Positions 1 through 64,000 of a stretch of 64,000 nucleotides of DNA are shown piece after piece. Source of the DNA: a virus; IMG/VR virus record IMGVR_UViG_3300017967_005407, positions 12,598 to 76,597 of that record, one strand, 5' to 3'. Positions within the stretch are counted from its first letter, which is position 1; each line of letters starts with the position of its first letter. Made by a program: the position numbers and the translations under genes. The notes under the pieces are model-generated. The model had not been told where the DNA came from. It did not search any database and worked only from the letters and a program-made list of their open reading frames with translations.

Positions 1-1
1 T

Positions 2-928
2 GTTGCTATAGATAATAATAGTTACGTTTATGAAAAGAAAATGTCTACCGGAGATACCGAAGCGTTTTATGCGATAGATAATGCTGTCGAAGGTATTATT
101 GATACGTTTGAACTAGAACAAAACATCGGTGCTTTAAGTCAATATGATGAAGGTACAGTATTCTATTTTAGATCCACTGATATTTTTAAAAGGTTAGAAA
201 GTAATAGACTAATTATTGATGATAGATATAGAGCGTATATCGGAAGAGATAATATTAAGTTTAGATATTATCATGCTGCTAATGAGAATCGCAGATTAGA
301 TCCAAGTGTATCAAATATGATTGATACATATCTTTTAACTAGATCTTATGATACAGAATATAGGAAATGGATAGGCAATGAAATCAGTGATAAACCGTTG
401 CCTCCAAGCAGTGATGAATTGTTTATCCAATATGGACAAGAAATTAATCAACGCAAAAGTATCAGTGACGAAGTAATATATCATCCTGTAAAATACAAAG
501 CATTATTTGGTAGTAAAGCACCGGTTGATTTACAAGCAAAAATTAAAATTGTAAAAAACAATGAACAAGTATTAAATGACAATGATATTAAGGCACGTGT
601 AGTTTCTGCTATTAATACATTTTTTAGTTTAGAAAATTGGGACTTTGGAGAAACTTTTTATTTTAGTGAATTATCTACTTACATAGTTTCAACATTATCT
701 CCTGATATTGCAAGTATAGTTTTAGTTCCAGTACAAGAAAATCAAAGTTTTGGAAGTTTATATGAAATCAAAGCAGAAAGTGATGAAATATTTGTAAGTG
801 CAGCAACAGTTAATGACATTGAAATTATTGATGCAATTACAGCAACACGCTTAAAAGCCACAGGCACAATTGTTACCGCAACTAACACACAAAACGTTAA
901 TATTCAAAGCAGTACATTAAGTGAATAA
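2..928 (+). CDS. Baseplate wedge protein (T4 gp6/baseplate J-like C-terminus), 5'-truncated by the window edge
   Basis: Frame is open from position 2 (VAIDNNSYVYEKKM...). The C-terminal 'IKARVVSAINTFFSLENWDFGETFYFSELSTYI' resembles gp6-like wedge proteins. Lies directly upstream of the giant structural gene. Confidence 0.65.
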   Translation, partial: VAIDNNSYVYEKKMSTGDTEAFYAIDNAVEGIIDTFELEQNIGALSQYDEGTVFYFRSTDIFKRLESNRLIIDDRYRAYIGRDNIKFRYYHAANENRRLDPSVSNMIDTYLLTRSYDTEYRKWIGNEISDKPLPPSSDELFIQYGQEINQRKSISDEVIYHPVKYKALFGSKAPVDLQAKIKIVKNNEQVLNDNDIKARVVSAINTFFSLENWDFGETFYFSELSTYIVSTLSPDIASIVLVPVQENQSFGSLYEIKAESDEIFVSAATVNDIEIIDAITATRLKATGTIVTATNTQNVNIQSSTLSE

Positions 929-945
929 TAGAGGAATATCAAAGT

Positions 946-3900
946 ATGGCATATAACGACCAGCAACAAGAATTTCCAGTTGGTGATAACAGGAAGAAGA
1001 GTAGCAAATTTTTACCTCGTTATTTTAGAACAAGTACCAATGAAAAACTTACAGGTTCTACTATAGACCAACTTTTTTCAACAGGCGCAGTTGAAAAAAT
1101 AAATGCATTTGTAGGTAGAAAAAACGCCAAAGCTAATATTAACAACAGCACTTATCTTACAGAAATAAACTCATTAAGACAAAATTATCAGTTAGATCCT
1201 AGTATCAATATCAAAGATGATTTGGATAATGTTGTATTTCATAAAGATTACATTGACTATATTGGTCAATTAAACAGTTTTTACAGTAATACAAAAAATC
1301 AAAGCAAATTAAATGAACAAGAAATATATTCTTGGAATCCAAATATTAACTTTGATATGTTTACAAATTTCCGTGAATACTATTGGTTACCAAATGGGCC
1401 TCAAACAGTTACAGTTACAGGTAATCAAAGAAACGTAGTAAGCACTTACAAAGTAAGTGTTGTAGATGACGGTGATAATTTTGCATATGTTTTTACTCCT
1501 GATAAACTTACTAGAAATCCACTACTTACATTATACAAAGGACAAACATACAGATTTGAAATTAATACTCCGGGACATCCTTTTGCATTTGCAATAAGTA
1601 GAGAATTTTTACCTGGTTTAACATATGAAGACAGTGTTAGAAATGAAAGCACACTTTATACAACTGGAATTACAACTACAAATGCAGATGTTGATGGATA
1701 TGTAGAAAATGGTATTATAGAATTCACAATTGCAGATAACACACCAGATAGTTTATTTTATATTAGCAAAGAAGATATTAATACAAGTGGACTTCTTAAT
1801 ATAGCAAGTATTGAAGAAAACACAGTATTAGATGTTGATAAAGAAATAGTAGGAAAAACAACATATACTACAGGGCAAGGCTGGAGTTTGAGCAACGGTA
1901 TGAAAATTACTTTTGCAGGAAATATTACACCAGAAAAGTATTCTTCGGGTGAGTTTTATGTTGAAGGTGTTGGAAAAGAAATAGTACTTATACCACTGGA
2001 AGATTTAACAACTGTAGATTTATTATCAGATGACGAGAATGTTCCATTTGATGTATATGGATTTGATAGATTGCCGTGGAGTACTACAGTAGGATATCCT
2101 GCGGTAAAAGATTACATTATTAGTAATAGATCAAGTAAAGATAAAAATCCTTGGGCACGTTATAACAGATGGTTCCACATTAGTGTCATCAATGAAAGTG
2201 CAAATATTAACAAACAGGATTATATTTTACCTGAAAATAGTAGAGCAAAACGTCCTATCATTGAATTTGCTCCTGGTATTAAAATGTGGCATAATGGAAC
2301 AGTATGCAAAACACCTATTGATTTAATTGATGATTGGACAAAAGACGTATTTTCTATTATAGAGGGCAGAGAAGGTTATAATATTGATAATGTCGATGTT
2401 GTGGATGGAATGCGTATCTTGTTTACAGCTGACACAGATCCTCAAGTTAAAAATAAAATTTACAAAGTAGAATTTATAAAGTTTCAAAACAAAACACAAA
2501 TTTCTTTAGTAGAAGAGCCAGATGCTTTACCAAATGAAGATGAAATAGTTTTAGTTACTAGCGGAAAAATAAATTCTGGAAAACAGTATTTTTATACAAA
2601 TGGATCGTGGAAAAAAGCACAAGAAAAAATCAGTGTAAATCAAACTCCGTTGTTTGATATGTTTGATGAAAATGGAATTTCTTATGGTGATGAATTCTAT
2701 ACAAGCAATGACTTTGTAGGAAACACAATCTTTTCATATAAGCAAGGGTCGGGATCAAACGATAGTGAATTAGGATTTCCAATAAGTTATAAAAATATTG
2801 ATAATGTTGGTGATATAGTTTTTGAATTTAATTTGTTAAAACAAGTTAACACTTATATTGTAGATGATGAAACAGTAAACTTACCGTCAAACAAAGGTTT
2901 CCTAAAAATCACAGACAGTTATAATGCTGAAGAAAGTTTTACAAATGCTTGGAAAAAGCACTATAAGAAAAGTTCTCAAGCAGTAATATTGGATTATCAA
3001 GGCAATGAGCAAACAAACAATTACGAAATCAACTGTTTTGAAAAAAGCGAAAGATTAAATGATTTACAATTAAAAGTATTTACAAATCGTAAATTTTTGA
3101 AACTAGGCACAGATTATACCCTAACTGCAAATGCTAGAGAAAATGTTGTTATTAATTTAGTAGAAGATATTGCTGAAAATGACAGACTTATAATCAAGTG
3201 TTATAGTGAATCTGAAAAAAATTCTAATGGTTATTATGAGACTGCATATAACCTTGAAAGAAATCCTAATAATTTGGATGTTACTGAATTTACTATTGGC
3301 GAAGTAAATGATCATGTTCAAACAATTGTTGAGAATATTGACAACTTTAACGGAATACATCCAGGTGTAGGAAATTTACGAGATTTAGGACCTATAGAAA
3401 TTTATGGTGATAGATTTGTTACACATTCAGGACCAATTGGATTACCGTTATATCATTTAACATCAAAAGAACACAATGTTGTAAACAGTATAAAACTGGC
3501 ATTAAGAGAATATAGTAAATTCAAAAGAGAGTTTTTAAGAATTGCCACATATGATGGATATAATAATACAATTGTAAAACATGTTGATTATTTGTTAGGT
3601 CAGTTTGCAAGTAGCAAAACTCGTAGTGATGCGTTTTATGATAGTGATACTGTGCCATTTGGCGGAAAAAATATAATCGAATATACAGTTTTAGATGCAG
3701 GAAATCCTTATTATCCATTAACTACAGCGTTCGATATAACATCACTTAGCTCTAAAGCAGTTTTGATTTACAAAAACGGTGTACAATTATTATATGGTAT
3801 TGATTATGAATTTACTACCGAAGGATTTGTATATATTTTTACAGTTCAAAATGATGATAAAATTGAAATACACGAATATGAAACAACCGATGGTTGTTTT

Positions 3901-6900
3901 GTTCCGCCTACTCCTAGTAAGTTAGGACTATATCCATTATACGAACCAAAAATTTATGTTGATACTTCTTATAGTACTCCTACCAAAGTAGTTAGAGGAC
4001 ACGATGGAAGTAGAACTGTTGCATTTGATGATTTTAGAGATGAATTGCTTTTAGAATTAGAGAAAAGAATCTTTAATAATGTTAAAAATAGATATGACGC
4101 AGAAATTTTTAATATCTATGATTTTGTACCAGGACGTTACAGAAACACTGGATTAAGTCAAAAAGATATAGATTTTATTCTTATCGCAGATTTTATAAAT
4201 TGGACTAATGTTTCTCAGGTTTACGATTATCAAGAAAACAAATACAGTGATATAAATGATTCTTTTTCATACAATTATAAAGTTTCAAGCGACATTGATG
4301 GAAATAGATTAGAAGGCTTTTGGAGAGCTGTATATAAAAATGCGTATGATACAGATACTCCTAATTTAACACCTTGGGAAATGTTAGGTTTTACTGTACA
4401 GCCAACTTGGTGGGAAAGTGTTTACGGTCCTGCGCCTTATACATTAGATAACATTCCATTATGGAAAGACTTAGAAGCAGGTATAATTAGAGAACCAAAT
4501 AAACTAATTAGAAAAAATGTAAAATTTGCTCGTCCTAATCTTACAAAACAAATACCAGTTAACGAAAATGGGCAGTTGAGAAGTCCTTTTGAAACTGGAT
4601 TTGCAAAAGATTTTAGTTTTGCAAATCAAATTGGATACAGTCTTGAATTTGGTGATCAAGGACCTGCTGAAACAGCATGGCGTAGAAGTAGCGAATATCC
4701 ATTTAGTTTAATTACAGCACTATTGTTACTTAGACCTGCACAAATTTTTGGTTTAACTTATGATAATAGTAAAATTAAGAAAAACTTAGCAGGAAATATA
4801 GTTTACAATGATGCCGGAATAAGAACTTCTAAAATTGATTTCGATAATCTTACTAGTGGATTAATAAATTATATCAAAGGATTAATCAATTTTAAAAGCA
4901 TGTCTTTTGAAAAATATAAAGATGATGTTAAAAATATAAGTTTTAATTTAAGTTTTAGACTTGCTGGCTTTAGTGATAAAGAAAAAGTAAATCTTGTGTT
5001 AGACAGTAAAACTCCTAACAGCAGCGGCGACATATTTACGCCTCAAGAAAATTACAATTTATTTTTAAAAACTAGCAGTCCATATGATGTAGCTACTTAT
5101 AGTGGTGTTGTAATAGAAAAAGTTGCAACTGGATATAATATAAGAGGTTACGATAGATATAATCCGCAATTTACATATTATGATGTTATACCATCAAATA
5201 ATGATCCGTTTTTCACAGTAGGAGGTATAAGCGAAACATTTAGTAATTGGACAAGTGAAAAATTATATGTTGCAGGTGGAATTGTTAGATTTAGTGACGT
5301 TTACTACAGAGTTAACGAAACACACACAAGTGGAAATGATTTTGATAATACAAAATTTAGCAAGTTAGCAGAATTGCCAACTGTTGGTGGTAGAACAGCA
5401 AGATTTAGTAAAAGATTTTCAACTCAAAAATCTACTCTCCAATATGGTACAGTTTTAAAAACTTATCAGCAAGTTGTAGATTTTCTTTTAGGATATGATA
5501 GATACTTACAAGAAATTGGATTTGAATTTGACTACAATAATTCAAATTACGGAATTGTTGAAAACTTTAGACTAAGTGCAAAAGAATTCTTGTTTTGGAC
5601 TACACAAAACTGGGGCGAAAATAGTGTAATAAGTTTATCACCTAGTGCAAACCAAATAAAATTTAAAAGAAATTTCTACTTACCCGACAGCTTGTATGAT
5701 GGTATTTTTGACTATGAAATACTAGATCAAGACGGTAAATTGCTTTCTAATGAATTTGTTAATTTGGTTAGAGATACAGACAATACTTTTAGTTTAGCAA
5801 GTAACGATGAAAATATAGGTGTTTACTTTGTAAGACTATTCTTAGTTCAAAAAGAACATTGTATTGTTATAGATAATAACACTGTTTTTGCTGATACTAT
5901 CTATAATGAAACAAGTGGATATAGACAAGAGAGAATCAAAGTAGTTGGTTATAAAACAGCAGATTGGAGTGGTACATTAAATATTCCAGGATTTGTGTTT
6001 GACGAACCTAAAGCAACAAAATGGAAAAGTTATGCTGATTACATAATTGGTGATGTAGTACAATATAAAGACAAATATTATACAGCTATATTAAGTCATA
6101 CGAGTGCAGAATTCTTTAATGCTACAAATTGGACTATCTTAAGTGAAAAGCCAACTAATCAGCTAATACCAAACTTTGATTACCGTGCAAGTCAATTTGC
6201 TGATTTTTATGACCTAGATACAGATAATTTTGATACAGAACAACAAAGGTTAGCACAACATCTAATTGGATATCAAAAAAGAGAATACCTAAAAAATATA
6301 ATCAACGATGATATTAGTCAATACAAATTCTATCAAGGAATGATACAAGACAAAGGCACTAAAAATGTTTTAACAAAATTGTTTGACAAATTAAGTGCTG
6401 CTGATAAAGATAGCATTGAGTTTTTTGAAGAATGGGCTATTAGAGCAGGACAATATGGTGCTACAGATAGTTTTGATGAGTTTGAAATTACTATAGATGA
6501 ATCTAAATATAAGTTATCACCTCAACCCTTTGAATTAGTTAAATCTGTTGATAGAACAAGAACTGATTTTATCTATCAAGTTCCTACAACTGATATAGAA
6601 ATTAAACCTTTAAATTATAATGAAACTATTTTTGAATACAAAGATTATGAAGAAATTACTAAAACAGCTGGATATGTAGCACCGGCACAAATAGACTTTA
6701 TCACATCTGGTATAGATCAACTTCTTGGTTTTGATATAAATTTAGTTACACAAGGACAGTATGTTTGGGTAACTGAAGATGGACTAGATTGGAGTGTTTA
6801 CGAATTTGTTAAAAAAGATTATCAAGTTGAACGTATTGTAAAAACTCTTACAGGTTTTAAAGTTTTCTTTGATAAACAACACGATTTATCACCTAACGAT

Positions 6901-9900
6901 GTTATAGGCTTGACAAATATTACTGATGAACTTGACGGATTTAGACAAGTAATATATACTGGATATAAAGAAGTAGAATTTTACACAGAATCAGACATTG
7001 CTGAAGATGAAATTAATTTAGAAGATAGTAGCAAAGGTATTGTACTTAAAGTTGCATCGAGAAGATTTAATGATATTGATTCTTGTAATACAAATTTAAC
7101 AGTTACAGACGTATCTGATGGTAAAAAAGTATGGATTGACAATATTGGAAATAACAAATGGTCAGTATTAGAAAATAAATCTGTATTTGATGTTGAAGAT
7201 ATTATTGTAAATCCGCAAACAGGATTAAAAACTAACTTTGCAGATGCTATTGCTGTAGATCAAACAAACACCAGACTTGCTATAGGTGATCCTAATAGCA
7301 ATGGCAGAGTTATAGTTTATAGTCGTATTGGTGAAAACGGAGACTTTACATCTACTGAAAATTATCAAGCAGATACAGCAATAGTAGGAAACAACAGCAG
7401 ATTTGGTGCAAGTTTAGCTATGTCACCAAATGGAGACTACTTGTTTGTTGCAGCGCCAAATGCTGCAAACTTAAACACTAGATTCAAAGGTAATATTTTA
7501 TCAGGCACCAGTTATAGTGCAGGTGATATTGTTAATGACCGAGGTACACTCTGGAGAGCTAAAGTAGATATTGATGGTAGTGATACAAGTACAATTAATA
7601 AACTTAGCCAAGATTGGGAAGTTGCGCCGTTAATCGAAGTTGATAATGATGGCAGTTCAACAGCATCAGTAAGTGGTGCAGTTTCAATTTATAAAAAAGC
7701 CGAAGTAGGAACAACATATGAATTACAAACCACAATTGTAAGCCCAGACCCTACAGCCGCAGAGCAATTTGGCAGAATTGTAAAGTGTAGAAAAGACTTA
7801 GACGGTATTTTACGTTTGTATATTGCTAGTAATGTAGCTGAAGGTAGAATATATTTCTTTGATAACGATACCGAAGATGGAAGTTTTAAATTCAGCAAAG
7901 ATAACAATTATAGAGGTAGTTTTTCTGTTGCAGAAAATTATGTCGAAGGTGAAATAGTCTGGTATAATACTACTGGTGGTGCCGACGGAGATAGTAACTT
8001 ATATCGTGCTACTAAAGATTTACCGGCTCAAACATTTAATTCAGCATTTTGGGAAGTATTAGATGTTTATGTAGATTATAAAGGATATATTCCACCACAA
8101 ATTAACTTGTTAAAAGAAGAAAGCGATAATCTTGGTGTTGCAGATGGATTTGACATTGCTACTGACTTTGATGTAAGTTTAGATGGCGAAGTAATTATAG
8201 TTAACGGCGAAGATGTTCTTAATACAAATAAAGTTAGCATATACAGAAGAGTTGATAACAGATACGCTTATTACGAAACTATTGAAACAAATGATATAGG
8301 CGAAGACTTTGGAAGAAATATTGCGGTCAGTGCAAACGGAAAAGCAATAGCAATATCGGCGATAAGAAATGATGACTTAGGAACCGATTATGGTGCTGTA
8401 TATGTTTACAGATACAATGGAAACGAATATGCACTCACACAAACTCTTTATCCGCCAACTGGCAATGATGGAGAATTGTTTGGTATTGATTTAAACTTCA
8501 GCGATGAAAACTTAATCATTGCTAGTGCAAATGGATTTAGATCTAATCCAACATTGTTTGATCAAACGTTAATCCGTGTTGAAGATACAACATTTGACAA
8601 TAACACAACCAAGTTCTTTAATAAATTTGAAAATGGCGGAACTATATACATTTTCCAAAATTTCAATAACAACTATTTGTATGCTGAAGAATTGGATTGG
8701 AACTACAACACAAAAGGCAGTTCGACTCCAATCTTATTAAGTAATTTTAATCACATTTATATAGGGTATCCTAGATTAGAATACACAGCAGATTACGGTG
8801 TTGTTGTTAATTTAAAAAGAGATAAAACAAAATATACTTGGAACAAATTATCGGAACAAATTGACACACCAGATATTAATAAAATTAAACGTGCATTCTT
8901 GTTTGATAAAACCAACAATGATATAATTACATTCCTTGATGTTGTGGATCCGATCCAAGGAAAAATAGCAGGTCCAGCAGAAGAAGCTATTGATTTAAAA
9001 CTTGCATTTGATCCTGCAAGTTATTCTGTAGATGTAACCAATAACAACAACCAAGATTTTTGGGCTAGTGAATTTGTAGGTACATATTGGTGGAATACTG
9101 GATCTACTAAGTGGTATAATCCTTATCAAGGTAATGCAGAAAACCAAACAAGTTTTTGGAATAAATTAATTCCTAATAGTACTACAGAAGTTTACGAATG
9201 GGTAGAGTCAGATTACTTGCCAAGTGAATGGGACGAACTTGCAGATACAAACGACGGTATCATAGAAGGCATCAGCGGTATTAGTAAATATGGAGATTTT
9301 AAATACAGTGTTGGTCGTAAATTTAATAGTGTAACAGAAACATTTGAAACAAAGTATTATTTCTGGGTGCAAAACAATAAGCTTCGTACAAGCGAAAACA
9401 AAAAAATTAGTTCTTATGATGCACAACAATTAATAGTAGATCCTCAAGGATCAGGATATAGATTCATGAGTGCCTTAAGCACTGATAAATTTGCATTGCA
9501 TAACGTAGGTTCTTTAATAAAGGATAAAGATGTTGCTTTACACATTGATGTTTACAAAGGTGAAATAAACGATAGAAATATTCACACTGAATATAAACTT
9601 TTAAGTGAAGGATTAGCAGGAAGTAATCCACCAGAAACATTTATTAATAAATGGATTGATAGCTTGGTAGGTTATGATGTTAATAACAGACCAGTACCTG
9701 ATCCTGATTTAGGCGAAACTAAAAAATACGGCATTGAAAATCGTCCAAGACAAGGTTTATTTAGGAACAATTTAGAAGCACTGAAACAAACTTTAGAAAG
9801 AACAAACTATATTTTAAGACAACAAATTATTACTGATTTTAAAGATATAGACGACTTGTTCAAAGAAGATCAAAAACCTAGATTGTTAGAAGGCTTATTT

Positions 9901-12900
9901 GATGTTGAAGTTGATACAGTTGATGATATAACAACAATAGGGGTAGCAAATACTAAACAAGCAACACTGACTCCTGTATTAGAAAATGGTAGACTTGTAA
10001 GTGTTATTGTAGATGACAGAGGGTATGGTTACAAATCTGCACCCCAAGTAACTGTTACAGGAACAGGCACAGATGCAGAAGTACAAGTAACTATCGATAA
10101 TGTTGGCAGAATTAGTTCTGTGAAAATTGTTAATCAGGGTAATAATTATTCTTCTATGAACTTGTCAGTCCGTCCATTTAGTTTATTAATAAATTCTGAT
10201 GCAGAACTTAATGGTAAATGGGCAATTTATGATTATGATTATAATGGCAACTTTGAAAGAGTAAAATATCAAAGGTGGACTGTTCCAAGTTACTGGAACT
10301 ACAGCGATTGGTATGAAACAGGATATGATGCAAATACAGCTATTGATTACTTAATAGATGGTAGCTATCAGTTAGACAGTATTAACGATACAATTGGCGA
10401 TGTTGTTAAAATCAAAGATGTTGGAACAGGTGGATGGTTGTTGTTACAAAAAATAGATGTCCAACCAGAAGTTGACTACACTGTAAACTACAAAACTATA
10501 GGACGTCAAAATGGTACTATACAGTTTAGTAGTAGATTGTATCAAAATACAAATTTTGGTTTTGATAAAATCGGATTTGATAATTTAGTGTACGATACTG
10601 AACCAGTTAATGAAAGACGTATTATATTAGAAACACTAAGAGATAAAATTCTAATAGATGATTTAGAATTAAAATTCAATGAAATACTGTTTACAGGTAT
10701 TAGATATGCATTGTATGAGCAACAAACAGTGGATTGGATATTTAAAACTAGCTTCTTAACAGCAAAACACAATGTAGGCGAATTAGATCAAAGAATCAAC
10801 TTTAAATCAGATAATCTTGATAGTTACAAAGATTTTATTAGTGAAGTTAAACCTTACAGTAGTAAAATTAGAGAATACATCAGCGCATATGATAAAGTAG
10901 AAAATTCTCAAACTATGATAAGTGATTTTGATTTACCTCCTAGATATGATCAGATTCAAAACAAAATTGTTACCGAAACAGTAAAATTCTACAATGAAAG
11001 AATTGTAGGAGATAGAGAATTTATTGATACATATCCTCAAAAGAATTGGCTTGAAAATTACAAGTTTAAAATTCAAGAACTTGTAATTTACAATCAAGGT
11101 TACGGTTTAAACAGTCAGCCAGTAATTACCATATCTGGAGGCAACGGACCTACACTAACAGGTAAAGGATTTAGAACCGGTGACAAACTTACATCAATTG
11201 ACATTGATTTTAGCGATGCGCTGTACACAAGTCAGCCTACTGTAACAGTAAATGGCAGTTTTGAAGATGATTATGAAATGCCAAGGATTATTGCAGTGAT
11301 AGGTGATAGTCCTGTAAGAAGCACACATATGATTATGAAATTTGATCGTGTGTCAGGAAATTTTGTATTCACTGATTTGAAAACTGTTGAAACTTTTACA
11401 GGCACAGGTGCAAAAAAAGTTTATACAACAAAATGGCCGTTAGATTTACGCAAGAGCAGAATTAATGTTACTGTCGATGGTAACAAAGTGTTATATACAG
11501 ACTTTACAACAAGTAACATTGATGATACTTTAAAAACCTATGATAGAACTATTGGACAAATTGAATTTGAAACTGCACCAGAAAATAATAGTGTAATTGA
11601 AATAACCTATTATAAAGATCCTGCAATGCTAGAAGCAGCTGATAGAATTAACTTTTTCTACAACCCAACAAGCGGTATGCCTGGTATAACTAAAAACGAA
11701 GATGGCACAAAAAATCTTGGTCAGTTAATGACTGGCGTAGACTATGAAGGTGTTAAAGTTGAAAGTGTTGATTTTGAAACAGATCAAGGATTTGACATCG
11801 GTGGCTTTGGAATAATTCCGTGGGATATTTTTAATGAAACTGAAGATGAAATATTCACACTTGATGGCAGCACACTTGTACTAACATTGAGCAAGCCTTT
11901 AGAAGATGGAGTTGCATACAACATTTACAAAAATAATGTTCGTATAGATGATCCTAATTTTGATGGTAGTAGTGCAATTACAAATAAAAATGCTTTAATG
12001 AATACTGTTTACGGCGATGGTGTACAAGACGAAATAGCAATTGACAACGAAGTACCAACAGCCGAAGGCGATGTTTTCATTGTACGTAAATCTACAAGTG
12101 ATGGTAGCTTTAATCCTGCAGACAACGTTTTAGATACCGAATTAACTGGCGGCGGATTTAACAATACTGCAAAAGGTTTAGATAGCGGTGAAATAGTTGT
12201 AGACGGCGACGGTTTTGTAACTCCAATAACCAGTGCAGGACCTGAAGAAGTTGTACCTGGACAAATTGTTGATACATTAGACATACAGGTAAAACATAAG
12301 CCTGCAGATGGACAAGGTATTAAAACCAGTTACATTTATAAAACAAGTAGTAGTATTTTGTCTTATGCTATAGACATGTTGCCACAAAGTCAACAAGCAA
12401 TAATAGTTAATTTAAATGGTAACAAAGTAGATGATGCTTCGTATACTGTAGATTATGAAAACAATCTTTTAACATTTGAAGATGATAGTACAATACAAGA
12501 TGATATGGATTTACATATTATTGTCATAGGAAACAATGGTACTGATATACTAGAAAGCGATACATTTATCGGCGATGGAGTTACAAATATTTTTGTAACT
12601 GGTATTAAATTTATAGATCCTTTAAGTAGTTTTGTTACTTTAAATGGTGAAGTACAGCAATTGGGTTTGAATTATGAAATTTTTGAAACTGATAGTACTT
12701 ACAAGCAAGAAAATTGTGCTGCAATTAGATTCAGTAGAACACCTGCCATCGGCGAAGTAATTGGTTTCAGTTTATACAACAATGACGCAAAATCATTCAG
12801 TGAAATTATGGTTGATAAAAGTTTTATTGGCGATGGTGTAAATTATGTATACAAATTTGATGCAGATAAATTACCGTTTACTGAAAAACCATTTACTCAC

Positions 12901-14532
12901 AAAATGCTTGTAAAACAAGGAAATAGATTCTTAAATGCAGGTTATAATATAAGACATGTATTAACTAATGATAGAGTTTATGGGATACAAACATGGCAGT
13001 TTGAACAACCTACAAAAATTTCAAACGATGATGTTGTAGTATTACTTAATAATAAAGTTATCGTTGATGCAATTGATTATAGATGGGATGCAATCAATAG
13101 TAGAATAGAATTCTTGGATCCTAACTTAGGTGCAGTAGGTGATATTTTAGAAATATATGTTTTAGGTAATGGTGAATATTATTTCATCGATACAGTTGTT
13201 GACTTAGTTGACATGGAAGATAGCACTAGAGATGGATTGTTACACGACGAAGGCGATTTAGTTAGTTTTGTAATGGAAGACAGTACACAAATTTTTGCTA
13301 CTGTAAAAAGTTCAGAAACTACAGATACTGGAGTTAGATTAACACTAAATGGTTATTTTAAAGAGCTTAAAGTCAAAGCAGCAGAAAATGATGTACCTCT
13401 TTCTATTACAGGTGTAAAAACAGAAAGTTATCCACTTGCAGTCAGAATAGATGACGTTAAATTTGTAGAAAGTGAAAATTTAACATTTAAAGATGTTCCA
13501 GGAGTAGGCGAAAAAGTTGAAATAATAACATTCAGTGAACATGATGTTAATAACTTTGATAGACTAAGTTTTGAAGTGTTATACTCTCCTGTTATTTCAG
13601 TAAGTAGTACTGAATATAGCACTGCAATACAATTAACCAATGGTAGAATAACATTAAACACACCAGCGGCAGGTGTAAACTATGTTTGGGTAATACAAAA
13701 CCACAAATTGTTACGTCCAAGTATTGATTATAATTTAATGAGTGATAACACTGTTGTAAACTTGTTTACAAAACCAGAAGATAACGAAGTAATTGAAGTT
13801 ATCCAATTCGGAGCAAATGTTACAACTGAAAAATACGGATTTAGAATATTCAAAGACATGCTTAATAGAGTGCATTACAAACGTCTCAACGAAGATACTG
13901 TTTACAAACTAGCACAACCTTTAAACTATTACGACCAATATATTACAGTTGAAGATGCTTCTGATATTCCTGTGCCAAACAGAACAAAAGGCCAACCTGG
14001 TGTCCTGTTTATTGAAGGCGAAAGAATTGAATATTATGCAGTAGAAGGCAACCTATTAAGACAAATACGTAGAGGTACTTTAGGAACTGGTGTAAAAGCA
14101 CAATATCCGGCAGGTACTAAACTACAAGATCAGGGCGAACGTGAAAGTATTCCTTACAAAGATAAGGATATACAACAGATATTTGTGTCTGACGGATCAA
14201 CAAACATATATAATTTAGACTTTGATGTAACTGACGAAAATCAAATTGAAGTTGTTGTCGGAGGTAAAAAATTAAGAAAATCAACCACTGATGATTTCAC
14301 TGTTTTTGATCCTATAATTGATCAAGATAGTCCTGAAGGAGATCAAGTTGTTGCTCCAGAGTTTACAGTTGACGTAACAGAAGACACTGTTACACTTAGA
14401 GACGATGTTCCTACTGGTGTAAGAATTGTAGTTCAACGCAAAGAAGGAAAACTCTGGACAGATGATTTGTCAACTAGTGATTCAAAAATTGCTAGATTTA
14501 TAAGAGCAGGAACAATTAAGTTAAGCAAATAA
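946..14532 (+). CDS. Giant (4528 aa) virion structural protein, probably a baseplate wedge/hub-associated subunit with adhesin-like modules
   Basis: Uninterrupted ORF with GAGGA RBS. Contains CBM5/12-like repeats, FG-GAP-like propeller repeats, 'GYGYKSAPQVTVTG' motifs typical of T4-like structural proteins and repeated 'F-x-G-D-G' Ig-like modules. Sits between a gp6-like gene and fibre genes. Confidence 0.75.
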   Translation: MAYNDQQQEFPVGDNRKKSSKFLPRYFRTSTNEKLTGSTIDQLFSTGAVEKINAFVGRKNAKANINNSTYLTEINSLRQNYQLDPSINIKDDLDNVVFHKDYIDYIGQLNSFYSNTKNQSKLNEQEIYSWNPNINFDMFTNFREYYWLPNGPQTVTVTGNQRNVVSTYKVSVVDDGDNFAYVFTPDKLTRNPLLTLYKGQTYRFEINTPGHPFAFAISREFLPGLTYEDSVRNESTLYTTGITTTNADVDGYVENGIIEFTIADNTPDSLFYISKEDINTSGLLNIASIEENTVLDVDKEIVGKTTYTTGQGWSLSNGMKITFAGNITPEKYSSGEFYVEGVGKEIVLIPLEDLTTVDLLSDDENVPFDVYGFDRLPWSTTVGYPAVKDYIISNRSSKDKNPWARYNRWFHISVINESANINKQDYILPENSRAKRPIIEFAPGIKMWHNGTVCKTPIDLIDDWTKDVFSIIEGREGYNIDNVDVVDGMRILFTADTDPQVKNKIYKVEFIKFQNKTQISLVEEPDALPNEDEIVLVTSGKINSGKQYFYTNGSWKKAQEKISVNQTPLFDMFDENGISYGDEFYTSNDFVGNTIFSYKQGSGSNDSELGFPISYKNIDNVGDIVFEFNLLKQVNTYIVDDETVNLPSNKGFLKITDSYNAEESFTNAWKKHYKKSSQAVILDYQGNEQTNNYEINCFEKSERLNDLQLKVFTNRKFLKLGTDYTLTANARENVVINLVEDIAENDRLIIKCYSESEKNSNGYYETAYNLERNPNNLDVTEFTIGEVNDHVQTIVENIDNFNGIHPGVGNLRDLGPIEIYGDRFVTHSGPIGLPLYHLTSKEHNVVNSIKLALREYSKFKREFLRIATYDGYNNTIVKHVDYLLGQFASSKTRSDAFYDSDTVPFGGKNIIEYTVLDAGNPYYPLTTAFDITSLSSKAVLIYKNGVQLLYGIDYEFTTEGFVYIFTVQNDDKIEIHEYETTDGCFVPPTPSKLGLYPLYEPKIYVDTSYSTPTKVVRGHDGSRTVAFDDFRDELLLELEKRIFNNVKNRYDAEIFNIYDFVPGRYRNTGLSQKDIDFILIADFINWTNVSQVYDYQENKYSDINDSFSYNYKVSSDIDGNRLEGFWRAVYKNAYDTDTPNLTPWEMLGFTVQPTWWESVYGPAPYTLDNIPLWKDLEAGIIREPNKLIRKNVKFARPNLTKQIPVNENGQLRSPFETGFAKDFSFANQIGYSLEFGDQGPAETAWRRSSEYPFSLITALLLLRPAQIFGLTYDNSKIKKNLAGNIVYNDAGIRTSKIDFDNLTSGLINYIKGLINFKSMSFEKYKDDVKNISFNLSFRLAGFSDKEKVNLVLDSKTPNSSGDIFTPQENYNLFLKTSSPYDVATYSGVVIEKVATGYNIRGYDRYNPQFTYYDVIPSNNDPFFTVGGISETFSNWTSEKLYVAGGIVRFSDVYYRVNETHTSGNDFDNTKFSKLAELPTVGGRTARFSKRFSTQKSTLQYGTVLKTYQQVVDFLLGYDRYLQEIGFEFDYNNSNYGIVENFRLSAKEFLFWTTQNWGENSVISLSPSANQIKFKRNFYLPDSLYDGIFDYEILDQDGKLLSNEFVNLVRDTDNTFSLASNDENIGVYFVRLFLVQKEHCIVIDNNTVFADTIYNETSGYRQERIKVVGYKTADWSGTLNIPGFVFDEPKATKWKSYADYIIGDVVQYKDKYYTAILSHTSAEFFNATNWTILSEKPTNQLIPNFDYRASQFADFYDLDTDNFDTEQQRLAQHLIGYQKREYLKNIINDDISQYKFYQGMIQDKGTKNVLTKLFDKLSAADKDSIEFFEEWAIRAGQYGATDSFDEFEITIDESKYKLSPQPFELVKSVDRTRTDFIYQVPTTDIEIKPLNYNETIFEYKDYEEITKTAGYVAPAQIDFITSGIDQLLGFDINLVTQGQYVWVTEDGLDWSVYEFVKKDYQVERIVKTLTGFKVFFDKQHDLSPNDVIGLTNITDELDGFRQVIYTGYKEVEFYTESDIAEDEINLEDSSKGIVLKVASRRFNDIDSCNTNLTVTDVSDGKKVWIDNIGNNKWSVLENKSVFDVEDIIVNPQTGLKTNFADAIAVDQTNTRLAIGDPNSNGRVIVYSRIGENGDFTSTENYQADTAIVGNNSRFGASLAMSPNGDYLFVAAPNAANLNTRFKGNILSGTSYSAGDIVNDRGTLWRAKVDIDGSDTSTINKLSQDWEVAPLIEVDNDGSSTASVSGAVSIYKKAEVGTTYELQTTIVSPDPTAAEQFGRIVKCRKDLDGILRLYIASNVAEGRIYFFDNDTEDGSFKFSKDNNYRGSFSVAENYVEGEIVWYNTTGGADGDSNLYRATKDLPAQTFNSAFWEVLDVYVDYKGYIPPQINLLKEESDNLGVADGFDIATDFDVSLDGEVIIVNGEDVLNTNKVSIYRRVDNRYAYYETIETNDIGEDFGRNIAVSANGKAIAISAIRNDDLGTDYGAVYVYRYNGNEYALTQTLYPPTGNDGELFGIDLNFSDENLIIASANGFRSNPTLFDQTLIRVEDTTFDNNTTKFFNKFENGGTIYIFQNFNNNYLYAEELDWNYNTKGSSTPILLSNFNHIYIGYPRLEYTADYGVVVNLKRDKTKYTWNKLSEQIDTPDINKIKRAFLFDKTNNDIITFLDVVDPIQGKIAGPAEEAIDLKLAFDPASYSVDVTNNNNQDFWASEFVGTYWWNTGSTKWYNPYQGNAENQTSFWNKLIPNSTTEVYEWVESDYLPSEWDELADTNDGIIEGISGISKYGDFKYSVGRKFNSVTETFETKYYFWVQNNKLRTSENKKISSYDAQQLIVDPQGSGYRFMSALSTDKFALHNVGSLIKDKDVALHIDVYKGEINDRNIHTEYKLLSEGLAGSNPPETFINKWIDSLVGYDVNNRPVPDPDLGETKKYGIENRPRQGLFRNNLEALKQTLERTNYILRQQIITDFKDIDDLFKEDQKPRLLEGLFDVEVDTVDDITTIGVANTKQATLTPVLENGRLVSVIVDDRGYGYKSAPQVTVTGTGTDAEVQVTIDNVGRISSVKIVNQGNNYSSMNLSVRPFSLLINSDAELNGKWAIYDYDYNGNFERVKYQRWTVPSYWNYSDWYETGYDANTAIDYLIDGSYQLDSINDTIGDVVKIKDVGTGGWLLLQKIDVQPEVDYTVNYKTIGRQNGTIQFSSRLYQNTNFGFDKIGFDNLVYDTEPVNERRIILETLRDKILIDDLELKFNEILFTGIRYALYEQQTVDWIFKTSFLTAKHNVGELDQRINFKSDNLDSYKDFISEVKPYSSKIREYISAYDKVENSQTMISDFDLPPRYDQIQNKIVTETVKFYNERIVGDREFIDTYPQKNWLENYKFKIQELVIYNQGYGLNSQPVITISGGNGPTLTGKGFRTGDKLTSIDIDFSDALYTSQPTVTVNGSFEDDYEMPRIIAVIGDSPVRSTHMIMKFDRVSGNFVFTDLKTVETFTGTGAKKVYTTKWPLDLRKSRINVTVDGNKVLYTDFTTSNIDDTLKTYDRTIGQIEFETAPENNSVIEITYYKDPAMLEAADRINFFYNPTSGMPGITKNEDGTKNLGQLMTGVDYEGVKVESVDFETDQGFDIGGFGIIPWDIFNETEDEIFTLDGSTLVLTLSKPLEDGVAYNIYKNNVRIDDPNFDGSSAITNKNALMNTVYGDGVQDEIAIDNEVPTAEGDVFIVRKSTSDGSFNPADNVLDTELTGGGFNNTAKGLDSGEIVVDGDGFVTPITSAGPEEVVPGQIVDTLDIQVKHKPADGQGIKTSYIYKTSSSILSYAIDMLPQSQQAIIVNLNGNKVDDASYTVDYENNLLTFEDDSTIQDDMDLHIIVIGNNGTDILESDTFIGDGVTNIFVTGIKFIDPLSSFVTLNGEVQQLGLNYEIFETDSTYKQENCAAIRFSRTPAIGEVIGFSLYNNDAKSFSEIMVDKSFIGDGVNYVYKFDADKLPFTEKPFTHKMLVKQGNRFLNAGYNIRHVLTNDRVYGIQTWQFEQPTKISNDDVVVLLNNKVIVDAIDYRWDAINSRIEFLDPNLGAVGDILEIYVLGNGEYYFIDTVVDLVDMEDSTRDGLLHDEGDLVSFVMEDSTQIFATVKSSETTDTGVRLTLNGYFKELKVKAAENDVPLSITGVKTESYPLAVRIDDVKFVESENLTFKDVPGVGEKVEIITFSEHDVNNFDRLSFEVLYSPVISVSSTEYSTAIQLTNGRITLNTPAAGVNYVWVIQNHKLLRPSIDYNLMSDNTVVNLFTKPEDNEVIEVIQFGANVTTEKYGFRIFKDMLNRVHYKRLNEDTVYKLAQPLNYYDQYITVEDASDIPVPNRTKGQPGVLFIEGERIEYYAVEGNLLRQIRRGTLGTGVKAQYPAGTKLQDQGERESIPYKDKDIQQIFVSDGSTNIYNLDFDVTDENQIEVVVGGKKLRKSTTDDFTVFDPIIDQDSPEGDQVVAPEFTVDVTEDTVTLRDDVPTGVRIVVQRKEGKLWTDDLSTSDSKIARFIRAGTIKLSK

Positions 14533-14535
14533 ATA
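14529..14535 (+). promoter_or_regulatory. Late-promoter-like ATAAATA
   Basis: ATAAATA overlaps the stop codon of the giant ORF, ~27 nt upstream of the next ATG; resembles the T4 gp55-dependent TATAAATA. Confidence 0.55.
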
Positions 14536-14561
14536 CAGTATAAGTAAAGGTAAGCAAGCAA

Positions 14562-15167
14562 ATGCAATACAATGATTCAAATAAACTTAACATACAAGGT
14601 CATATAAAAATACATGATCCATTGTCTGGAGAAGTTTTTATTAATAAAAGGAATGCAATACATTATGAAAATATGAGTATTGCATTAGCAGAAAGTTTAG
14701 GCAACCAAGGATCTGGTTTCGTTTATGAAATGAGTTTTGGTAATGGAGGTACTAGTGTTGATCCTACTGGTGTTATTACATATCTAACACCTAACAGCAC
14801 AGGTACTACAGCAAGTTTATACAATCAAACATACAGCAAAGTTGTCGATGAACGCAGTGTTAACAACACAGATCCAACTCGTAATAAAATGGAAATTAGA
14901 CACGTTAGCGGTCAAAATTATACTGATTTGTTTGTTAATTGTTTGCTTGATTACAGTGAGCCTAATGGACAAGATGCATTTGATACCAGTGGCGATAGTG
15001 AAAATCAATTTGTATTCGACGAGTTAGGTTTAAGAGGTTACAGTGATGATGGAAATGGCAGACTGCTTACCCATGTTATTTTCCATCCTGTGCAAAAATC
15101 TTTAAACAGATTGATTCAAATTGATTATACTGTAAGAATACAGAGTCTAAGCGGAGGTAACAGCTAA
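14562..15167 (+). CDS. Baseplate/tail-fibre attachment structural protein (DUF3751-like)
   Basis: 'MSFGNGG' and 'FDELGL...GRLLTHVIFHPVQKS...IDYTVRI' resemble tail-collar-fibre N-terminal domains; structural gene context. Confidence 0.5.
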   Translation: MQYNDSNKLNIQGHIKIHDPLSGEVFINKRNAIHYENMSIALAESLGNQGSGFVYEMSFGNGGTSVDPTGVITYLTPNSTGTTASLYNQTYSKVVDERSVNNTDPTRNKMEIRHVSGQNYTDLFVNCLLDYSEPNGQDAFDTSGDSENQFVFDELGLRGYSDDGNGRLLTHVIFHPVQKSLNRLIQIDYTVRIQSLSGGNS

Positions 15168-17164
15168 TGGCATACCAGATTAAGTTCACTGACAGTGTAA
15201 ACAAAGGCGAAATTGAAGTTGTTGAAAAAGAAATTAACACAGATACAAGTTTGCGTTTGCCTGGCAGAGGCGCAACAAACTTTGGAGAAGCAGTATTAAC
15301 AAACTTTTTACATTTGCTTGAAAACTTTGCTGACAACAATCCGCCTAGTAATCCTGTTGAAGGACAACTTTGGTATGATAATACTTCTCAAAACGATACA
15401 TTAAAAGTTTATGATGGTACTAATTGGGTTAGTGCAGGTGGATTAAAGAAAGGCACTGATGAGCCCGATATATCCAACAGTGTATTAGGAGATTTGTGGG
15501 TAAACACCAGTACACAGCAACTCTACTTGTACAGCGGCAGCGGTTGGATTTTGGTAGGACCGGAAATTGCCAGCGGAACAAACACAGGTGCAAAAGCAGT
15601 TACAATAACAGATACCGACAATGTAGATAGACAAGCAATAATCAATTATGTTGATGATGTTGCAGTTAGTATTATAGTTGGTACAACATTTACACCTAAA
15701 ATATTAATTCCTGGATTTGGACAGTTATCACCAGGCGTTAATATAAGTTCTAGTATTGATAGTACTGTTGCAAGATTTAAAGGCATAGCAGACAAAGCTG
15801 AACAACTACTTGTAAATGGTAATCCTGTTGATGGCAATAAATTTGTTAGGAATGACGAAGCAACAATTACAACATTTCCTTTTACAGTAAGAACAAACGA
15901 AGGTATAGAAATTGGCAATACAAGAACTTTGGCATTTGAAGTAGAAGGAACTAATGCAGTTATTAGCCAAAATCAAAGCACTGGATTTTTTGATTTAAGA
16001 ACAAATAATAATGGTAGCACCATTACACCTATACGAATAAAAAATAACGGAAATGTTGGTATACTTACAGCTGATCCTGTTGAAGCATTAGACGTTACCG
16101 GTAATATTATAAACACAGGAGATATTACAACAGCAGGGGATTTAACTGTTGCAGGGATATCTAGTTTTAGTGATAACATTACAGTTACTGGTAGTGCAAA
16201 TATAAGCGGCGCACTTACAACTGATAATATTTTTCCTGAAGAAGCTGGAATAACAAATATCGGAACAAATGCAAATAGATTTAATAATATTTTTGCAAAT
16301 AAATTTACAGGAAGTTTAGTTGGCGATGTTACTGGTAATGTCACAGGTAGTTCAGGTAGTACAAATAAACTTACAAGTGCAACTACATTTAGTATGACAG
16401 GTGAAGTAAGTTCAACTAATAGCGTTGCATTTGACGGACAAACAGGCGGCTTGACCAAACAATTTACCACTCAAATTAACCAAACCTTTATTGCAGATAA
16501 AACAGCAGTAACTACACCTGATTCTGCAGACGAAATTGTAATAAACAGACCTGGCACAGGTTTACGTAAAATTACACAATCTAATCTTGTAAGCACTATT
16601 CCTGTTATACCAATTGGTACATTAGTTCCATATGCAGGACTTACTGCCCCAACTGGATGGTTCTTGTGTGATGGATCAGAAAAAAGTTTATTAACATATG
16701 TTTTATTAGCAAATACTCTAGGTTATGATCCTGCTGATAACAACACATGGTATTGGGGAACATCTAGCAATCCTGCAACATTCTTTAATATTCCGGATCT
16801 TAGGGGTAGAATGCCAACTGGTATATCTTCGAGTTTAACTGGACCAAACAGATTAGTTAGTGATCCGGCACTTGGCCAAATGGGCGGAATCGGCGGCGAA
16901 GAAAGTGTTGTTTTAGATATAAACAATATACCAGATCACACGCATAACCTAGAAAGTGATGCAGGAGACACTTATTATGCAGTCAGTAAAGTTGACAACA
17001 GTGGCGAAACAGATGTGGATTTATATACACAAGAGGTTTCATCAAATGCTGCTAGTGGTATCACTACAACAGGAGGCGTAGATAATCCAACATTAGCTTC
17101 TAGTGTAGACATTACTCCGCCCTATGTTGCAATTAATTATATAATTTATCATGGAGTACTGTAA
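15167..17164 (+). CDS. Tail fibre/baseplate protein with C-terminal phage tail collar domain
   Basis: Collar motif 'PIGTLVPYAGLTAPTGWFLCDGS...FNIPDLRGRMPTG'. N-terminal domain shared with the next two genes. Confidence 0.8.
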   Translation: MAYQIKFTDSVNKGEIEVVEKEINTDTSLRLPGRGATNFGEAVLTNFLHLLENFADNNPPSNPVEGQLWYDNTSQNDTLKVYDGTNWVSAGGLKKGTDEPDISNSVLGDLWVNTSTQQLYLYSGSGWILVGPEIASGTNTGAKAVTITDTDNVDRQAIINYVDDVAVSIIVGTTFTPKILIPGFGQLSPGVNISSSIDSTVARFKGIADKAEQLLVNGNPVDGNKFVRNDEATITTFPFTVRTNEGIEIGNTRTLAFEVEGTNAVISQNQSTGFFDLRTNNNGSTITPIRIKNNGNVGILTADPVEALDVTGNIINTGDITTAGDLTVAGISSFSDNITVTGSANISGALTTDNIFPEEAGITNIGTNANRFNNIFANKFTGSLVGDVTGNVTGSSGSTNKLTSATTFSMTGEVSSTNSVAFDGQTGGLTKQFTTQINQTFIADKTAVTTPDSADEIVINRPGTGLRKITQSNLVSTIPVIPIGTLVPYAGLTAPTGWFLCDGSEKSLLTYVLLANTLGYDPADNNTWYWGTSSNPATFFNIPDLRGRMPTGISSSLTGPNRLVSDPALGQMGGIGGEESVVLDINNIPDHTHNLESDAGDTYYAVSKVDNSGETDVDLYTQEVSSNAASGITTTGGVDNPTLASSVDITPPYVAINYIIYHGVL

Positions 17165-18996
17165 TGGCATATCAATTAAACAAAACTGACGGATCTTTAC
17201 TTACAGAAATAATTGACGGTAAAATAGACGAAAACAGTACTAACTTAATTTTTATAGGTAGAAACTATAAAGGCTTTGGAGAATTTATAAATGAAAACTT
17301 TATAAAACTTTTAGAAACTTTTGCTAATACTGCACCACCTAGTAAACCAATTAAAGGTCAGTTATGGTTTGATACTAGTGAAAATAGATTAAAAGTTTAT
17401 GACGGCACTACATTTAGAAGCACAGATAATAGTACATATACTTCACCTCAACCAACGAGTTTAGTCGAAGGTGATATTTGGATTGATAGCGAAAACCAAC
17501 AAATGTATTTTGCTACAGGTGAAGGAATTCAACTTGTAGGACCAAATTATACATCCAGCCAGTTGAAGTCAGGTCAGTTTATCGAAACTATACGAGATAC
17601 AACAGGTACTAACCAAACAATAACACAAGAATATATAAATGGAAGTTTGGTTTTGATTCACAGTAAAACTGCATTTACACCAGCTATTCCAATTAATGGA
17701 TTTACCAGTATAAAAGTAGGTACAAATGTAAGTTCTCTGTTTAACTTCCAGTTTTATGGTACAGCATCAAACAGTTTAAAACTTACAGATAGCACAGGTA
17801 CAGAATATACTCAAAATGACTTTTTAACAACACAGTCGGGTCAAGGACAAAACACTACCAGCGCAGAAATTAATTTTTATAATAATAATGGTATTGTTAT
17901 TGGACAAAGTCCACTTGTAAGGATTGCAACTGGATCTGATATTTTATTTAAAGCTGAAACAGAAGATACTGATATTAAAATTCAAGTTCAGCATGATACA
18001 GATTCTGATAATCAACCTGATGTGTTAGATGCTATTCATATAGATACAATTAATCAAAGAGTAGGTATTTTTAAAACAGATCCTGAATTCAATTTGGACG
18101 TTACAGGTGACGCAAGAATTACAGGCAATTTACGTGTAGAAGGTGATACTACAAGTTTAGATGTAAGTAACTTACGTGTTGAAGATAAATTAATCGAGCT
18201 TGCTATTACAAGTGATAGTACATTATTAGAAGAAGCCGATGTAGATGGATCCGGAATAGCAATCAGAGTATCAGGTGATGACAAATATTGGACTTGGGAA
18301 TTAGCTAATGATGCATGGACAAGTAGCACAAATATTGATATTCCTAAAGATTATGCTTATAAAATAAATGGTGTAAATGTATTAACGGCTACAAGTTTAG
18401 CTTCTAGTGTAGTAAATGCACCTGGTTTAACAAATATAGGTGTACTTGGAGATTTAACAGTTGATAATATTGATATAGATGGCAACAGAATAACAAGTAG
18501 AATTAGCGGATTACAATTAGATAGTGTTAACACAATTAGTTTGGTAACACAACAAAAAATTGCCAATGTTGCAGAACCCACTACGTCAACTGATGTTGCT
18601 ACCAAGGGTTATGTAGATACAAAATCAAATGCACAGCCACTTTACTTCAGTTTAGTAATAGATGGTATGGGTACAGGTGTTACATTACAAGCTAATGTTG
18701 GCACTGTGTTAAATGAATTAGCGCCAGCAGCTGGATTAGCAGTTGGAACAATAGCTAAAGTTTATTGTGTTGCAAGTTCTTCAAGTACAGATCCAATTGA
18801 TGTAAACACAGCAATCAGTAAAACATTTACAAACGTTGACAGTAACGGTGTACAAAACCAATCAGTAGTTGAAGACTTTAGTATTGCTGATGTATCAACA
18901 ACTATTACCACAAATTATACAAGAACAATTATGTCTTATAGTGTAAACGGTAGTAATGTTTGGACATATAGCTCAACAGTAACTTCGGCGGTATAA
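17164..18996 (+). CDS. Tail fibre/baseplate protein, paralog 2
   Basis: Shared N-terminus 'MAYQLNK...NFIKLLETFA...GQLWFD...LKVYDG'; fibre motifs 'RVGI..TDP...LDVTG' and 'DVATKGYVD'. Confidence 0.75.
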   Translation: MAYQLNKTDGSLLTEIIDGKIDENSTNLIFIGRNYKGFGEFINENFIKLLETFANTAPPSKPIKGQLWFDTSENRLKVYDGTTFRSTDNSTYTSPQPTSLVEGDIWIDSENQQMYFATGEGIQLVGPNYTSSQLKSGQFIETIRDTTGTNQTITQEYINGSLVLIHSKTAFTPAIPINGFTSIKVGTNVSSLFNFQFYGTASNSLKLTDSTGTEYTQNDFLTTQSGQGQNTTSAEINFYNNNGIVIGQSPLVRIATGSDILFKAETEDTDIKIQVQHDTDSDNQPDVLDAIHIDTINQRVGIFKTDPEFNLDVTGDARITGNLRVEGDTTSLDVSNLRVEDKLIELAITSDSTLLEEADVDGSGIAIRVSGDDKYWTWELANDAWTSSTNIDIPKDYAYKINGVNVLTATSLASSVVNAPGLTNIGVLGDLTVDNIDIDGNRITSRISGLQLDSVNTISLVTQQKIANVAEPTTSTDVATKGYVDTKSNAQPLYFSLVIDGMGTGVTLQANVGTVLNELAPAAGLAVGTIAKVYCVASSSSTDPIDVNTAISKTFTNVDSNGVQNQSVVEDFSIADVSTTITTNYTRTIMSYSVNGSNVWTYSSTVTSAV

Positions 18997-18998
18997 GC

Positions 18999-19005
18999 AT
19001 AAATA
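18999..19005 (+). promoter_or_regulatory. Late-promoter-like ATAAATA
   Basis: Intergenic ATAAATA followed by a GAGGA RBS and ATG 19032. Confidence 0.55.
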
Positions 19006-19031
19006 TAGTGTAGAATGAGGAAAATCGTCAA

Positions 19032-20546
19032 ATGGCATACATAATTAACAAATTTAACGGTACACAACTTTTAACAGTTGAAGACGGTACAGTTGATAAT
19101 ACAACAGATCTAAAATTTGTAGGAAAAAACTACAGTGGATATGGTGAAATACAAAACGAAAATTATTTGTTTTTACTAGAAAATTTTGCAGGAACAGCTT
19201 CGCCTACTAAGGCAATCAGTGGTCAGATTTGGTTTGATGCATCTTTGAATAAATTAAAATTTTATACAGGATCTCAATGGAAAAACACTGGAGGTTCTGA
19301 AGTAAGCAGTAGTGCTCCAACAGGTTTGACTGTAGGTGATTTTTGGTTTAATAATGCCACAAACCAATTATATGCTAGAACTTCACAAGACGATTTTGTA
19401 CTAGTAGGTCCACAAGCAGCAGGTGACGGACAAACACAAATGCGCAGTATTGATGTTGTTGATACTGGTAACACTAGTAAAGCTATTATAGCAGCATTGG
19501 TAAATGACAATGTGCAATTTGTTATAAGTGATGAAGAATTTACACTCAAATCTACACAAGATTCTAATGTTCCTGTCGGAGTAAACAGTACTAATTTTCC
19601 AAAGATCAAAAAAGGTTTAACATTAATTAATACTGATTCTATTGGTGTTACTACAAATGCAGGACAAACAAACGAACCTGTGCTTTGGGCAACAGCTAGT
19701 GATGCACTTAGATTAGGCGGCATTCCTGCTGCTGATTATATTACTGTAAATGAAACAGATTTTACTAACCTAGTAACTTTTGACGATATTGGTTTTAGAG
19801 TAGGTGATAGTAATGATTTAGCAGTAAAAGTTGTTGACGGAAATGTTGGACAAATTGAAAATACAGTTGGCGAAGAAGTACGTTTAGGTGCAAAATTAAA
19901 TACAGATACAAACGCTAAAGTAATTGCAAAAGTAATTCATAACAATGAAAGAAAAGGTATTTTACCAGGATTAACAGAAGCTTACAACTTGGGCATTGAA
20001 ACCGAAAAGTGGAATAATGTTTGGGCAAATAATTTCAGAGGTATTGCAGACAAAGCAGATACAGTAAAATTAGGTAGTAGTTATGTAAGTGCTACCGCAG
20101 CTAGTTCAGCAGACACAGTAGTAGCTAGAGATGCTGATCAAAAAATTTACGCAGTAGAATTTGTAGGTGTAGCAAGCAGAGCTAGATATGCTGACTTAGC
20201 AGAAAAGTACACAACCGGCGAAACAGAATTACCAGCAGGTACAGCAGTAGCAGTTGGCGCAGACGATTGTTGTGAAGTAGTACCGGCTAAAGCAAGTGAT
20301 ATTTGCATTGGTGTTGTAAGCACAGATCCAGCGTATATGATGAATAGCGAAGCAGAAGGTCAGTACATTGGTTTAAAAGGTCGTGTGCCTGTTCGTGTAA
20401 AAGGTGCTGTTAAAAAAGGACAAGCAGTATACGCTTGGGAAGACGGAGTATGTGGTACTATACAAACAACTGGTTTAGTTGGGGTTGCATTAGAGTCAAA
20501 TGATAGCGAAGAAGAAAAACTTGTAGAATGTGTTTTAAAAACATAA
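19032..20546 (+). CDS. Tail fibre protein, paralog 3, with C-terminal peptidase G2-like intramolecular chaperone domain
   Basis: Shared N-terminal domain; C-terminal 'YADLAEKY...IGVVSTDPAYMMN...GLKGRVPVRVKGAVKKGQ'. Confidence 0.75.
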   Translation: MAYIINKFNGTQLLTVEDGTVDNTTDLKFVGKNYSGYGEIQNENYLFLLENFAGTASPTKAISGQIWFDASLNKLKFYTGSQWKNTGGSEVSSSAPTGLTVGDFWFNNATNQLYARTSQDDFVLVGPQAAGDGQTQMRSIDVVDTGNTSKAIIAALVNDNVQFVISDEEFTLKSTQDSNVPVGVNSTNFPKIKKGLTLINTDSIGVTTNAGQTNEPVLWATASDALRLGGIPAADYITVNETDFTNLVTFDDIGFRVGDSNDLAVKVVDGNVGQIENTVGEEVRLGAKLNTDTNAKVIAKVIHNNERKGILPGLTEAYNLGIETEKWNNVWANNFRGIADKADTVKLGSSYVSATAASSADTVVARDADQKIYAVEFVGVASRARYADLAEKYTTGETELPAGTAVAVGADDCCEVVPAKASDICIGVVSTDPAYMMNSEAEGQYIGLKGRVPVRVKGAVKKGQAVYAWEDGVCGTIQTTGLVGVALESNDSEEEKLVECVLKT

Positions 20547-20566
20547 GTATATAAAAGGACTCTAAA

Positions 20567-21469
20567 ATGGTTAACCAAATTATTTCAGCATATAGATATA
20601 ATGTTTTATTTGAAGCAATTGAAAATATATTAGGTATTCCAAGTGGAGAAGGCATTGGCTATAATCAAAATGTTGAAAGTGAACGGCTTCCTAAAACTCG
20701 TATAGTTTATGCAGAAGACATGAATAAACTATATAATGATTATGTAGCTGTGTATGCACATCAAAATGGAACTATACCTGCAACAATTAGCACTGTATCA
20801 GATGAAAATGAGATAACAGAGTCTTTGTATTCTGCTTATGAAACACTTTATCCTCTATTGTTTACAAATAGATTTGATGCAGATGCATCGCAAATGGATT
20901 TAGGTGTTTCTGCAGGTATTGATAGTATTAGAACAAGCACATGGGGCGGCACAGGAACACCACAAAGTATCACACACGAATGGAGTGCTACATTTAGCAG
21001 TGGTAATAACCTAAATGGTTTTTTCAATGCAGGCGGCAGTTTTGAAATGTCTTTTTCAATGGGTTCGACTGGTAGTGATGATAAATCACAAGGCTGGGAA
21101 ACTATGTTAAACAACATAGGAAATGTTACAATTGATTATACAGGCACTACTGTTAGCGGTTCTGGTAGCCCAGCAAGCAACACTGGTATATACGATTTAA
21201 CAACTTCTTACGTAAAAATCTTTGAAAAACTAGGAACAGGAATTTATACTAATAACGATTTAGAAATATATGCCAGAAAAGACGGCAATGTAATTTATTT
21301 CAAAACTGTACTTGCTGACGAAAGCATTGGATCAGATCCAGGCGGAGTAGGGCCTATTGACGAAGTTGTTACTGGTAGAATTACTAGTTTTGTAAGACAA
21401 AACAGACCAGTTGGTAGTTATGTAGAACTGCCTTCTCCATCATATCAAAATATCACTGTTTTCCAATAA
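20567..21469 (+). CDS. Virion structural protein (paralog of 22465..23520)
   Basis: G/S/T-rich; shares 'FFNAGG/FFMTGG', 'WETMLNNIG/WQTMMSNMG', 'IYTNN/IYNDN' and 'PIDEVVTG/PIDEPVTG' with the paralog. Confidence 0.6.
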   Translation: MVNQIISAYRYNVLFEAIENILGIPSGEGIGYNQNVESERLPKTRIVYAEDMNKLYNDYVAVYAHQNGTIPATISTVSDENEITESLYSAYETLYPLLFTNRFDADASQMDLGVSAGIDSIRTSTWGGTGTPQSITHEWSATFSSGNNLNGFFNAGGSFEMSFSMGSTGSDDKSQGWETMLNNIGNVTIDYTGTTVSGSGSPASNTGIYDLTTSYVKIFEKLGTGIYTNNDLEIYARKDGNVIYFKTVLADESIGSDPGGVGPIDEVVTGRITSFVRQNRPVGSYVELPSPSYQNITVFQ

Positions 21470-22399
21470 TTTGCCTTTGTAATCTTTTATCTTTTTAGTT
21501 GTTAAATCTGTTAAACAACTGCAAAATTCATATTGGCATTTAACTGGAACATAAGGTATGTTAAAATTCATGTCGTGTATATTTCCTAAAATAAAATTAG
21601 GAAAACATTGACTACCTATAGTAACATTGCCTTGTCTTGTTATGTTTAATGTGTCTATACCAATCCAACAAGCCCAACCTTTAAATTTATTTTTCTTTTC
21701 CAGTAAAAGTTTTTGTAAGTCTATAATATTATTGTTTTCGTCTACCATTGTAACGCCATAGTTGTCTTTTTTGATACCTGGCAATTTTATTAATGATTGC
21801 ATCTGTTTTATTTGTTTAGATGTATAAGGCATAGATTCTGCTTTGTCTAAACTTACACGTAAAGGTTTGTAATCTAATCTTATGTGTTTGTTCAAGTTTT
21901 TTAAACAGTAATCATATTGTTGTAGTGCTAAATCAAAATTTTCAATATCCATACATATTTGAAAATGTATATCAAAACTTCCAGCACATGCATTAAATTT
22001 GTCTACTAAATCTACAATATTAACCTGAGCAACATGAACACTTACAACTACACTATCTATATTGTTTTGATTTTTTTGCCACCAACGTTTTGTTTTATTA
22101 CCGTTTGTTAGCAACTGTACTTTGTTTTTTGGACTGATGCTTTTTACATAGGAAAAAAACTCAGGAATTTCTCGCCATATAGTTGGCTCACCACCAAATA
22201 AATTATACACAGCAAATTTATCTGTATAAGTTGCTGCTATTTTATCAACTAAAAGTTTTGCATTTTCTAATGTAGGAAAATTGTATTTTCCGTCGTGTGC
22301 TGCTGGTTCACAATAATGGCATGCGTAATTACATCTACTACTCATATCCCAATCAATGTAAACAAAATCTCTAGATTGTGCGTAATCAAATTGATCCAT
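21440..22399 (-). CDS. Radical SAM enzyme with C-terminal Twitch-like Cys domain (paralog of 50600..51733)
   Basis: CNYACHYC, GGEPT and TNG motifs; C-terminal 'FKGWACWIG...C...LGNI...CQYEFCSC'. Start moved to ATG 22399 (MDQFDY), which follows TAAATA by 4 nt. Confidence 0.9.
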   Translation of the reverse strand: MDQFDYAQSRDFVYIDWDMSSRCNYACHYCEPAAHDGKYNFPTLENAKLLVDKIAATYTDKFAVYNLFGGEPTIWREIPEFFSYVKSISPKNKVQLLTNGNKTKRWWQKNQNNIDSVVVSVHVAQVNIVDLVDKFNACAGSFDIHFQICMDIENFDLALQQYDYCLKNLNKHIRLDYKPLRVSLDKAESMPYTSKQIKQMQSLIKLPGIKKDNYGVTMVDENNNIIDLQKLLLEKKNKFKGWACWIGIDTLNITRQGNVTIGSQCFPNFILGNIHDMNFNIPYVPVKCQYEFCSCLTDLTTKKIKDYKGKLLENSDILI

Positions 22400-22403
22400 G
22401 CAG

Positions 22404-22444
22404 TATTTAACCGGTTGACAAAAACTAGGTAAATAAAGTATACT
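22404..22444. promoter_or_regulatory. Divergent promoter region: minus-strand TAAATA (22404-22409); plus-strand TTGACA-N18-TATACT (22415-22444) with internal TAAATA (22430-22435)
   Basis: Motifs read directly in the 65-nt gap between divergent genes. Confidence 0.55.
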
Positions 22445-22464
22445 ATTAAGAAACTGGAGTGTAC

Positions 22465-23520
22465 ATGAGCGGTCAAGGTACAGCAATATTAGCTACTGAC
22501 TTTAACAATATAAAAAGTATTTTAGAAAATAATTTTGGTATAGGTAATTATGGATTTAGCACCGGAACTGGTGCTAATGATATTCCTAATGATGTTGTAG
22601 GCGGTAGTGACCCAGCTACAAGTGATACTGTTTTGTCTGCTGATGTTGAAAGACTGTATAGCGTAGGACAACTAATACACTATCATCAAAATGGTGCAGT
22701 TAAAAGTTTATCAAGTGCCACGGGTTATGCAGATTTGCAAGTTGGAGAATTAATAGAATTTGCAGATTGGGGAGATGCTGCTAGTGTACAAGGGTTATAT
22801 GATCTTGCAAATTCTTGTGCTGCATTTAATAGGTATACTACAGAATTCAGCGGCGACTTTAGTGTTGCAAATAATAGATCGCTTCGTTTTTTGTCTGACT
22901 GGCAATCATTAAACATAATCTACATACATACATGGAACAGTGCAAACGAAATGACACACTTTTTCATGACCGGTGGAGAAGTTCGTATGAGTGTAGATAT
23001 GATTAATATAGGCACAGCGGGCGATGCTAGTTACGATAAAAACCTTAATTGGCAAACTATGATGAGTAATATGGGTACAGTCAGGTTATTCTTGCGTCCT
23101 AATAGTGCCGGAACTGGCTACGAATGGGTTACTGAAAGTTTAAGCGGCGGTGGCACAGGAAGCATAATAGCTGATACTAACAATGCTGGACCTGCTAACA
23201 GTGGCAATGCGTATCTAGCTTATCAAAGAAACGGAGCCGGCTCAATTTATAATGACAATGAAATACGTATTACTGCAACCATATCTGCATCATCAGTGCG
23301 TTTAGAGCTTGATCTAATTGATGGAGATACAGGTACAGGTAATCCAGCAGATGGTCCATCTAGCACACCTATTGATGAACCTGTAACTGGAGATGTAAGA
23401 GCAAATAGTCAAATATCTTATGCAGATAGTACTATTACCTTAAATGATGGTACTGCTGATACAGACTTTACATTACTTGGACCTCAACCTACAACAACTA
23501 CAGGTCTTTGGGCAACCTAA
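22465..23520 (+). CDS. Virion structural protein (paralog of 20567..21469)
   Basis: GGAG RBS before ATG 22465; motifs shared with the paralog; G/S/T/D-rich. Confidence 0.6.
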   Translation: MSGQGTAILATDFNNIKSILENNFGIGNYGFSTGTGANDIPNDVVGGSDPATSDTVLSADVERLYSVGQLIHYHQNGAVKSLSSATGYADLQVGELIEFADWGDAASVQGLYDLANSCAAFNRYTTEFSGDFSVANNRSLRFLSDWQSLNIIYIHTWNSANEMTHFFMTGGEVRMSVDMINIGTAGDASYDKNLNWQTMMSNMGTVRLFLRPNSAGTGYEWVTESLSGGGTGSIIADTNNAGPANSGNAYLAYQRNGAGSIYNDNEIRITATISASSVRLELDLIDGDTGTGNPADGPSSTPIDEPVTGDVRANSQISYADSTITLNDGTADTDFTLLGPQPTTTTGLWAT

Positions 23521-23532
23521 ATCATATATCCG

Positions 23533-23561
23533 TTGACAATCACTTAAAAATAATATATACT
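23533..23561 (+). promoter_or_regulatory. Sigma70-like promoter TTGACA-N17-TATACT
   Basis: Near-consensus -35/-10 with ideal spacing, followed by GGAGG RBS and ATG 23584. Confidence 0.75.
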
Positions 23562-23583
23562 GTAACCACAATTGGAGGTTTCT

Positions 23584-23931
23584 ATGGACGAGCGTCTTGA
23601 AAAAGCATTAGACATCAGTAACTACATGGTTACATTAAACAATCAAACACGTATTTTAAAAGAAAAGTATTACGAAAATCTTGTGTATTATTTCAATGGT
23701 GCTACTTTTACTGTTACAAGAGAGTTAATTAACTTTATCAAAGGTTTAATAGATAGTGATCAGCAATCTGTAATTATAAGCGATGATAATGATATTCCTA
23801 TTGAGATTGAAAACTTAGAAGAATTTCATCAAAATATTTTGAATACATATTTTACAGCATCAAATGAATACTTTGTTGAATACAACAAAATGAAAAGTAA
23901 TAGAAACGTTGAAGGTATTTTAGATATATGA
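23584..23931 (+). CDS. Hypothetical protein (possibly tail-fibre assembly chaperone-like)
   Basis: GGAGG RBS; ATGA overlap with the next gene. The function is a weak guess from position and size. Confidence 0.6.
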   Translation: MDERLEKALDISNYMVTLNNQTRILKEKYYENLVYYFNGATFTVTRELINFIKGLIDSDQQSVIISDDNDIPIEIENLEEFHQNILNTYFTASNEYFVEYNKMKSNRNVEGILDI

Positions 23932-24752
23932 GCAAAGGTGTTTTACTGTTTGCCAAAAGAAACAATGCATTAGATTATATTAAACAAGCTATATTTTGTG
24001 CTAAACGTGTAAAAAAATATTTAGACGTTCCAGTATCAATTGCTACTGATATGGTAGATGATGATAGACTTGATTTTTTTGATCATGTAATTAAATTACA
24101 GCCAAGCAATAATGATAACTCTAGAAAATTTAGAGATGGAAATCTTGCAACTAAGTTGGCAAACTTTAATAATGCAGATAGATATTTTGCATACGAATTA
24201 AGTCCTTATGACGAAACTATCGTAATGGATACAGATTACATACTTGCTAATGATAAACTTAAAAATTGTTTTGGTTCTAAACAAGATTTGATGATGTATA
24301 GCAGTGCTGTAGATTTATGTCATTGGCGTAATTTGACTGAATTTGATAGAGTAACTGATACAAGTATAAAGTTTTATTGGGCTACAGTTGTATATTTTAA
24401 AAAAACAGAAAAAACTAAATGCTTTTTTGATCTTGTGCAACACGTAAAAGAAAATTATACTCATTACAAAAGTTTGTATCAAATAATTAATCCGCTGTAT
24501 AGAAATGATTTTGCCTTTAGTATTGCTGCTCATATACTAAATGGATTTACAGAAGATTTAACAATTGCAAGTTTACCAGGTAAAAAATACTTTACTACTG
24601 ATAGAGATATATTGCAGAGTATTGACAATGATAAAATGATAATGTTGTTAGAAAAACAAAATCATGTTGGAGAATATACTGCAATAAAAACCAATAAACA
24701 AAGCATACATGTAATGAATAAAATTAGTTTAGAAAGAGTGATTGATGGATAA
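23928..24752 (+). CDS. GT-A fold glycosyltransferase-like protein
   Basis: 'ELSPYDETIVMDTDY' DxD motif and late 'RNDFAFSIA'; paralog of the next gene. Confidence 0.75.
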   Translation: MSKGVLLFAKRNNALDYIKQAIFCAKRVKKYLDVPVSIATDMVDDDRLDFFDHVIKLQPSNNDNSRKFRDGNLATKLANFNNADRYFAYELSPYDETIVMDTDYILANDKLKNCFGSKQDLMMYSSAVDLCHWRNLTEFDRVTDTSIKFYWATVVYFKKTEKTKCFFDLVQHVKENYTHYKSLYQIINPLYRNDFAFSIAAHILNGFTEDLTIASLPGKKYFTTDRDILQSIDNDKMIMLLEKQNHVGEYTAIKTNKQSIHVMNKISLERVIDG

Positions 24753-25584
24753 AAACTTTACTCTCCTAGCTCAAAATAGTGACCAAGATTACGTTAAGCA
24801 AGCGTGTTTATGTGCAATGAGTATACATGCTACAAATCCTGAAAGCAATGTTTCTTTAATTACTAATGACACTGTGCCTGAGAAGTATAAACAACTTTTT
24901 GATCACATAGTAGAAATACCGTGGGGCGATCACGCAGCAGAAGAAGATTGGAAAATAAGTAATCGTTGGAAAATATATCATGCAACACCGTATGATAATA
25001 CTATGGTGCTTGACACTGATATGTTAATATTACAAAATTTAGATAGATGGTTTACTTATTTAGATAATTATGATCTATATTACACTAGCAATGTGTTAAC
25101 ATATAGAGGAGAAACGGTAACAAGTGATTACTATAGAAAAGCATTTACACAATTTGACTTGCCTAATTTATATAGTGGAGTGCATTGGTTTAAAGAACGT
25201 CCTCTAGCAAAAGAATTTTATGCTTGGTTAGAAATGATTACTAATAATTGGCAATTGTTTTACAAACATCATGCAGGAGGCAAAACGTTTCAAAAAAAAT
25301 GTAGTATGGATTTAAGTGCAGCTATCGCAGCAAAGATAATGAACTGCGAAAATCAAATCACAAGTAATACTAGTTTTCCAACTTTTGTTCATATGAAACC
25401 AAAGTTACAAAAATGGAATGCTTATGATAGTTTATCATGGCAATCACGTATTAGTGTTTACTTGAACGATGATTTAGATTTGTATGTTGGTAATTTTAAA
25501 CAAAGTGGTATATTTCATTATACAGAAAAAGATTTTGCAAAAGACGAAATAATAAACACATACGAAAAGCACTTGGGGATATAA
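24745..25584 (+). CDS. GT-A fold glycosyltransferase-like protein (GT8-like)
   Basis: 'NRWKIYHATPYDNTMVLDTDML' DxD motif, 'YSGVHWF', 'FVHMK', 'IFHY'. Confidence 0.75.
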   Translation: MDKNFTLLAQNSDQDYVKQACLCAMSIHATNPESNVSLITNDTVPEKYKQLFDHIVEIPWGDHAAEEDWKISNRWKIYHATPYDNTMVLDTDMLILQNLDRWFTYLDNYDLYYTSNVLTYRGETVTSDYYRKAFTQFDLPNLYSGVHWFKERPLAKEFYAWLEMITNNWQLFYKHHAGGKTFQKKCSMDLSAAIAAKIMNCENQITSNTSFPTFVHMKPKLQKWNAYDSLSWQSRISVYLNDDLDLYVGNFKQSGIFHYTEKDFAKDEIINTYEKHLGI

Positions 25585-26145
25585 ATGCCAATAGTAGTAA
25601 AAAGTAATACAAAAAAATATATTGAATTTGACGACGAAGGTAATATACAGGCTATAGTGAATACACCAAGCAGTGATCAATACATTCAAGTAGATAGCAA
25701 GGATATAATAGATTTAATTAAAGGTATTGTACCTACACATCAATATCGAGTAGAGTTTGATATTGTAAAAAAAGATTATGTGTTGAATAAAACTGATTAT
25801 TGGGAAGAAGCAAGAAGCTCTGATAGTTTTTTACATAAAATAGAATACAATGAAGATGCTGATGCTACATTAATCCAAAATAACATAAAAAAACAATGGG
25901 AATTAAAATTAGGTAAAAAAGTTTTACAAAATATGGATAAAATAAATGTCAATATGAAAAACTTGATTACCGGATTTAGTATTACTGATAAAAATAATCC
26001 TTATAATTTACATTATATTTTAAACTTTGAAACTGATAAATTTACAATTCCTTTTCCTGATAATTTTCAGTTTGACAAATCTCTAGTAAGTGTTTATACT
26101 GTAAGGAGATTAGAGTCTTATTCTCACGAGGTAATCAATGACTGA
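25585..26145 (+). CDS. Hypothetical protein
   Basis: 186-aa ORF abutting both neighbours; no motif recognised. Confidence 0.7.
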   Translation: MPIVVKSNTKKYIEFDDEGNIQAIVNTPSSDQYIQVDSKDIIDLIKGIVPTHQYRVEFDIVKKDYVLNKTDYWEEARSSDSFLHKIEYNEDADATLIQNNIKKQWELKLGKKVLQNMDKINVNMKNLITGFSITDKNNPYNLHYILNFETDKFTIPFPDNFQFDKSLVSVYTVRRLESYSHEVIND

Positions 26146-27055
26146 TATTTTTAGAGTAGTTGATCATGACATAATTTATCTTAGTTATGATGAGCCCAAT
26201 GCCGAACAAAACTATGCAGATTTGCTTACAAAAGTTCCTTGGGCTAAACGTGTACACGGTGTAAAAGGAAGTGATGCTGCACACAAAGCTGCTGCAAATG
26301 CAAGTGATACAGAAAGATTTATTACTATCGATGGTGATAATCGAATACGTGAAACTTTTTTAAGCCAAGAAGCAGATTTAAGTGAATATGACTTAACTGA
26401 TAAAGTCATAAGTTGGACTGCTTATAATCAAATAAACGGACTTGCATATGGCAACGGCGGTATTAAGTGTTGGCCTAAACATAAAGTTTTAAGTATGAAA
26501 ACGCATGAAAACGCAGATCCAGACAATGCACATGCACAAGTAGATTTTTGTTGGGACTTGCAATATATTCAAATGAATGGAACATTCAGTGACATTTACA
26601 ATAATGCAACACCTCAACAAGCATGGAGAGCAGGATTCCGTGAAGGTGTTAAAATGGCACTAGATCAAGGTATAAAACCAGATATTGAAGATTTTAAACG
26701 CAATCATTGGAAAAATTTGCATAGACTTTGGATATGGTTAATGGTAGGTGCAGATGCTGATAACGGACGTTGGGCAATTTATGGAGCAAGAGAAGGTTTG
26801 TACAAAACTATGTGTACAGATTGGAACTTTATCAACGTGCGTGATTTTGAATGGTTAAACGATTATTGGAATAATATCGAGGTTAATGAAGAAACATTAG
26901 AAGATGAAACTCAAAGACTCGGTGATGAACTTATGAATGAATTACAGGCTCCAATTGCATTACAGCCGTTAGATGCAAATCAAAGTAAGTTTTTTAAAAC
27001 AGTGTATCAAAATCCTGTACGTAATCCTAAGTTTATCGATAAGGAACTTGGATGA
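26138..27055 (+). CDS. Glycosyltransferase-like protein (DGD motif; paralog of 30442..31473)
   Basis: 'IIYLSYDEPNAEQNY...RVHGVKG...FITIDGDN...NGLAYGNGGIK...AWRAGFREGVK'. Confidence 0.65.
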   Translation: MTDIFRVVDHDIIYLSYDEPNAEQNYADLLTKVPWAKRVHGVKGSDAAHKAAANASDTERFITIDGDNRIRETFLSQEADLSEYDLTDKVISWTAYNQINGLAYGNGGIKCWPKHKVLSMKTHENADPDNAHAQVDFCWDLQYIQMNGTFSDIYNNATPQQAWRAGFREGVKMALDQGIKPDIEDFKRNHWKNLHRLWIWLMVGADADNGRWAIYGAREGLYKTMCTDWNFINVRDFEWLNDYWNNIEVNEETLEDETQRLGDELMNELQAPIALQPLDANQSKFFKTVYQNPVRNPKFIDKELG

Positions 27056-28425
27056 GCGAAAGAGACGAAGCAGTTCGTATAACAAAATACACAGACGAAC
27101 AGATTTCTCCTACATTTTGTTTTGCTAAATGGTATCATGCAAACATTTATTTTCAGACAGGTGAAACACACAGTTGTTATCATCCTGCTCCTCATACAAT
27201 TGATACACAAGCTATTTTAAAAAATCCTAGTGCTATTCATAATACAAAACAAAAAATTGAAGAACGTGCTGCAATGTTGCGTGGTGAACAACCTAAAGGC
27301 TGTCAATACTGTTGGAACATTGAGAATATGGGTCCTGATTATATCAGCGATCGTAAAACCCGTAGCAGTAGTATTTACAACGAGGAAAGATTAAATGCTG
27401 TAAAACAAGGTGGCGCAGAATTTAATGTTAATCCGGAATATTTAGAAGTTAGCTTTGGTAATGAATGTAACTTCCGTTGTGGTTATTGTCATCCAAAAGC
27501 CAGCAGCAGATACTATCAAGAAATTAAGCAACACGGTCCATATGATATGGTGCGCAATCACCGATGTGATGTTGATTGGTTTAAAATTTATGAAGAAGAC
27601 AATAATCCGTACCTAGATGCATTTTGGAAATGGTGGCCTGATTTAAGCAACGACTTAACTATTTTACGCATCACAGGTGGAGAACCAACAATACAAAAGA
27701 GCACATATAAACTTTTTGATTTGTTGGAGCAGGATCCAAAGCCTCATTTAGAATTGAATGTTAACAGTAATTTAGGAGGCAAACCAAAGCAATTAGAAAA
27801 ATTTACCGATGCAGTAAATAGTTTGCTTAGTCAAAATAAAATTCGTAGATTCAAACTGTTTACAAGTATTGACACTTGGGGTAAACGTGCTGAGTACATA
27901 CGTAACGGATTAGATATTGATGTATTTGAGCGTAATTTAGATTATTTTATGCGTAATACAAATGCACCTGTAACTATAATGATTACATTTAATATTTTCA
28001 GTGTTACAACTTTTCAAACATTACTTGAAAAAATATTAGAATGGCGCCGAAAGTATAATGATGTTGAAACATTTCGGTGGAATCGTTTAAGTTTTGATAC
28101 ACCTTATCTAAAAGAACCATTACAATACGATATTAATATTTTGCCTCAGGAATATATGAAGTATATGCACAGTCATTTACAGTTTATAAAAGACAACTTA
28201 GATGATGAACGTAAAGATGCATTTACTACAATGGAATATGAACGTTTTAGGCGTGTAGTTGATTACATGGATTCAACACAGTATGATCCTGCAAAAGTTA
28301 TGCAAGGTCGTATTGACTTTTGGCGTTTTTTCAATGAGCAAGATAAAAGAAGAAATACAAATTTTAAAGAAGCATTTCCTGAAATGGCTGACTTTTTTGA
28401 AACTTGTAAAGATACTGCTAGTTAA
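27052..28425 (+). CDS. Radical SAM enzyme with N-terminal Twitch-like domain
   Basis: N-terminal 'FCFAKW...SCYH...CQYCW'; CNFRCGYC; GGEPT; 'SID...AEYIR'. Confidence 0.9.
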   Translation: MSERDEAVRITKYTDEQISPTFCFAKWYHANIYFQTGETHSCYHPAPHTIDTQAILKNPSAIHNTKQKIEERAAMLRGEQPKGCQYCWNIENMGPDYISDRKTRSSSIYNEERLNAVKQGGAEFNVNPEYLEVSFGNECNFRCGYCHPKASSRYYQEIKQHGPYDMVRNHRCDVDWFKIYEEDNNPYLDAFWKWWPDLSNDLTILRITGGEPTIQKSTYKLFDLLEQDPKPHLELNVNSNLGGKPKQLEKFTDAVNSLLSQNKIRRFKLFTSIDTWGKRAEYIRNGLDIDVFERNLDYFMRNTNAPVTIMITFNIFSVTTFQTLLEKILEWRRKYNDVETFRWNRLSFDTPYLKEPLQYDINILPQEYMKYMHSHLQFIKDNLDDERKDAFTTMEYERFRRVVDYMDSTQYDPAKVMQGRIDFWRFFNEQDKRRNTNFKEAFPEMADFFETCKDTAS

Positions 28426-29024
28426 AACAAAGGCAAAATTTCTTCAGCTTCTGGCCAACGTTCGTCTTCCATTTCTTTGTAGTAATTATCTACCTTAAAC
28501 TTCCAAAAACTTTGTATAGTTCCTCTATATTCTAGTTCAATCGGTTCTTCTAAAAATCCTTGCTTACGCCATTCTGGAGCCCAACGTGTGTGTACAGCTC
28601 GTTGTTTTGCAATTGGGCTAGGGTGAGTGCTTATGTACAAAGGATTATCTCTGCCGCAATGCTCAATACATGCAGGAATTAAAAATTGCGCACTTGGGTG
28701 ATCATGTGGCCGCGGCGCACCTCTTAAGTTTCTTAAAGTGTTATGATTGCGTACACCTTGTACTAGATGTCCTAGCATACAAATTCTAGCACCTATGCGA
28801 TAAGCGTTTCGTCCTAATATTTCTAAGCCTGTTAACTTATGGCTTACAACACAGCCTACAATATTTTCATAGTTGTATAATAAGAATAAAGTTGAATCTT
28901 TTTCTTTTTCAAGAGATGATAAAAGCATATCGGCGTTACTATTGTTGTAGTAACGCTTTTTTTCTGCTTCAATAAAAAAGTTTGTTAAATTTTGTGAACC
29001 ATCATAGGTTTCAATTTTCCACAT
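28422..29024 (-). CDS. Hypothetical protein, possibly GNAT-fold acyltransferase
   Basis: 200-aa ORF directly downstream of the antisense fibre gene; 'LFLLYNYENIVG...AYRIGARICML' is weakly GNAT-like. Confidence 0.45.
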   Translation of the reverse strand: MWKIETYDGSQNLTNFFIEAEKKRYYNNSNADMLLSSLEKEKDSTLFLLYNYENIVGCVVSHKLTGLEILGRNAYRIGARICMLGHLVQGVRNHNTLRNLRGAPRPHDHPSAQFLIPACIEHCGRDNPLYISTHPSPIAKQRAVHTRWAPEWRKQGFLEEPIELEYRGTIQSFWKFKVDNYYKEMEDERWPEAEEILPLF

Positions 29025-29045
29025 ACTTGCATTATAGTATAAAAA

Positions 29046-30371
29046 TTATCCTAAGTCAACCCAAGAATTGCCGTTATATCCTTGGAATTTATTTGTGCTG
29101 CTATTAAAGATAATCATGCCTGCTGTTGCCGAAAGTGCATTACGTTCTGTGCTGTTTATAGGATGCGCTTTAAATGCATAACCGCCGACTGTACCTTGTC
29201 CGTCTACACTCAATTTTTTAGGACCGAGAACATCTGGCTGATTAGTGCCATCTGCTACACTTACGCCAAAAATTGTTTTGATGCTATTTGCGTTATCAGG
29301 AACAGTCCAATTTGGATCAACTGCATATCCCCAATGTCCGGCAGTTTTATATTCTGTTCCGTTATAAGCTAATATAGCTCTTAGGTCTAGTAAATCTCCT
29401 GGTATAACTTTTGCTTTACCGTCTGCGTTTACTCTATTGTAATGCATACGTCTTTGAGCAAATGGTCCACTTGGGTGTGGAATAACAACAAAATCATTGT
29501 ATTCTCTATAATTTGCGTTAATTGTAAGTGTATCATCCACTGCCCCAAAAGACAAAGATCCGTTGTTATTTGTTGCAAGAGAAACATTGCCTTCTGCTGT
29601 AACACTCAAACCGATATGTGTGCCTGCTGCATTCAATAAATCGCCTTGTATATTGCCTGTAACGTTACCTGTTATATCCCCAGTGATGTTACCTACAACA
29701 TCTCCTACAACATTACCATTTACATTACCTACAACATCGCCATTTAAATTTCCGTAAAATTCCGCAATATCTTGACTTGTGTCTACAACAGTTTGAGCAC
29801 CTCTACCAATTACATCACCAGTATGATCACCGATTGTGTCTCCCACTAAACTACCTTCTACGTCACCGTAAACATTACCAAAGTGTTGACCAGATACATC
29901 TCCTAATAATGGACCGTTAAATGTTCCTGCTGTAATGTCGGATACACTCAGACTTGAAACTTCTAAATTACCTAAATTAATAGTTTGAGTATTAATTCTA
30001 TCAACTGTAAGAGTTCTATTTGTAGCATCTAACATTACATTTTCTTGTTCGTCTAATATATCGCCTTGTACATTTCCAGTAACGTCACCAAACAAGTCTC
30101 CTACAACATCTCCGGTCACATCGCCGATAAACACAGCATCAGTACCATTAGTTCCGCTGTTGAGAACTACACTTCCGTTGGTTGCTGTTACATTACCAGC
30201 TAATTCACCTTCGTGCTTTCCAAGTAAAACATTATTCACAGTATCAACTAGTGTGGTATTGTCACTACCTACCACCGGCCCTTTTAAAGCACTATTCCAG
30301 CTATCTACCAAAATTGTGCTATCACTGCCCGTAATATTTAATCTAATTGTATCCCCAGGTAATATGCTCAT
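29046..30371 (-). CDS. Fibre-like virion protein with G-[DN]-[VIL]-x repeats
   Basis: AGGAG RBS and ATAAATA upstream; tetrapeptide repeat tracts; C-terminal 'ERNAL...GMIIFNSSTNKFQGYNGNSWVDLG' module shared with 54885..56366. Confidence 0.7.
   Translation of the reverse strand: MSILPGDTIRLNITGSDSTILVDSWNSALKGPVVGSDNTTLVDTVNNVLLGKHEGELAGNVTATNGSVVLNSGTNGTDAVFIGDVTGDVVGDLFGDVTGNVQGDILDEQENVMLDATNRTLTVDRINTQTINLGNLEVSSLSVSDITAGTFNGPLLGDVSGQHFGNVYGDVEGSLVGDTIGDHTGDVIGRGAQTVVDTSQDIAEFYGNLNGDVVGNVNGNVVGDVVGNITGDITGNVTGNIQGDLLNAAGTHIGLSVTAEGNVSLATNNNGSLSFGAVDDTLTINANYREYNDFVVIPHPSGPFAQRRMHYNRVNADGKAKVIPGDLLDLRAILAYNGTEYKTAGHWGYAVDPNWTVPDNANSIKTIFGVSVADGTNQPDVLGPKKLSVDGQGTVGGYAFKAHPINSTERNALSATAGMIIFNSSTNKFQGYNGNSWVDLG
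29640..30130 (-). repeat. Degenerate 12-nt coding repeat (G-D/N-V/I/L-x), three tracts
   Basis: e.g. GDVTGDVVGDLFGDVTGNVQGD and GNLNGDVVGNVNGNVVGDVVGNITGDITGNVTGNIQGD. Confidence 0.85.
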
Positions 30372-30389
30372 GTTTCTTCTCCTACTTTT

Positions 30390-30435
30390 TATTTATCAGT
30401 AAATAGTTGACAAAACAATTTTACTATGCTAAGTT
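30390..30435. promoter_or_regulatory. Divergent late motifs TATTTA-N4-TAAATA (30390-30405) plus sigma70-like TTGACA-N17-TAAGTT (30407-30435)
   Basis: Read directly in the gap between the divergent genes starting at 30371 (-) and 30442 (+). Confidence 0.55.
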
Positions 30436-30441
30436 ATTATT

Positions 30442-31473
30442 ATGTATGATATCTATTTTATCGGATCAAACTCTCATCCACAATTTACTAAACTTAAAAA
30501 CAGATTTATAACTGCAAAAGCAGTAGATTCTGTAATTACAGCCAAAACTCAATCTAATACTAAAATGCTGTGGGTTGTATATCCTGAACTTGAAATAAAT
30601 GAAGATTGGGATTTTATGTACAAGTCTAAACCTGATGATTTAAAATATACTCATGTTTTCCTTAATGGAAAAAATTATGATGGTATATGCTTGATGCCTA
30701 AAGATAGTCATCATGGACCAGGTGAATTAGCTGCACGTTTTTATATCAACAAAAAATTTACAGATATTTCTGCTAGTACACCAATAGCTGAAACAAGCGA
30801 TATAGTTTTTATAAGTTACAAAGAACCAAATGCAGATGAAAATTATCAACGTCTGCTAGATAGATTCCCAAGAGCAAAACGTATACATGGAGTAAAAGGC
30901 ATACACCAAGCACACATTGAAGCTGCAAAGTTATGCGATACAGAACGTATATGGATCGTAGACGGTGATGCACAAATAGTAGATAATTTTAATTTTGACT
31001 ATATACCCGAATGGTGGAATAAACGTGCTGTGCATGTATGGCGTAGTATAAATCCTGTAAATGGATTAGAATATGGATACGGCGGTATAAAATTATTTCC
31101 AAGAGAAGAAACTATTAACATGGATACAAGTAAGCCTGATATGACTACAAGTATTAGTAACAAATTTGTACCAATGATGCAGGTTAGTAACTATACTTGT
31201 TTTGATACTGATCCTTTTAACACTTGGAAAAGTGCATTTAGAGAGTGTGTTAAATTAAGTAGTAGAGTAATTGATAGACAGAAAAACAATGAAACACAAA
31301 CTAGATTAGTTGCTTGGTGTACTAAAAGCTCAGGCGAGTACAAAGAATATGCACTCATAGGTGCCAAATCTGGTGCTGCATATGGCGCAAGAAATAAAAC
31401 TAATAAAGAAGCATTATCCAAAATAAACGACTTTGATTGGCTAGAAGAAAGGTTCAACGATGAATGTAAATAA
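30442..31473 (+). CDS. Glycosyltransferase-like protein with a degenerate N-terminal duplicate domain
   Basis: C-terminal domain 'DIVFISYKEPNADENY...RIHGVKG...WIVDGDA...NGLEYGYGGIKLFP...WKSAFRECVK' is homologous to 26138..27055. Confidence 0.65.
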   Translation: MYDIYFIGSNSHPQFTKLKNRFITAKAVDSVITAKTQSNTKMLWVVYPELEINEDWDFMYKSKPDDLKYTHVFLNGKNYDGICLMPKDSHHGPGELAARFYINKKFTDISASTPIAETSDIVFISYKEPNADENYQRLLDRFPRAKRIHGVKGIHQAHIEAAKLCDTERIWIVDGDAQIVDNFNFDYIPEWWNKRAVHVWRSINPVNGLEYGYGGIKLFPREETINMDTSKPDMTTSISNKFVPMMQVSNYTCFDTDPFNTWKSAFRECVKLSSRVIDRQKNNETQTRLVAWCTKSSGEYKEYALIGAKSGAAYGARNKTNKEALSKINDFDWLEERFNDECK

Positions 31474-32347
31474 CGAAATTGCAGTTGATAATATTAGCTG
31501 GTTACATGGACTTCAAGAGTATTTTGATTTTGTAAATGATAAAGAATCAAAAATGCTTGTAGATTTCTTTTTGAGTATGATGTATTCTAAAGACGATATG
31601 ATACAATTATCATTGGATTTTAATATTGCAGAATTTTTACATTTTTTAAGAAAACAAACTACTAATGAAATATTTGATATTTTTGACAAGTATTACAGAA
31701 ATAATTACAACCCTATTTTTTTGCAAGATGCATTTAGTAGAGGACAAGTAAACAGTAAAATTTGGGCAATGGAAGAATTGTCTAAAATACAAAAAGAATT
31801 TGATACTGTTTATGTATTAGGAGGTTGGTACGGACAAGTTAGACTGTTCCTTGAACAAGTTATAAAATACAATAAAATAAGAGTCTTTGATGTTGATTCT
31901 GAAGCATGTTACATCAGTGACAAGATTTTTAATTTTTCACGTATACAAGATTACAAGGTAAAATCTGTAGAAATGAAGTTGCCAATGGCAAGTAGTAGTG
32001 ATGATGAAAAAAACATGGGCTGGGTAAGCAGAACTGGATGTACTTATAATGTAAAAAATTATACAAACGACAAAGAAATTTTTGAAAAAACACAGCCTGA
32101 TTTAATTTTAAACACAAGTGCAGAGCATATGCCTAGTATTTGGTATCAAAAGTTTATACATAGACCAATGGAAAGTGATCCGTTGTTTATAATACAAAGC
32201 AATAACTTATTTGATGTAGAAGAACATGTAAATTGTGTACACAGTATTGATCATATGTGCAAAAAATTTCCAATGGAGCGTCTTGAATATGCAGGCGAAC
32301 AAGAATTATATGGTTACAAAAGATTTATGGTAATAGGACGTCCATGA
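31460..32347 (+). CDS. Class I SAM-dependent methyltransferase-like protein
   Basis: Motif I-like 'VYVLGGWYG', acidic 'RVFDVD', and 'DLILNTSAEH'. Confidence 0.65.
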   Translation: MNVNNEIAVDNISWLHGLQEYFDFVNDKESKMLVDFFLSMMYSKDDMIQLSLDFNIAEFLHFLRKQTTNEIFDIFDKYYRNNYNPIFLQDAFSRGQVNSKIWAMEELSKIQKEFDTVYVLGGWYGQVRLFLEQVIKYNKIRVFDVDSEACYISDKIFNFSRIQDYKVKSVEMKLPMASSSDDEKNMGWVSRTGCTYNVKNYTNDKEIFEKTQPDLILNTSAEHMPSIWYQKFIHRPMESDPLFIIQSNNLFDVEEHVNCVHSIDHMCKKFPMERLEYAGEQELYGYKRFMVIGRP

Positions 32348-32568
32348 TAGATTTAGATATTTTAAGTTTAAGACAATTGCAAAAAGAAAGTGCTAGAGCA
32401 TTGAGTACTATGCAAGCAACTAATAACAATATTTGGCAGTTTAACAAACAAGCACATCACAATAGTCAGCAATGGTACAAAGCAGTAATACAATGGTATA
32501 TCGATGAGTATGGAGATTTGCCTAGTCAAACTGGACCTGGTAAAAAAGTAAAGTTAGTTATGGAATGA
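32344..32568 (+). CDS. Small hypothetical protein (74 aa)
   Basis: ATGA overlaps at both ends (translational coupling). Confidence 0.7.
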   Translation: MIDLDILSLRQLQKESARALSTMQATNNNIWQFNKQAHHNSQQWYKAVIQWYIDEYGDLPSQTGPGKKVKLVME

Positions 32569-32918
32569 AATATACAAAACCTATTAAAATATACTTGTTT
32601 AAAGATCAAAACAGAGTAGATGTTAGTGTAAAAGTTACAGACGATCTTGTTAATGGTTACAGATTTACAATTGATGAATTTGAAAAAATAATCGATAACT
32701 GGAAACATGGTGTTGAATTTCAATTCGAAGGTGGTTATGCAGTTGTGGAGTATAAAAAACACGGACCGAGACCTGAACGTAAAATAGATCCTTATGTGCG
32801 TTTTAGCATAAGTATTGGGTATGGTACATTTCATCATAGATTAACATATGATGATATGATTACAATAGAAAAAGAATATTTCTATCAAAAAAATAATAAA
32901 ATGTATTGGGACGAATAA
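32565..32918 (+). CDS. Hypothetical protein (117 aa)
   Basis: ATGA and TAATG overlaps with its neighbours. Confidence 0.7.
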   Translation: MKYTKPIKIYLFKDQNRVDVSVKVTDDLVNGYRFTIDEFEKIIDNWKHGVEFQFEGGYAVVEYKKHGPRPERKIDPYVRFSISIGYGTFHHRLTYDDMITIEKEYFYQKNNKMYWDE

Positions 32919-34003
32919 TGTATAGATATGAAGATGTAAAAGTTGTGCATTTAGAAGTAACACAACGATGCCAAGCAGCATGTCCTATGTGTGATCGTAA
33001 TATGAACGGTGGTGCCGATAATCCTCATATAACAAACGCAGAGCTTAGTTTAGAAGATTGTAAACGTATATTCAAACCTGAATTTATCCAACAACTCAAA
33101 ACAATGTTTATGTGTGGCAATTTGGGCGATCCTATTGTTGCACGAGATACATTAGAAATATTCAAATATTTTAGAGAACACAACCCTAATATGTGGTTGA
33201 GTATGAACACAAACGCAGGAGCAAAAGATGAAACGTGGTGGCGTGAACTTGCCAAAGTCTTTGGTAGAATGGGCGCTGTTATTTTCAGCGTGGATGGTCT
33301 TAGTGACACTAATCATTTATACAGGCAGAATGTTGTCTGGGATAATGTAGAACGTAATATGAGAGCATTTATAGATGCCGGCGGTAGAGCTCGTTGGGAT
33401 TATATTATTTTTGCACACAACGAACATCAAGTAGAAGAAGCAGAAGCACTTGCTAATTCTTGGGGATGTGAAAAATTTATTAAAAAGAAAACTGGAAGAT
33501 TTTACAGTACTGCTAAGTTAACAGGAAAAGAAACACACCAAGCAAAAAATCGCAAAGGTGAAGATACACAAAACTTAGCTAAACCTAAGAAAAAAGAAAA
33601 TATTAACATTGCGTTGTTAAAAGAAAAACAACTTACCAAAGAATACGGTAGTATGAAAGATTACTACGATACTTGTAAAATTAAATGTAAAGTAGCAGAA
33701 GAAGGTAACATCTTTATCACTGCCGAAGGACTAATGATGCCTTGTTGTTGGACTGCTGGACGCATGTATAAATGGTGGCATCCTGATCCTCGTGTAGAAC
33801 AAGTATGGGACTTTATTGATCGTGCTGGGGGTAAAGAAGGCATAGATGTTATAGAAAATAATTTACAGGATGTAATGAATGGAACATTATTATCTGATAT
33901 TGAAAATAGTTGGCATCTACCAAGCGTAAATGAAGGAAAATTAGGAGTATGTGCTCAAAAATGTGGCACAGAGTTCGATCCTTTTGCGGAGCAATTTAAA
34001 TGA
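32918..34003 (+). CDS. Radical SAM enzyme with C-terminal Twitch/SPASM-like domain
   Basis: CQAACPMC; 'GNLGDP'; 'FSVDGL'; C-terminal 'KC...MPCC...CAQKC'. Start moved to the TAATG overlap at 32918. Confidence 0.9.
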   Translation: MYRYEDVKVVHLEVTQRCQAACPMCDRNMNGGADNPHITNAELSLEDCKRIFKPEFIQQLKTMFMCGNLGDPIVARDTLEIFKYFREHNPNMWLSMNTNAGAKDETWWRELAKVFGRMGAVIFSVDGLSDTNHLYRQNVVWDNVERNMRAFIDAGGRARWDYIIFAHNEHQVEEAEALANSWGCEKFIKKKTGRFYSTAKLTGKETHQAKNRKGEDTQNLAKPKKKENINIALLKEKQLTKEYGSMKDYYDTCKIKCKVAEEGNIFITAEGLMMPCCWTAGRMYKWWHPDPRVEQVWDFIDRAGGKEGIDVIENNLQDVMNGTLLSDIENSWHLPSVNEGKLGVCAQKCGTEFDPFAEQFK

Positions 34004-34725
34004 ATTGGAAAGGTAGAGAAATTGAATCTTTACATTTTGGACTTACATATAAATGCACATTAGGATGCTTAGAATGTGCAAGGACCTACGCTACAAAAAA
34101 CAAAATTGCCGATATATCAAATACTGTTCATGTTGATTATAAAAATTATACAAAATTAATTAATAAAATTAATCCTTCGTCGATTGAGTTTTGTGGAAAT
34201 TGGGGAGATCCGATTTACTATCCTGATTTAATACCTCTTGTGCAATTTATTAGGGAAAAAGAAAAAGACCTAGGCTTTCCAATAAAGATAAAGATGCATA
34301 CAAATGGAAGTTATAGAGATAAAACGTTTTGGAATGAATTGGGCAATGTAATGACTTCAAATGATTGTATATTTTTTTCAATTGATGGTACAAGAGAAAA
34401 TTTTACCAAATACAGAGTTAACGGAGATATTCAAAGCATAGACGTAGGTATTCAATCATTATTAGAAGTTGAAAATAAACCTACTTTGTATCAAAAAACT
34501 ATTTGTTTTTCTTATAACAAGTGGAAGTTAGTTGATATAGTAAAAGAAGCTATTAATGCTAAGTTTGATTATATAAGGTTTGACTGGCCGCATGTGAGTG
34601 AGCACGAATGGCTTCGTCCTGATTTTTCAGCACGTTGGGCTTGGAAAGTTTTAAAATTAGCTGGATATGATTTTAATTATCCAAAAAACAATACAGATAT
34701 ATTAGTAAAGTCGTTAAATGTTTAA
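34000..34725 (+). CDS. Radical SAM core domain lacking the C-terminal Twitch domain
   Basis: CTLGCLEC; 'FCGNWGDP'; 'HTNGS'; 'FSIDG'. Confidence 0.85.
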   Translation: MNWKGREIESLHFGLTYKCTLGCLECARTYATKNKIADISNTVHVDYKNYTKLINKINPSSIEFCGNWGDPIYYPDLIPLVQFIREKEKDLGFPIKIKMHTNGSYRDKTFWNELGNVMTSNDCIFFSIDGTRENFTKYRVNGDIQSIDVGIQSLLEVENKPTLYQKTICFSYNKWKLVDIVKEAINAKFDYIRFDWPHVSEHEWLRPDFSARWAWKVLKLAGYDFNYPKNNTDILVKSLNV

Positions 34726-35008
34726 AAAAATTAAACCTATGTGTATGGAAAATTTACACCCCTTTGTAGAAATAAATGGTTTATTTTTACCGTGTTGTTA
34801 TTTAACAACTCATTCTAATCATGAGCAGGAGTTAAGAAGTTTATTTGGTGACGATTACGAAATGTTAAAATTACAAAACAATCACCCAAAAAAAATTATG
34901 AAACTTTGGAATAAAATTTATATGACTTGGAGAACAAAAAATCCTTATGTAGGATGCCTTAGGCATTGTCCTAAAAATGGCTCTTTAAAAATTAAGGAAA
35001 ATGATTAA
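34718..35008 (+). CDS. Stand-alone Twitch/SPASM-like Fe-S domain
   Basis: 'PMC...FVEINGLFLPCCYL...CLRHC' has the same Cys pattern as the C-termini of 32918, 35008 and 41493. Confidence 0.75.
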   Translation: MFKKIKPMCMENLHPFVEINGLFLPCCYLTTHSNHEQELRSLFGDDYEMLKLQNNHPKKIMKLWNKIYMTWRTKNPYVGCLRHCPKNGSLKIKEND

Positions 35009-36030
35009 TGTTTGGTAATGCTAAAATATTACAATTAGAATTAAGTAGTATGTGTAATGCATTGTGTTTAGGTTGTCATAGGACCGAAACAATAAATTTT
35101 AATGAAACAAAAAAAGTAATACCAAAAAAACAATTAGTAAAATTAGAAACATTTGAAAAACTTTTGAAATCAAAAACTATGTCTACACTTACTGATTTAG
35201 AATTTTGTGGAACAATTGATGATCCGTTAATGCATCCAGATTTTGATAAATTTTTGTCAACAGCTAGTAAAATTAATAAAGATTTTGTTACTAGTGTGCA
35301 TACAAATGGAAGTTTACGTTCTCCTGAATATTTTAAAAAAATAGGCAAAGAATTACTAAAGTTTCCTAATCACAGTTTGCATTTTAGTATTGATGGATTG
35401 AGAAATACAAATCATATATATAGACAAAAGACCGATTTTGATAAAATCATAGAAAATGCCAAAGCAGCAATTGATAGCGGTGCTAGAGTTATTTGGCAAT
35501 ACTTGATATTTCCTTGGAATGAACATCAAGTTGATCAAGCAGAAGAATTAGCTTATAAAATGGGGTTTAAAAGTTTTCATAAAAGATACGATTTGTCTCA
35601 TATAAGCGAAACCGAAACACCTGAAAGTGTAGTGGTAAAAAAGGCAAAAAATAAGCCGTTACCGGATGATGATTTTGAGCCAAAAGATTATACAGAAAAA
35701 GAAAAACTTGAAATAAGTTGTCATAGTTTAGAACGTAAAATGTATTTTATGGGTTATGATAGTAAAATTTGGCCCTGTTGTTTTTTACATAATGGTTATT
35801 TTATGAATCACGGAATGTACAATCATATGACCGACCGTATCAATAAAAATTATGGAGATAACTTTAACAACTTAGAATATTATACAATGGATGAAATCGT
35901 CAAACACGAATTTTTTCAAAATGATTTAATAAAAAGTTTTGAAGCAAAAGTAGGCGAAGGCAAATGTGATAAAATAAAAAGATGTGCAGATACTTGCACA
36001 GTTAAAAGGAAAACAAAGCATGATGCGTAA
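35008..36030 (+). CDS. Radical SAM enzyme with C-terminal Twitch/SPASM-like domain
   Basis: CNALCLGC; 'FCGTIDDP'; 'FSIDGL'; 'WPCCFL...CADTC'. Confidence 0.9.
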   Translation: MFGNAKILQLELSSMCNALCLGCHRTETINFNETKKVIPKKQLVKLETFEKLLKSKTMSTLTDLEFCGTIDDPLMHPDFDKFLSTASKINKDFVTSVHTNGSLRSPEYFKKIGKELLKFPNHSLHFSIDGLRNTNHIYRQKTDFDKIIENAKAAIDSGARVIWQYLIFPWNEHQVDQAEELAYKMGFKSFHKRYDLSHISETETPESVVVKKAKNKPLPDDDFEPKDYTEKEKLEISCHSLERKMYFMGYDSKIWPCCFLHNGYFMNHGMYNHMTDRINKNYGDNFNNLEYYTMDEIVKHEFFQNDLIKSFEAKVGEGKCDKIKRCADTCTVKRKTKHDA

Positions 36031-37384
36031 TTATACAGTAGCATTTATAGATAATACCGAATTAGCAAACAATGATATAGCCAGAGGAGTTAGTAAAAAT
36101 TTAACTGAATTTTGGTGGGTAGAATTAGGAGCTCAAATAGGATTAAAAAATATTAAAAAGTTTTTGAGCCATCAGCAAGCTATTAAATATGCCGTTAAAA
36201 ATAATGTAGAACACTTAGTATGTATTAATATGGGTAATGATTTAGAAGTACAAGGAAGATTCCTAGAAACCTTGGATAGCTTTTTAGTTGAAGATGATAT
36301 ATTAGTAGGGCACATACTAGATAGAAAAGAACGTTATATTGAAATACATGATCAAGCATTTTATCTAAATACAAAAAAATTAAAAGAAATTAGCGATTGT
36401 GATTTCACAAGACACGAAGATAGTATAGAATTGATTGAGCCAACAAGAAGTGAAGAAAATCATCACGATGAATACACTCCATTTTGGATTGCGCCAAGTT
36501 TATTTACAAATACATATAAAAATTGTAAGCGTGGTTATAAAATTGTAAATGATATTTTAAAAGCTGGATATACGATTAGAAGTTTTGATAATTATGTTAG
36601 AAAAAGCAAGTTTTATTTGTATCCAGACACTGATGATACTAGTGATAAATTAGCACAGCTTACAGAAAAACAGTTAATAAGTAAATTTTATGTATACAAT
36701 ACTGATACAAACAATACTAATTCTAGGTTTGTTAAATCCTGTACTAATGCGCAACCTCTAAGTAGAATGGTTACAGTTGCAGCAGGATTAAATCATTTAA
36801 AAATTATAAAAGAAATAGGATACACAAAGGATTTTGAATTAATGTTTGCAGACTATGATAGATTTAGTTTGTATGTAATGCGTAAAATGTATGAAACATG
36901 GGATGGTAGAGATTACAAAAAATTTATTCAAAGTATAGATACACGTACATACAATGGAAACTTTGTAGCAGAAAACTTTGGCGATTTTGATAATGATTTT
37001 ATAGAACACTGGGGAGGGTTTGAGGAGTGGTGTACTTGGTGGACCGAATTTAGAGATAATATCAAAGTTAAATTTGAAAGAGTAAACTATTTACTTGTTA
37101 GACAGCATACAGATCAAGTGAATAAAATACATGATTTTTTAAATGTTGAAGGAAATAAAATACTTTGGTTGAGTAATGTTTATCATTATAAACCTACAAG
37201 TATTTTCCATAGTCTGATAGATAGGGCTAGAGCACAAGATTATTTAATTAGTCGAATACCAAATACTGTTCATATATTTGGTGATTTTGCTATGCCTTAT
37301 GGATCTCCTGGACTTACTAGTGACAAATATATAAAAATTGAAAAAATTGCACATCAATTTTTAAATCAAATAGAAAATAATTAA
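36020..37384 (+). CDS. Hypothetical two-domain protein (paralog of 45083..46372), possibly a transferase
   Basis: Start moved to ATG 36020; shares 'YNT[DE]', 'WDG' and overall layout with 45083..46372. Confidence 0.55.
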   Translation: MMRNYTVAFIDNTELANNDIARGVSKNLTEFWWVELGAQIGLKNIKKFLSHQQAIKYAVKNNVEHLVCINMGNDLEVQGRFLETLDSFLVEDDILVGHILDRKERYIEIHDQAFYLNTKKLKEISDCDFTRHEDSIELIEPTRSEENHHDEYTPFWIAPSLFTNTYKNCKRGYKIVNDILKAGYTIRSFDNYVRKSKFYLYPDTDDTSDKLAQLTEKQLISKFYVYNTDTNNTNSRFVKSCTNAQPLSRMVTVAAGLNHLKIIKEIGYTKDFELMFADYDRFSLYVMRKMYETWDGRDYKKFIQSIDTRTYNGNFVAENFGDFDNDFIEHWGGFEEWCTWWTEFRDNIKVKFERVNYLLVRQHTDQVNKIHDFLNVEGNKILWLSNVYHYKPTSIFHSLIDRARAQDYLISRIPNTVHIFGDFAMPYGSPGLTSDKYIKIEKIAHQFLNQIENN

Positions 37385-37400
37385 GTGCGCAGTTAATGGA

Positions 37401-37407
37401 ATAAATA
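37401..37407 (+). promoter_or_regulatory. Late-promoter-like ATAAATA, 4 nt before the ATG
   Basis: ATAAATA-CAGT-ATG with no Shine-Dalgarno in between. Confidence 0.6.
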
Positions 37408-37411
37408 CAGT

Positions 37412-38812
37412 ATGAGTAAAGTATCAGATACATTTTGCATCCTTCCATGGGTGCATCTAAGCACAAGACCAGACGGAAGTATGCGTGTTTGTTGTACAGC
37501 AAACGCTAGTAGCGTTGGACCAACAAACGATAAAGAGCATGGTGGCCAAGTTGGTATCTTAAAAACGGATGATGGTAAACCAAACAATTTAAACGTAACA
37601 GATTTCCAAACTGCTTGGAACAGCAAATACATGAAAAATGTGCGTAAGCAAATGATGAATGGCGAAAAGCCGCCTAGTTGTTTAAAATGTTATAAAGAAG
37701 AAGCAGCAGGACACAATTCAAAACGCATGTGGGAAACAGCGTATTGGAGTCAACGTGTAAATGTAGATGATTTGATTGCTAACACAACTGATGATGGCGA
37801 AGTGCCTCCTCAGCTTGCATACATTGATTTGCGTTTTGGAACCAAATGTCAGTTAGCTTGTGTAATGTGTAGTCCCCACGATAGTTCGGGTTGGATAAAA
37901 GATTATAAAAAGATCTTTCCAGATGTAAAAAATGAATCTCTAAAAGAAACAATGCAATGGCAAGACAAAGGCAGTTATAATGGTAGTAGTTATAACTGGC
38001 ATAAACAGAATGATACGTTTTGGGAACAGTTTTATGAGCAAATGCCTAATATGCAGCAAATATATTTTGCTGGCGGCGAAAGTTTAATTATTGAGGAGCA
38101 TTATGAGATACTTGAAGAAGCAATTCGACAAGGTATTGCAAAAGATCTTGAACTACGTTATAACTCAAATGGAGTTGAATGGAGAGAGGATTTATTTGAT
38201 TTATGGAAAGAATTCAAACTGGTGCGTTTTCACTATTCGGTAGATAGTATACACGAAATGAATAGCTATATTCGTTATCCTAGTGAATGGAAACGCACAG
38301 AAGAAGTATTCCACATATTAGATAAAGAAACTAGCAATAATGTTGAAGTTACTATTGCTTGTGCAGTACAAGCGTTAAATGTGTATTACTTACCAGACTT
38401 TATTAAATGGAAACTTGAACAAGGGTTTAGTAAAATTAATATGTGGCCATTTGGCGCAGGCGGTATTAACTATCACTTTGTATATCATCCCCCACATCTT
38501 AATGTAAAAGTGTTACCTAAATGGTTTAAAGAAGAAGTGCGTAAAAAGTACGAAGAGTTTTATCCTTGGTGGAAAGAAAACTGGGAACTAGGTGTTCCTA
38601 GTTGGCACAAGGGCAAAGTTAATGAAAGCATGTTTGAAGCAGCACCGTACGGATTAAAACGTCTCGAAGGTATGTTAAGTTTTATGGAAAGTGAAGACTG
38701 GAGTGTTCGCTTACCAGAAATGAAAGAATTTATTGAGTTGTGCGACAAACAACGTGGATTAAACTGGCAGGAAATATTTCCTGAAATGAAGGATATATTT
38801 AAAGATGTCTGA
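37412..38812 (+). CDS. Radical SAM enzyme with N-terminal Twitch-like domain
   Basis: 'FCILPW...RVCC...CLKC'; CQLACVMC; 'YFAGGE'. Confidence 0.9.
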   Translation: MSKVSDTFCILPWVHLSTRPDGSMRVCCTANASSVGPTNDKEHGGQVGILKTDDGKPNNLNVTDFQTAWNSKYMKNVRKQMMNGEKPPSCLKCYKEEAAGHNSKRMWETAYWSQRVNVDDLIANTTDDGEVPPQLAYIDLRFGTKCQLACVMCSPHDSSGWIKDYKKIFPDVKNESLKETMQWQDKGSYNGSSYNWHKQNDTFWEQFYEQMPNMQQIYFAGGESLIIEEHYEILEEAIRQGIAKDLELRYNSNGVEWREDLFDLWKEFKLVRFHYSVDSIHEMNSYIRYPSEWKRTEEVFHILDKETSNNVEVTIACAVQALNVYYLPDFIKWKLEQGFSKINMWPFGAGGINYHFVYHPPHLNVKVLPKWFKEEVRKKYEEFYPWWKENWELGVPSWHKGKVNESMFEAAPYGLKRLEGMLSFMESEDWSVRLPEMKEFIELCDKQRGLNWQEIFPEMKDIFKDV

Positions 38813-40118
38813 TACATTTTGTCCAATACCTTGGATTTTTCAAGCAGTGCGAGCAAACGGAGACATACGTGTTTGTTGTCAAGCAAACGTGACAAAAAAC
38901 AAAGGTGTTATACGTAAAGAGGACGGAACTGCTTATAACGCTGGAGTTGATGTATTACAAGATGCACGTAACGCAGATTTTATGAAAACTATACGAAGTA
39001 ATATGTTAATAGGCAAGTGGAGTGAAGAGTGCGGTCGTTGTCGTAGTGAAGAAGAAAATGGTTTGAATAGTAGACGCAAATACGAACAACAGAATTGGCC
39101 TCAATTTACATTAGAGAAAGCACAAGCTCAAACTGAATTAGATGGTAGTATTGATATAGAAGAAACACCTATTGAATATTATGATTTGCGTTTTGGTAAC
39201 TTTTGTAATCTAAAATGTCGTATGTGCGGACCTACGGACAGTGACGCCTGGTATGATGACTGGATAAAACTTACAGGAAAAAATACATTTAAAGATACTA
39301 GTGGCGAAGTTGAAATCAAAATAGTTGGTAATAAGTTGTGTGCAACTGAATTTGATTGGCCAACATACGAGCCATTTTGGGAACAATTAGAAGCAAATGC
39401 ACACAACATAAAACATGTTTATTTTGCAGGTGGAGAACCGATGCTAATTGAAAGGCATTATGATTTTTTAGAGCGCTGTATTGAAAACGGCAGTGCAAAA
39501 AATATGATTGTAGAATACAATACCAACATGAGTACATTGCCTTCTAGAGTTTTGAAATTGTGGGAAAGTTTTAAACAAGTACGAGTAGGTGCTAGTGTTG
39601 ATGGAATGAATGCAGTTTTAGAATATCAACGTCATCCTGCAAAATGGAATAAAATACTTAAAAATTTACATTTATTAGATAACACGCCATCTAATATAAT
39701 GGGTTGGTTAGCTTTTACAGTTACAGCATATAACGTAAATCATATGATAGATTTTATGAAATGGAAATTAACTGAAAGCAAATTTAAAAAAATTAACAGC
39801 ACTAAAAGAAGACCTATTATTACTCATCACGTAGCACACCATCCTAAGCATTTGAATATACGTGTGTTACCAGACGAAATGAAAAGCGAAATAATCAAAA
39901 GATTTGAAGGTTTTATGTATTGGGCAATGGAGCAAGATTTAGATGACAATACTTTTAACAAAGCACAAGATATAAAAAATAGTGTAATAAAATACATGAC
40001 AAGTGAAAGTTATTATGATACGCATTGGGAAGAGTTTTTAAAGTATACACAAGATCTTGATCGTATACGAGGAGAAAGTCTTTTAGATGTTGAACCAATG
40101 TTTTCGGAGTACATATGA
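38805..40118 (+). CDS. Radical SAM enzyme with N-terminal Twitch-like domain
   Basis: 'FCPIPW...RVCC...CGRC'; CNLKCRMC; 'YFAGGEP'. Confidence 0.9.
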   Translation: MSDTFCPIPWIFQAVRANGDIRVCCQANVTKNKGVIRKEDGTAYNAGVDVLQDARNADFMKTIRSNMLIGKWSEECGRCRSEEENGLNSRRKYEQQNWPQFTLEKAQAQTELDGSIDIEETPIEYYDLRFGNFCNLKCRMCGPTDSDAWYDDWIKLTGKNTFKDTSGEVEIKIVGNKLCATEFDWPTYEPFWEQLEANAHNIKHVYFAGGEPMLIERHYDFLERCIENGSAKNMIVEYNTNMSTLPSRVLKLWESFKQVRVGASVDGMNAVLEYQRHPAKWNKILKNLHLLDNTPSNIMGWLAFTVTAYNVNHMIDFMKWKLTESKFKKINSTKRRPIITHHVAHHPKHLNIRVLPDEMKSEIIKRFEGFMYWAMEQDLDDNTFNKAQDIKNSVIKYMTSESYYDTHWEEFLKYTQDLDRIRGESLLDVEPMFSEYI

Positions 40119-40672
40119 TCATTACAGGAAATTTAGAAGAAAATTTAGCAAACGCATTGCATAAAATATACCCATATGCTCAATATTGCAGTCGTACAAC
40201 AGGATTTGATTTAAGTTTACGTGAAGATCAAGTACGTGTAGCACAACTAGTTTTAGAACATGATGTTTTTATAAATTGTGCAGCATTATTTAAATTCCAT
40301 CAAACAAATTTGTTAGATGAAGTATATCGTGTGTGTACTGAAAATAATCATCGTCCTCATATTATTAATATAGGCAGTACAACCGATCGTGTAAAAAACG
40401 GAAAAGCATGGAGATACAATGCCGAAAAGAAGGCGTTGCGTGATTACAGTAACACACTTGGTATAAGCGGAGTATGGGGTAAAACGCCAAAAATTACATA
40501 CATAAGTTTTGGTACGCTAAGTAATAATAGTAAAAAACATCCAGAAAGAGTTTGCTTAGATATTAACCGAGCAGCAGAATATATTAAATGGATTGTAGAT
40601 CAACCTAAAGACATAGGTATAAATGAAATAAGTATTGATCCTATGCAAGACAAATATTGGAACGAAGAATGA
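40115..40672 (+). CDS. Short-chain dehydrogenase/reductase (SDR)-like protein
   Basis: 'IITG', 'DVFINCA', 'IINIGS' and catalytic YxxxK (YNAEK); the glycine-rich motif is degenerate. Confidence 0.75.
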   Translation: MIITGNLEENLANALHKIYPYAQYCSRTTGFDLSLREDQVRVAQLVLEHDVFINCAALFKFHQTNLLDEVYRVCTENNHRPHIINIGSTTDRVKNGKAWRYNAEKKALRDYSNTLGISGVWGKTPKITYISFGTLSNNSKKHPERVCLDINRAAEYIKWIVDQPKDIGINEISIDPMQDKYWNEE

Positions 40673-41493
40673 GTATAGCTAAACTAGATACAGATCCAGA
40701 TACAAAAATAGATTTTGAAGTTGCAGAAGAATATCACGAAGCATGGAAAGCTACATGGACTGATAGTTTTCAAGTACATGATGTAATGGATGAAGATGAA
40801 CTTGAATGGCTCAAAGAACACATGCTCAAACGCTATGACAAGATGCGTGTAAAAGAAACAGGTACACTACATTTTTTCAGTGATAACGCTGCTATTGAAG
40901 ACAAGTTTTTTGATAAGTGGAAAAAATATATACCAGAACTAGAACAAACAGGCATGTGGGAAGGTAATTTTGTTATGACTGCAAGTCCATACAACTTGCA
41001 TATTGATACAGGTCGTCCAGAATATCTTATGGATCGCGGGCTAGTACCAGGTAGACAAATTATTATTCCGTTGTGGGTTGGACATACAAATAAAACATAC
41101 AAAGGTACAGATAAAATACCCCCTGCAGGTACCTGTTTGTTTGACAATAGATTTATCAAGTTTGGAACTAACTTTGCAAAAAGTGATAACAAATATGACA
41201 CAGATGTTTTTTATACAGTGCGTAACTATGACAATTTGACTTGTTATAACAAAGATGGAAGCATTAAAGAAGTAGATTGGGATAAACCGTTTGACCCAGA
41301 AGTGCGAGAAAAATATTTAAGCCATTTTCCAGCACGTTGGTTAGATGGCTTTGACTTTGAAGCAATGTATAACTGGGACAGAGGCAGTATAATTGCATTT
41401 GATAGATGTCAAGCACACAGTGGTATGGATTTTCCAAAATACAAAGTTACAATGAAAGCTGGATTAAGTTTAATGACTACAAGGAAACTTTAA
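40669..41493 (+). CDS. Fe(II)/2-oxoglutarate oxygenase-like protein (paralog of 51711..52532)
   Basis: HxD 'NLHIDTG', distal His in 'GSIIAFDRCQAH', terminal 'KAGL'. Start moved to the ATGA overlap at 40669. Confidence 0.65.
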   Translation: MSIAKLDTDPDTKIDFEVAEEYHEAWKATWTDSFQVHDVMDEDELEWLKEHMLKRYDKMRVKETGTLHFFSDNAAIEDKFFDKWKKYIPELEQTGMWEGNFVMTASPYNLHIDTGRPEYLMDRGLVPGRQIIIPLWVGHTNKTYKGTDKIPPAGTCLFDNRFIKFGTNFAKSDNKYDTDVFYTVRNYDNLTCYNKDGSIKEVDWDKPFDPEVREKYLSHFPARWLDGFDFEAMYNWDRGSIIAFDRCQAHSGMDFPKYKVTMKAGLSLMTTRKL

Positions 41494-42533
41494 TGGTTCC
41501 TAATTTAAAACGTGTACATATAGAAGCAAGCGGACGTTGTAATAGCAAATGTCCTATGTGCAGTAGATTTACTACAGATGGATATTTACAACCTGGTTTA
41601 AACACAATGGATTTAGAGGATGAAATGTTCTTTAAATTTTTTACTGAAGAAAGAACAAACAATTTAGATCATGTTTACTTTAGTGGTGTATATGGAGATC
41701 CTTGTCTTAACAAAAGTCTTGTAGATTATGTAAAATGGTTTAAAAAACATGATGTAGATGTCGCTATTGATACAAATGCAGGGTATCGAAGCACAAAATG
41801 GTGGGCTGAATTAGGTGCTATGAACACAAGAGTGCATTTTGCAATAGATGGACTTGAAGATACAAATCATCTGTATCGACGTGGCGTTGTGTGGGATAAA
41901 GTTTGGAAAAATGTAAATGCATTCCAAGAAGCAGGCGGTAATGGTGCTTGGACATTTATAGTTTTTAAACATAATGAACATCAAGTAGAAGAAGCTAAAG
42001 AACTTGCTGCAAAACTTGGTATGGATTTTAGATTAAAAGTTACTCAAAAATTTAGAGGACACAAAAACTGGGCAGTAATGGAAGATGGTGAACGTCTATA
42101 TGATTTAGAACCTCCTGAAACACCAGAATATAGACATCCAAATGTTGGCGAACAGCACCATTATCCTGGTCCTGCGACTTTTGAGTTTAAGTTAGATAAG
42201 CCGTCGCCTTTTGATAATGTAGAAATACAATGTCAAATACAAGATTGGAAAGAATTATTTTTAGCACATACTGGTCATGTGATGCCTTGTTGTTTTTTAG
42301 GAACATTACATCACGACAGTCCTGGCGCTTATCAGTTTAACAAAGAGTTTGATATGAACAGTGTAGACTTGCATAAAGTTACACCAGAAGAAGCAATAGA
42401 AAACTTATATGATATCGAAAGACGTTTCAAATTAAAAAGTATTGCAGAAGGTAAATTGCTTACTTGTGCTAGAACATGCGGAAAGCAATTTCAAAACAAA
42501 ACGGTTTATGTAAATGACAGTAGTAAAAAATAG
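41493..42533 (+). CDS. Radical SAM enzyme with C-terminal Twitch/SPASM-like domain
   Basis: CNSKCPMC; 'SGVYGDP'; 'FAIDGL'; 'MPCCFL...CARTC'. Start moved to the TAATG overlap at 41493. Confidence 0.9.
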   Translation: MVPNLKRVHIEASGRCNSKCPMCSRFTTDGYLQPGLNTMDLEDEMFFKFFTEERTNNLDHVYFSGVYGDPCLNKSLVDYVKWFKKHDVDVAIDTNAGYRSTKWWAELGAMNTRVHFAIDGLEDTNHLYRRGVVWDKVWKNVNAFQEAGGNGAWTFIVFKHNEHQVEEAKELAAKLGMDFRLKVTQKFRGHKNWAVMEDGERLYDLEPPETPEYRHPNVGEQHHYPGPATFEFKLDKPSPFDNVEIQCQIQDWKELFLAHTGHVMPCCFLGTLHHDSPGAYQFNKEFDMNSVDLHKVTPEEAIENLYDIERRFKLKSIAEGKLLTCARTCGKQFQNKTVYVNDSSKK

Positions 42534-43875
42534 TTTTTGTATATATCCTTGGATACACATGCAACTCAAACCAAACGGACAAGCAAAACCTTGTTGTAGA
42601 TTTGACCATATGAACGCAGCATATAGAGACGAAAAAGGCAATCCTACAATGTCTCAGTATAATGTAAAAGAAAAATCATTTAAAGAAATTATGGAAAGTG
42701 ATTTTTGGAACGAATTACGCACAGATATGCTCAAAGGAAACACTATACCAGGATGCTACAAGTGCGACAGAGAAGATGCTGGCGATAAATTTAGTATGCG
42801 ATTTAATGCTAATAATGCATGGAATGAACAAAACGAATTTCGTCCAATAGATGTTAATCAAGAACTAAGTTTTAAATACTTAGAATTAACAACTGGTAGA
42901 TACTGCAATCTAGCTTGTAGAATGTGTAGTAGTGATTTAAGTACAACTTGGGATGCTGATGATAAAGTTTTAGCAGAAAAATATGAAGATAGATTTGATT
43001 TTAGTAAGCGTCCGCAAATATTAAACTTAAATTTTACTGCTGATGATTTCAAAGAAACGCAATTAATTAAAATGACAGGTGGCGAACCTATGATTGTTCC
43101 TACCTTTATACCATTTATAGATAAAGTAATAGAAAGCGGATACACAGATAATATAATGCTGCAAATTTATACAAATTGTAGTTGGGTGCCAAAAGCAAAA
43201 ATTATTGATAGGTTAAAAAAGTTTGGATTAGTACAAATATATTTGAGCGTGGACGGATTAGATGAAGTTAATGATTACATAAGATATCCTAGTAAATGGT
43301 CAACAGTTGAAGAAAGTGCAAAAAAGTGGTTAAGTATTGCTAAAGATCACAGTAATTTTGATATAGTGTTTTCTCCAACTATTAGTTTGTACAATATACT
43401 TCAACTTCCGAAAATGTGGAATTGGTGGGAAAATTTACAAGAAGAAATATACGGAGAAAAGTTTATCGTTGACAATAACTTGTATTCAAAATATACTAGA
43501 AAAAATAAACACGGAACTGACGTAAGTTACATATACGAAATTGCAAGATTTAGTCCTACTATGTTACAAACTCCGTCCTATTTAAGTAGCACTATGTTAC
43601 CGCAAAAAGAAAAAGTGATTGAACAATTAGATGAAATAATTAAAAAACATTCTAAACGTGTAGAAAATTTAGATGAATATGAAATATTTGTACGGTTTAG
43701 ATATATGATAAAACATATTATTAGTAGCTTCAATAAAAATACAAATACTAGTTTACAAGATTTTGTTGAGTATAGTGCAGATTTAGATAAACTTAGAAAT
43801 CAAAAGTTGCAAGATTCATTGCCAGAGTTATGGGAACAAATTAAAACAAGTGTTGAATATAAAGGAAAACTATGA
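42514..43875 (+). CDS. Radical SAM enzyme with N-terminal Twitch-like domain
   Basis: 'FCIYPW...KPCC...CYKC'; CNLACRMC; 'TGGEP'. Confidence 0.9.
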   Translation: MTVVKNSFCIYPWIHMQLKPNGQAKPCCRFDHMNAAYRDEKGNPTMSQYNVKEKSFKEIMESDFWNELRTDMLKGNTIPGCYKCDREDAGDKFSMRFNANNAWNEQNEFRPIDVNQELSFKYLELTTGRYCNLACRMCSSDLSTTWDADDKVLAEKYEDRFDFSKRPQILNLNFTADDFKETQLIKMTGGEPMIVPTFIPFIDKVIESGYTDNIMLQIYTNCSWVPKAKIIDRLKKFGLVQIYLSVDGLDEVNDYIRYPSKWSTVEESAKKWLSIAKDHSNFDIVFSPTISLYNILQLPKMWNWWENLQEEIYGEKFIVDNNLYSKYTRKNKHGTDVSYIYEIARFSPTMLQTPSYLSSTMLPQKEKVIEQLDEIIKKHSKRVENLDEYEIFVRFRYMIKHIISSFNKNTNTSLQDFVEYSADLDKLRNQKLQDSLPELWEQIKTSVEYKGKL

Positions 43876-45119
43876 GTAAAACATTTTGTCCTATGCCATT
43901 TACTCATTTGAATATTAAACAAGAAGGCAAAGTTAGTGCCTGTTGGCGTTTTCCTGATAAATTAGGCGATTATAGAACTCAAACATTACAAGAAATTTGG
44001 AACGATGACGCATTGCAAAAACTAAGACACGACAGTTTAAATGATGTGCAAAATATTGGATGTAGAAGCTGTTGGGATATGGAGAAAAGTGAAAGTATTA
44101 GCACACGTATGCAGTGCAGTCAAACTTTTCCTTATGTCAACCAACCGTTTGTAGAAGAACATATTCAAGAAGATTATAGCTTTCCAACAAAATATATACG
44201 CAGTGTTGAAATACGTTTCGATAATATTTGCAATTTAATGTGTAGGCATTGTAGTCCTGATTATAGTAGTGTTTGGGAACAAGCAGTCAAGCGTGATCCT
44301 ACACTAATGGACAAGATGCAAGAATATGGAACTTATAGAAAAGATGTTAACCATGTAAGTCTTACACAAGAAATGGTAGACGAAATAGCAAATGAGCTGG
44401 CACCTAACTTAGAAGAAATAATGATTGCCGGCGGCGAACCATTGTATCATGACAAGCACTACAAATTTCTTGAAGACATGCAACCATATGCAAGTAACAT
44501 ACGCTTGAGTTACAACACTAACCTAAACATATTAGAATACAAAGGTAAAAGTGTGTTAGACTTGTGGAAAAATTTCAAAGAAATTTGGTTGCGTATTAGT
44601 ATAGATGGCGATCCTAGTTGTTATGAATATGTACGTGCAGCAGGTAATCTACACAAAGTTGAAGAAAACATAAAAAAACTAAACGAAACACTAATTAATA
44701 CAGATATAAGTGCTACTTGTACTGTGAGTTTGTACAACATAACAAGATTTACTAACATTGTAAAATATTTTTGCGGATTAGATGTTTATTTTCACACAAG
44801 TTTGGTGCAATATCCAGAAGCTCTAAACATAAAATTGCTTCCACAAGAATTAAAAGATTCTATTACACAAGAATTTTGGCATTGGTATGAAAATGAAGCT
44901 GAAGATTATGTTAAAAGTGTTAGTAAAAAAGTAAAAGTACAAAAACAACTAGACAGAATTAAAAAATTTGCTACAAATACACTCAATTACATGAACAGCG
45001 AAGATAGACATGACAAATGGCATTTGTTTTTAGATTACAGTGCCGCTTTAGATAGCTATCACGGCACTGATTTGTTCGAGAGTTACTCCGAATATTCTTC
45101 AAAATTAAATAAATCGTAA
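43872..45119 (+). CDS. Radical SAM enzyme with N-terminal Twitch-like domain
   Basis: 'FCPMPF...ACW...CRSC'; CNLMCRHC; 'AGGEP'. Confidence 0.9.
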   Translation: MSKTFCPMPFTHLNIKQEGKVSACWRFPDKLGDYRTQTLQEIWNDDALQKLRHDSLNDVQNIGCRSCWDMEKSESISTRMQCSQTFPYVNQPFVEEHIQEDYSFPTKYIRSVEIRFDNICNLMCRHCSPDYSSVWEQAVKRDPTLMDKMQEYGTYRKDVNHVSLTQEMVDEIANELAPNLEEIMIAGGEPLYHDKHYKFLEDMQPYASNIRLSYNTNLNILEYKGKSVLDLWKNFKEIWLRISIDGDPSCYEYVRAAGNLHKVEENIKKLNETLINTDISATCTVSLYNITRFTNIVKYFCGLDVYFHTSLVQYPEALNIKLLPQELKDSITQEFWHWYENEAEDYVKSVSKKVKVQKQLDRIKKFATNTLNYMNSEDRHDKWHLFLDYSAALDSYHGTDLFESYSEYSSKLNKS

Positions 45120-46372
45120 TCTTTTTGCAAATCATCTAATATATCATTATATTTTTTGAACTTTTGTAAATCGCTTGCTGGAACTTTGATATCACAATAT
45201 AAGTTTGAGTTTATTTTTGCAACACGTTTAATATGACTTGCTGTAAGTGTGTTTATTTGTTGTAATCCAAACTGTAATGCATTGCTTCTAAACCCTGGAA
45301 TGTCACCAATTGCATGATATATACCAGTAATATTGAATTTTTCTAATTCGTTAATAATTGCAGCATCATCAAACAACATATTTGCAAGTGCATATGAATG
45401 ATTTTTTGTTTTGTATATTTGCCATGCATCGTATATAGCATCTTTGCTACCAAATTCTTGTAACAGCACATTCCATTGTTTCTCTATAATGTTATCTGAG
45501 CTATTATTCCAAAAATCAAAATCTCCATCACCTGCGTCATTGCACAAAGAAAGAGTTTTAACTAATCCTTTTTTTGTACCATCCCAATTTTTTGTAATTA
45601 GCTTTTTCCAAAGTAGATTTCGATCAAAAATATCAAAGTGTAAATAGTTTTCTACATTGTCTATATACTTACTACCTAGTATAAATGCTTTAAACATGCT
45701 ACAAGGGCCTACAACAGTGTTTATAGCGCCCTGTACGGTACTCAAATGTGTTTTATCAGTGCATATAGCTTCTGTATTATAAAGAAAAAACACCCCTTTA
45801 TCCTGATCATTTGCGTGCCTTGGATTACGTGTTGTAAGAAGTTTAATAAACAAATCAGTAAGGTTTGTATTAATAATAGGAAGTTTAGTAAAATGATTTA
45901 ACTCGTCATTCCATGCCTGTGGATTTTGTGTTGCTTTAGAATCTAATAACTGTTTAATTATTACGTTATTGATTTTTTTACTATCTGATTTTATGTAATC
46001 AGCAATCTTGGGTTTTCCTTTTTGTCGCCAATGTTTTAAATTTATTATCTGTATAGTTGGAGATTTTTTGTCGTGTATTACACTCCACTCTGTTTTATGA
46101 CTTTCTATATCATATATACACATTTTATGAATATGCCAAAAATCGTGATGATACATTCCAAACCAAGTCACAATTAGATATTCAGTTTTTTTGTCAGCAA
46201 TTATATCTAATATGTCATCTACTGATTCTGCCCATACAAATGGATGCTGCTCAACACTTTGTTTTACATAATGTCCACGTTGATAATACAACATCCAGCT
46301 TTGATAAAGGTCTCGATCAATATTGTTTTTTATATTTTTAGGTACAACAACGGCATGTTGTATATTAAGCAT
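45083..46372 (-). CDS. Hypothetical protein (paralog of 36020..37384)
   Basis: GGAG RBS before ATG 46372; 'FFLYNTE' and 'NWDG' motifs. Confidence 0.6.
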   Translation of the reverse strand: MLNIQHAVVVPKNIKNNIDRDLYQSWMLYYQRGHYVKQSVEQHPFVWAESVDDILDIIADKKTEYLIVTWFGMYHHDFWHIHKMCIYDIESHKTEWSVIHDKKSPTIQIINLKHWRQKGKPKIADYIKSDSKKINNVIIKQLLDSKATQNPQAWNDELNHFTKLPIINTNLTDLFIKLLTTRNPRHANDQDKGVFFLYNTEAICTDKTHLSTVQGAINTVVGPCSMFKAFILGSKYIDNVENYLHFDIFDRNLLWKKLITKNWDGTKKGLVKTLSLCNDAGDGDFDFWNNSSDNIIEKQWNVLLQEFGSKDAIYDAWQIYKTKNHSYALANMLFDDAAIINELEKFNITGIYHAIGDIPGFRSNALQFGLQQINTLTASHIKRVAKINSNLYCDIKVPASDLQKFKKYNDILDDLQKDYDLFNFEEYSE

Positions 46373-47099
46373 AAATTTTTCTCCAGTGATGGTAACTTTC
46401 TTCAATACGTTTGTTCCAACCGTCACCTAACCTGCCGTGTGCAATAATATGATATCTATCCTCATTGCTCCAATTATATACACAATGTATATTATAGAGA
46501 TTTAACTTGATAATACGTCCTTGTTCCCAAGGCAAATAGCCTATTTCGTCCATGTAGAAATGGCATTCTTCTGGATTGTTTAATGCTATATTAGTAGGAC
46601 CGATATGATTTTCGTCTAGTGTAATACTATCTCTATGTGGAATAATCCAGCCTCCTGGAGATAATTTCATAATACGTATTCTGTCATACTGTTTGTAATC
46701 AAATCTGTTTTCAAAAAAATCTCTAATAGTAGGACACCAGTCTGCTACGTCGGTCCACCTGTATGGTGCGTCTTTTCTGTCATTGTATCCGTAAGTATGA
46801 TGAGATTCTGTGTGTACACTACTCAAGCCATGGATGCACAAACTACTCCAACCGCTGTGACTTTCATGATGTCTATGAGGAACATAGTGTTTTTCTAATC
46901 TTTTAGCTTCCCAAAGCATTTTCTCCCAATCAGCATCTTCAAAACCTGTAATAGGTAAAAAGTCTAGTTGATCACTCATGTGTATTTCACGAGATGTTTT
47001 TAAGTTTTGTGGATATTTTGGTTTAGCTGGAAATTTATTACGTTCTGCAAATATCTCTGGCGGTTCGTTGCTTACTCCCCATTCTGTAATTGTATACAT
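46365..47099 (-). CDS. Aspartyl/asparaginyl beta-hydroxylase-family Fe(II)/2OG dioxygenase
   Basis: 'WSSLCIHG', 'CPT', 'RIRIMKLSPGGWIIPHRD', 'HCVYNWSNEDRYHII'. Confidence 0.8.
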   Translation of the reverse strand: MYTITEWGVSNEPPEIFAERNKFPAKPKYPQNLKTSREIHMSDQLDFLPITGFEDADWEKMLWEAKRLEKHYVPHRHHESHSGWSSLCIHGLSSVHTESHHTYGYNDRKDAPYRWTDVADWCPTIRDFFENRFDYKQYDRIRIMKLSPGGWIIPHRDSITLDENHIGPTNIALNNPEECHFYMDEIGYLPWEQGRIIKLNLYNIHCVYNWSNEDRYHIIAHGRLGDGWNKRIEESYHHWRKIYA

Positions 47100-47128
47100 G
47101 TCGAATCCTTTTCTTCATTATATACGTA

Positions 47129-47144
47129 TATTTAGTGCTAAATA
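47129..47144. promoter_or_regulatory. Palindromic back-to-back late motifs TATTTAG-TG-CTAAATA
   Basis: Perfect 7-bp inverted repeat between the divergent genes starting at 47099 (-) and 47163 (+). Confidence 0.6.
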
Positions 47145-47162
47145 CTGCGGAGAATAGAAAAT

Positions 47163-48146
47163 ATGAGCCTTGTTGCATATCATAAATTACACAAAAAAAT
47201 AGATGACTTATCCGAATGGGGAATGTTTTTTAGAAAAGTAAACTTTCCAAAAAGAACAACAGACAATTGTAGATGTAAAAGAGATTTGAAATATATTTTG
47301 TGGGGCATAGCTAGATGTATTTTGCATCAAGATCCAAAATTAATTAACGAGATTTCTCATAAATTTGTAAAAAATAAAAAACTTGTCCTAACTGATCATA
47401 GAGTAGAATTAGCTGTTTATGCTTATATAGAAGGTGAGTTATACAAACTACTTAAACACCATAGAGATGATGTTGAAATTATGATAGAAGCAATGCAGTT
47501 GCTAAAAGATAATTTTAAAAAACTAGAAGAAGCAAACTACACTAGAGAATTTAGTGATTTGATTAAAGAAAGAAAAACTACATTTACATGGTTAGATAAA
47601 AAAGTTACGCAAGAAACAGTTGAAGATATATTGTTAGACTTACACATGTACGCACCTAGTAAACAAAATAGAATGCCTTACTATCTTGATGTTTTAGATT
47701 GGAAGGACCCTGAGTTGAGACATAATATTTTTGAATGGTGCTGGAGAGACCTTAAACATGATGCACAAACAGATAAAGGAAATCCTCAAACATTAGCACC
47801 TTATCTATTTTGTTTTACTCCACGGATATCTAATAATCCTGACGATAATGCTTTGGAAGAAGCAATGATTGAAATAGGTATAGCCAGTAGCTTTATTATT
47901 TGGAATGCACAAAGTAGAGGATTAAGTACAGGTTATTGTGCATGTATTCAAGATCCTACAATGATAAGTAATGCATTAGGACGTCCGAATAATCAGGTTA
48001 AATTGTTATTAGGTATGGGCTACAAAGATGAGAACGCTAACAGTTATTTTGATCCAAGAATACAGGCCGATAAATTGCTACCAAGTGATAATTCATTCCA
48101 TAAATCTAATCAGGAAAATATAGGATCTTATATCGTATGGCATTAA
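47163..48146 (+). CDS. Nitroreductase-fold protein with an unknown N-terminal domain
   Basis: 'LIKERKT...APSKQN...IEIGIASSFIIWNAQSRGLSTGYCAC...LLLGMGY' begins at about residue 145. Confidence 0.75.
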   Translation: MSLVAYHKLHKKIDDLSEWGMFFRKVNFPKRTTDNCRCKRDLKYILWGIARCILHQDPKLINEISHKFVKNKKLVLTDHRVELAVYAYIEGELYKLLKHHRDDVEIMIEAMQLLKDNFKKLEEANYTREFSDLIKERKTTFTWLDKKVTQETVEDILLDLHMYAPSKQNRMPYYLDVLDWKDPELRHNIFEWCWRDLKHDAQTDKGNPQTLAPYLFCFTPRISNNPDDNALEEAMIEIGIASSFIIWNAQSRGLSTGYCACIQDPTMISNALGRPNNQVKLLLGMGYKDENANSYFDPRIQADKLLPSDNSFHKSNQENIGSYIVWH

Positions 48147-49303
48147 CAAAAACATTGTGCAGTGCAGCATGGTATGATATAAATGTTGACTTTGGAGCAA
48201 AAACATTAAGCCATTGTTGTAAAAGTCAACGTGAATCTTTTCCTGAGGTTGTTACAGAAGACTTTTTTAACAATAGTTTACACATACAAAAATTACGTGA
48301 TGATTTAGTAAATGGTATAGAAAATCCTGCATGTAATTTTTGTTGGAATAGTTATAAAGAAACTGGAACTGCATACAGAGATTTTAAAAACAAATGGATA
48401 GATAATTCTAGTGTTAACTACAATGTAAATAATATAGAAATTACACTTGATAATATTTGTGATATGGCATGTATATATTGTGATGCTACTAGTAGCAGTA
48501 GGATTGCACAAGAATTAGGACATGAGCATGTTATGAATATTCCTAATGATGCTCATATGCAAACTTTCATAAATTGGTTTGAGCATGTAGCATTAAAACA
48601 AAAGTTTATACCTTTGAGTTTTTTAGGTGGCGAAATTAGTTACAGTAAAAACTTTTATAAATTTATGAATATGATTTTGCAAAAAAAGTCTATTTACAAT
48701 AGCAGAATAAATTTTAGTGTATTAACCAATGGCAATGCAACTGAAAAAAATCAAAAAAAACTTTTAGCATTATTTGATAGTTTGCCTGAAAAATGGGGAA
48801 TTAGTTTAGGCATCAGTAACGAATCTACTGGAGTTGTTGCTGAGTCAGTAAGATATGGACTGAATTGGAATCGTTTTCAAAACAACTTCATTGATTATAT
48901 TAATCATCCTAGATTGGTAAATGTAACACTTGCTCCTACTCCTAATATTTTTACTGTAAAGCATATGTATGAGTATTTTGATTGGGTCATAAACGAATTG
49001 CGGAAAACAGATACCAAACTTGCAATTTTTGGAAATTGGGTAAACTGGCCAAACGAACTAGATCCAAGTAAATTAGATGATGCATATAAGATACATGTGG
49101 ATAAATGCTTGCAATTAATCAAAACAAATAAAGATTTATTTTTAGATGCGGGACAATATAATCATACGTACAAATGGTTAGAACAATTAAAAGCACGTAT
49201 AGGTACACAACAGCAAAATGATGTTGAATTAGATAATTGGATACGTAAAACTGCAATACAAAAGAAAGATAACAGTCTTTTGAATTTAAGAGAGTATATA
49301 TGA
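48137..49303 (+). CDS. Radical SAM enzyme with N-terminal Twitch-like domain (close paralog of 52504..53637)
   Basis: 'LCSAAW...HCCK...CNFCW'; CDMACIYC; 'LGGE'. Confidence 0.88.
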   Translation: MALTKTLCSAAWYDINVDFGAKTLSHCCKSQRESFPEVVTEDFFNNSLHIQKLRDDLVNGIENPACNFCWNSYKETGTAYRDFKNKWIDNSSVNYNVNNIEITLDNICDMACIYCDATSSSRIAQELGHEHVMNIPNDAHMQTFINWFEHVALKQKFIPLSFLGGEISYSKNFYKFMNMILQKKSIYNSRINFSVLTNGNATEKNQKKLLALFDSLPEKWGISLGISNESTGVVAESVRYGLNWNRFQNNFIDYINHPRLVNVTLAPTPNIFTVKHMYEYFDWVINELRKTDTKLAIFGNWVNWPNELDPSKLDDAYKIHVDKCLQLIKTNKDLFLDAGQYNHTYKWLEQLKARIGTQQQNDVELDNWIRKTAIQKKDNSLLNLREYI

Positions 49304-50565
49304 CAAAGGAATGGAAAAACCCAGATTGGTTCCCTGCAAAAGGCAATAGAGCGTGTTTGCTTAAATGGAGTCAAGTTACATTAAGTTTATGGGATAACAC
49401 TAGTAGTAGTTGTCACAGAAATGGAATGCATCAAATAGGTGAGGATTTTGATTTTCATAATGAACCAAAATGGGTAGAACATAGAGAAAAAATGTTAAAT
49501 GGCGATTGGCCTAGTGATGGATGGGGTTGCGAACATTGTCGAGATCAAGAAGCTATAGGCGGAACTAGCGATAGGATGCAATGGCTTAGTAATAACAATA
49601 ACAAAAGATATGTTCCAAAAGAACTTTTTAATAATCCAACTGCCACTCGTATAAAACCTACACAAGTAAGTATGCATTTTAATAATAAATGTAATTTAAA
49701 GTGTGTTTATTGTGGGCCTCAGTATAGCAGTGCTTGGGTGAAAGAAATGCAAAAATATGAACCTAAACATAGTTTTATACAAGATGTAGATATAAAAGAA
49801 AAAACGTACGAACAAAGACTGGAAAAATTCTACAAATGGATGGAAAACAATTATAGCAGTCTTAAAGCGTTTGATTTATTAGGCGGTGAACCTTTTATAC
49901 AACAAGAAACATGGGACTGTGTTGATTGGATGATAAAGCATCCTAATCCGGAATGTGATATAGAAATATACAGCAATATGGAAGTAAAACCTAAACTTTT
50001 TAAAAGAGGATGCGAAAAATTAAAAGAACTTAGCAAAACAGTCAAAGAAGTTGTATTTGTAATTAGTGTAGATACTTTTGGACCAGAAAGTGAGTATATA
50101 AGATTTCCACATAATTGGGAAGTTATGGAAGATAATATAAATTATTTAATTTATGAATGCCCAGAAATTATTCCAACTATGAATTGGACTGTTACTAATC
50201 TTAGTCTAAAAACTACTCCGGCATTAGTCCGTAAAGTTATTGAATGGAATAAACATCGGTATGTAAGTGTAAATTATAATAGATGTCACGATCCACATTT
50301 TTTTGATCCAAAAATTATGCCAGAAGGGTTTTACGATGATGTAATTGATGAACTAAAAGAATTAAATCAAATAATGTATCAAGGAAACAACAGTCCATAT
50401 ATGGATTATGTAAACACTATTTTCAAAGAAATAAACGAAACACCTGCAGATTACGAAGCTATAAAAATGCTTAAATGGCGCCTAACAGAACTTGATAAAC
50501 GTAGAGGCACAAATTGGCAAGAAACATTTCCTTGGTTAACAACTGTTGGACATAATAGAATTTGA
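49300..50565 (+). CDS. Radical SAM enzyme with N-terminal Twitch-like domain (same subfamily as 27052..28425)
   Basis: 'ACLLKW...SCHR...CEHC'; CNLKCVYC; 'LGGEP'. Confidence 0.88.
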   Translation: MTKEWKNPDWFPAKGNRACLLKWSQVTLSLWDNTSSSCHRNGMHQIGEDFDFHNEPKWVEHREKMLNGDWPSDGWGCEHCRDQEAIGGTSDRMQWLSNNNNKRYVPKELFNNPTATRIKPTQVSMHFNNKCNLKCVYCGPQYSSAWVKEMQKYEPKHSFIQDVDIKEKTYEQRLEKFYKWMENNYSSLKAFDLLGGEPFIQQETWDCVDWMIKHPNPECDIEIYSNMEVKPKLFKRGCEKLKELSKTVKEVVFVISVDTFGPESEYIRFPHNWEVMEDNINYLIYECPEIIPTMNWTVTNLSLKTTPALVRKVIEWNKHRYVSVNYNRCHDPHFFDPKIMPEGFYDDVIDELKELNQIMYQGNNSPYMDYVNTIFKEINETPADYEAIKMLKWRLTELDKRRGTNWQETFPWLTTVGHNRI

Positions 50566-50595
50566 TTGACAAAATAATTAAAGATAGTATACTAT
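50566..50595 (+). promoter_or_regulatory. Sigma70-like promoter: TTGACA with TATACT (N16) or TACTAT (N18)
   Basis: Fills the 34-nt gap and ends a few nt before ATG 50600; no RBS. Confidence 0.55.
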
Positions 50596-50599
50596 AGAT

Positions 50600-51733
50600 A
50601 TGACTGAAGATTTAAAATGGTCTAATTATGACTTTACTAAAATACCTTTTAATGACATTATCCAAGTGGGACAACGAACGCTCCTCTACCGAGATATCTT
50701 TACGGTATCTTGGTTACTAGGAAGATTTTGTAACTATAGGTGTAGTTACTGTTGGCCTTATGCAAGAAGTGACAGAAAAGATCATAGACCAACTGAGTTG
50801 TGTCTAGCAACTATAGATGAGATAAAGAAGCAAGCACGTGATAACGGTTTTAACAGTTTCCATTTTAGTCTGTCTGGCGGCGAGCCTACCTTTCATCCAG
50901 GGTACTTGGACATACTTGGTCACTTGGCTAATGATGTGCCTAATACTAATTATACTTCCATACATATGACATCAAACTGCTCACGCCCAATGAAGTGGTT
51001 TGAAGATTATGTAGAAAAAGCAAAACCTTTCCATAGAGCAAGTATAACGGCTAGTTTGCACACAGAACACTTAAATACAAAGGAGAAGATGCAGGACTTT
51101 GCAGATAAATTAATCCTGTGTCAAGAACACGATGTACAAGTTACAATTAATATGGTCATGGTTCCGGAATGGTTTGAAAGAGATTGGGAAAACGCCCTCT
51201 TCTTCCACGAGCAAGGAATCAACGTTACACTTAAACCCCAATCGGATCCGACTGCGTCAAAAGTGGTTGATGGATACACTGGGGATATGCTTAAAAGACT
51301 CTGGAACGGAATGCCACAAAGAGCCTACACAGAAACAAAACGCAAGTGGGAAGGTAGACCCAAACCAAACTTCAAAATTCCTGTAGGTATTATGGGCAAA
51401 CCTGATGCAAGTGTACCTTGGCATTTTCAAGTAGAGTTTACTGATAAAGATGGTAATAAGTGGTACATGGATCAAGCAGAAAGATTTAATGCTTTTGAAT
51501 TTAATAAATTCGAAGGTTGGAGTTGTAATGCTGGATATCAAGGTATTATTATTCGTGAGCCCGATGGCAGTATTAAACGTAGTTACAGTTGTCATGATGT
51601 GCCTCTTGGCAATATAGAAACTGGTTTTAAATTATTTGATAAACCTATGCCATGTATGACTAAGTCTTGTGTTAGTAGTGCTGATAGTAAAATACCTAAA
51701 AGGAGAATTGATGAACATACCAATGAGTCATGA
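50600..51733 (+). CDS. Radical SAM enzyme with C-terminal Twitch-like domain (paralog of 21440..22399)
   Basis: CNYRCSYC; 'SGGEPT'; 'FEGWSCNAG...SC...LGNI...CMTKSC'. Confidence 0.9.
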   Translation: MTEDLKWSNYDFTKIPFNDIIQVGQRTLLYRDIFTVSWLLGRFCNYRCSYCWPYARSDRKDHRPTELCLATIDEIKKQARDNGFNSFHFSLSGGEPTFHPGYLDILGHLANDVPNTNYTSIHMTSNCSRPMKWFEDYVEKAKPFHRASITASLHTEHLNTKEKMQDFADKLILCQEHDVQVTINMVMVPEWFERDWENALFFHEQGINVTLKPQSDPTASKVVDGYTGDMLKRLWNGMPQRAYTETKRKWEGRPKPNFKIPVGIMGKPDASVPWHFQVEFTDKDGNKWYMDQAERFNAFEFNKFEGWSCNAGYQGIIIREPDGSIKRSYSCHDVPLGNIETGFKLFDKPMPCMTKSCVSSADSKIPKRRIDEHTNES

Positions 51734-52532
51734 AGATGCATGGGCATTAAATGACAAAGTTGAAAAGGCAATTGGTAGTGAAAATCCAAGTGTAAGTTTG
51801 GAAAATGTTATTCCGAGTGACGTACTACTAGAGTGTAAAGATTTTGTCAAAAACTTTCTTGATTTACCTGATGAATTACCTAAAGATAGAATTTTTTGGT
51901 ACCGAGATGGAATGGTTCACAGACAAAAATTTGTTCAAGACTTTAGTAAAAAATATATTGAGCCCTACTTAAATGAAAATGAAATTTTAATCGGTGATAC
52001 TGCATTCTGTATTAATCATCCTCCACACGATGTTCATGTTGACAACAGAGACTTTAGAGCCGACGAAGAAAAAGCAGGAGTAATTGGCACTAGAAGTGTT
52101 GTTGTACCTATTGAAATAGATACGGACAACTTTCCTAAGTTATACACTGCAAATCAATATTTCTACGGTCCTAGCACTCGTATGCGTAATGGTTGTAACA
52201 GTATAGATACATTAGATAGAGAAGTAGCAAGACAGAAAAGTTGTGGTGTTTACTTTCTTTACGATTATGAAAAATATGGTGTAAAGTATTTAGAAAAAGA
52301 AAATGTTATAACCGAAAAATGGTGGAACGAACACATAAGCGAACCATATTTTGTTCCTTATAGCACATTTGACAGGCTTTCAATTGAAGCTGAGCACGAC
52401 TGGAAACCAGGAAATATTATTGTATTTGATAGTTGTAGAATACATTGGGCTGAAAATCTTCTTAAAAAAGAAGCATCTTTTAAAATAGGATTGAGTTTGA
52501 ATTATGGCATTGTGTTCGAAAAGCTGGACTGA
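51711..52532 (+). CDS. Fe(II)/2-oxoglutarate oxygenase-like protein (paralog of 40669..41493)
   Basis: AGGAG RBS before ATG 51711; 'DVHVDNR', 'GNIIVFDSCRIH', 'KIGL'. Confidence 0.65.
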   Translation: MNIPMSHEDAWALNDKVEKAIGSENPSVSLENVIPSDVLLECKDFVKNFLDLPDELPKDRIFWYRDGMVHRQKFVQDFSKKYIEPYLNENEILIGDTAFCINHPPHDVHVDNRDFRADEEKAGVIGTRSVVVPIEIDTDNFPKLYTANQYFYGPSTRMRNGCNSIDTLDREVARQKSCGVYFLYDYEKYGVKYLEKENVITEKWWNEHISEPYFVPYSTFDRLSIEAEHDWKPGNIIVFDSCRIHWAENLLKKEASFKIGLSLNYGIVFEKLD

Positions 52533-53637
52533 CATTAACATTGATTTTGGCGAGAAAATTATAAAACACTGTTGTAAATCAATTGGTGAAAAATATCATA
52601 TTTTAGATGAAAATTTTATAAATCATAGTGAAGGAATAGTTACTCGCAGACTTGAATCTTTAAACAACATAAAAAATGCTCAGTGTAATTATTGTTGGAA
52701 TCATGATAACAAATCAAATGCTTCATATAGAGATTTGTATAACAAACCAATCGATGTAAATAAAGATGTAGATAGTTTAGTAGAATTTATTGAGTTGAAA
52801 TTTGATAATGTTTGTAATTTAGGATGTGTGTATTGTAGTGAAATAGACAGCAGTACAATTGCAAAAGAAAAAAATTTAGTAAACAGTATTACTAAACACG
52901 ACGAAAAAGATGTTGAAGTTGTTACAAATTACATACAAAAACTACTCAATAAAAATAAAGAAGTGCGTATTAATATGTTAGGCGGCGAGCCAACATTAAG
53001 TAAAGGCTATCACCAATTTATTAAAAATTTGATTAAAACAAATGCAAATGATACAAATATAATTATGGTTACCACTAGCAATGGCAATATGCACAGTAAT
53101 ATTTTAGATACATTAATTTCATATATGGAACAAACTAAATGGAATTGGGTATGGGGATTCAGCGGTGAGTCAACTGGAAAAATATTTGAAAATGTAAGAC
53201 ATGGCTCGGATTGGGATCAATGGAATAATAATTTAGACATTTTATCATCTCATAAAAAAACTTTGTGTATCAGTTTCAATCCTACTGTGAATTTGCTTAC
53301 AGTTAAAGATTTCCCCAATTACATAAATCATGTAACAAATTGTAACAAAATGTATCTAATTAATCCAAATTTTGTATTATTACCATTTGAACTTAGTTTA
53401 GCCAAAGTGCCAAAACATTTTATAAAATACATAGAAGATGCAAAAAATATATTTGAAAAGAAAAATATAAAATGTATCAATAAATCAGATGTAATGAAAT
53501 GGTTTGATGTATGTATAAATACCATTGGAACTGAAAAACTTGATAATGATGTTTTGAAGAATTATTTACAAATTCAAAACAAAAATAAAAATAACACTTT
53601 GGATTTAAGTCTGTTAATGGAACAAGTAAATGAATAA
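52504..53637 (+). CDS. Radical SAM enzyme with N-terminal Twitch-like domain
   Basis: 'LCSKSW...HCCK...CNYCW'; CNLGCVYC; 'LGGEPT'. Confidence 0.88.
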   Translation: MALCSKSWTDINIDFGEKIIKHCCKSIGEKYHILDENFINHSEGIVTRRLESLNNIKNAQCNYCWNHDNKSNASYRDLYNKPIDVNKDVDSLVEFIELKFDNVCNLGCVYCSEIDSSTIAKEKNLVNSITKHDEKDVEVVTNYIQKLLNKNKEVRINMLGGEPTLSKGYHQFIKNLIKTNANDTNIIMVTTSNGNMHSNILDTLISYMEQTKWNWVWGFSGESTGKIFENVRHGSDWDQWNNNLDILSSHKKTLCISFNPTVNLLTVKDFPNYINHVTNCNKMYLINPNFVLLPFELSLAKVPKHFIKYIEDAKNIFEKKNIKCINKSDVMKWFDVCINTIGTEKLDNDVLKNYLQIQNKNKNNTLDLSLLMEQVNE

Positions 53638-54199
53638 ATTTGAAGAATTAGATTTACCTACATATGATTTGTATAAAGAATTACAAAAGTTAATAGAACT
53701 AGGAAAAATAGTATATAAAGACGATACTGATCAAATATGTTTAAATTCTATCGTAGGCAAAGAAGAAAATTATAATTTTGGAAGAGGAAGTCTTCATTTT
53801 GATTGGGACAATAGTTACTACGATCATAAACAAGAAAAAATGGTTGTGCCTTTGAGAAAAGACAAAGTAGAAGAAAAAGATTTTACAGTTCTTTGCACAC
53901 AATTTAAAGATACACCTTTTGAAATCGTATATAATGCATTAAAAGAAAAATTTACTGTAGGTAGGGTACGACTAATACGAAGTAGGCCAAAAACTTGTAT
54001 GAGCTGGCACAAAGATGATCATCCTAGAGTACATTTTCCCTTAAAAACACAAGAAGGTTGCATAATGATTATACAAGATGAAATGATGCATTTAGAACAA
54101 AATAAATGGTATATCACTGACACAACAGTACATCATACTGCTATAAATTCTAGTAGAGAAGATCGCATACATTTAGTAGCAACAATTATAGATAAATAA
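53630..54199 (+). CDS. Aspartyl/asparaginyl beta-hydroxylase-family dioxygenase
   Basis: 'GRVRLI...MSWHKD...RVHFPL...DTTVHHTAINSSREDRIHLV'. Confidence 0.8.
   Translation: MNKFEELDLPTYDLYKELQKLIELGKIVYKDDTDQICLNSIVGKEENYNFGRGSLHFDWDNSYYDHKQEKMVVPLRKDKVEEKDFTVLCTQFKDTPFEIVYNALKEKFTVGRVRLIRSRPKTCMSWHKDDHPRVHFPLKTQEGCIMIIQDEMMHLEQNKWYITDTTVHHTAINSSREDRIHLVATIIDK
54192..54198 (+). promoter_or_regulatory. Late-promoter-like ATAAATA
   Basis: Precedes an AGGAG RBS and ATG 54217. Confidence 0.5.
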
Positions 54200-54216
54200 T
54201 TGCATAGGAGAGTACT

Positions 54217-54867
54217 ATGCAAACCACATACAACGATGTTAAAAAGGCAGTTATACGTAGTCAACACTGCCAAAGAAACTGGGATTTAAATAAACAGATT
54301 CCAGAGGATGATTTAGAGCTGTTAAAACATTCAGTAGCAAATTGTCCTAGCAAACAAAACATGGCTTTTTATAAAGTACATTTTATTCAAGATAGAAATA
54401 TTATAGAATCTATTCACGAAAATACTGACGGATTTACATATAATTTTGAAACTGGAGCGAGTACAACAAATAGTCAAATTTTAGCTAATTTAGTACTAGC
54501 TTTTGAAGCAAGTAATCCTTTTGATGTAAATGATGACGAAGTAAGAAACGACGAGTGGTACGAGAAAAAAGTTAAAGGATCTTTAACAAGTAAATCTGTA
54601 GAAAATTTAATTAGAGACACTCATGTTGCAGTTGGTATTGCAGCTGGGTATGCAAATTTGACTGCTAGTATGCTCGGACTTAATACAGGTTGTTGTAGTT
54701 GTTATGATGCAGAAGAAATTAAAAACATCCTAAATGCAGAAAATAATATTATGCTATTAATGGGTATCGGCTTTAAAAATGAAGAAAGAAACCGTAGAGA
54801 ACATCATAACAATAATTTTGTTTTTCCAACTAAACCGAAGCAAAAAATAGAAATTTTTGATAGATAA
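54217..54867 (+). CDS. Nitroreductase-fold flavoprotein
   Basis: 'RSQHCQRNW...CPSKQN...GIAAGYANLTASMLGLNTGCCSC...LLMGIGF'. Confidence 0.8.
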   Translation: MQTTYNDVKKAVIRSQHCQRNWDLNKQIPEDDLELLKHSVANCPSKQNMAFYKVHFIQDRNIIESIHENTDGFTYNFETGASTTNSQILANLVLAFEASNPFDVNDDEVRNDEWYEKKVKGSLTSKSVENLIRDTHVAVGIAAGYANLTASMLGLNTGCCSCYDAEEIKNILNAENNIMLLMGIGFKNEERNRREHHNNNFVFPTKPKQKIEIFDR

Positions 54868-54900
54868 AAAATGTTAGACTTACCTTAGTGTAAGTCTAAC
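54866..54900 (-). terminator. Intrinsic terminator overlapping the stop codon of the fibre gene
   Basis: 11-bp stem GTTAGACTTAC/GTAAGTCTAAC with a 6-nt loop containing the TAA, followed on the minus strand by a 6-T run. Confidence 0.65.
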
Positions 54901-56366
54901 CATGTACTTCCGTTATACACTTGTAACTTGGCAGTAACATTATTAAATATAACCATTCCGCCTTGTGGTCCTACTATTGCATCTCTTTCTGCTGTAGAAA
55001 AACTTCCAAATGTAACAGTATTTGGTGCAGTAATTTTACCGTCTGTGCCATCAATAATAGTAGTACTATCATCTAATCCTACAGATCCGTTGACATCACC
55101 TTTAAACACACCGCCATCGCTTGCTACATTTTTCCAACCATCGTTGTAAACTTGCAATTGTTTTTCGGTAGTGTTAAAAAGTAACACGCCTGTTTCTTGT
55201 GCACCACTTAATCCTAATCCGATTTGTGTTGTGCTATAGTTGGCTTGTTGTATAGGTAGTGTGTTTTCTAAATAAACAGCACTTTCACTTGCTGTTAATG
55301 GAAATACCCATGCTCCATTTTCTCTAAAGAAAACTCTACCTGCACCCGGAGCATAAACTACATCACCATTTACTGGTGTACCAACTTCGCTAGTTTCTAC
55401 AGAACCTAAAGTAAGTTTTCCTTCCAGTACATTAATATTTCCGTTTGAAGTAAATCTATAATCTGTTTGGGGAGCGGTTCCTAAACCTAATTTTCCGTCA
55501 TGGAAATAAGCTGACTTGTTAATACCTCCGCCATTTACCAAATCTGTTCTAATAGCTACACCGTATACACCGCCTACTATATCACAATGATCTGTTATTG
55601 TGTCATCGTTTGTATCTAATGTTCTAAATCTTAATCTACCTGCATTATCGCCAGCTGTTAATGTATCACTGTGCCTTCTAACAAAATTGTGTTGTGCTTC
55701 AGTATCTTCAGTAGGTTGCTGCAAAACAGATCCGCCTGTTGCATTTGCTATTTCTAAAGAAACTGTAGATGTTAATAGATCTGAAAAAATTTCGCCAAAT
55801 CTATTAATTACAATTGTACTATCTTCTGCATGTACTTCGCCAATTAAATCGCCAAAATATTGATTAGCAGTAACACTGCCTCCAATACTTGCATCTTGAC
55901 TTACTACAAGAGTGGCCGTATTTACATCATTTACATCTAAATCACCTGTTGATGCATCAAGTACAATACTACTGTCTGGGCCTACAACGTTAAGATAATA
56001 AGTTCCACCTTCTACAACTAAATCACTTACATCTAGGTTTGCAGCACTTAGGTTATATATCTGACTACCATCGCCTACCAAACTACCGGCTGTCACCGTG
56101 CCTGTAGCAGTAATAGATCCTGATGTAGTAATTTGTCCAGCAATGTTTATATCGCCAGAACCAAAAATTGTATTAGTAGCTAGATCTAAGTTTCTTGTTA
56201 GGGCTTCCGGACTATCATTTAATGCGCCTGTAATTCTAATACCGCCCACTGTTGAGCCGTTTCCAACATATAATTCTTGTGTATCTGTTGTCCAGATCAT
56301 TTCCCCATCTGCTGGGGTGATTAGTAAGCGTTCTGCATCAGTACCGCGTCTAAGTCGCAAAGCCAT
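54885..56366 (-). CDS. Fibre-like virion protein with Mtd_N/hyaluronidase-like N-terminal anchor domain
   Basis: 'MALRLRRGT...PADGEMIWTTDTQELYVGNGSTVGG'; C-terminal module shared with 29046..30371; AGGAG RBS and ATAAATA upstream. Confidence 0.75.
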   Translation of the reverse strand: MALRLRRGTDAERLLITPADGEMIWTTDTQELYVGNGSTVGGIRITGALNDSPEALTRNLDLATNTIFGSGDINIAGQITTSGSITATGTVTAGSLVGDGSQIYNLSAANLDVSDLVVEGGTYYLNVVGPDSSIVLDASTGDLDVNDVNTATLVVSQDASIGGSVTANQYFGDLIGEVHAEDSTIVINRFGEIFSDLLTSTVSLEIANATGGSVLQQPTEDTEAQHNFVRRHSDTLTAGDNAGRLRFRTLDTNDDTITDHCDIVGGVYGVAIRTDLVNGGGINKSAYFHDGKLGLGTAPQTDYRFTSNGNINVLEGKLTLGSVETSEVGTPVNGDVVYAPGAGRVFFRENGAWVFPLTASESAVYLENTLPIQQANYSTTQIGLGLSGAQETGVLLFNTTEKQLQVYNDGWKNVASDGGVFKGDVNGSVGLDDSTTIIDGTDGKITAPNTVTFGSFSTAERDAIVGPQGGMVIFNNVTAKLQVYNGSTWLDLH

Positions 56367-56408
56367 GTTAAATATCTCCTAGGTGACAATTATTTTTATC
56401 GTACATTG

Positions 56409-56415
56409 TATTTAT
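56409..56415 (-). promoter_or_regulatory. Late-promoter-like ATAAATA
   Basis: Intergenic, upstream of the fibre gene start at 56366. Confidence 0.55.
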
Positions 56416-56431
56416 CACTGTAGGGCATTTA

Positions 56432-56719
56432 TTATTTGTTATGTTTTAGGAATTTAGTTGTACGTTTTGATATATCGTATTTGATTTTCTCAAAATTCAT
56501 TTTAAAATTAACTTCTTTAATTTCTTCTTCATATTCTTCAAAAAAATCATCTAAAACTTGGTCAACAGGAACTTCTTCAGTTTCCTGTTGCATTAAATCA
56601 ATTTCCCACAGCTCTCCAGATATGAATTCAACTTCAATCGATTTCATATAGTTTACTGGCAGAAATTTCATATCAACAGTATCGAATATCTCCTGCCAGT
56701 ACGATTCTTTTCTTTTCAT
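56432..56719 (-). CDS. Hypothetical acidic protein
   Basis: TAATG overlap with the upstream gene. Confidence 0.7.
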   Translation of the reverse strand: MKRKESYWQEIFDTVDMKFLPVNYMKSIEVEFISGELWEIDLMQQETEEVPVDQVLDDFFEEYEEEIKEVNFKMNFEKIKYDISKRTTKFLKHNK

Positions 56720-57354
56720 TATGCTGTTTCAGTTGATTTTTTGCTACTTCTTTTTTTTGTAGGTGAAAGTTCTTCTGCTTGTTCACGCAATTTTTTAGCT
56801 TCTTTAAACAAAGCATCTGCTTGTGAACGGTATTGAGCAGCTAAATCTTCGTCACTTAATACGCCATCTGTTGTCTGTGATGTTGCTGGTTCATCTGAGT
56901 ACAAAGCAGTTGCATCAACAGGTGTATCAGACGCACTTGAGCGGACAGGTACAGTATTACCGTTTTCGTCTTTAAGTGCTAAATCGTTAACAGTGACTCC
57001 TTTTTGATCTGCCATAATTTGGTTTAATTCAGCAAGATTTACTGAAGTTACTGTATTAGGAGTCATTTCAACTAGCTTAGTTGGTACTTTTTGGAATTTA
57101 CCAGTTTTTTGAAAACCAGCAAGCATATTGCGTCCATCTGGTAAACTGTTACGAGCCATAGCTTCAGCAAATTCATATGCTGATTGTCCACTTGCTGATT
57201 CTACAGCTTTAATTAGTGCATCGTGTTCATCTGCACTAAGGCTTTCTGTTGCTACAATTAAACAGTGCTCTGGATCGCCAGGAATAACTCTGTATGCAAC
57301 AATAACCTTTCTTTGATTGTGGGCAATTCTGCCCACATGTTTAATGTTAGCCAT
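56719..57354 (-). CDS. Hypothetical protein
   Basis: AGGAG RBS before ATG 57354 (MANIKHVGR); C-terminal coiled-coil and basic tail. Confidence 0.7.
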   Translation of the reverse strand: MANIKHVGRIAHNQRKVIVAYRVIPGDPEHCLIVATESLSADEHDALIKAVESASGQSAYEFAEAMARNSLPDGRNMLAGFQKTGKFQKVPTKLVEMTPNTVTSVNLAELNQIMADQKGVTVNDLALKDENGNTVPVRSSASDTPVDATALYSDEPATSQTTDGVLSDEDLAAQYRSQADALFKEAKKLREQAEELSPTKKRSSKKSTETA

Positions 57355-57595
57355 TATCTTCTCCTGTGCCGTCATCGGCTGGTTGTTGTGCTGCTTCAGC
57401 ACCTTCTTGTGCTGCTTTTGCTTGCTCTTCAACCGTTTTTAGAAAAGTATCTAGTTTGTTGAAAAGTGTACCTACAGCAGCAAGCTCTTGGGCTTTGAAC
57501 GTTCCACGTTCGGTTGCCAATTCAATAACACCACGCATTACTGCTAGGTCTTGAATGTTTAAATCATTTGAAGTTTGTGCTTCTGTCGCTGACAT
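57347..57595 (-). CDS. Hypothetical protein
   Basis: AAGGAG RBS; TAAATA upstream (57634-57639). Confidence 0.7.
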   Translation of the reverse strand: MSATEAQTSNDLNIQDLAVMRGVIELATERGTFKAQELAAVGTLFNKLDTFLKTVEEQAKAAQEGAEAAQQPADDGTGEDNG

Positions 57596-57636
57596 GTATT
57601 TTTTCTCCTTCTACATATGTAATTATCTGCGCATAT

Positions 57637-57909
57637 TTAATTATATTTTAAATGTGGACAAGCTAACATGAAAAAACTCAGCTCGCTTGCCTTTTCGAAT
57701 CCTATTGTATATACTTTGGATAGATTGTTATTTTTAAGTATAACATTTATTCCAAAAAAGTACCTTCCACTTAGATTTTCTTCTATCCAAGTCACCATAG
57801 CGTTTTCTAGATTATAAGAACGTTCTAATTCTGTTGTAACAAAATGCTCTGGACAAAAATCAACACGTCTTAATTTTAGTACATCTAATTCTTTAATTAG
57901 ATTTTTCAC
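57637..57909 (-). CDS. Hypothetical protein
   Basis: GTGA overlap with the upstream VWA gene; GGAGG RBS. Confidence 0.65.
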   Translation of the reverse strand: MKNLIKELDVLKLRRVDFCPEHFVTTELERSYNLENAMVTWIEENLSGRYFFGINVILKNNNLSKVYTIGFEKASELSFFMLACPHLKYN

Positions 57910-59213
57910 GCTGCCTCCTGGTAATGAGCAGTAACGCCAAATGGTGATTGCAATTCTTTATTATGGTTACTGTGTATAATGAAAATAGTATCACAGTAGT
58001 TCTCATCTCCCCAGCTATCCCAAGCATAGCCGTCGGTAAACATGATAAACTTTTTAGGCTGAATATCGTTGTCTTTCATATATGTCCAATTAACCATAAA
58101 GTCAGTGCCACCGCCACCAAAGATTTCGTATTCTGTCAAGTCTTCGCCACCGTCTGCACTAAAATCCTGTTCATTATATACAGCCGTATCAAAGCACCAC
58201 AATTTAATACGGTAATCTTTGTATTCGTCCATAATGCCTTTAATTTCACCTAAAAAGTCTTTAGCCTGATCGTTACCAATCGAACCACTCATATCTATTG
58301 AAATACAAATGTCAATAGTATCCATAAAGTTCATACCTGGTAAAATAGCACCTGTGTGCCAGCCTTTGCGTGAAGGACGACTAAATGTATAATCGCTTTT
58401 GATAGTGCTTTGAATCTGCTGACGTAACAATTCACGCCAGTTCATTTTAGGCTCTGTAAGTTCTTTTATAAGACGTTCTACTCCAGCAGGCACATTACCA
58501 GCACCAGCAGTTTGAGCAGCATTAATCATTGCTTCTTTAATTTCATCTTTTATTTGATCAATTTCAGCTTTGCTGTACTTAGGACGCCCTTTTCCTTTAC
58601 CTTCTTCCTCACTGTCACCTTCTAAGTCCAAATGCTCGTCTAACATTTCGCCAAGTTGTTCTAAAAATTCTTCACCTTCTTTTTTAGCTTTTTCAAACAA
58701 TTCGTCATAAACTTCTTCACTTGTCCAGCCACGGTATTTAAAATCTTGATAACAATCCACAATTTTAGGTTTAGTACCGATCCGTCCGTCTACAAGTTCA
58801 TTATTTACAATATAATCAGCTGAAATATTATAAAGCATTGGATTACGATCATTTCTACGACCTAAATGATCATATACCATGTGATAAATTTCGTGTGCAA
58901 GGACAAATTCAATCTCTTTATTGTCCATAGCATTAAAAAATTGTGTATTGTAATATAAGTTACGACCGTCTACTGCGGCAGTCATTAACCACTCGTCTGC
59001 AGGTACAATTTTTAGACGTGTTGCCATGTTACCAAAAAACGGATGCCGCAACAACAAACCTACACGAGCAGTAATAATGCGCTCATGTACTTCTTCACGC
59101 ATAGCAAGCAAATCTTTTTCAGAAATATCAGGATCTGGCTGCCATGATTTTAATTTTGTTTGTGTTTCTTTTGCAGACATTTTCATTGCGGTTACGTAAC
59201 TAAAGTCTAACAT
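57906..59213 (-). CDS. VWA-domain protein with N-terminal HExxH metallopeptidase-like domain (DUF2201-like)
   Basis: 'LAHEIYH', MIDAS 'IDMSGS', 'GGGGTDF', 'FTDG'. Confidence 0.85.
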   Translation of the reverse strand: MLDFSYVTAMKMSAKETQTKLKSWQPDPDISEKDLLAMREEVHERIITARVGLLLRHPFFGNMATRLKIVPADEWLMTAAVDGRNLYYNTQFFNAMDNKEIEFVLAHEIYHMVYDHLGRRNDRNPMLYNISADYIVNNELVDGRIGTKPKIVDCYQDFKYRGWTSEEVYDELFEKAKKEGEEFLEQLGEMLDEHLDLEGDSEEEGKGKGRPKYSKAEIDQIKDEIKEAMINAAQTAGAGNVPAGVERLIKELTEPKMNWRELLRQQIQSTIKSDYTFSRPSRKGWHTGAILPGMNFMDTIDICISIDMSGSIGNDQAKDFLGEIKGIMDEYKDYRIKLWCFDTAVYNEQDFSADGGEDLTEYEIFGGGGTDFMVNWTYMKDNDIQPKKFIMFTDGYAWDSWGDENYCDTIFIIHSNHNKELQSPFGVTAHYQEAA

Positions 59214-59270
59214 TGTATTCCTTTCATCAGTGCTAATATTAATATAACACTATTTACATATCTGTCAACC
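59214..59270 (-). promoter_or_regulatory. Sigma70-like promoter/leader (TTGACA...TATATT...GCACTGA...AAAGGAATACA)
   Basis: Same architecture as 60395..60458. Confidence 0.55.
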
Positions 59271-59302
59271 AAAAAAAATGGGCAACTCGAAAGTTGCCCA
59301 TT
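59271..59302 (-). terminator. Rho-independent terminator
   Basis: 11-bp stem AATGGGCAACT/AGTTGCCCATT with a TTCG loop and poly-T tail on the minus strand, 8 nt after the ATPase stop. Confidence 0.85.
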
Positions 59303-59310
59303 ATACACCG

Positions 59311-60393
59311 TTATGCGCTTTGTGCAGCCTTGATGTATTTGCCATACCGCTCATGAAACTCATCAAAGCATTCAACTTCGTCTGGATCAATTGGCAACGA
59401 ATATTGTGTAAGTGCAAGTTTAATGCCCATTACTACTAATTCTGTTTCAAAATTATCCATTGCAAAACGCAAGAAGTTGTTTACTTTGTCATCAAACTTT
59501 TTATCATTTGCGTCTGATGCTTCTTTAAGTTCATAACAAAGAGATACAGTCAAGGAATACTTGGCACTGATTTCTTTTGTTTGTAGCTCTTTAACCTTAC
59601 CGTTGAGAATATCGGTAGGATTCGGCATGTTTGCAGCGACTTTACGGTGCGCCATAAATTTGACAGCCAACCCTTCACCAACTGCACCTGCAACCAAATC
59701 TGTTGTAGTGCCTTCGTCGAGTTGATCGTCTAGCAATTCGCTTACAAAACTCCAGCTACGTGGAGTAGCAAAACTACGGCTTGAACTTTTAGGATCAAAA
59801 TCGTATAAGTCTTGTTTAGCAAATTGCAAATAACCGACAACATCTTGGTGTATTTTATTGTCAACTGCCCAGTTAAACCAGTCGTCAAAATTAACACCCA
59901 TTTCGATGTGAATAAATCGGTTAGCAAGCGGAGCAGGCATACGATATGTAACACCTTTGTCTGCTTCGCGGTTACCTGCCGCAACGATAATCACGTTGTC
60001 GGGCAGTTTGTACTGTCCTACACGACGATTGAGAATTAACTGATACGCTGCCGCTTGTACAGCAGGAGCAGCTGAGTTCATCTCGTCTAAGAACAAAACA
60101 ATATGATCGTATTCAGCTGCCATAGCCTCGTCTGGCAGCTCTGCTGGAGCACCCCAAACCATTTTGTTAGCATTGCTATCAAAATACGGAATGCCTTTAA
60201 TATCTGTCGGTTCCCAAAGTGACAAACGAATGTCAATTAGAAAACTATTAGGCAGACTATTTGTAATCTGCGCAACAATATCCGACTTACCAATACCTGG
60301 AGGACCCCACAAAAAGATCGGACGTTGTTTCTGCATTGCAACTCGCAGTGCATTTTTAGCTTTATTTGGATTAAGAGTACGTGCTTCTGACAT
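59311..60393 (-). CDS. MoxR-like AAA+ ATPase
   Basis: Walker A GPPGIGKS, Walker B FLDE, 'AAGN', 'PLANRF', 'TPRSW'; adjacent to a VWA partner. Confidence 0.9.
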   Translation of the reverse strand: MSEARTLNPNKAKNALRVAMQKQRPIFLWGPPGIGKSDIVAQITNSLPNSFLIDIRLSLWEPTDIKGIPYFDSNANKMVWGAPAELPDEAMAAEYDHIVLFLDEMNSAAPAVQAAAYQLILNRRVGQYKLPDNVIIVAAGNREADKGVTYRMPAPLANRFIHIEMGVNFDDWFNWAVDNKIHQDVVGYLQFAKQDLYDFDPKSSSRSFATPRSWSFVSELLDDQLDEGTTTDLVAGAVGEGLAVKFMAHRKVAANMPNPTDILNGKVKELQTKEISAKYSLTVSLCYELKEASDANDKKFDDKVNNFLRFAMDNFETELVVMGIKLALTQYSLPIDPDEVECFDEFHERYGKYIKAAQSA

Positions 60394-60394
60394 G

Positions 60395-60458
60395 TGTATT
60401 CCTTTTTGTTTCAGTGCCTATACATAATTTATATAGTAATTGATATCAAAGGTCAACC
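60395..60458 (-). promoter_or_regulatory. Sigma70-like promoter/leader (TTGACC-N17-TATAAA...GCACTGA...AAAGGAATACA)
   Basis: Same architecture as 59214..59270. Confidence 0.55.
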
Positions 60459-60683
60459 TTTTTTCTTTAATTTTACCAAAAAACTTCCTGGATTGTGTCT
60501 TTCTTGTCTGTATTCTCTAATAAGTGGATGATTTTGTGCCCATGTAGGAAATTCACGCATCATTGCACCTTGTCCTGTTATTACTGTAACTTTTTTATAA
60601 TTATCATAATATGCTCGTTCTATAGAACGTTTAAATTTGCGCCATCCTTCGTGTATGTGACATCCATGTAAATCAATTCTCAT
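60453..60683 (-). CDS. Stand-alone Smr/MutS2 C-terminal domain protein
   Basis: 'RIDLHG', 'VITGQG', 'NPGSFLV'. Confidence 0.8.
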   Translation of the reverse strand: MRIDLHGCHIHEGWRKFKRSIERAYYDNYKKVTVITGQGAMMREFPTWAQNHPLIREYRQERHNPGSFLVKLKKKG

Positions 60684-61056
60684 TACCTTGTCTCTTCATT
60701 GCTTTTGTAAGTCCATACTTACGTAAATCGCCACTAAAGAGAGTAAGTTCGACTGCTTTTTTTTCGTTTGTAACAGTAATACTTCTGTTTGTAAGATAGT
60801 AAGGACAGTCAATAAATTGATCTAAAAAGATAATAACTTGGGTTGTCATGGGCATATCACGTGGATATGGAATATCATATGTTTGTAGTTCTATTTTAGT
60901 AATAACATCCATGCCGTCGTCGGTAAGTCTAAGTCCACCAACATCTTTATTACGTGTGTTGTACCACCATATAGGCATCATTGCTTTTACATTTTGTTCG
61001 CTTGTGCTTTGTCCTAATTCTCGTAAAAATAATTTTGTGTATACAATTTTATTCAT
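60673..61056 (-). CDS. Hypothetical protein
   Basis: Start moved to ATG 61056, which overlaps the upstream stop. Confidence 0.7.
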   Translation of the reverse strand: MNKIVYTKLFLRELGQSTSEQNVKAMMPIWWYNTRNKDVGGLRLTDDGMDVITKIELQTYDIPYPRDMPMTTQVIIFLDQFIDCPYYLTNRSITVTNEKKAVELTLFSGDLRKYGLTKAMKRQGNEN

Positions 61057-61339
61057 TTGAAATAGTTTCACCGTTAGTTAACTTTACAACAGTGAACAAA
61101 TCAGTTTTAAACATTTGATTTAATTTTTTTGCTAGATTATGTGCATGACCAGGGTTTGAGAAACTTGTTTTTTTATACTTAGGACCGGGGTAGTTTGTTA
61201 AACCATTTGAACTTTTAAGATTAAAAGGCTCATTATTATAAAAAACAGCCCAAATTGCTTCAGCTGCTAAAATTTGTTCACATTTGTAAGTAGCTGGATT
61301 GGTATATTCCATTAGTATATTTGGCTTAGGTCTACTCAT
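61049..61339 (-). CDS. Hypothetical phage protein
   Basis: GGAG RBS; ATAAATA at 61365-61371 upstream. Confidence 0.7.
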   Translation of the reverse strand: MSRPKPNILMEYTNPATYKCEQILAAEAIWAVFYNNEPFNLKSSNGLTNYPGPKYKKTSFSNPGHAHNLAKKLNQMFKTDLFTVVKLTNGETISNE

Positions 61340-61390
61340 ATGCGTCTCCGATTAACTACGCATATATTTATCCTTTTTATACGCCTTTAA

Positions 61391-61633
61391 TTACCAATCC
61401 GAGCCTTTACTACCTAATTCTATTACAATATCTTCAATAGAACCGCCTGCGTTTTCTTTAACAAATTTTTCTAAATCGCCATTTAGTCTTGCTAAAACTA
61501 TTCCTAAAGTAAATGCAAGATTTTTTGCAGTTGTAATATCAAGTTTAACCTCTCTAGCATTGCTACTATCTGCTGATTTTACTTTTTGGATAAATTGTTG
61601 TAATGGAATAGTATTAATTGGTTCTATTGACAT
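61391..61633 (-). CDS. Hypothetical protein
   Basis: 80-aa ORF overlapping the upstream gene. Confidence 0.65.
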   Translation of the reverse strand: MSIEPINTIPLQQFIQKVKSADSSNAREVKLDITTAKNLAFTLGIVLARLNGDLEKFVKENAGGSIEDIVIELGSKGSDW

Positions 61634-62087
61634 GCTTTAGTTTTTCTTTCATTTCTAATTCAGTCTTAAAAGGCCCGATGTAATCATTACGTTCTATTGT
61701 AATCAGTTTTGGACAAAAACTTTTAAGCCAATTAACATTGAATTTGATTAAGTAAAATCCTGCACAATAAACACTTTTACTTTTTTCACTTTTAGTGAAT
61801 AAAGGCAATTTTCTTTTAATATCAAACATACTATTATAAGGTAATCCTTTTGATGGATAACCATGTACTTCATATATTTCGTTTGAATTTTTGTTGTTAA
61901 TTTGTTTTAAAATAAATTGCAAACCAACATGTTTTTTTAGCTGACGTTCGTTTGAGTAAACTTTAACATCGCCTTGTTTTGCAAGAATAAAGCCATCTTC
62001 GTTTTTACTCAATGTGCCTACTCTTTGTCCGTTATCTTCTACTATCCAAAATTTGTTTTCTAATACTGGTTTTGCTTTTACGCTCAT
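61614..62087 (-). CDS. Hypothetical protein
   Basis: ATGA overlap with the exonuclease gene. Confidence 0.7.
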   Translation of the reverse strand: MSVKAKPVLENKFWIVEDNGQRVGTLSKNEDGFILAKQGDVKVYSNERQLKKHVGLQFILKQINNKNSNEIYEVHGYPSKGLPYNSMFDIKRKLPLFTKSEKSKSVYCAGFYLIKFNVNWLKSFCPKLITIERNDYIGPFKTELEMKEKLKHVNRTN

Positions 62088-63064
62088 GAATTATATCTCG
62101 CTTGTAATGGTTCAGCATAACTAGCTGCTTGATCTGCAATACGTTGTAAGTCCCAACGAGCACAAAATTTCATTAGACGCATGCCTACTTGACTTACATT
62201 TTTACTTTCTGCTTGATTAATTGTGTTATTTATTTCTTGTCTAATATTTTCAGGTTGTGCAGTCAAATCACAAAGTGTTACGTTACGATTGTAATCATCA
62301 AGTACACGATGCTCTATACCTTCATGATCTACCCAACGTTGTAGCATCATGTTATTCCAATTGTAACCTTTAGTTTCTTTATCAGCAAATGCTTCTAACA
62401 AACCTACTTTGTTCTTAGTGCCTTTCTTGCGTACACCTGGATAAGCACTAAACACATTATCGCTAGTGTCACCACGCATACATTTTTCAAATAACATAAA
62501 AGCAGGATCTGGTGACGCTTTAGGTTCTTTAGTTTTCTTATCCACAACATGACGACCTTTGTCGTCAAAGTATCCTTCATGGGTAATAGTTGTGTTACTA
62601 ACACCATTATATTGCCGCACGTTAGGAGCAATCAATTGTGCAAAGTCGCCATCTGTACTAATAATTACATGATCGTCATCTGGATGATTTTGTATCCAGC
62701 CAGCAATAAGATCATCTGCTTCTAGTACAGGATTGTGTAATACAGTGCAGTTAGTCTTGTCTGTAACAAACTCTTTAAACTCATCAAAGATTTCCCAAAA
62801 CACTTTATCTTCTTCTGCTTCACGTGGACTCATTGCATCGCGATGTTCTTTACGGTTGCGCTTATACGGCTCGTAAAAGTCTTTACGCCAACTGCGTCCT
62901 TCTAAGCAGAAAACAACGTGCGAACCATTAAAGTCCTGCCACGCTTTCTTAATACTGTTAAGGGTAATATGCATTGCCATGCCAACTTTAGTATCAATGT
63001 CGCCACGTACAACATGTCGAGCACGGAAGAATGTGTTAGCAGTGTCAATTAAAATATAAGTCAT
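62084..63064 (-). CDS. rnh: 5'-3' exonuclease / T4 RNase H-like flap nuclease
   Basis: 'ILIDTAN', 'YKRNR', 'EADDLIA', 'STDGDFAQL', 'GDTSDNV'. Confidence 0.85.
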   Translation of the reverse strand: MTYILIDTANTFFRARHVVRGDIDTKVGMAMHITLNSIKKAWQDFNGSHVVFCLEGRSWRKDFYEPYKRNRKEHRDAMSPREAEEDKVFWEIFDEFKEFVTDKTNCTVLHNPVLEADDLIAGWIQNHPDDDHVIISTDGDFAQLIAPNVRQYNGVSNTTITHEGYFDDKGRHVVDKKTKEPKASPDPAFMLFEKCMRGDTSDNVFSAYPGVRKKGTKNKVGLLEAFADKETKGYNWNNMMLQRWVDHEGIEHRVLDDYNRNVTLCDLTAQPENIRQEINNTINQAESKNVSQVGMRLMKFCARWDLQRIADQAASYAEPLQARYNS

Positions 63065-63444
63065 GATACTTCACTTTTGCCTTTGTCTATTGGTACTACA
63101 TTAATATAACCGGCATTTCGTGATGTGTCAAGTCCTTCTTCCTGTAACATATTGTAAATAATATCACGGAACCAACGATCAACTATTTCTTCTTCTAAAT
63201 CAGCTTCTGTACCATAACCGTTTTGGATTAATTCTTGAATAAAAAACTTGTTCCAATCTAACTCAAAAAACCCGTTTCTAATGTTTTCTTCATTAACTTG
63301 CATATCAAGAACGTTTACCCAAGGCTCACCACGTTTTGTTGCAGCAGCTTTGGGATCTGTTTTATCTAAAACAGCTAGTTCTTTTTCTTCAATTTCTTTT
63401 TCTTTAGCAGTTATACCTGTTATGTCTTTAAGCCACTTTTTCAT
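63061..63444 (-). CDS. Hypothetical protein
   Basis: Coupled overlaps on both sides. Confidence 0.7.
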   Translation of the reverse strand: MKKWLKDITGITAKEKEIEEKELAVLDKTDPKAAATKRGEPWVNVLDMQVNEENIRNGFFELDWNKFFIQELIQNGYGTEADLEEEIVDRWFRDIIYNMLQEEGLDTSRNAGYINVVPIDKGKSEVS

Positions 63445-63626
63445 TAGTATTCCACCGTTTGTTTTAGATACTGTATCTCAATAAGTTTAGATTCTGTATC
63501 ATCGTTGTATCCATCGTGCAACCGATAGGATACTCCTTGTTTATATAATTTTACGTTTAACCTATTTACATCTTTAATAAGTGTATTAAGTTCTTTTATC
63601 ATTTCGGCTACTTTTGGATCTTTCAT
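63444..63626 (-). CDS. Small hypothetical protein
   Basis: AGGAAG RBS; TAATG overlap downstream. Confidence 0.6.
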   Translation of the reverse strand: MKDPKVAEMIKELNTLIKDVNRLNVKLYKQGVSYRLHDGYNDDTESKLIEIQYLKQTVEY

Positions 63627-63695
63627 AATTGCTTCCTTATCTTTTCGTATTCCTCTTCGCTTTTAATGCCTTTTGGAATACTATCTAAGTTTTCT

Positions 63696-63998
63696 TTAAG
63701 TGCCCCAGGCATTTCCGAATAGGCTAATGTGCAGTCTTGGCGAGAACCTCCACCCTCGTTCCATACAGAGGTTCGCCACCTCCTGTACGTTGAGAGTGTA
63801 TTCTTCCGACCTACCCCCAAGCGGCATGAGATATACAGGAACGTCCACGCCCGCTTCACGGTAGGTATCAACTGCTCTACTAACTTCGTCAACATCACTC
63901 TGATCAGCAACAACAAACTTAAAATACATATCGCTGCCATCAACAAGGGAATACTCACGAGCAACATCAGGCTTGATAGCATCATCCCAAGACTCGCC
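63696..63998 (-). CDS. queE: 7-carboxy-7-deazaguanine synthase QueE-like radical SAM protein, C-terminal part (5'-truncated by the window edge)
   Basis: Frame is open to the window edge: GESWDDAIKP...YFKFVVAD...VYLMPLG...GWRFSPRLHISLFGNAWGT. Confidence 0.75.
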   Translation of the reverse strand, partial: GESWDDAIKPDVAREYSLVDGSDMYFKFVVADQSDVDEVSRAVDTYREAGVDVPVYLMPLGGRSEEYTLNVQEVANLCMERGWRFSPRLHISLFGNAWGT

Positions 63999-64000
63999 CG

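Follow-up and report, generated by a model that had tools for sequence, protein, structure and literature searches.

The analysed window is a stretch of 64,000 nucleotides (positions 12,598 to 76,597 of IMG/VR record IMGVR_UViG_3300017967_005407) belonging to a genome fragment of an uncultured giant phage from a salt marsh, a jumbo myovirus that is kin of PA5oct and Atu_ph07. Immediately after the baseplate/tail-pin module, between positions 21440 and 54867, it carries a phage-encoded, tightly packed enzyme block of about 33 kb in which 14 genes are of the radical SAM type and four are sugar-transferase-like (Table 1). Within its first 3000 aa, of which 60-67% align, the giant protein at the upstream boundary has 27-30% identity to the giant virion structural proteins of Phosso, Atu_ph07, PA5oct and SCTP-2, and the PA5oct homologue has been detected in virions by mass spectrometry. 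The product of 14562 is 38% identical to PA5oct EST35_0126, and the N-termini of the paralogues 15167, 17164 and 19032 match the gp10-like baseplate wedge/tail pin of PA5oct; a Collar domain is present in 15167, and 17164 matches a PHROG virion structural protein. No family match was found for 20567, which is syntenic in the relatives G001 and G003. The PA5oct baseplate module is colinear with that of the window, in agreement with the first-pass annotation, which had placed the island beside the baseplate/fibre module, but PA5oct lacks the island at this point. In G001-G003 the island occupies the same position, behind the baseplate module, as the synteny comparison proposed in that annotation now reveals.

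Structural genes are interleaved with the enzymes, as also first described, one fibre gene lying inside the island (29046, minus strand) and another at its end (54885, minus strand), both with a common 37-aa C-terminus; a 29046 homologue is absent from G001-G003. The neighbouring 28422 product, possibly a fibre accessory or chaperone given its position, has relatives in 19 loci (37-84% identity) and no match in Pfam, PHROG or PDB. No family match was obtained for 23572, 25585, 35984, 45083 or the coupled ORFs 32344 and 32565, which contain no Cys and whose start and stop codons overlap the adjacent genes. A scan of all island proteins found no TM-like segment, which implies that the island encodes no flippase, polymerase, lipid-carrier glycosyltransferase (GT) or exporter and that its chemistry is cytoplasmic.

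Table 1. Genes of the enzyme island and of its structural surroundings (window coordinates).
Coordinates	Strand	Feature	Evidence
946..14532	+	Giant 4528-aa virion (baseplate-associated) protein; context, upstream boundary	Homology
14562..20546	+	Small structural protein 14562 and three paralogous tail-pin/fibre genes (15167, 17164, 19032)	
20567..21469	+	Putative structural protein, paralogue of 22459	blastp 27% over 313 aa
21440..22486	-	Radical SAM, other type, antisense between structural paralogues 20567/22459	PF04055, 4e-10
22459..23520	+	Putative structural protein, paralogue of 20567	Paralogy, relatives
23572..23931	+	Conserved 119-aa protein	42-56% identical orthologues in G001-G003
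23928..25584	+	Two paralogous GT8-like (glycogenin-like) genes, 23928-24752 and 24742-25584	
25585..26145	+	186-aa protein	Weakly conserved in relatives
26138..27055	+	GT-A fold glycosyltransferase-like protein, helical C-terminal domain	AF2, Foldseek
27052..28425	+	N-terminal-twitch radical SAM	NF033640, 318 bits
28422..29024	-	200-aa protein that follows fibre gene 29046	
29046..30371	-	Intra-island fibre gene, G-[DN]-[VIL]-x repeats	PHROG tail fibre C-terminus, 2.6e-5
30442..31473	+	GT-A fold glycosyltransferase-like protein, paralogue of 26138	31% identity over 239 aa
31460..32347	+	Tentative methyltransferase-like protein	Motifs, ESM Atlas lead
32344..32918	+	Two small coupled ORFs, 74 aa (32344-32568) and 117 aa (32565-32918)	
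32906..34003	+	Radical SAM, second family (C-terminal PCC...C domain), core gene	PF04055, 4.4e-10
34000..35008	+	Second-family radical SAM in two ORFs, 34000-34725 and 34718-35008	
35008..36030	+	Radical SAM, second family	PF04055, 2.1e-11
35984..37384	+	466-aa accessory protein	Found in 8 loci
37412..40118	+	Two N-terminal-twitch radical SAM genes, 37412 (core) and 38805	NF033640, 427 and 372 bits
40115..40672	+	Short SDR-like protein (weak support)	
40657..41493	+	Possible Fe/2OG oxygenase, paralogue of 51669	Motif only
41406..42533	+	Radical SAM, second family	PF04055, 1e-11
42514..45119	+	Two N-terminal-twitch radical SAM genes, 42514 and 43872	NF033640, 296 and 294 bits
45083..47099	-	Antisense pair: 447-aa protein 45083 and Asp/Asn beta-hydroxylase-like 46365	
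47163..48146	+	Nitroreductase-fold protein, 130-aa N-terminal extension	PF00881, 2.1e-7
48137..50565	+	Two N-terminal-twitch radical SAM genes, 48137 and 49300	NF033640, 159.5 and 248 bits
50600..51733	+	Radical SAM, other type; core gene, highly conserved	PF04055, 2.7e-15
51669..52532	+	Possible Fe/2OG oxygenase, paralogue of 40657	Motif only
52504..53637	+	N-terminal-twitch-type radical SAM, below cut-off	NF033640, 145.6 bits, full length
53630..54867	+	Asp/Asn beta-hydroxylase-like 53630 and nitroreductase-fold 54217	PF05118, 8e-12; PF00881, 3e-9
54885..56366	-	Fibre gene with Mtd_N domain, downstream boundary	PF18454, 3.8e-9

The CxxxCxxC motif reported for 14 ORFs is present in every one of them, and the suggested HMM search returned a PF04055 match for all 14; two starts are revised, 32906 replacing 32918 and 41406 replacing 41493. 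The gathering score of PF04055 (29.5) is exceeded by 12 of the 14, while 27052 reaches 28.6, yet scores 318 bits on NF033640, and 34000 scores weakly (19.8 bits). Eight of these proteins have the inverted N-terminal-twitch architecture described by NF033640, six of them above its cut-off of 170 bits; in the pair 48137 and 49300 only the latter exceeds it, both matches being full length, and 52504 is 30% identical to 48137. PF13186 (SPASM) matches the N-terminal part of 42514 and 43872. A C-terminal Cys domain marks a second family of four proteins, in which 41406 is 33% identical to 32906. Joined, the products of 34000-34725 and 34718-35008 align over the full length of 32906, 35008 and 41406, including the PCC and the last Cys, and therefore represent one gene in two ORFs; the 96-aa piece is a separate ORF in the related locus L001 too. 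The remaining two are of other types: 21440, with CNYACHYC at residue 52, has relatives elsewhere that are only 22-36% identical, and 50600 is 84-86% identical in G001-G003.

The four GT-like genes of the first-pass annotation are upheld, even though no Pfam GT model matches any of them, PF01501 included for 23928 and 24742. A profile of 27 homologues of 23928/24742 matches glycogenin-1/2 (GT8; E 9e-6) in its N-terminal half and contains an invariant D101-x-D103 and H261. The AF2 model of 26138 (pLDDT 89.6) has a GT-A fold, with SunS/ThuS, WrtF, TarP and PBCV-1 A64R as top Foldseek matches (E 7e-5 to 1e-3, TM 0.3-0.36); D65-x-D67 is invariant in the family alignment that it shares with 30442, and ESM Atlas clusters matching 26138 are auto-named GT2-like. 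For both GT types the nearest solved relatives glycosylate proteins or peptides (glycogenin, SunS/ThuS, PBCV-1 A64R, ppGalNAc-T). T-even phages glycosylate their DNA with phage GTs, thymidine and deazaguanine hypermodification pathways contain radical SAM enzymes, and the island enzymes are all cytoplasmic, so GTs and radical enzymes might decorate modified phage bases against restriction. This is highly improbable: the folds are of the GT-A protein/glycan type and not of the T4 alpha/beta-GT type, the island lacks a dNMP hydroxymethylase, kinase, DpdA/TGT, QueC/D and DNA-binding module, it lies within the structural and not the nucleotide-metabolism module, and to our knowledge no DNA pathway approaches fourteen radical SAM enzymes.

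Among the other tailoring enzymes, two of the four claimed Fe/2OG oxygenases, 46365 (minus strand; 1.3e-8) and 53630, match PF05118, whereas 40657 and 51669 have only the HxD...H motif (invariant H115-x-D117 ... H254), and PDB and PhyH comparisons gave them no support. Both nitroreductase-fold genes, 47163 and 54217, were recovered with PF00881. The assignments of 40115 and 31460 are more tentative: the former has an invariant S88, Y101 and K105, with its profile matching PDB SDRs at E 0.004 and adh_short at E 0.02, and the latter shows Rossmann-type motifs in a 34-sequence consensus and an ESM Atlas lead at 0.95 (a viral cluster with PF13847 in 21% of members), against PDB and hhalign comparisons that lent no support. 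A possible acyltransferase could not be confirmed.

The radical SAM enzymes might instead modify fibre or baseplate proteins, or a small peptide, directly, through thioether or C-C cross-links, epimerisation or oxidation, with hydroxylases acting on Asp/Asn and glycosylation as just one step among several. In the AF2 model of the 37412/38805 entry (pLDDT 88; radical SAM core at VIA Z 12), the top Foldseek matches are CteB, SkfB and anSME, and the secondary NCBIfam matches of the radical SAM proteins are mostly peptide maturases. PF05118 is a family of protein Asp/Asn hydroxylases, RiPP pathways include nitroreductase-fold dehydrogenases, and the regular repeats of fibre 29046 offer many Asp/Asn. 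In one Bacteroidota genome, moreover, N-twitch genes adjoin the gene of a T9SS protein that is fibre-like and carries an endosialidase-chaperone domain. At Z 11-12, however, the peptide/protein modifiers anSME, CteB, SkfB and SuiB tie with the sugar modifiers BlsE and DesII, so that the structure is compatible with either substrate class. No island protein matches a PqqD/RRE domain and the island, whose ORF layout was inspected, is fully coding with no Cys/Ser/Thr-rich small ORF, which speaks against a classical RiPP pathway; precursor-like small ORFs, proteases and exporters were likewise not found in it. The structural proteins of the window are nearly Cys-free, which excludes thioether chemistry on them, and the accessory genes of related islands are of sugar type. 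Direct modification is unlikely.

Hundreds of contigs from related aquatic phages carry the island, as a conserved core with a highly variable radical SAM set. Orthologues at least 60% identical to 37412 and 32906 occur in 80 and 76 of 80 loci, respectively; the number of radical SAM ORFs per 21-kb locus has a median of 9 (range 5-12), and the N-twitch proteins form 62 clusters below 70% identity. In 69 N-twitch sequences the catalytic residues show no variation. The accessory pool of 89 related loci, judged by its gene families, is of a sugar-tailoring kind (UDP-Glc/GDP-Man dehydrogenase, NTP transferase, carbamoyltransferase, FkbM methyltransferases, GDSL/SGNH, Asn-synthase-type amidotransferase and GNAT). 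In Bacteroidota chromosomes, tandem N-twitch genes adjoin oxygenases, methyltransferases and a GT2 fusion. Among functionally characterised twitch radical SAM enzymes are tailoring enzymes of aminoglycosides and nucleoside antibiotics, and the tied best matches include BlsE and DesII; a soluble aminoglycoside- or aminocyclitol-like, or other sugar-derived, metabolite might accordingly act against competitors or reprogram the host. In a cyanophage, a radical SAM gene is reported beside genes for a sugar aminotransferase and for an inosamine amidinotransferase (PMC12801897). Such a product is nevertheless quite improbable, as no scaffold-forming enzyme, resistance gene or exporter was found in the island, and its position in the structural module and extreme strain variability would be hard to account for.

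For TAAATA, said to be common to island and structural genes, 11 gene starts have a copy 5-38 nt upstream, against about 1 expected from overall motif density. Five other island starts are directly preceded by sigma-70-like TTGACA-N16-18-TATACT (or TATAAT) sites, including N18 before 22459 and N16 before 50600 (both TATACT), which makes both the reading of TAAATA as a late signal and co-expression with late structural genes insecure, a point against a glycan on fibres.

Literature searches gave no counter-example to the earlier statement that no characterised phage pathway is of this size, although this type of island had been described previously: it is analogous to the hypervariable 'host recognition cluster' of marine T4-like phages, in which pelagimyophages carry fibre, GT8 and radical SAM cassettes, reported in 2020 (PMC7029224). 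The interpretation given there, the sole published one for similar islands, is modification of the host O-chain, which counts against a virion glycan (PMC7029224). Nucleotide sugars would then be made or edited and, at the cytoplasmic face, added to intermediates of LPS or capsule, so that the surface of the infected host changes (serotype conversion or superinfection exclusion). LPS synthesis commonly involves GT8 and GT2 families, the UDP-sugar dehydrogenase, carbamoyltransferase and amidotransferase of the pan-island are typical of O-antigen loci, and sigma-70-like promoters would suit early expression. Known phage serotype converters, however, use membrane Gtr, Oac or Wzy-type proteins, and the island has no membrane protein, flippase, polymerase, ligase or lipid-carrier transferase; the protein- and peptide-directed GT relatives and the constant position within the structural module fit poorly as well. 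Envelope remodelling is rather unlikely.

The reading tentatively favoured here is that the island builds a glycan and edits its sugars by radical chemistry on an acceptor in the cytoplasm, with the phage's own fibres as the likeliest one. Counted in its favour are the identities of the enzymes (radical SAM, hydroxylase, nitroreductase-fold, GT-A and GT8-like), the protein- or peptide-glycosylating relatives of the GTs, cytoplasmic chemistry, the lack of an RRE, the sugar-type accessory pool, the baseplate position, the core-plus-variable pattern, the invariant N-twitch residues and the Bacteroidota neighbourhoods. Counted against it, nitroreductase-fold and Asp/Asn-hydroxylase genes also belong in peptide/protein pathways, the window encodes no nucleotide-sugar pathway gene, and enrichment in NxS/T sites is restricted to one fibre (29046, 14 vs 6.8 expected). 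Of virion decoration as originally proposed, the enzyme island at the baseplate, real GT folds and sugar-tailoring accessory pool stand, and fibre or baseplate proteins are a candidate acceptor.

In the favoured scheme of a sugar-edited glycan, the island is a hypervariable accessory block closing the baseplate/tail-pin module. Its two glycogenin-like GT8 and two SunS/GT2-like soluble enzymes would assemble a short glycan from host nucleotide sugars, probably on fibre or tail-pin proteins before or during their assembly. The 14 radical SAM enzymes would then edit the sugars by H-atom abstraction, possibly through epimerisation, oxidation, deoxygenation or decarboxylation, with further tailoring by Fe/2OG hydroxylases, flavin nitroreductase-fold enzymes and the SDR-like and methyltransferase-like proteins. 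The conserved core (GTs, 31460, 32906, 37412 and 50600) would supply the basic structure and the variable radical SAM set may diversify it from strain to strain; a conserved core with variable paralogues fits diversifying pressure on a recognition-related surface.

The contig analyzed is a single linear virus sequence of 76.6 kb from IMG/VR, without terminal repeats and with a CheckV completeness of about 15%, of which the window represents bases 12598-76597, with a G+C content of 29-38%. Genes are named here by their start in the window. A 4528-aa protein encoded at 946-14532 is a homologue of giant virion structural proteins in the cultured phages PA5oct, Phosso, Atu_ph07 and SCTP-2, which also encode relatives of an AAA ATPase found further downstream (see the table for coordinates and identities). 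Colinearity with the baseplate module of PA5oct, in which hub, baseplate protein, wedge, giant protein and gp10-like tail pin follow one another, extends over the 13 kb located 5' of the window, the giant protein, a 201-aa protein and the N-termini of the paralogous tail-pin/fibre proteins 15167, 17164 and 19032, and the PA5oct record lists the majority of the proteins of this module as found in virions by MS. Given the AAA ATPase, the giant protein and this colinearity, the contig is a piece of an uncultured jumbo myovirus genome. The enzyme island starts at the point where the PA5oct-like baseplate module stops, and PA5oct has no comparable island at the corresponding place. A megablast search with 20 kb of the island found no near relative in cultured phages, and tblastn of the radical SAM protein 37412 against them yielded only three weak matches, from RsoM2USA and two Vibrio phages, with identities of 21-25%.

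The island is coding throughout, and its sole gap is occupied by a coupled 74-aa ORF (32344-32568, plus strand), whose start and stop codons overlap both neighbours and which has neither Cys nor a family match. The fibre gene 29046(-) is internal to the island, and another, 54885(-), closes it and has an Mtd_N domain. In the fibre encoded at 29046-30371(-), strict G-[DN]-[VIL]-x tetrapeptide repeats form three tracts, and 14 N-x-S/T sequons occur against 6.8 expected (z 3.1), an excess that is partly a by-product of these repeats; the excess is marginal in 54885(-) (z 1.95) and absent from the remaining structural proteins. Beyond the island, a DUF2201 metallopeptidase/VWA protein is encoded beside the MoxR/CobS-like AAA ATPase (57906-60393, minus strand) and is followed by an RNase H-like 5'-3' exonuclease (62084-63064, minus strand); this block is kept in G002, one of the long related contigs. 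The window has a single strongly hydrophobic protein, encoded outside the island at 63623-63985(-), which reaches a Kyte-Doolittle 19-residue mean of 2.8 near residue 10 and is predicted to be a small membrane or secreted protein.

The first-pass annotation had counted 14 radical SAM ORFs in the island, and this number holds, as each of them carries CxxxCxxC once and matches PF04055, while the motif occurs in no other ORF of the window. The profile searches proposed at that stage gave matches to PF04055 in all 14 ORFs, matches to PF13186 in three, and scores above the NF033640 cut-off in six. The Pfam gathering threshold of PF04055 (29.5 bits) is passed by 12 of the 14; the others are 27052, with 28.6 bits but 318 bits on NF033640, and 34000, with 19.8 bits, which covers the N-terminal part of a split gene. 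NF033640 (N_Twi_rSAM), a model of 398 positions with a cut-off of 170 bits, is matched over its full length by eight ORFs, here called N-twitch: 27052, 37412, 38805, 42514, 43872 and 49300 score 248-427 bits, and 48137 (159.5 bits) and 52504 (145.6 bits) stay below the cut-off. The remaining six radical SAM ORFs match this model in the core alone. All eight N-twitch ORFs have an N-terminal, SPASM/twitch-like domain with four Cys ahead of the CxxxCxxC core, and the PF13186 SPASM matches fall on residues 6-94 of 37412, 42514 and 43872. C9, C90 and C93 are invariant in 69 N-twitch sequences and C27 is present in all eight window paralogues; the catalytic and predicted cluster-binding residues are likewise invariant among the 69.

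A second family, composed of 32906, 34000, 35008 and 41406, has a C-terminal PCC...C domain, and in it G-x-x-G/D-D-P replaces GGEP. One of its genes (34000-35008, plus strand) is broken into two ORFs that overlap by 8 nt, a core ORF of 241 aa and a Cys-rich one of 96 aa, and the two pieces, 34000-34725 and 34718-35008, jointly align end to end with 32906, 35008 and 41406. Because the 96-aa piece is also a stand-alone ORF in the related locus L001 (69% identity), the split may be genuine and not a sequencing error. The last two radical SAM genes, 21440(-) and 50600, are of other types, and 50600 is strongly conserved. Since the radical SAM paralogues share just 18-35% pairwise identity, their diversity appears to be old and maintained and not the outcome of recent amplification.

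No characterized member, solved structure or paper was found for NF033640 by literature and PDB sequence searches, the literature on N-terminal twitch or jumbo-phage radical SAM enzymes yielded no description of such arrays, and phmmer searches of PDB sequences gave no useful match to 37412 or 41406. Structure prediction was applied among the radical SAM ORFs to 37412 alone, and the AF2 model (pLDDT 88) is a partial TIM-barrel with a standard radical SAM core, with a VIA Z of 12.0 to anSMEcpe and BlsE over about 220 residues at 4 A. A partial TIM-barrel, CxxxCxxC and an auxiliary Fe-S domain are shared with anSME, CteB, SkfB, SuiB, BtrN, BlsE and DesII (Z 11-12, about 220 residues), whereas the auxiliary domain is N-terminal here and C-terminal in the known twitch/SPASM enzymes, identity is 11-17%, and no RRE is present here. 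Among the best matches, which tie at Z 11-12, anSME, CteB, SkfB and SuiB act on proteins or peptides, and BlsE, DesII and viperins on sugars or nucleosides, so the fold does not divide a sugar from a peptide substrate. A direct modification of protein or peptide by these enzymes, which this tie would accommodate, is nevertheless judged quite unlikely.

Homologues of 37412 number more than 2000 in metagenomes, many of them 80-92% identical and from marine or other aquatic samples, on contigs of up to 353 kb, and IMG/VR holds 382 loci with such a homologue. Five long related contigs each contain 7-15 clustered NF033640-type matches, and three of the five keep the same order: giant protein, fibre paralogues, the 23572-27052 block, 30442, 31460, 32906, 37412, 38805, 50600 and 53630, with the AAA/VWA/RNase H block next in one of the three, as in the window. 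The comparison of related phage contigs that the first-pass annotation had suggested thus places the island behind the giant protein and the fibre paralogues in three long contigs. At 60% identity or more, orthologues of 37412 are found in 80 of 80 fetched loci and of 32906 in 76 of 80, while most other radical SAM genes are swapped between genomes in this set; radical SAM ORFs number 5-12 per complete 21-kb neighbourhood (median 9, n=38), and the N-twitch sequences of the fetched loci form at least 62 clusters at <70% identity. The near-universal presence of 37412 and 32906, the replacement of the other radical SAM genes and the invariant residues together show that the island combines a conserved core with a hypervariable set of intact enzymes.

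The genes of the related loci other than radical SAM fall into 104 clusters, of which one representative each was scanned against Pfam. Some examples of what they encode are hydroxylases, nitroreductases, UDP-glucose/GDP-mannose dehydrogenase, NTP transferase, NodU/CmcH-type carbamoyltransferase, FkbM methyltransferases, GDSL/SGNH proteins, Asn-synthase-type amidotransferase and GNAT, and this accessory pool looks like a sugar-tailoring toolkit. A 277-aa gene family has 68 members in 44 of the related loci L001-L089 and none in the window, and its representative, L023:13568-14401, has no Pfam match.

Nineteen salt-marsh metagenome runs from 2018, probably collected in a single campaign, contain the exact sequence of 30442-40118 (0.68-0.96 of sampled words), which makes this phage strain an estuarine one, with marine relatives. 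A profile search of genome contigs with 37412 found MAG contigs alone, with mutually inconsistent taxonomy; the contigs of L090-L095, which contain close relatives of the island, carry GTDB labels of Crocinitomicaceae, Neisseriaceae, Acidimicrobiaceae, Bdellovibrionales and Flavobacteriales. They are probably phage DNA mis-binned into bacterial MAGs, and for this reason the host cannot be deduced from them. In Bacteroidota chromosomes the N-twitch family is rare (3 of 300 genomes sampled), and its genes stand in tandem, with arrays of PhyH-type oxygenases, methyltransferases, a WelO5-like oxygenase and a methyltransferase-GT2 fusion as neighbours. In the bacterial locus L106 (G088:C2:1207001-1227000), two divergent N-twitch genes are flanked by a methyltransferase, a WelO5-like oxygenase and 4-5 paralogous PhyH-type dioxygenases, and alongside them the locus encodes an 842-aa protein with T9SS sorting and Peptidase_S74 (endosialidase chaperone, fibre-type) domains. 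This cluster appears to be the bacterial equivalent of the enzyme set in the phage. Searches next to bacterial N-twitch genes with HMMs of the island families other than radical SAM returned no homologues.

Pfam and PHROG models recognize no glycosyltransferase in the island, and PF00535 and PF01501 (GT8) give no match on the whole contig at E <= 10 and even at E 10, respectively. All four GT-like genes of the first-pass annotation nonetheless find support, 26138 and 30442 as GT-A enzymes by predicted fold and DxD and 23928 and 24742 by profile matches to glycogenin. An alignment of 32 sequences of the 26138/30442 family, in which D65-x-D67 is invariant, gave an AF2 model with a pLDDT of 89.6. 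Nearly all of the top 30 or so Foldseek PDB matches of 26138 are GT-A enzymes, with E from 7e-5 to 2e-3 and near-maximal match probabilities, the best being the SunS/ThuS peptide S-glycosyltransferases, WrtF, TarP and the chlorovirus capsid glycosyltransferase A64R. Like SunS/ThuS, 26138 has an N-terminal GT-A domain with DxD and a helical C-terminal domain, whereas TM-scores reach only 0.3-0.36, identity is 10-13%, and no glycocin precursor is present here. Because PF00535 gives nothing and hhalign to one GT2 domain covers the DxD region alone, with a low and non-significant probability, 26138 and 30442 are described as GT-A-like by their predicted fold and are not placed as GT2 members. The 27-sequence profile of 23928/24742, with D101-x-D103 and a distal H261 invariant, matches 19 glycogenin (GT8) sequences with E-values of 9e-6 to 2e-4, the matched region spanning only the N-terminal ~100 positions (9-106), so that the likeness to glycogenin is confined to the N-terminal half. 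The nearest solved relatives of both GT families are protein- or peptide-glycosylating enzymes.

The remaining enzymes were assigned with different degrees of support. PF05118, the Asp/Asn beta-hydroxylase-like cupin (gathering threshold 22.6 bits), is matched by 46365(-) with 35.3 bits and 53630 with 45.7 bits. These would be two of the four Fe/2OG oxygenase-like genes first proposed; the other two, 40657 and 51669, share an invariant HxD...H motif and belong to no recognized family, since PF13640 and PF05721 have no match on the contig at E 10, their profile has no PDB match, and hhalign against bacterial PhyH paralogues aligned the distal His motif alone with a negligible probability. Both proposed nitroreductase-fold genes exceed the PF00881 threshold of 23.5 bits (47163, 31.7 bits; 54217, 37.7 bits). 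The putative SDR and methyltransferase fared less well. Invariant G5, S88, Y101 and K105 in the 185-aa protein 40115, in which an SDR-type TGxxxGxG N-terminus and S...YxxxK were sought, together with just 9.9 bits on adh_short (PF00106; E 0.02) and E 0.004 to PDB SDRs, weakly suggest an SDR-like enzyme. Motifs and a language model point to 31460 being methyltransferase-like, with no PDB match to its profile and a non-significant hhalign to one methyltransferase. The possible acyltransferase was not confirmed, and the profile of 28422 has no PDB match.

No membrane-spanning segment was predicted in the ORFs of 20567-56366 (Kyte-Doolittle 19-residue mean >1.6 as criterion), and the island encodes no flippase, polymerase, initiating lipid-carrier transferase, or ABC or other exporter, for which host components could substitute. 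The chemistry is therefore probably cytoplasmic. A soluble metabolite as its product is considered distinctly improbable, and hypermodification of DNA extremely so. A PqqD-like RRE (PF05402) has no match at E <= 10, a search that a distant or novel recognition domain might escape; there are no non-coding gaps and no RiPP precursor-like ORF, the only small ORFs being devoid of Cys, nor does the island encode a protease, and the nearby structural proteins are almost without Cys. A classical RiPP or thioether pathway is unlikely on these grounds. The absence of membrane components and the scarcity of RiPP features, together with the sugar-type gene pool, the GT relatives and the tandem context in Bacteroidota, favour the reading that the island builds and tailors a glycan, which we consider rather probable. 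The four GT-A enzymes would assemble the glycan on a cytoplasmic acceptor, and the attached sugars would then be edited by radical and oxidative chemistry. That this acceptor is most likely the phage's own fibre/tail-pin proteins is held tentatively, and is favoured because the position of the island is constant and the GT relatives act on proteins or peptides. Of the modification of fibre or baseplate originally claimed, a glycan-tailoring island is thus likely, and the virion as its target is plausible and unproven.

The first-pass annotation had also stated that several island genes carry the TAAATA motif of the structural genes. The motif lies 5-38 nt 5' of 11 gene starts, structural and enzymatic, with about one expected from its overall density, so this part stands; sigma-70-like sites precede other starts (see the table). 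A seventh near-perfect site of this type, at 43469-43497, is intragenic. These sites may form a phage promoter class separate from the TAAATA motif; the overall counts of sigma-70-type promoters show no excess over shuffled expectation. As both kinds of site precede island genes, the sequence does not reveal when these are expressed. Four salt-marsh metatranscriptome runs contain scattered contigs of 150-980 nt with at least 99% identity over enzyme and fibre genes, which could be DNA carry-over.

Sigma-70-like sites and the AAA ATPase gene in the window
Feature	Coordinates	Strand	Context
TTGACA-N16-18-TATACT	22415-22444	+	directly before 22459
TTGACA-N16-18-TATACT	23533-23561	+	directly before 23572
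TTGACA-N16-18-TATACT	26072-26100	+	directly before 26138
TTGACA-N16-18-TATACT	50566-50593	+	directly before 50600
TTGACT-N17-TATAAT	29059-29031	-	directly before 28422(-)
TTGACA-N16-TATATT	59268-59241	-	upstream of gene start
AAA ATPase	59311-60393	-	50% identity to PA5oct; 36-44% to Phosso, Atu_ph07, SCTP-2

Virus-encoded virion glycosylation occurs in the chlorovirus PBCV-1 (A64R and partners), in some mycobacteriophages (operons) and in mimivirus fibril glycans. The shared feature is soluble virus-encoded GT-A enzymes, here predicted, that lie beside or act on structural proteins, and the predicted structure of 26138 matches PBCV-1 A64R among others. To our knowledge, no known chlorovirus, mycobacteriophage or mimivirus glycosylation system uses radical SAM enzymes.

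The 'host recognition cluster' of pelagimyophages and cyanomyophages (Zaragoza-Solas et al. 2020, PMC7029224) is a hypervariable island after the giant VrlC baseplate protein; it contains fibres, many GTs, most often GT8, and radical SAM cassettes that vary among close relatives (PMC7029224). Asp/Asn hydroxylase is common in it, and the radical SAM cassettes were mentioned without analysis (PMC7029224). The island described here is likewise hypervariable, lies in the structural region behind a giant baseplate protein, and has fibres, GTs and radical SAM genes; by gene content and position it appears to be of the same kind, in a different jumbo lineage. The phages with the host recognition cluster are T4-like SAR11 phages of 132-164 kb, whereas the present lineage is nearest to PA5oct, Atu_ph07 and Phosso, and its radical SAM complement is much larger, with 14 in 33 kb; as compared with NF033640 as catalogued, eight divergent paralogues (18-35% identity) occur here in one phage locus. 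The authors of that study proposed that the cluster modifies the host O-chain (PMC7029224), and remodelling of the host envelope, the reading so published for similar islands, is considered unlikely for the present one. With this island type already in the literature since 2020 (PMC7029224), the value of the finding lies in testable enzymology and phage-host recognition and not in a first sighting.

The 14 intact, anciently diverged radical SAM copies in one phage locus, and the at least 62 N-twitch subfamilies of the sampled clade, point to a large untapped reaction set. Radical SAM enzymes catalyse reactions that would be very hard to achieve in other ways. The island sits among host-recognition genes and differs from one close relative to the next, and on this basis its product may influence the host range of abundant marine and estuarine phages, superinfection or the stability of their virions. 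In a more specific and rather doubtful form of the virion reading, core GTs of an aquatic giant-phage clade would prime fibre/tail-pin proteins, and a strain-specific N-twitch repertoire would rewrite the attached sugars or the protein, diversifying host recognition; if true, this would be the first function for NF033640 and the first radical-SAM-based pathway of virion modification. If the virion is the target, tailed giant phages would join the viruses known for virus-encoded glycosylation, and would bring a new kind of tailoring to it.

Follow-up and report, generated by a model that had tools for sequence, protein, structure and literature searches.

Eight radical SAM genes of an uncultured jumbo phage encode their auxiliary-cluster domain ahead of the catalytic core, and profile matches assign them, two as divergent relatives, to the uncharacterised family NF033640 (N_Twi_rSAM). 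We consider it slightly better than even (a probability of about 0.55) that all eight are glycan or nucleotide-sugar tailoring enzymes whose auxiliary cluster, as in BtrN, is ligated entirely by Cys and accepts electrons. The genes were found in a 64,000-nucleotide stretch (the window) of a fragment from a phage of ~350 kb that occurs in salt-marsh and marine water. The starts proposed for them in a preliminary description of this DNA proved to be genuine ORF starts, and all eight frames are intact on the + strand. Six of the encoded proteins score above the curated cut-off of the NF033640 whole-protein HMM (170 bits): rT1 (27052..28425, 457 aa; Cys 23, 42, 84 and 87; CxxxCxxC at residue 139; 318 bits), rT2 (37412..38812, 466 aa; Cys 9, 27, 28, 90 and 93; CxxxCxxC at 146; 427 bits), rT3 (38805..40118, 437 aa; Cys 6, 24, 25, 76 and 79; CxxxCxxC at 134; 372 bits), rT4 (42514..43875, 453 aa; Cys 9, 27, 28, 81 and 84; CxxxCxxC at 131; 296 bits), rT5 (43872..45119, 415 aa; Cys 6, 24, 64 and 67; CxxxCxxC at 120; 294 bits), and rT7 (49300..50565, 421 aa; Cys 19, 38, 77 and 80; CxxxCxxC at 131; 248 bits). 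The other two fall just below it and are divergent relatives without certified membership: rT6 (48137..49303, 388 aa; Cys 8, 27, 28, 66 and 69; CxxxCxxC at 108; 159.5 bits) and rT8 (52504..53637, 377 aa; Cys 4, 23, 24, 61 and 64; CxxxCxxC at 104; 145.6 bits).

The preliminary description had placed a cysteine motif with a C-x3-W/F start before the CxxxCxxC of every copy, and alignment of the eight bears this out. Four N-terminal cysteines are invariant (C9, C27, C90, and C93 in 37412 numbering), followed by the triad C146/C150/C153, and x3-W/F follows the first cysteine in every copy. The spacing is C-x17/18-C(C)-x36-61-C-x2-C, located 40-55 residues upstream of CxxxCxxC, and the same 4+3 cysteines are invariant across 30 diverse family members in a separate alignment. 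The N-terminal-twitch family mentioned in that description does exist as NCBIfam NF033640, "twitch domain-containing radical SAM protein", which is matched over its full length by all eight proteins (E-values 2e-42 to 1e-127) in the order of four-Cys Twitch motif, CxxxCxxC, and helical tail with D..R. Pfam SPASM (PF13186, gathering score 21.5 bits) is exceeded at the N-termini of 37412 (26 bits, residues 9-94), 42514 (34 bits, residues 9-85), and 43872 (41.6 bits, residues 6-68, 1.5e-10), while the five remaining paralogs are tied to SPASM through the family alignment only. Given the NF033640 E-values and the SPASM matches, a chance origin of the motif is excluded. The C-terminal "D..R" helix holds only in part: its D and R show at least 90% conservation in the 30-member alignment, but both residues are missing from 48137 and 52504. 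In all eight proteins the auxiliary domain occupies residues ~4-95, ahead of the core, whereas canonical SPASM/Twitch enzymes carry it as an extension beyond the C-terminal end of the core (PMC9012708), so the inverted order also stands. NF033640 is very large, with 7,592 clusters (50% identity) at E<=1e-30, and a literature search found no paper on it; the family is catalogued only. The N-terminal placement of its Twitch domain implies that such an auxiliary module is able to operate from the opposite side of the radical SAM core.

One paralog, rT5 (43872), was modeled with AF2 (mean pLDDT 90.5), which placed C6, a hairpin (12-15/20-22), and C24 in succession. The core of this model (residues ~108-380) matches anSME (Z 12.8), BlsE (12.4), CteB (12.2), SkfB (12.1), and MoaA (11.6), with ChlB also among the top structural matches, and the sequence profile of the family finds SkfB, viperin, and BlsE. 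Judged by the model, SPASM/Twitch enzymes come nearest to this core. The N-terminal Twitch-type domain of ~100 residues would set the four invariant cysteines around a beta-hairpin and helix, where they are expected to hold one fully ligated auxiliary [4Fe-4S] cluster. The CxxxCxxC cluster of the radical SAM partial barrel would cleave SAM to yield the 5'-deoxyadenosyl radical, and the C-terminus would form a helical cap. BtrN, which performs a two-electron oxidation of an aminocyclitol, has four Cys ligands at its auxiliary cluster, whereas MoaA has three and an open Fe (PMC9012708); four ligands would thus point to a redox role rather than substrate binding.

The surrounding island lies among the tail-fibre genes of a jumbo myophage, flanked upstream by a baseplate wedge gene, tail fibres, and a giant virion structural protein that marks the upstream border of the tail-fibre region (946..14532, + strand, 4528 aa; phrog_10938, 1e-291), and downstream by an Mtd_N fibre. 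There are 14 radical SAM genes within ~33 kb of the window; the preliminary inventory listed the eight N_Twi genes and missed the other six. Three of these six have a C-terminal C-x18-CC...C-x3-C motif, unlike the N_Twi copies: 32906..34003 (PF04055 in the usual order; Cys 261, 280, 281, 349, and 353), 35008..36030, and 41406..42533 (all + strand), the latter two recognized by domain search and Cys positions. The gene at 34000..34725 (+ strand) encodes a short protein of 241 aa without an auxiliary motif (CxxxCxxC at residue 19), which scores 19.8 bits against PF04055 (E 1e-3), under the gathering score of 29.5, and matches NCBIfam W_rSAM_matur at 1.5e-11 in the core only. The remaining two are a 377-aa backbone protein (50600..51733, + strand; PF04055, 57 bits), which is 81-88% identical in related phages and 64-68% in Bdellovibrionales-labelled MAG loci, and a gene at the upstream edge of the island (21440..22486, - strand). 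Backbone gene order is kept across 80 related viral loci, with 32906 at least 50% identical in 76 of them, and the number of N_Twi copies among related phage records ranges from 2 to 10. Myophages of ~350 kb from marine and salt-marsh settings carry a conserved cassette in their tail-fibre region, of which the N_Twi array is the variable part. Identities of the CobS-like ATPase (50% to PA5oct, 39-44% to Atu_ph07 and Phosso) place this phage nearer to jumbo phages than to pelagimyophages.

Several other island genes bear on function. The protein encoded at 30442..31473 (+ strand) has no Pfam or NCBIfam family match, yet residues 116-276 of its AF2 model (mean pLDDT 85) match B4GALNT1 (Z 11.3), STIV A197 (10.4), a Leptospira GT (10.2), and SpsA (9.7), indicating a GT-A (nucleotide-diphospho-sugar transferase) fold, and its D174-x-D176 is invariant. 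It is at least 50% identical in 62 of the 80 viral loci. A paralog with an invariant DxD (26138..27055, + strand) aligns to it and takes its fold assignment from the same model. Both are putative GT-A glycosyltransferases, the fold being common to nucleotidyltransferases as well. A small backbone protein (40115..40672, + strand), present in 37 of the 80 loci and ~40% identical in Bdellovibrionota loci, is possibly SDR-like; this is a lead from an S...YxxxK seen by eye and an SDR match of only E 0.26. The island further encodes two nitroreductase-family proteins (47163..48146 and 54217..54867, both + strand) and two Asp/Asn beta-hydroxylase family proteins, at 46365..47099 (- strand; PF05118; homologs of 40-44% identity in Bdellovibrionota loci) and 53630..54199 (+ strand). 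Radical SAM enzymes are oxygen-sensitive, and the presence of O2-dependent hydroxylases in the same island is an observation that we set against a glycan role. Also inside the island is a gene recognized from its sequence as fibre-like, with G-D/N-V-x repeats (29046..30371, - strand); it carries the longest pieces from RNA libraries.

The three subfamilies visible at the outset were upheld (37412/38805 at 35% identity, 27052/49300 at 26%, and 48137/52504 at 30%), but the serial duplication proposed to explain them was not. A tree built from 188 representatives intermingles viral and cellular rows, and its well-supported branches force at least 21 changes; the eight copies need 7 label changes, and only 48137/52504 are sisters among them. 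Serial duplication of the eight within the phage is therefore unsupported, and the paralogs are old subfamilies shared with cells. The suggestion that "bacterial" members of the family are really viral holds for some. N_Twi copies occur in MAGs labelled Rickettsiales, Crocinitomicaceae, and Verrucomicrobiales, with near copies of 37412 in the first two (62% and 82% identity), and all three contain the phrog_10938 giant virion protein; these members are on mis-binned phage contigs. A mainly viral origin of the family finds no support, however, because a Bdellovibrionota isolate and closed chromosomes have 7-20 N_Twi copies each and no phrog_10938, a genuine cellular reservoir. The family is present in 31 of 151 sampled Bdellovibrionota genomes (~20%), with up to 20 copies each, and in <1% of a sampled second phylum. 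This sharp split suggests gene flow between two kinds of predator of Gram-negative cells, jumbo phages and Bdellovibrionota. The most conserved paralog, rT2, has 81-93% identical orthologs in 382 IMG/VR contigs and 61-62% identical copies in Bdellovibrionota chromosomes, while copies of rT3 at 50-61% identity lie on contigs from MAGs labelled Bdellovibrionota. Across 37412, 50600, 32906, 30442/26138, 40115, and hydroxylase 46365, homologs in Bdellovibrionota genomes and MAGs are 38-68% identical; by similarity, the same gene set is found in polysaccharide-type loci of these bacteria.

This cellular setting speaks for glycan tailoring, as does the GT-A fold with invariant DxD of 30442 and 26138. 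At the chromosomal Bdellovibrionota loci, 13 of 134 neighbour ORFs are GT2, and the same 134 include UDP-Glc/GDP-Man dehydrogenases, NAD epimerase/dehydratases, DegT aminotransferases, PfkB kinases, and 22 more radical SAMs. Neighbours in related phage loci include a UDP-Glc dehydrogenase, a carbamoyltransferase, and an FkbM methyltransferase. In the reaction that we envisage, the 5'-deoxyadenosyl radical would take an H atom from a nucleotide-sugar or growing glycan at one of its sugar carbons, and the auxiliary cluster would then accept an electron from the substrate radical, a transfer that has been proposed for BtrN and shown for SuiB. The product would be a keto-sugar or a related edit (an epimer, deoxy, or amino sugar), open to further processing by the neighbouring GT-A-fold transferases, possible SDR, hydroxylases, and other radical SAMs. 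Each old paralog may make a different edit, and the diverging substrate specificity suggested from the start is plausible. The phage product could serve either as virion (fibre) decoration or in host envelope remodelling.

The sequence itself reveals no substrate and few classical Pfam glycosyltransferases occur in the phage loci, which counts against glycan tailoring, and the closest solved structures are as many peptide-modifying (anSME, CteB, SkfB, to which ChlB can be added among the top matches) as sugar-modifying (BlsE). The PF05118 hydroxylases, the embedded repeat fibre, and the tail-fibre genes around the island would also suit modification of phage fibre or virion proteins, or of a ribosomal peptide, by radical cross-linking, epimerisation, or oxidation like that of anSME, CteB, SkfB, and SuiB, with the hydroxylases acting on the same protein. 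We regard this as unlikely. Pfam searches of the eight proteins and their neighbours in the window, with small ORFs covered only unsystematically, detected no RRE/PqqD-type domain, precursor peptide, protease, or exporter, nor does any of these rank among the families most frequent in the phage or Bdellovibrionota neighbourhoods. Moreover, the repeat fibre is without a homolog in the Bdellovibrionota loci, whereas the enzymes have them, and those neighbourhoods are dominated by GT2 and sugar-nucleotide enzymes. The IspD- and MobA-type nucleotidyltransferases among the GT-A fold matches of 30442 also weigh against glycan tailoring; together with weak matches to viperin, MoaA, and QueE models, they could instead point to phage DNA hypermodification or modified nucleotides, with the GT-A-fold proteins as nucleotidyltransferases. 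This is improbable, as the viperin, MoaA, and QueE matches are confined to the generic radical SAM core and fall far under family cut-offs, the island is in the structural/tail-fibre module rather than the replication module, and the cellular homologs are in polysaccharide-type loci. That most of the eight are duplicates without function that drift within a hypervariable island, as the variable copy number and the two copies under the family cut-off might suggest, is hardly credible given eight full-length frames that retain the GGE motif and all seven cluster cysteines, orthologs of individual paralogs at 52-93% identity in other phages, and old subfamilies common to cells.

The 8-14 radical SAM genes per phage are among the densest arrays known and imply a virus-encoded multi-step radical pathway, probably acting on sugar. 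Extending the glycan-tailoring reading, we tentatively suggest, at well short of even odds, that a mobile, combinatorial kit for editing glycans by radical chemistry is common to jumbo phages and predatory Bdellovibrionota. Each N_Twi subfamily would make a different oxygen-independent C-H edit on one sugar scaffold (oxidation, epimerisation, deoxygenation, or C-C or C-methyl formation), and cassette swapping would diversify a surface glycan for prey or host attachment or evasion. If true, several sugar chemistries new to radical SAM enzymes would come to light, and host range in giant phages would vary at a glycan-based level as well. The Bdellovibrio isolate offers a culturable system for finding the product, and public-database MAGs with mis-binned jumbo-phage contigs are flagged.

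Among known enzymes, BtrN, the butirosin 2-deoxy-scyllo-inosamine dehydrogenase, is the archetypal Twitch radical SAM, with C-x17-C...C-x2-C cysteine spacing. It was absent from the structural and profile matches listed. The phage proteins resemble it in carbohydrate-type substrate context and in having a single auxiliary [4Fe-4S] site ligated by four Cys (PMC9012708), which in the phage proteins is predicted, but the BtrN Twitch domain is C-terminal. BlsE, a cytosylglucuronate decarboxylase acting on a nucleoside-sugar, and anSME are the best structural matches to the 43872 core; identity is only 14-17%, however, their auxiliary domains are C-terminal, and the alignment leaves out the first 100 residues of the phage protein. 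At the level of the island, the closest parallel is in the marine T4-like pelagimyophages, in which "radical SAM cassettes" have already been noted in a host-recognition cluster between VrlC and the neck gene gp14 (PMC7029224). That cluster is likewise a hypervariable island in the structural module, beside a giant structural protein and with tail fibres and glycosyltransferases, although neither the family nor its N-terminal Twitch was identified there (PMC7029224).

The preliminary description had placed eight radical SAM paralogs in an N-terminal-Twitch family, and both their positions and this placement proved correct. All eight (27052, 37412, 38805, 42514, 43872, 48137, 49300, and 52504, named by start position and all on the + strand) are true ORF starts, and all match NCBIfam NF033640 ("N_Twi_rSAM, twitch domain-containing radical SAM protein") over full length. 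Six of them exceed the curated cut-off of 170 bits (248–427 bits), and 48137 (159.5 bits) and 52504 (145.6 bits) both fall just under it. Pfam detects the radical SAM core in every one of them, and in 37412, 42514, and 43872 it also places SPASM (PF13186) at the N-terminus with a score above the gathering threshold. As had been proposed, cysteines precede the CxxxCxxC motif: in an alignment of the eight, C9, C27, C90, and C93 (37412 numbering) are invariant, and together with the C146/C150/C153 triad they are the only invariant cysteines. Their spacing is C-x17/18-C(C)-x36-61-C-x2-C, with CxxxCxxC following 40–55 residues further on, and the same 4+3 cysteines are likewise invariant in 30 diverse family members from public data. 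Three sub-pairs recognized earlier were borne out (35%, 26%, and 30% identity), whereas the terminal D..R motif is present in six paralogs and missing from the remaining two. The eight N_Twi genes are thus all present, but as a count of radical SAM genes eight was too low, as the window contains 14. Since NF033640 is already catalogued and radical SAM cassettes have already been noted in such islands, this is no new family. It is a very large one, with a profile of the eight matching 7,592 clusters at 50% identity (E≤1e-30). Many of these clusters are tandem double forms of 800–1200 aa. Among the top matches, many proteins of 770–1410 aa (P0121–P0161) contain two full N_Twi units, and these may be natural fusions of neighbouring paralogs or gene-calling artefacts.

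In an AF2 model of 43872 (mean pLDDT 90.5), a beta-hairpin lies between C6 and C24, the arrangement seen in SPASM/Twitch domains, and the modelled core is closest to the SPASM/Twitch enzymes anSME, BlsE, CteB, SkfB, and MoaA (Z 11.6–12.8). By sequence, the profile matched SkfB, viperin, and BlsE. A viperin-like antiviral role was rejected, as the family-model matches to viperin cover the core only and lie far under the cut-off. SPASM/Twitch domains are described as extensions at the C-terminal end (PMC9012708), and we found no solved structure with the Twitch-first domain order. Among characterized enzymes, BtrN has an auxiliary cluster with four Cys ligands and carries out the two-electron oxidation of an aminocyclitol, while in MoaA the corresponding cluster is ligated by three Cys and binds substrate (PMC9012708). 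Given its four invariant cysteines, the N-terminal auxiliary cluster of the N_Twi proteins would act as an electron acceptor or relay.

The island also encodes radical SAM proteins of the usual domain order. Those at 32906-34003, 35008-36030, and 41406-42533 have a C-x18-CC...C-x3-C motif at the C-terminal (Twitch) position, although their C-terminal tails gave no SPASM match in Pfam. This motif nearly mirrors the N-terminal C-x17/18-C(C)...C-x2-C of the eight, and hence two domain orders appear side by side within one operon. Two further genes, at 26138-27055 and 30442-31473, are paralogs for which an AF2 model (mean pLDDT 85) shows a GT-A fold with an invariant DxD. Searches of Pfam, NCBIfam, and PDB sequences all missed this family (the 30442 profile returned nothing significant), and an ESM Atlas lead from 30442 to GT2 reached 0.87 only. 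The GT-A-fold family is kept in most related phage loci, and its ESM Atlas clusters are 97–100% viral. PDB sequence searches with the island genes 40115 and 31460 likewise gave no significant match. Two Asp/Asn beta-hydroxylase-family proteins and two nitroreductases are also encoded in the island. The paralogous pair at 40657-41493 and 51669-52532 has no Pfam matches, but an HxD...H pattern discerned by eye suggests further 2OG/Fe(II) oxygenases. These putative oxygenases and the two PF05118 hydroxylases would place O2-dependent enzymes next to oxygen-sensitive radical SAMs. Two proteins of ~450–470 aa without a family match, encoded at 35984-37384 (+) and 45083-46426 (-), also lie among the radical SAMs, and orthologs of the former occur in few related loci only.

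Orthologs of 37412 with 81–93% identity were found on 382 IMG/VR contigs and on many Tara, ENA, and JGI contigs. The GT-A-fold genes 26138 and 30442 form, along with 31460, 32906, 37412, 40115, 38805, and 50600, a backbone that is kept across 80 related loci, and variable radical SAM cassettes are inserted between the backbone genes. Phage records carry 2 to 10 N_Twi copies. Cultured phages gave no megablast match to 10 kb of the island, and a tblastn search of them with 37412 returned only 21–25% matches (RsoM2USA and Vibrio K566/K567) and no close homolog. Our literature search found nothing specific on the N-terminal Twitch family, Bdellovibrio radical SAM paralogs, or jumbo-phage radical SAMs.

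The eight copies had been attributed to serial duplication, which the phylogeny contradicts. In a FastTree phylogeny of 188 representatives (clustering at 55% identity), which contains many long branches, the eight are scattered (7 label changes needed for 8 rows), with 48137/52504 the sole sister pair. Viral and cellular rows interleave, and supported branches alone force at least 21 label changes. At the coarse level such a tree permits, the copies are old subfamilies whose divergence is older than the phage. It had also been suggested that many "bacterial" family members are really viral, which is true of some records but fails as a general statement. MAGs labelled Rickettsiales (MED657), Crocinitomicaceae, and Verrucomicrobiales have 7–14 N_Twi matches, with 37412-like copies at 62% identity in the first and 82% in the second. 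All three contain phrog_10938, a giant phage virion structural protein, indicating that they include binned jumbo-phage contigs. In the phylum of the Rickettsiales-labelled MAG, an HMM search found a member in 3 of 351 genomes, the centre genome counted in. The three MAGs (G156, G157, and G158; loci L100, L115, and L107) carry several N_Twi contigs, some of them duplicated, and include mis-binned phage contigs.

In Bdellovibrionota, in contrast, the family has genuinely cellular members. A GTDB scan with one genome per species yielded 172 loci, of which 79 were kept, nearly all from Bdellovibrionota and including an isolate and closed 2.5–3.0-Mb chromosomes. The scan patterns came from the 38805-like subfamily and favour it, a bias countered by unbiased HMM searches of sampled phyla, in which 31 of 151 sampled Bdellovibrionota genomes had a member above the cut-off and 14 control genomes had none. 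Five Bdellovibrionota genomes carry 7–20 N_Twi copies each, often clustered (13 inside 30 kb in one). These five lack phrog_10938 and have the genes on megabase contigs, so their copies are truly cellular. Bdellovibrionota loci also include homologs of 50600 (64–68%), 37412 (61–62%), 32906 (48%), the hydroxylase 46365 (44%), 40115 (40%), and the GT-A pair (~40%). With several other island genes represented, it is a whole module, rather than a single gene, that is common to both. A 1.27-Mb contig labelled Candidatus Parcubacteria (L113/G159:C2:835416-845702), in which phrog_10938 was not found, has seven tandem N_Twi genes, among them the cellular gene most closely related to 37412 (58%). Genes resembling 32906 and 34000 lie just upstream, so that gene order here is syntenic with that of the phage backbone.

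The Bdellovibrio isolate carries 7 N_Twi copies (locus L162/L163), whose neighbours encode UDP-Glc/GDP-Man dehydrogenases, NAD epimerase/dehydratases, and a DegT aminotransferase, and the 134 neighbour ORFs of chromosomal Bdellovibrionota loci include 13 GT2 glycosyltransferases and 22 further radical SAMs. Based upon the neighbours in phages and Bdellovibrionota, the substrate would be a nucleotide-sugar or glycan, with each paralog possibly making a different edit and the product being destined for the virion or host envelope. Alternatively, the enzymes could modify proteins or fibres; a fibre-like, repeat-rich gene with long G-D/N-V-x period-4 repeats lies on the opposite strand within the enzyme island (29046-30371, -). 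Nucleotide or DNA modification is a second alternative, and a third is that the paralogs are decaying duplicates.

The window lies within a 76.6-kb IMG/VR virus record. On its upstream side, the island is preceded by genes for a baseplate-wedge fragment, the 4528-aa virion structural protein phrog_10938, and tail-collar and fibre proteins. On the downstream side it is followed by genes for an Mtd_N fibre, a CobT-like DUF2201/VWA protein paired with a MoxR/CobS-like ATPase (57906-60393, -), and a 5'-3' exonuclease. No tRNA genes were found in the window. The closest cultured relatives of the ATPase are from jumbo myophages (PA5oct 50%, Phosso 44%, Atu_ph07 39%, and SCTP-2 36%); PA5oct is a Pseudomonas phage and the other three are 440–490-kb phages. 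Related 182-kb records are rated 51% complete by CheckV, which implies genomes of ~350 kb, and orthologs also occur on public contigs of 320–350 kb. A pelagimyophage or cyanomyophage identity was set aside given these ATPase relatives and CheckV sizes. The exact phage was found again in 18 salt-marsh DNA runs. Four salt-marsh metatranscriptome runs contained short, identical, low-depth contigs scattered across the island, the longest of which (~1 kb, two runs) fall on the fibre-like gene. As DNA carry-over is possible, these contigs do not prove transcription, and stretches without coverage carry no information. Marine T4-like phages have been reported to carry a "host recognition cluster" with glycosyltransferases and "radical SAM cassettes", the family being left unidentified there, and the content of the phage island matches that of this cluster (PMC7029224).
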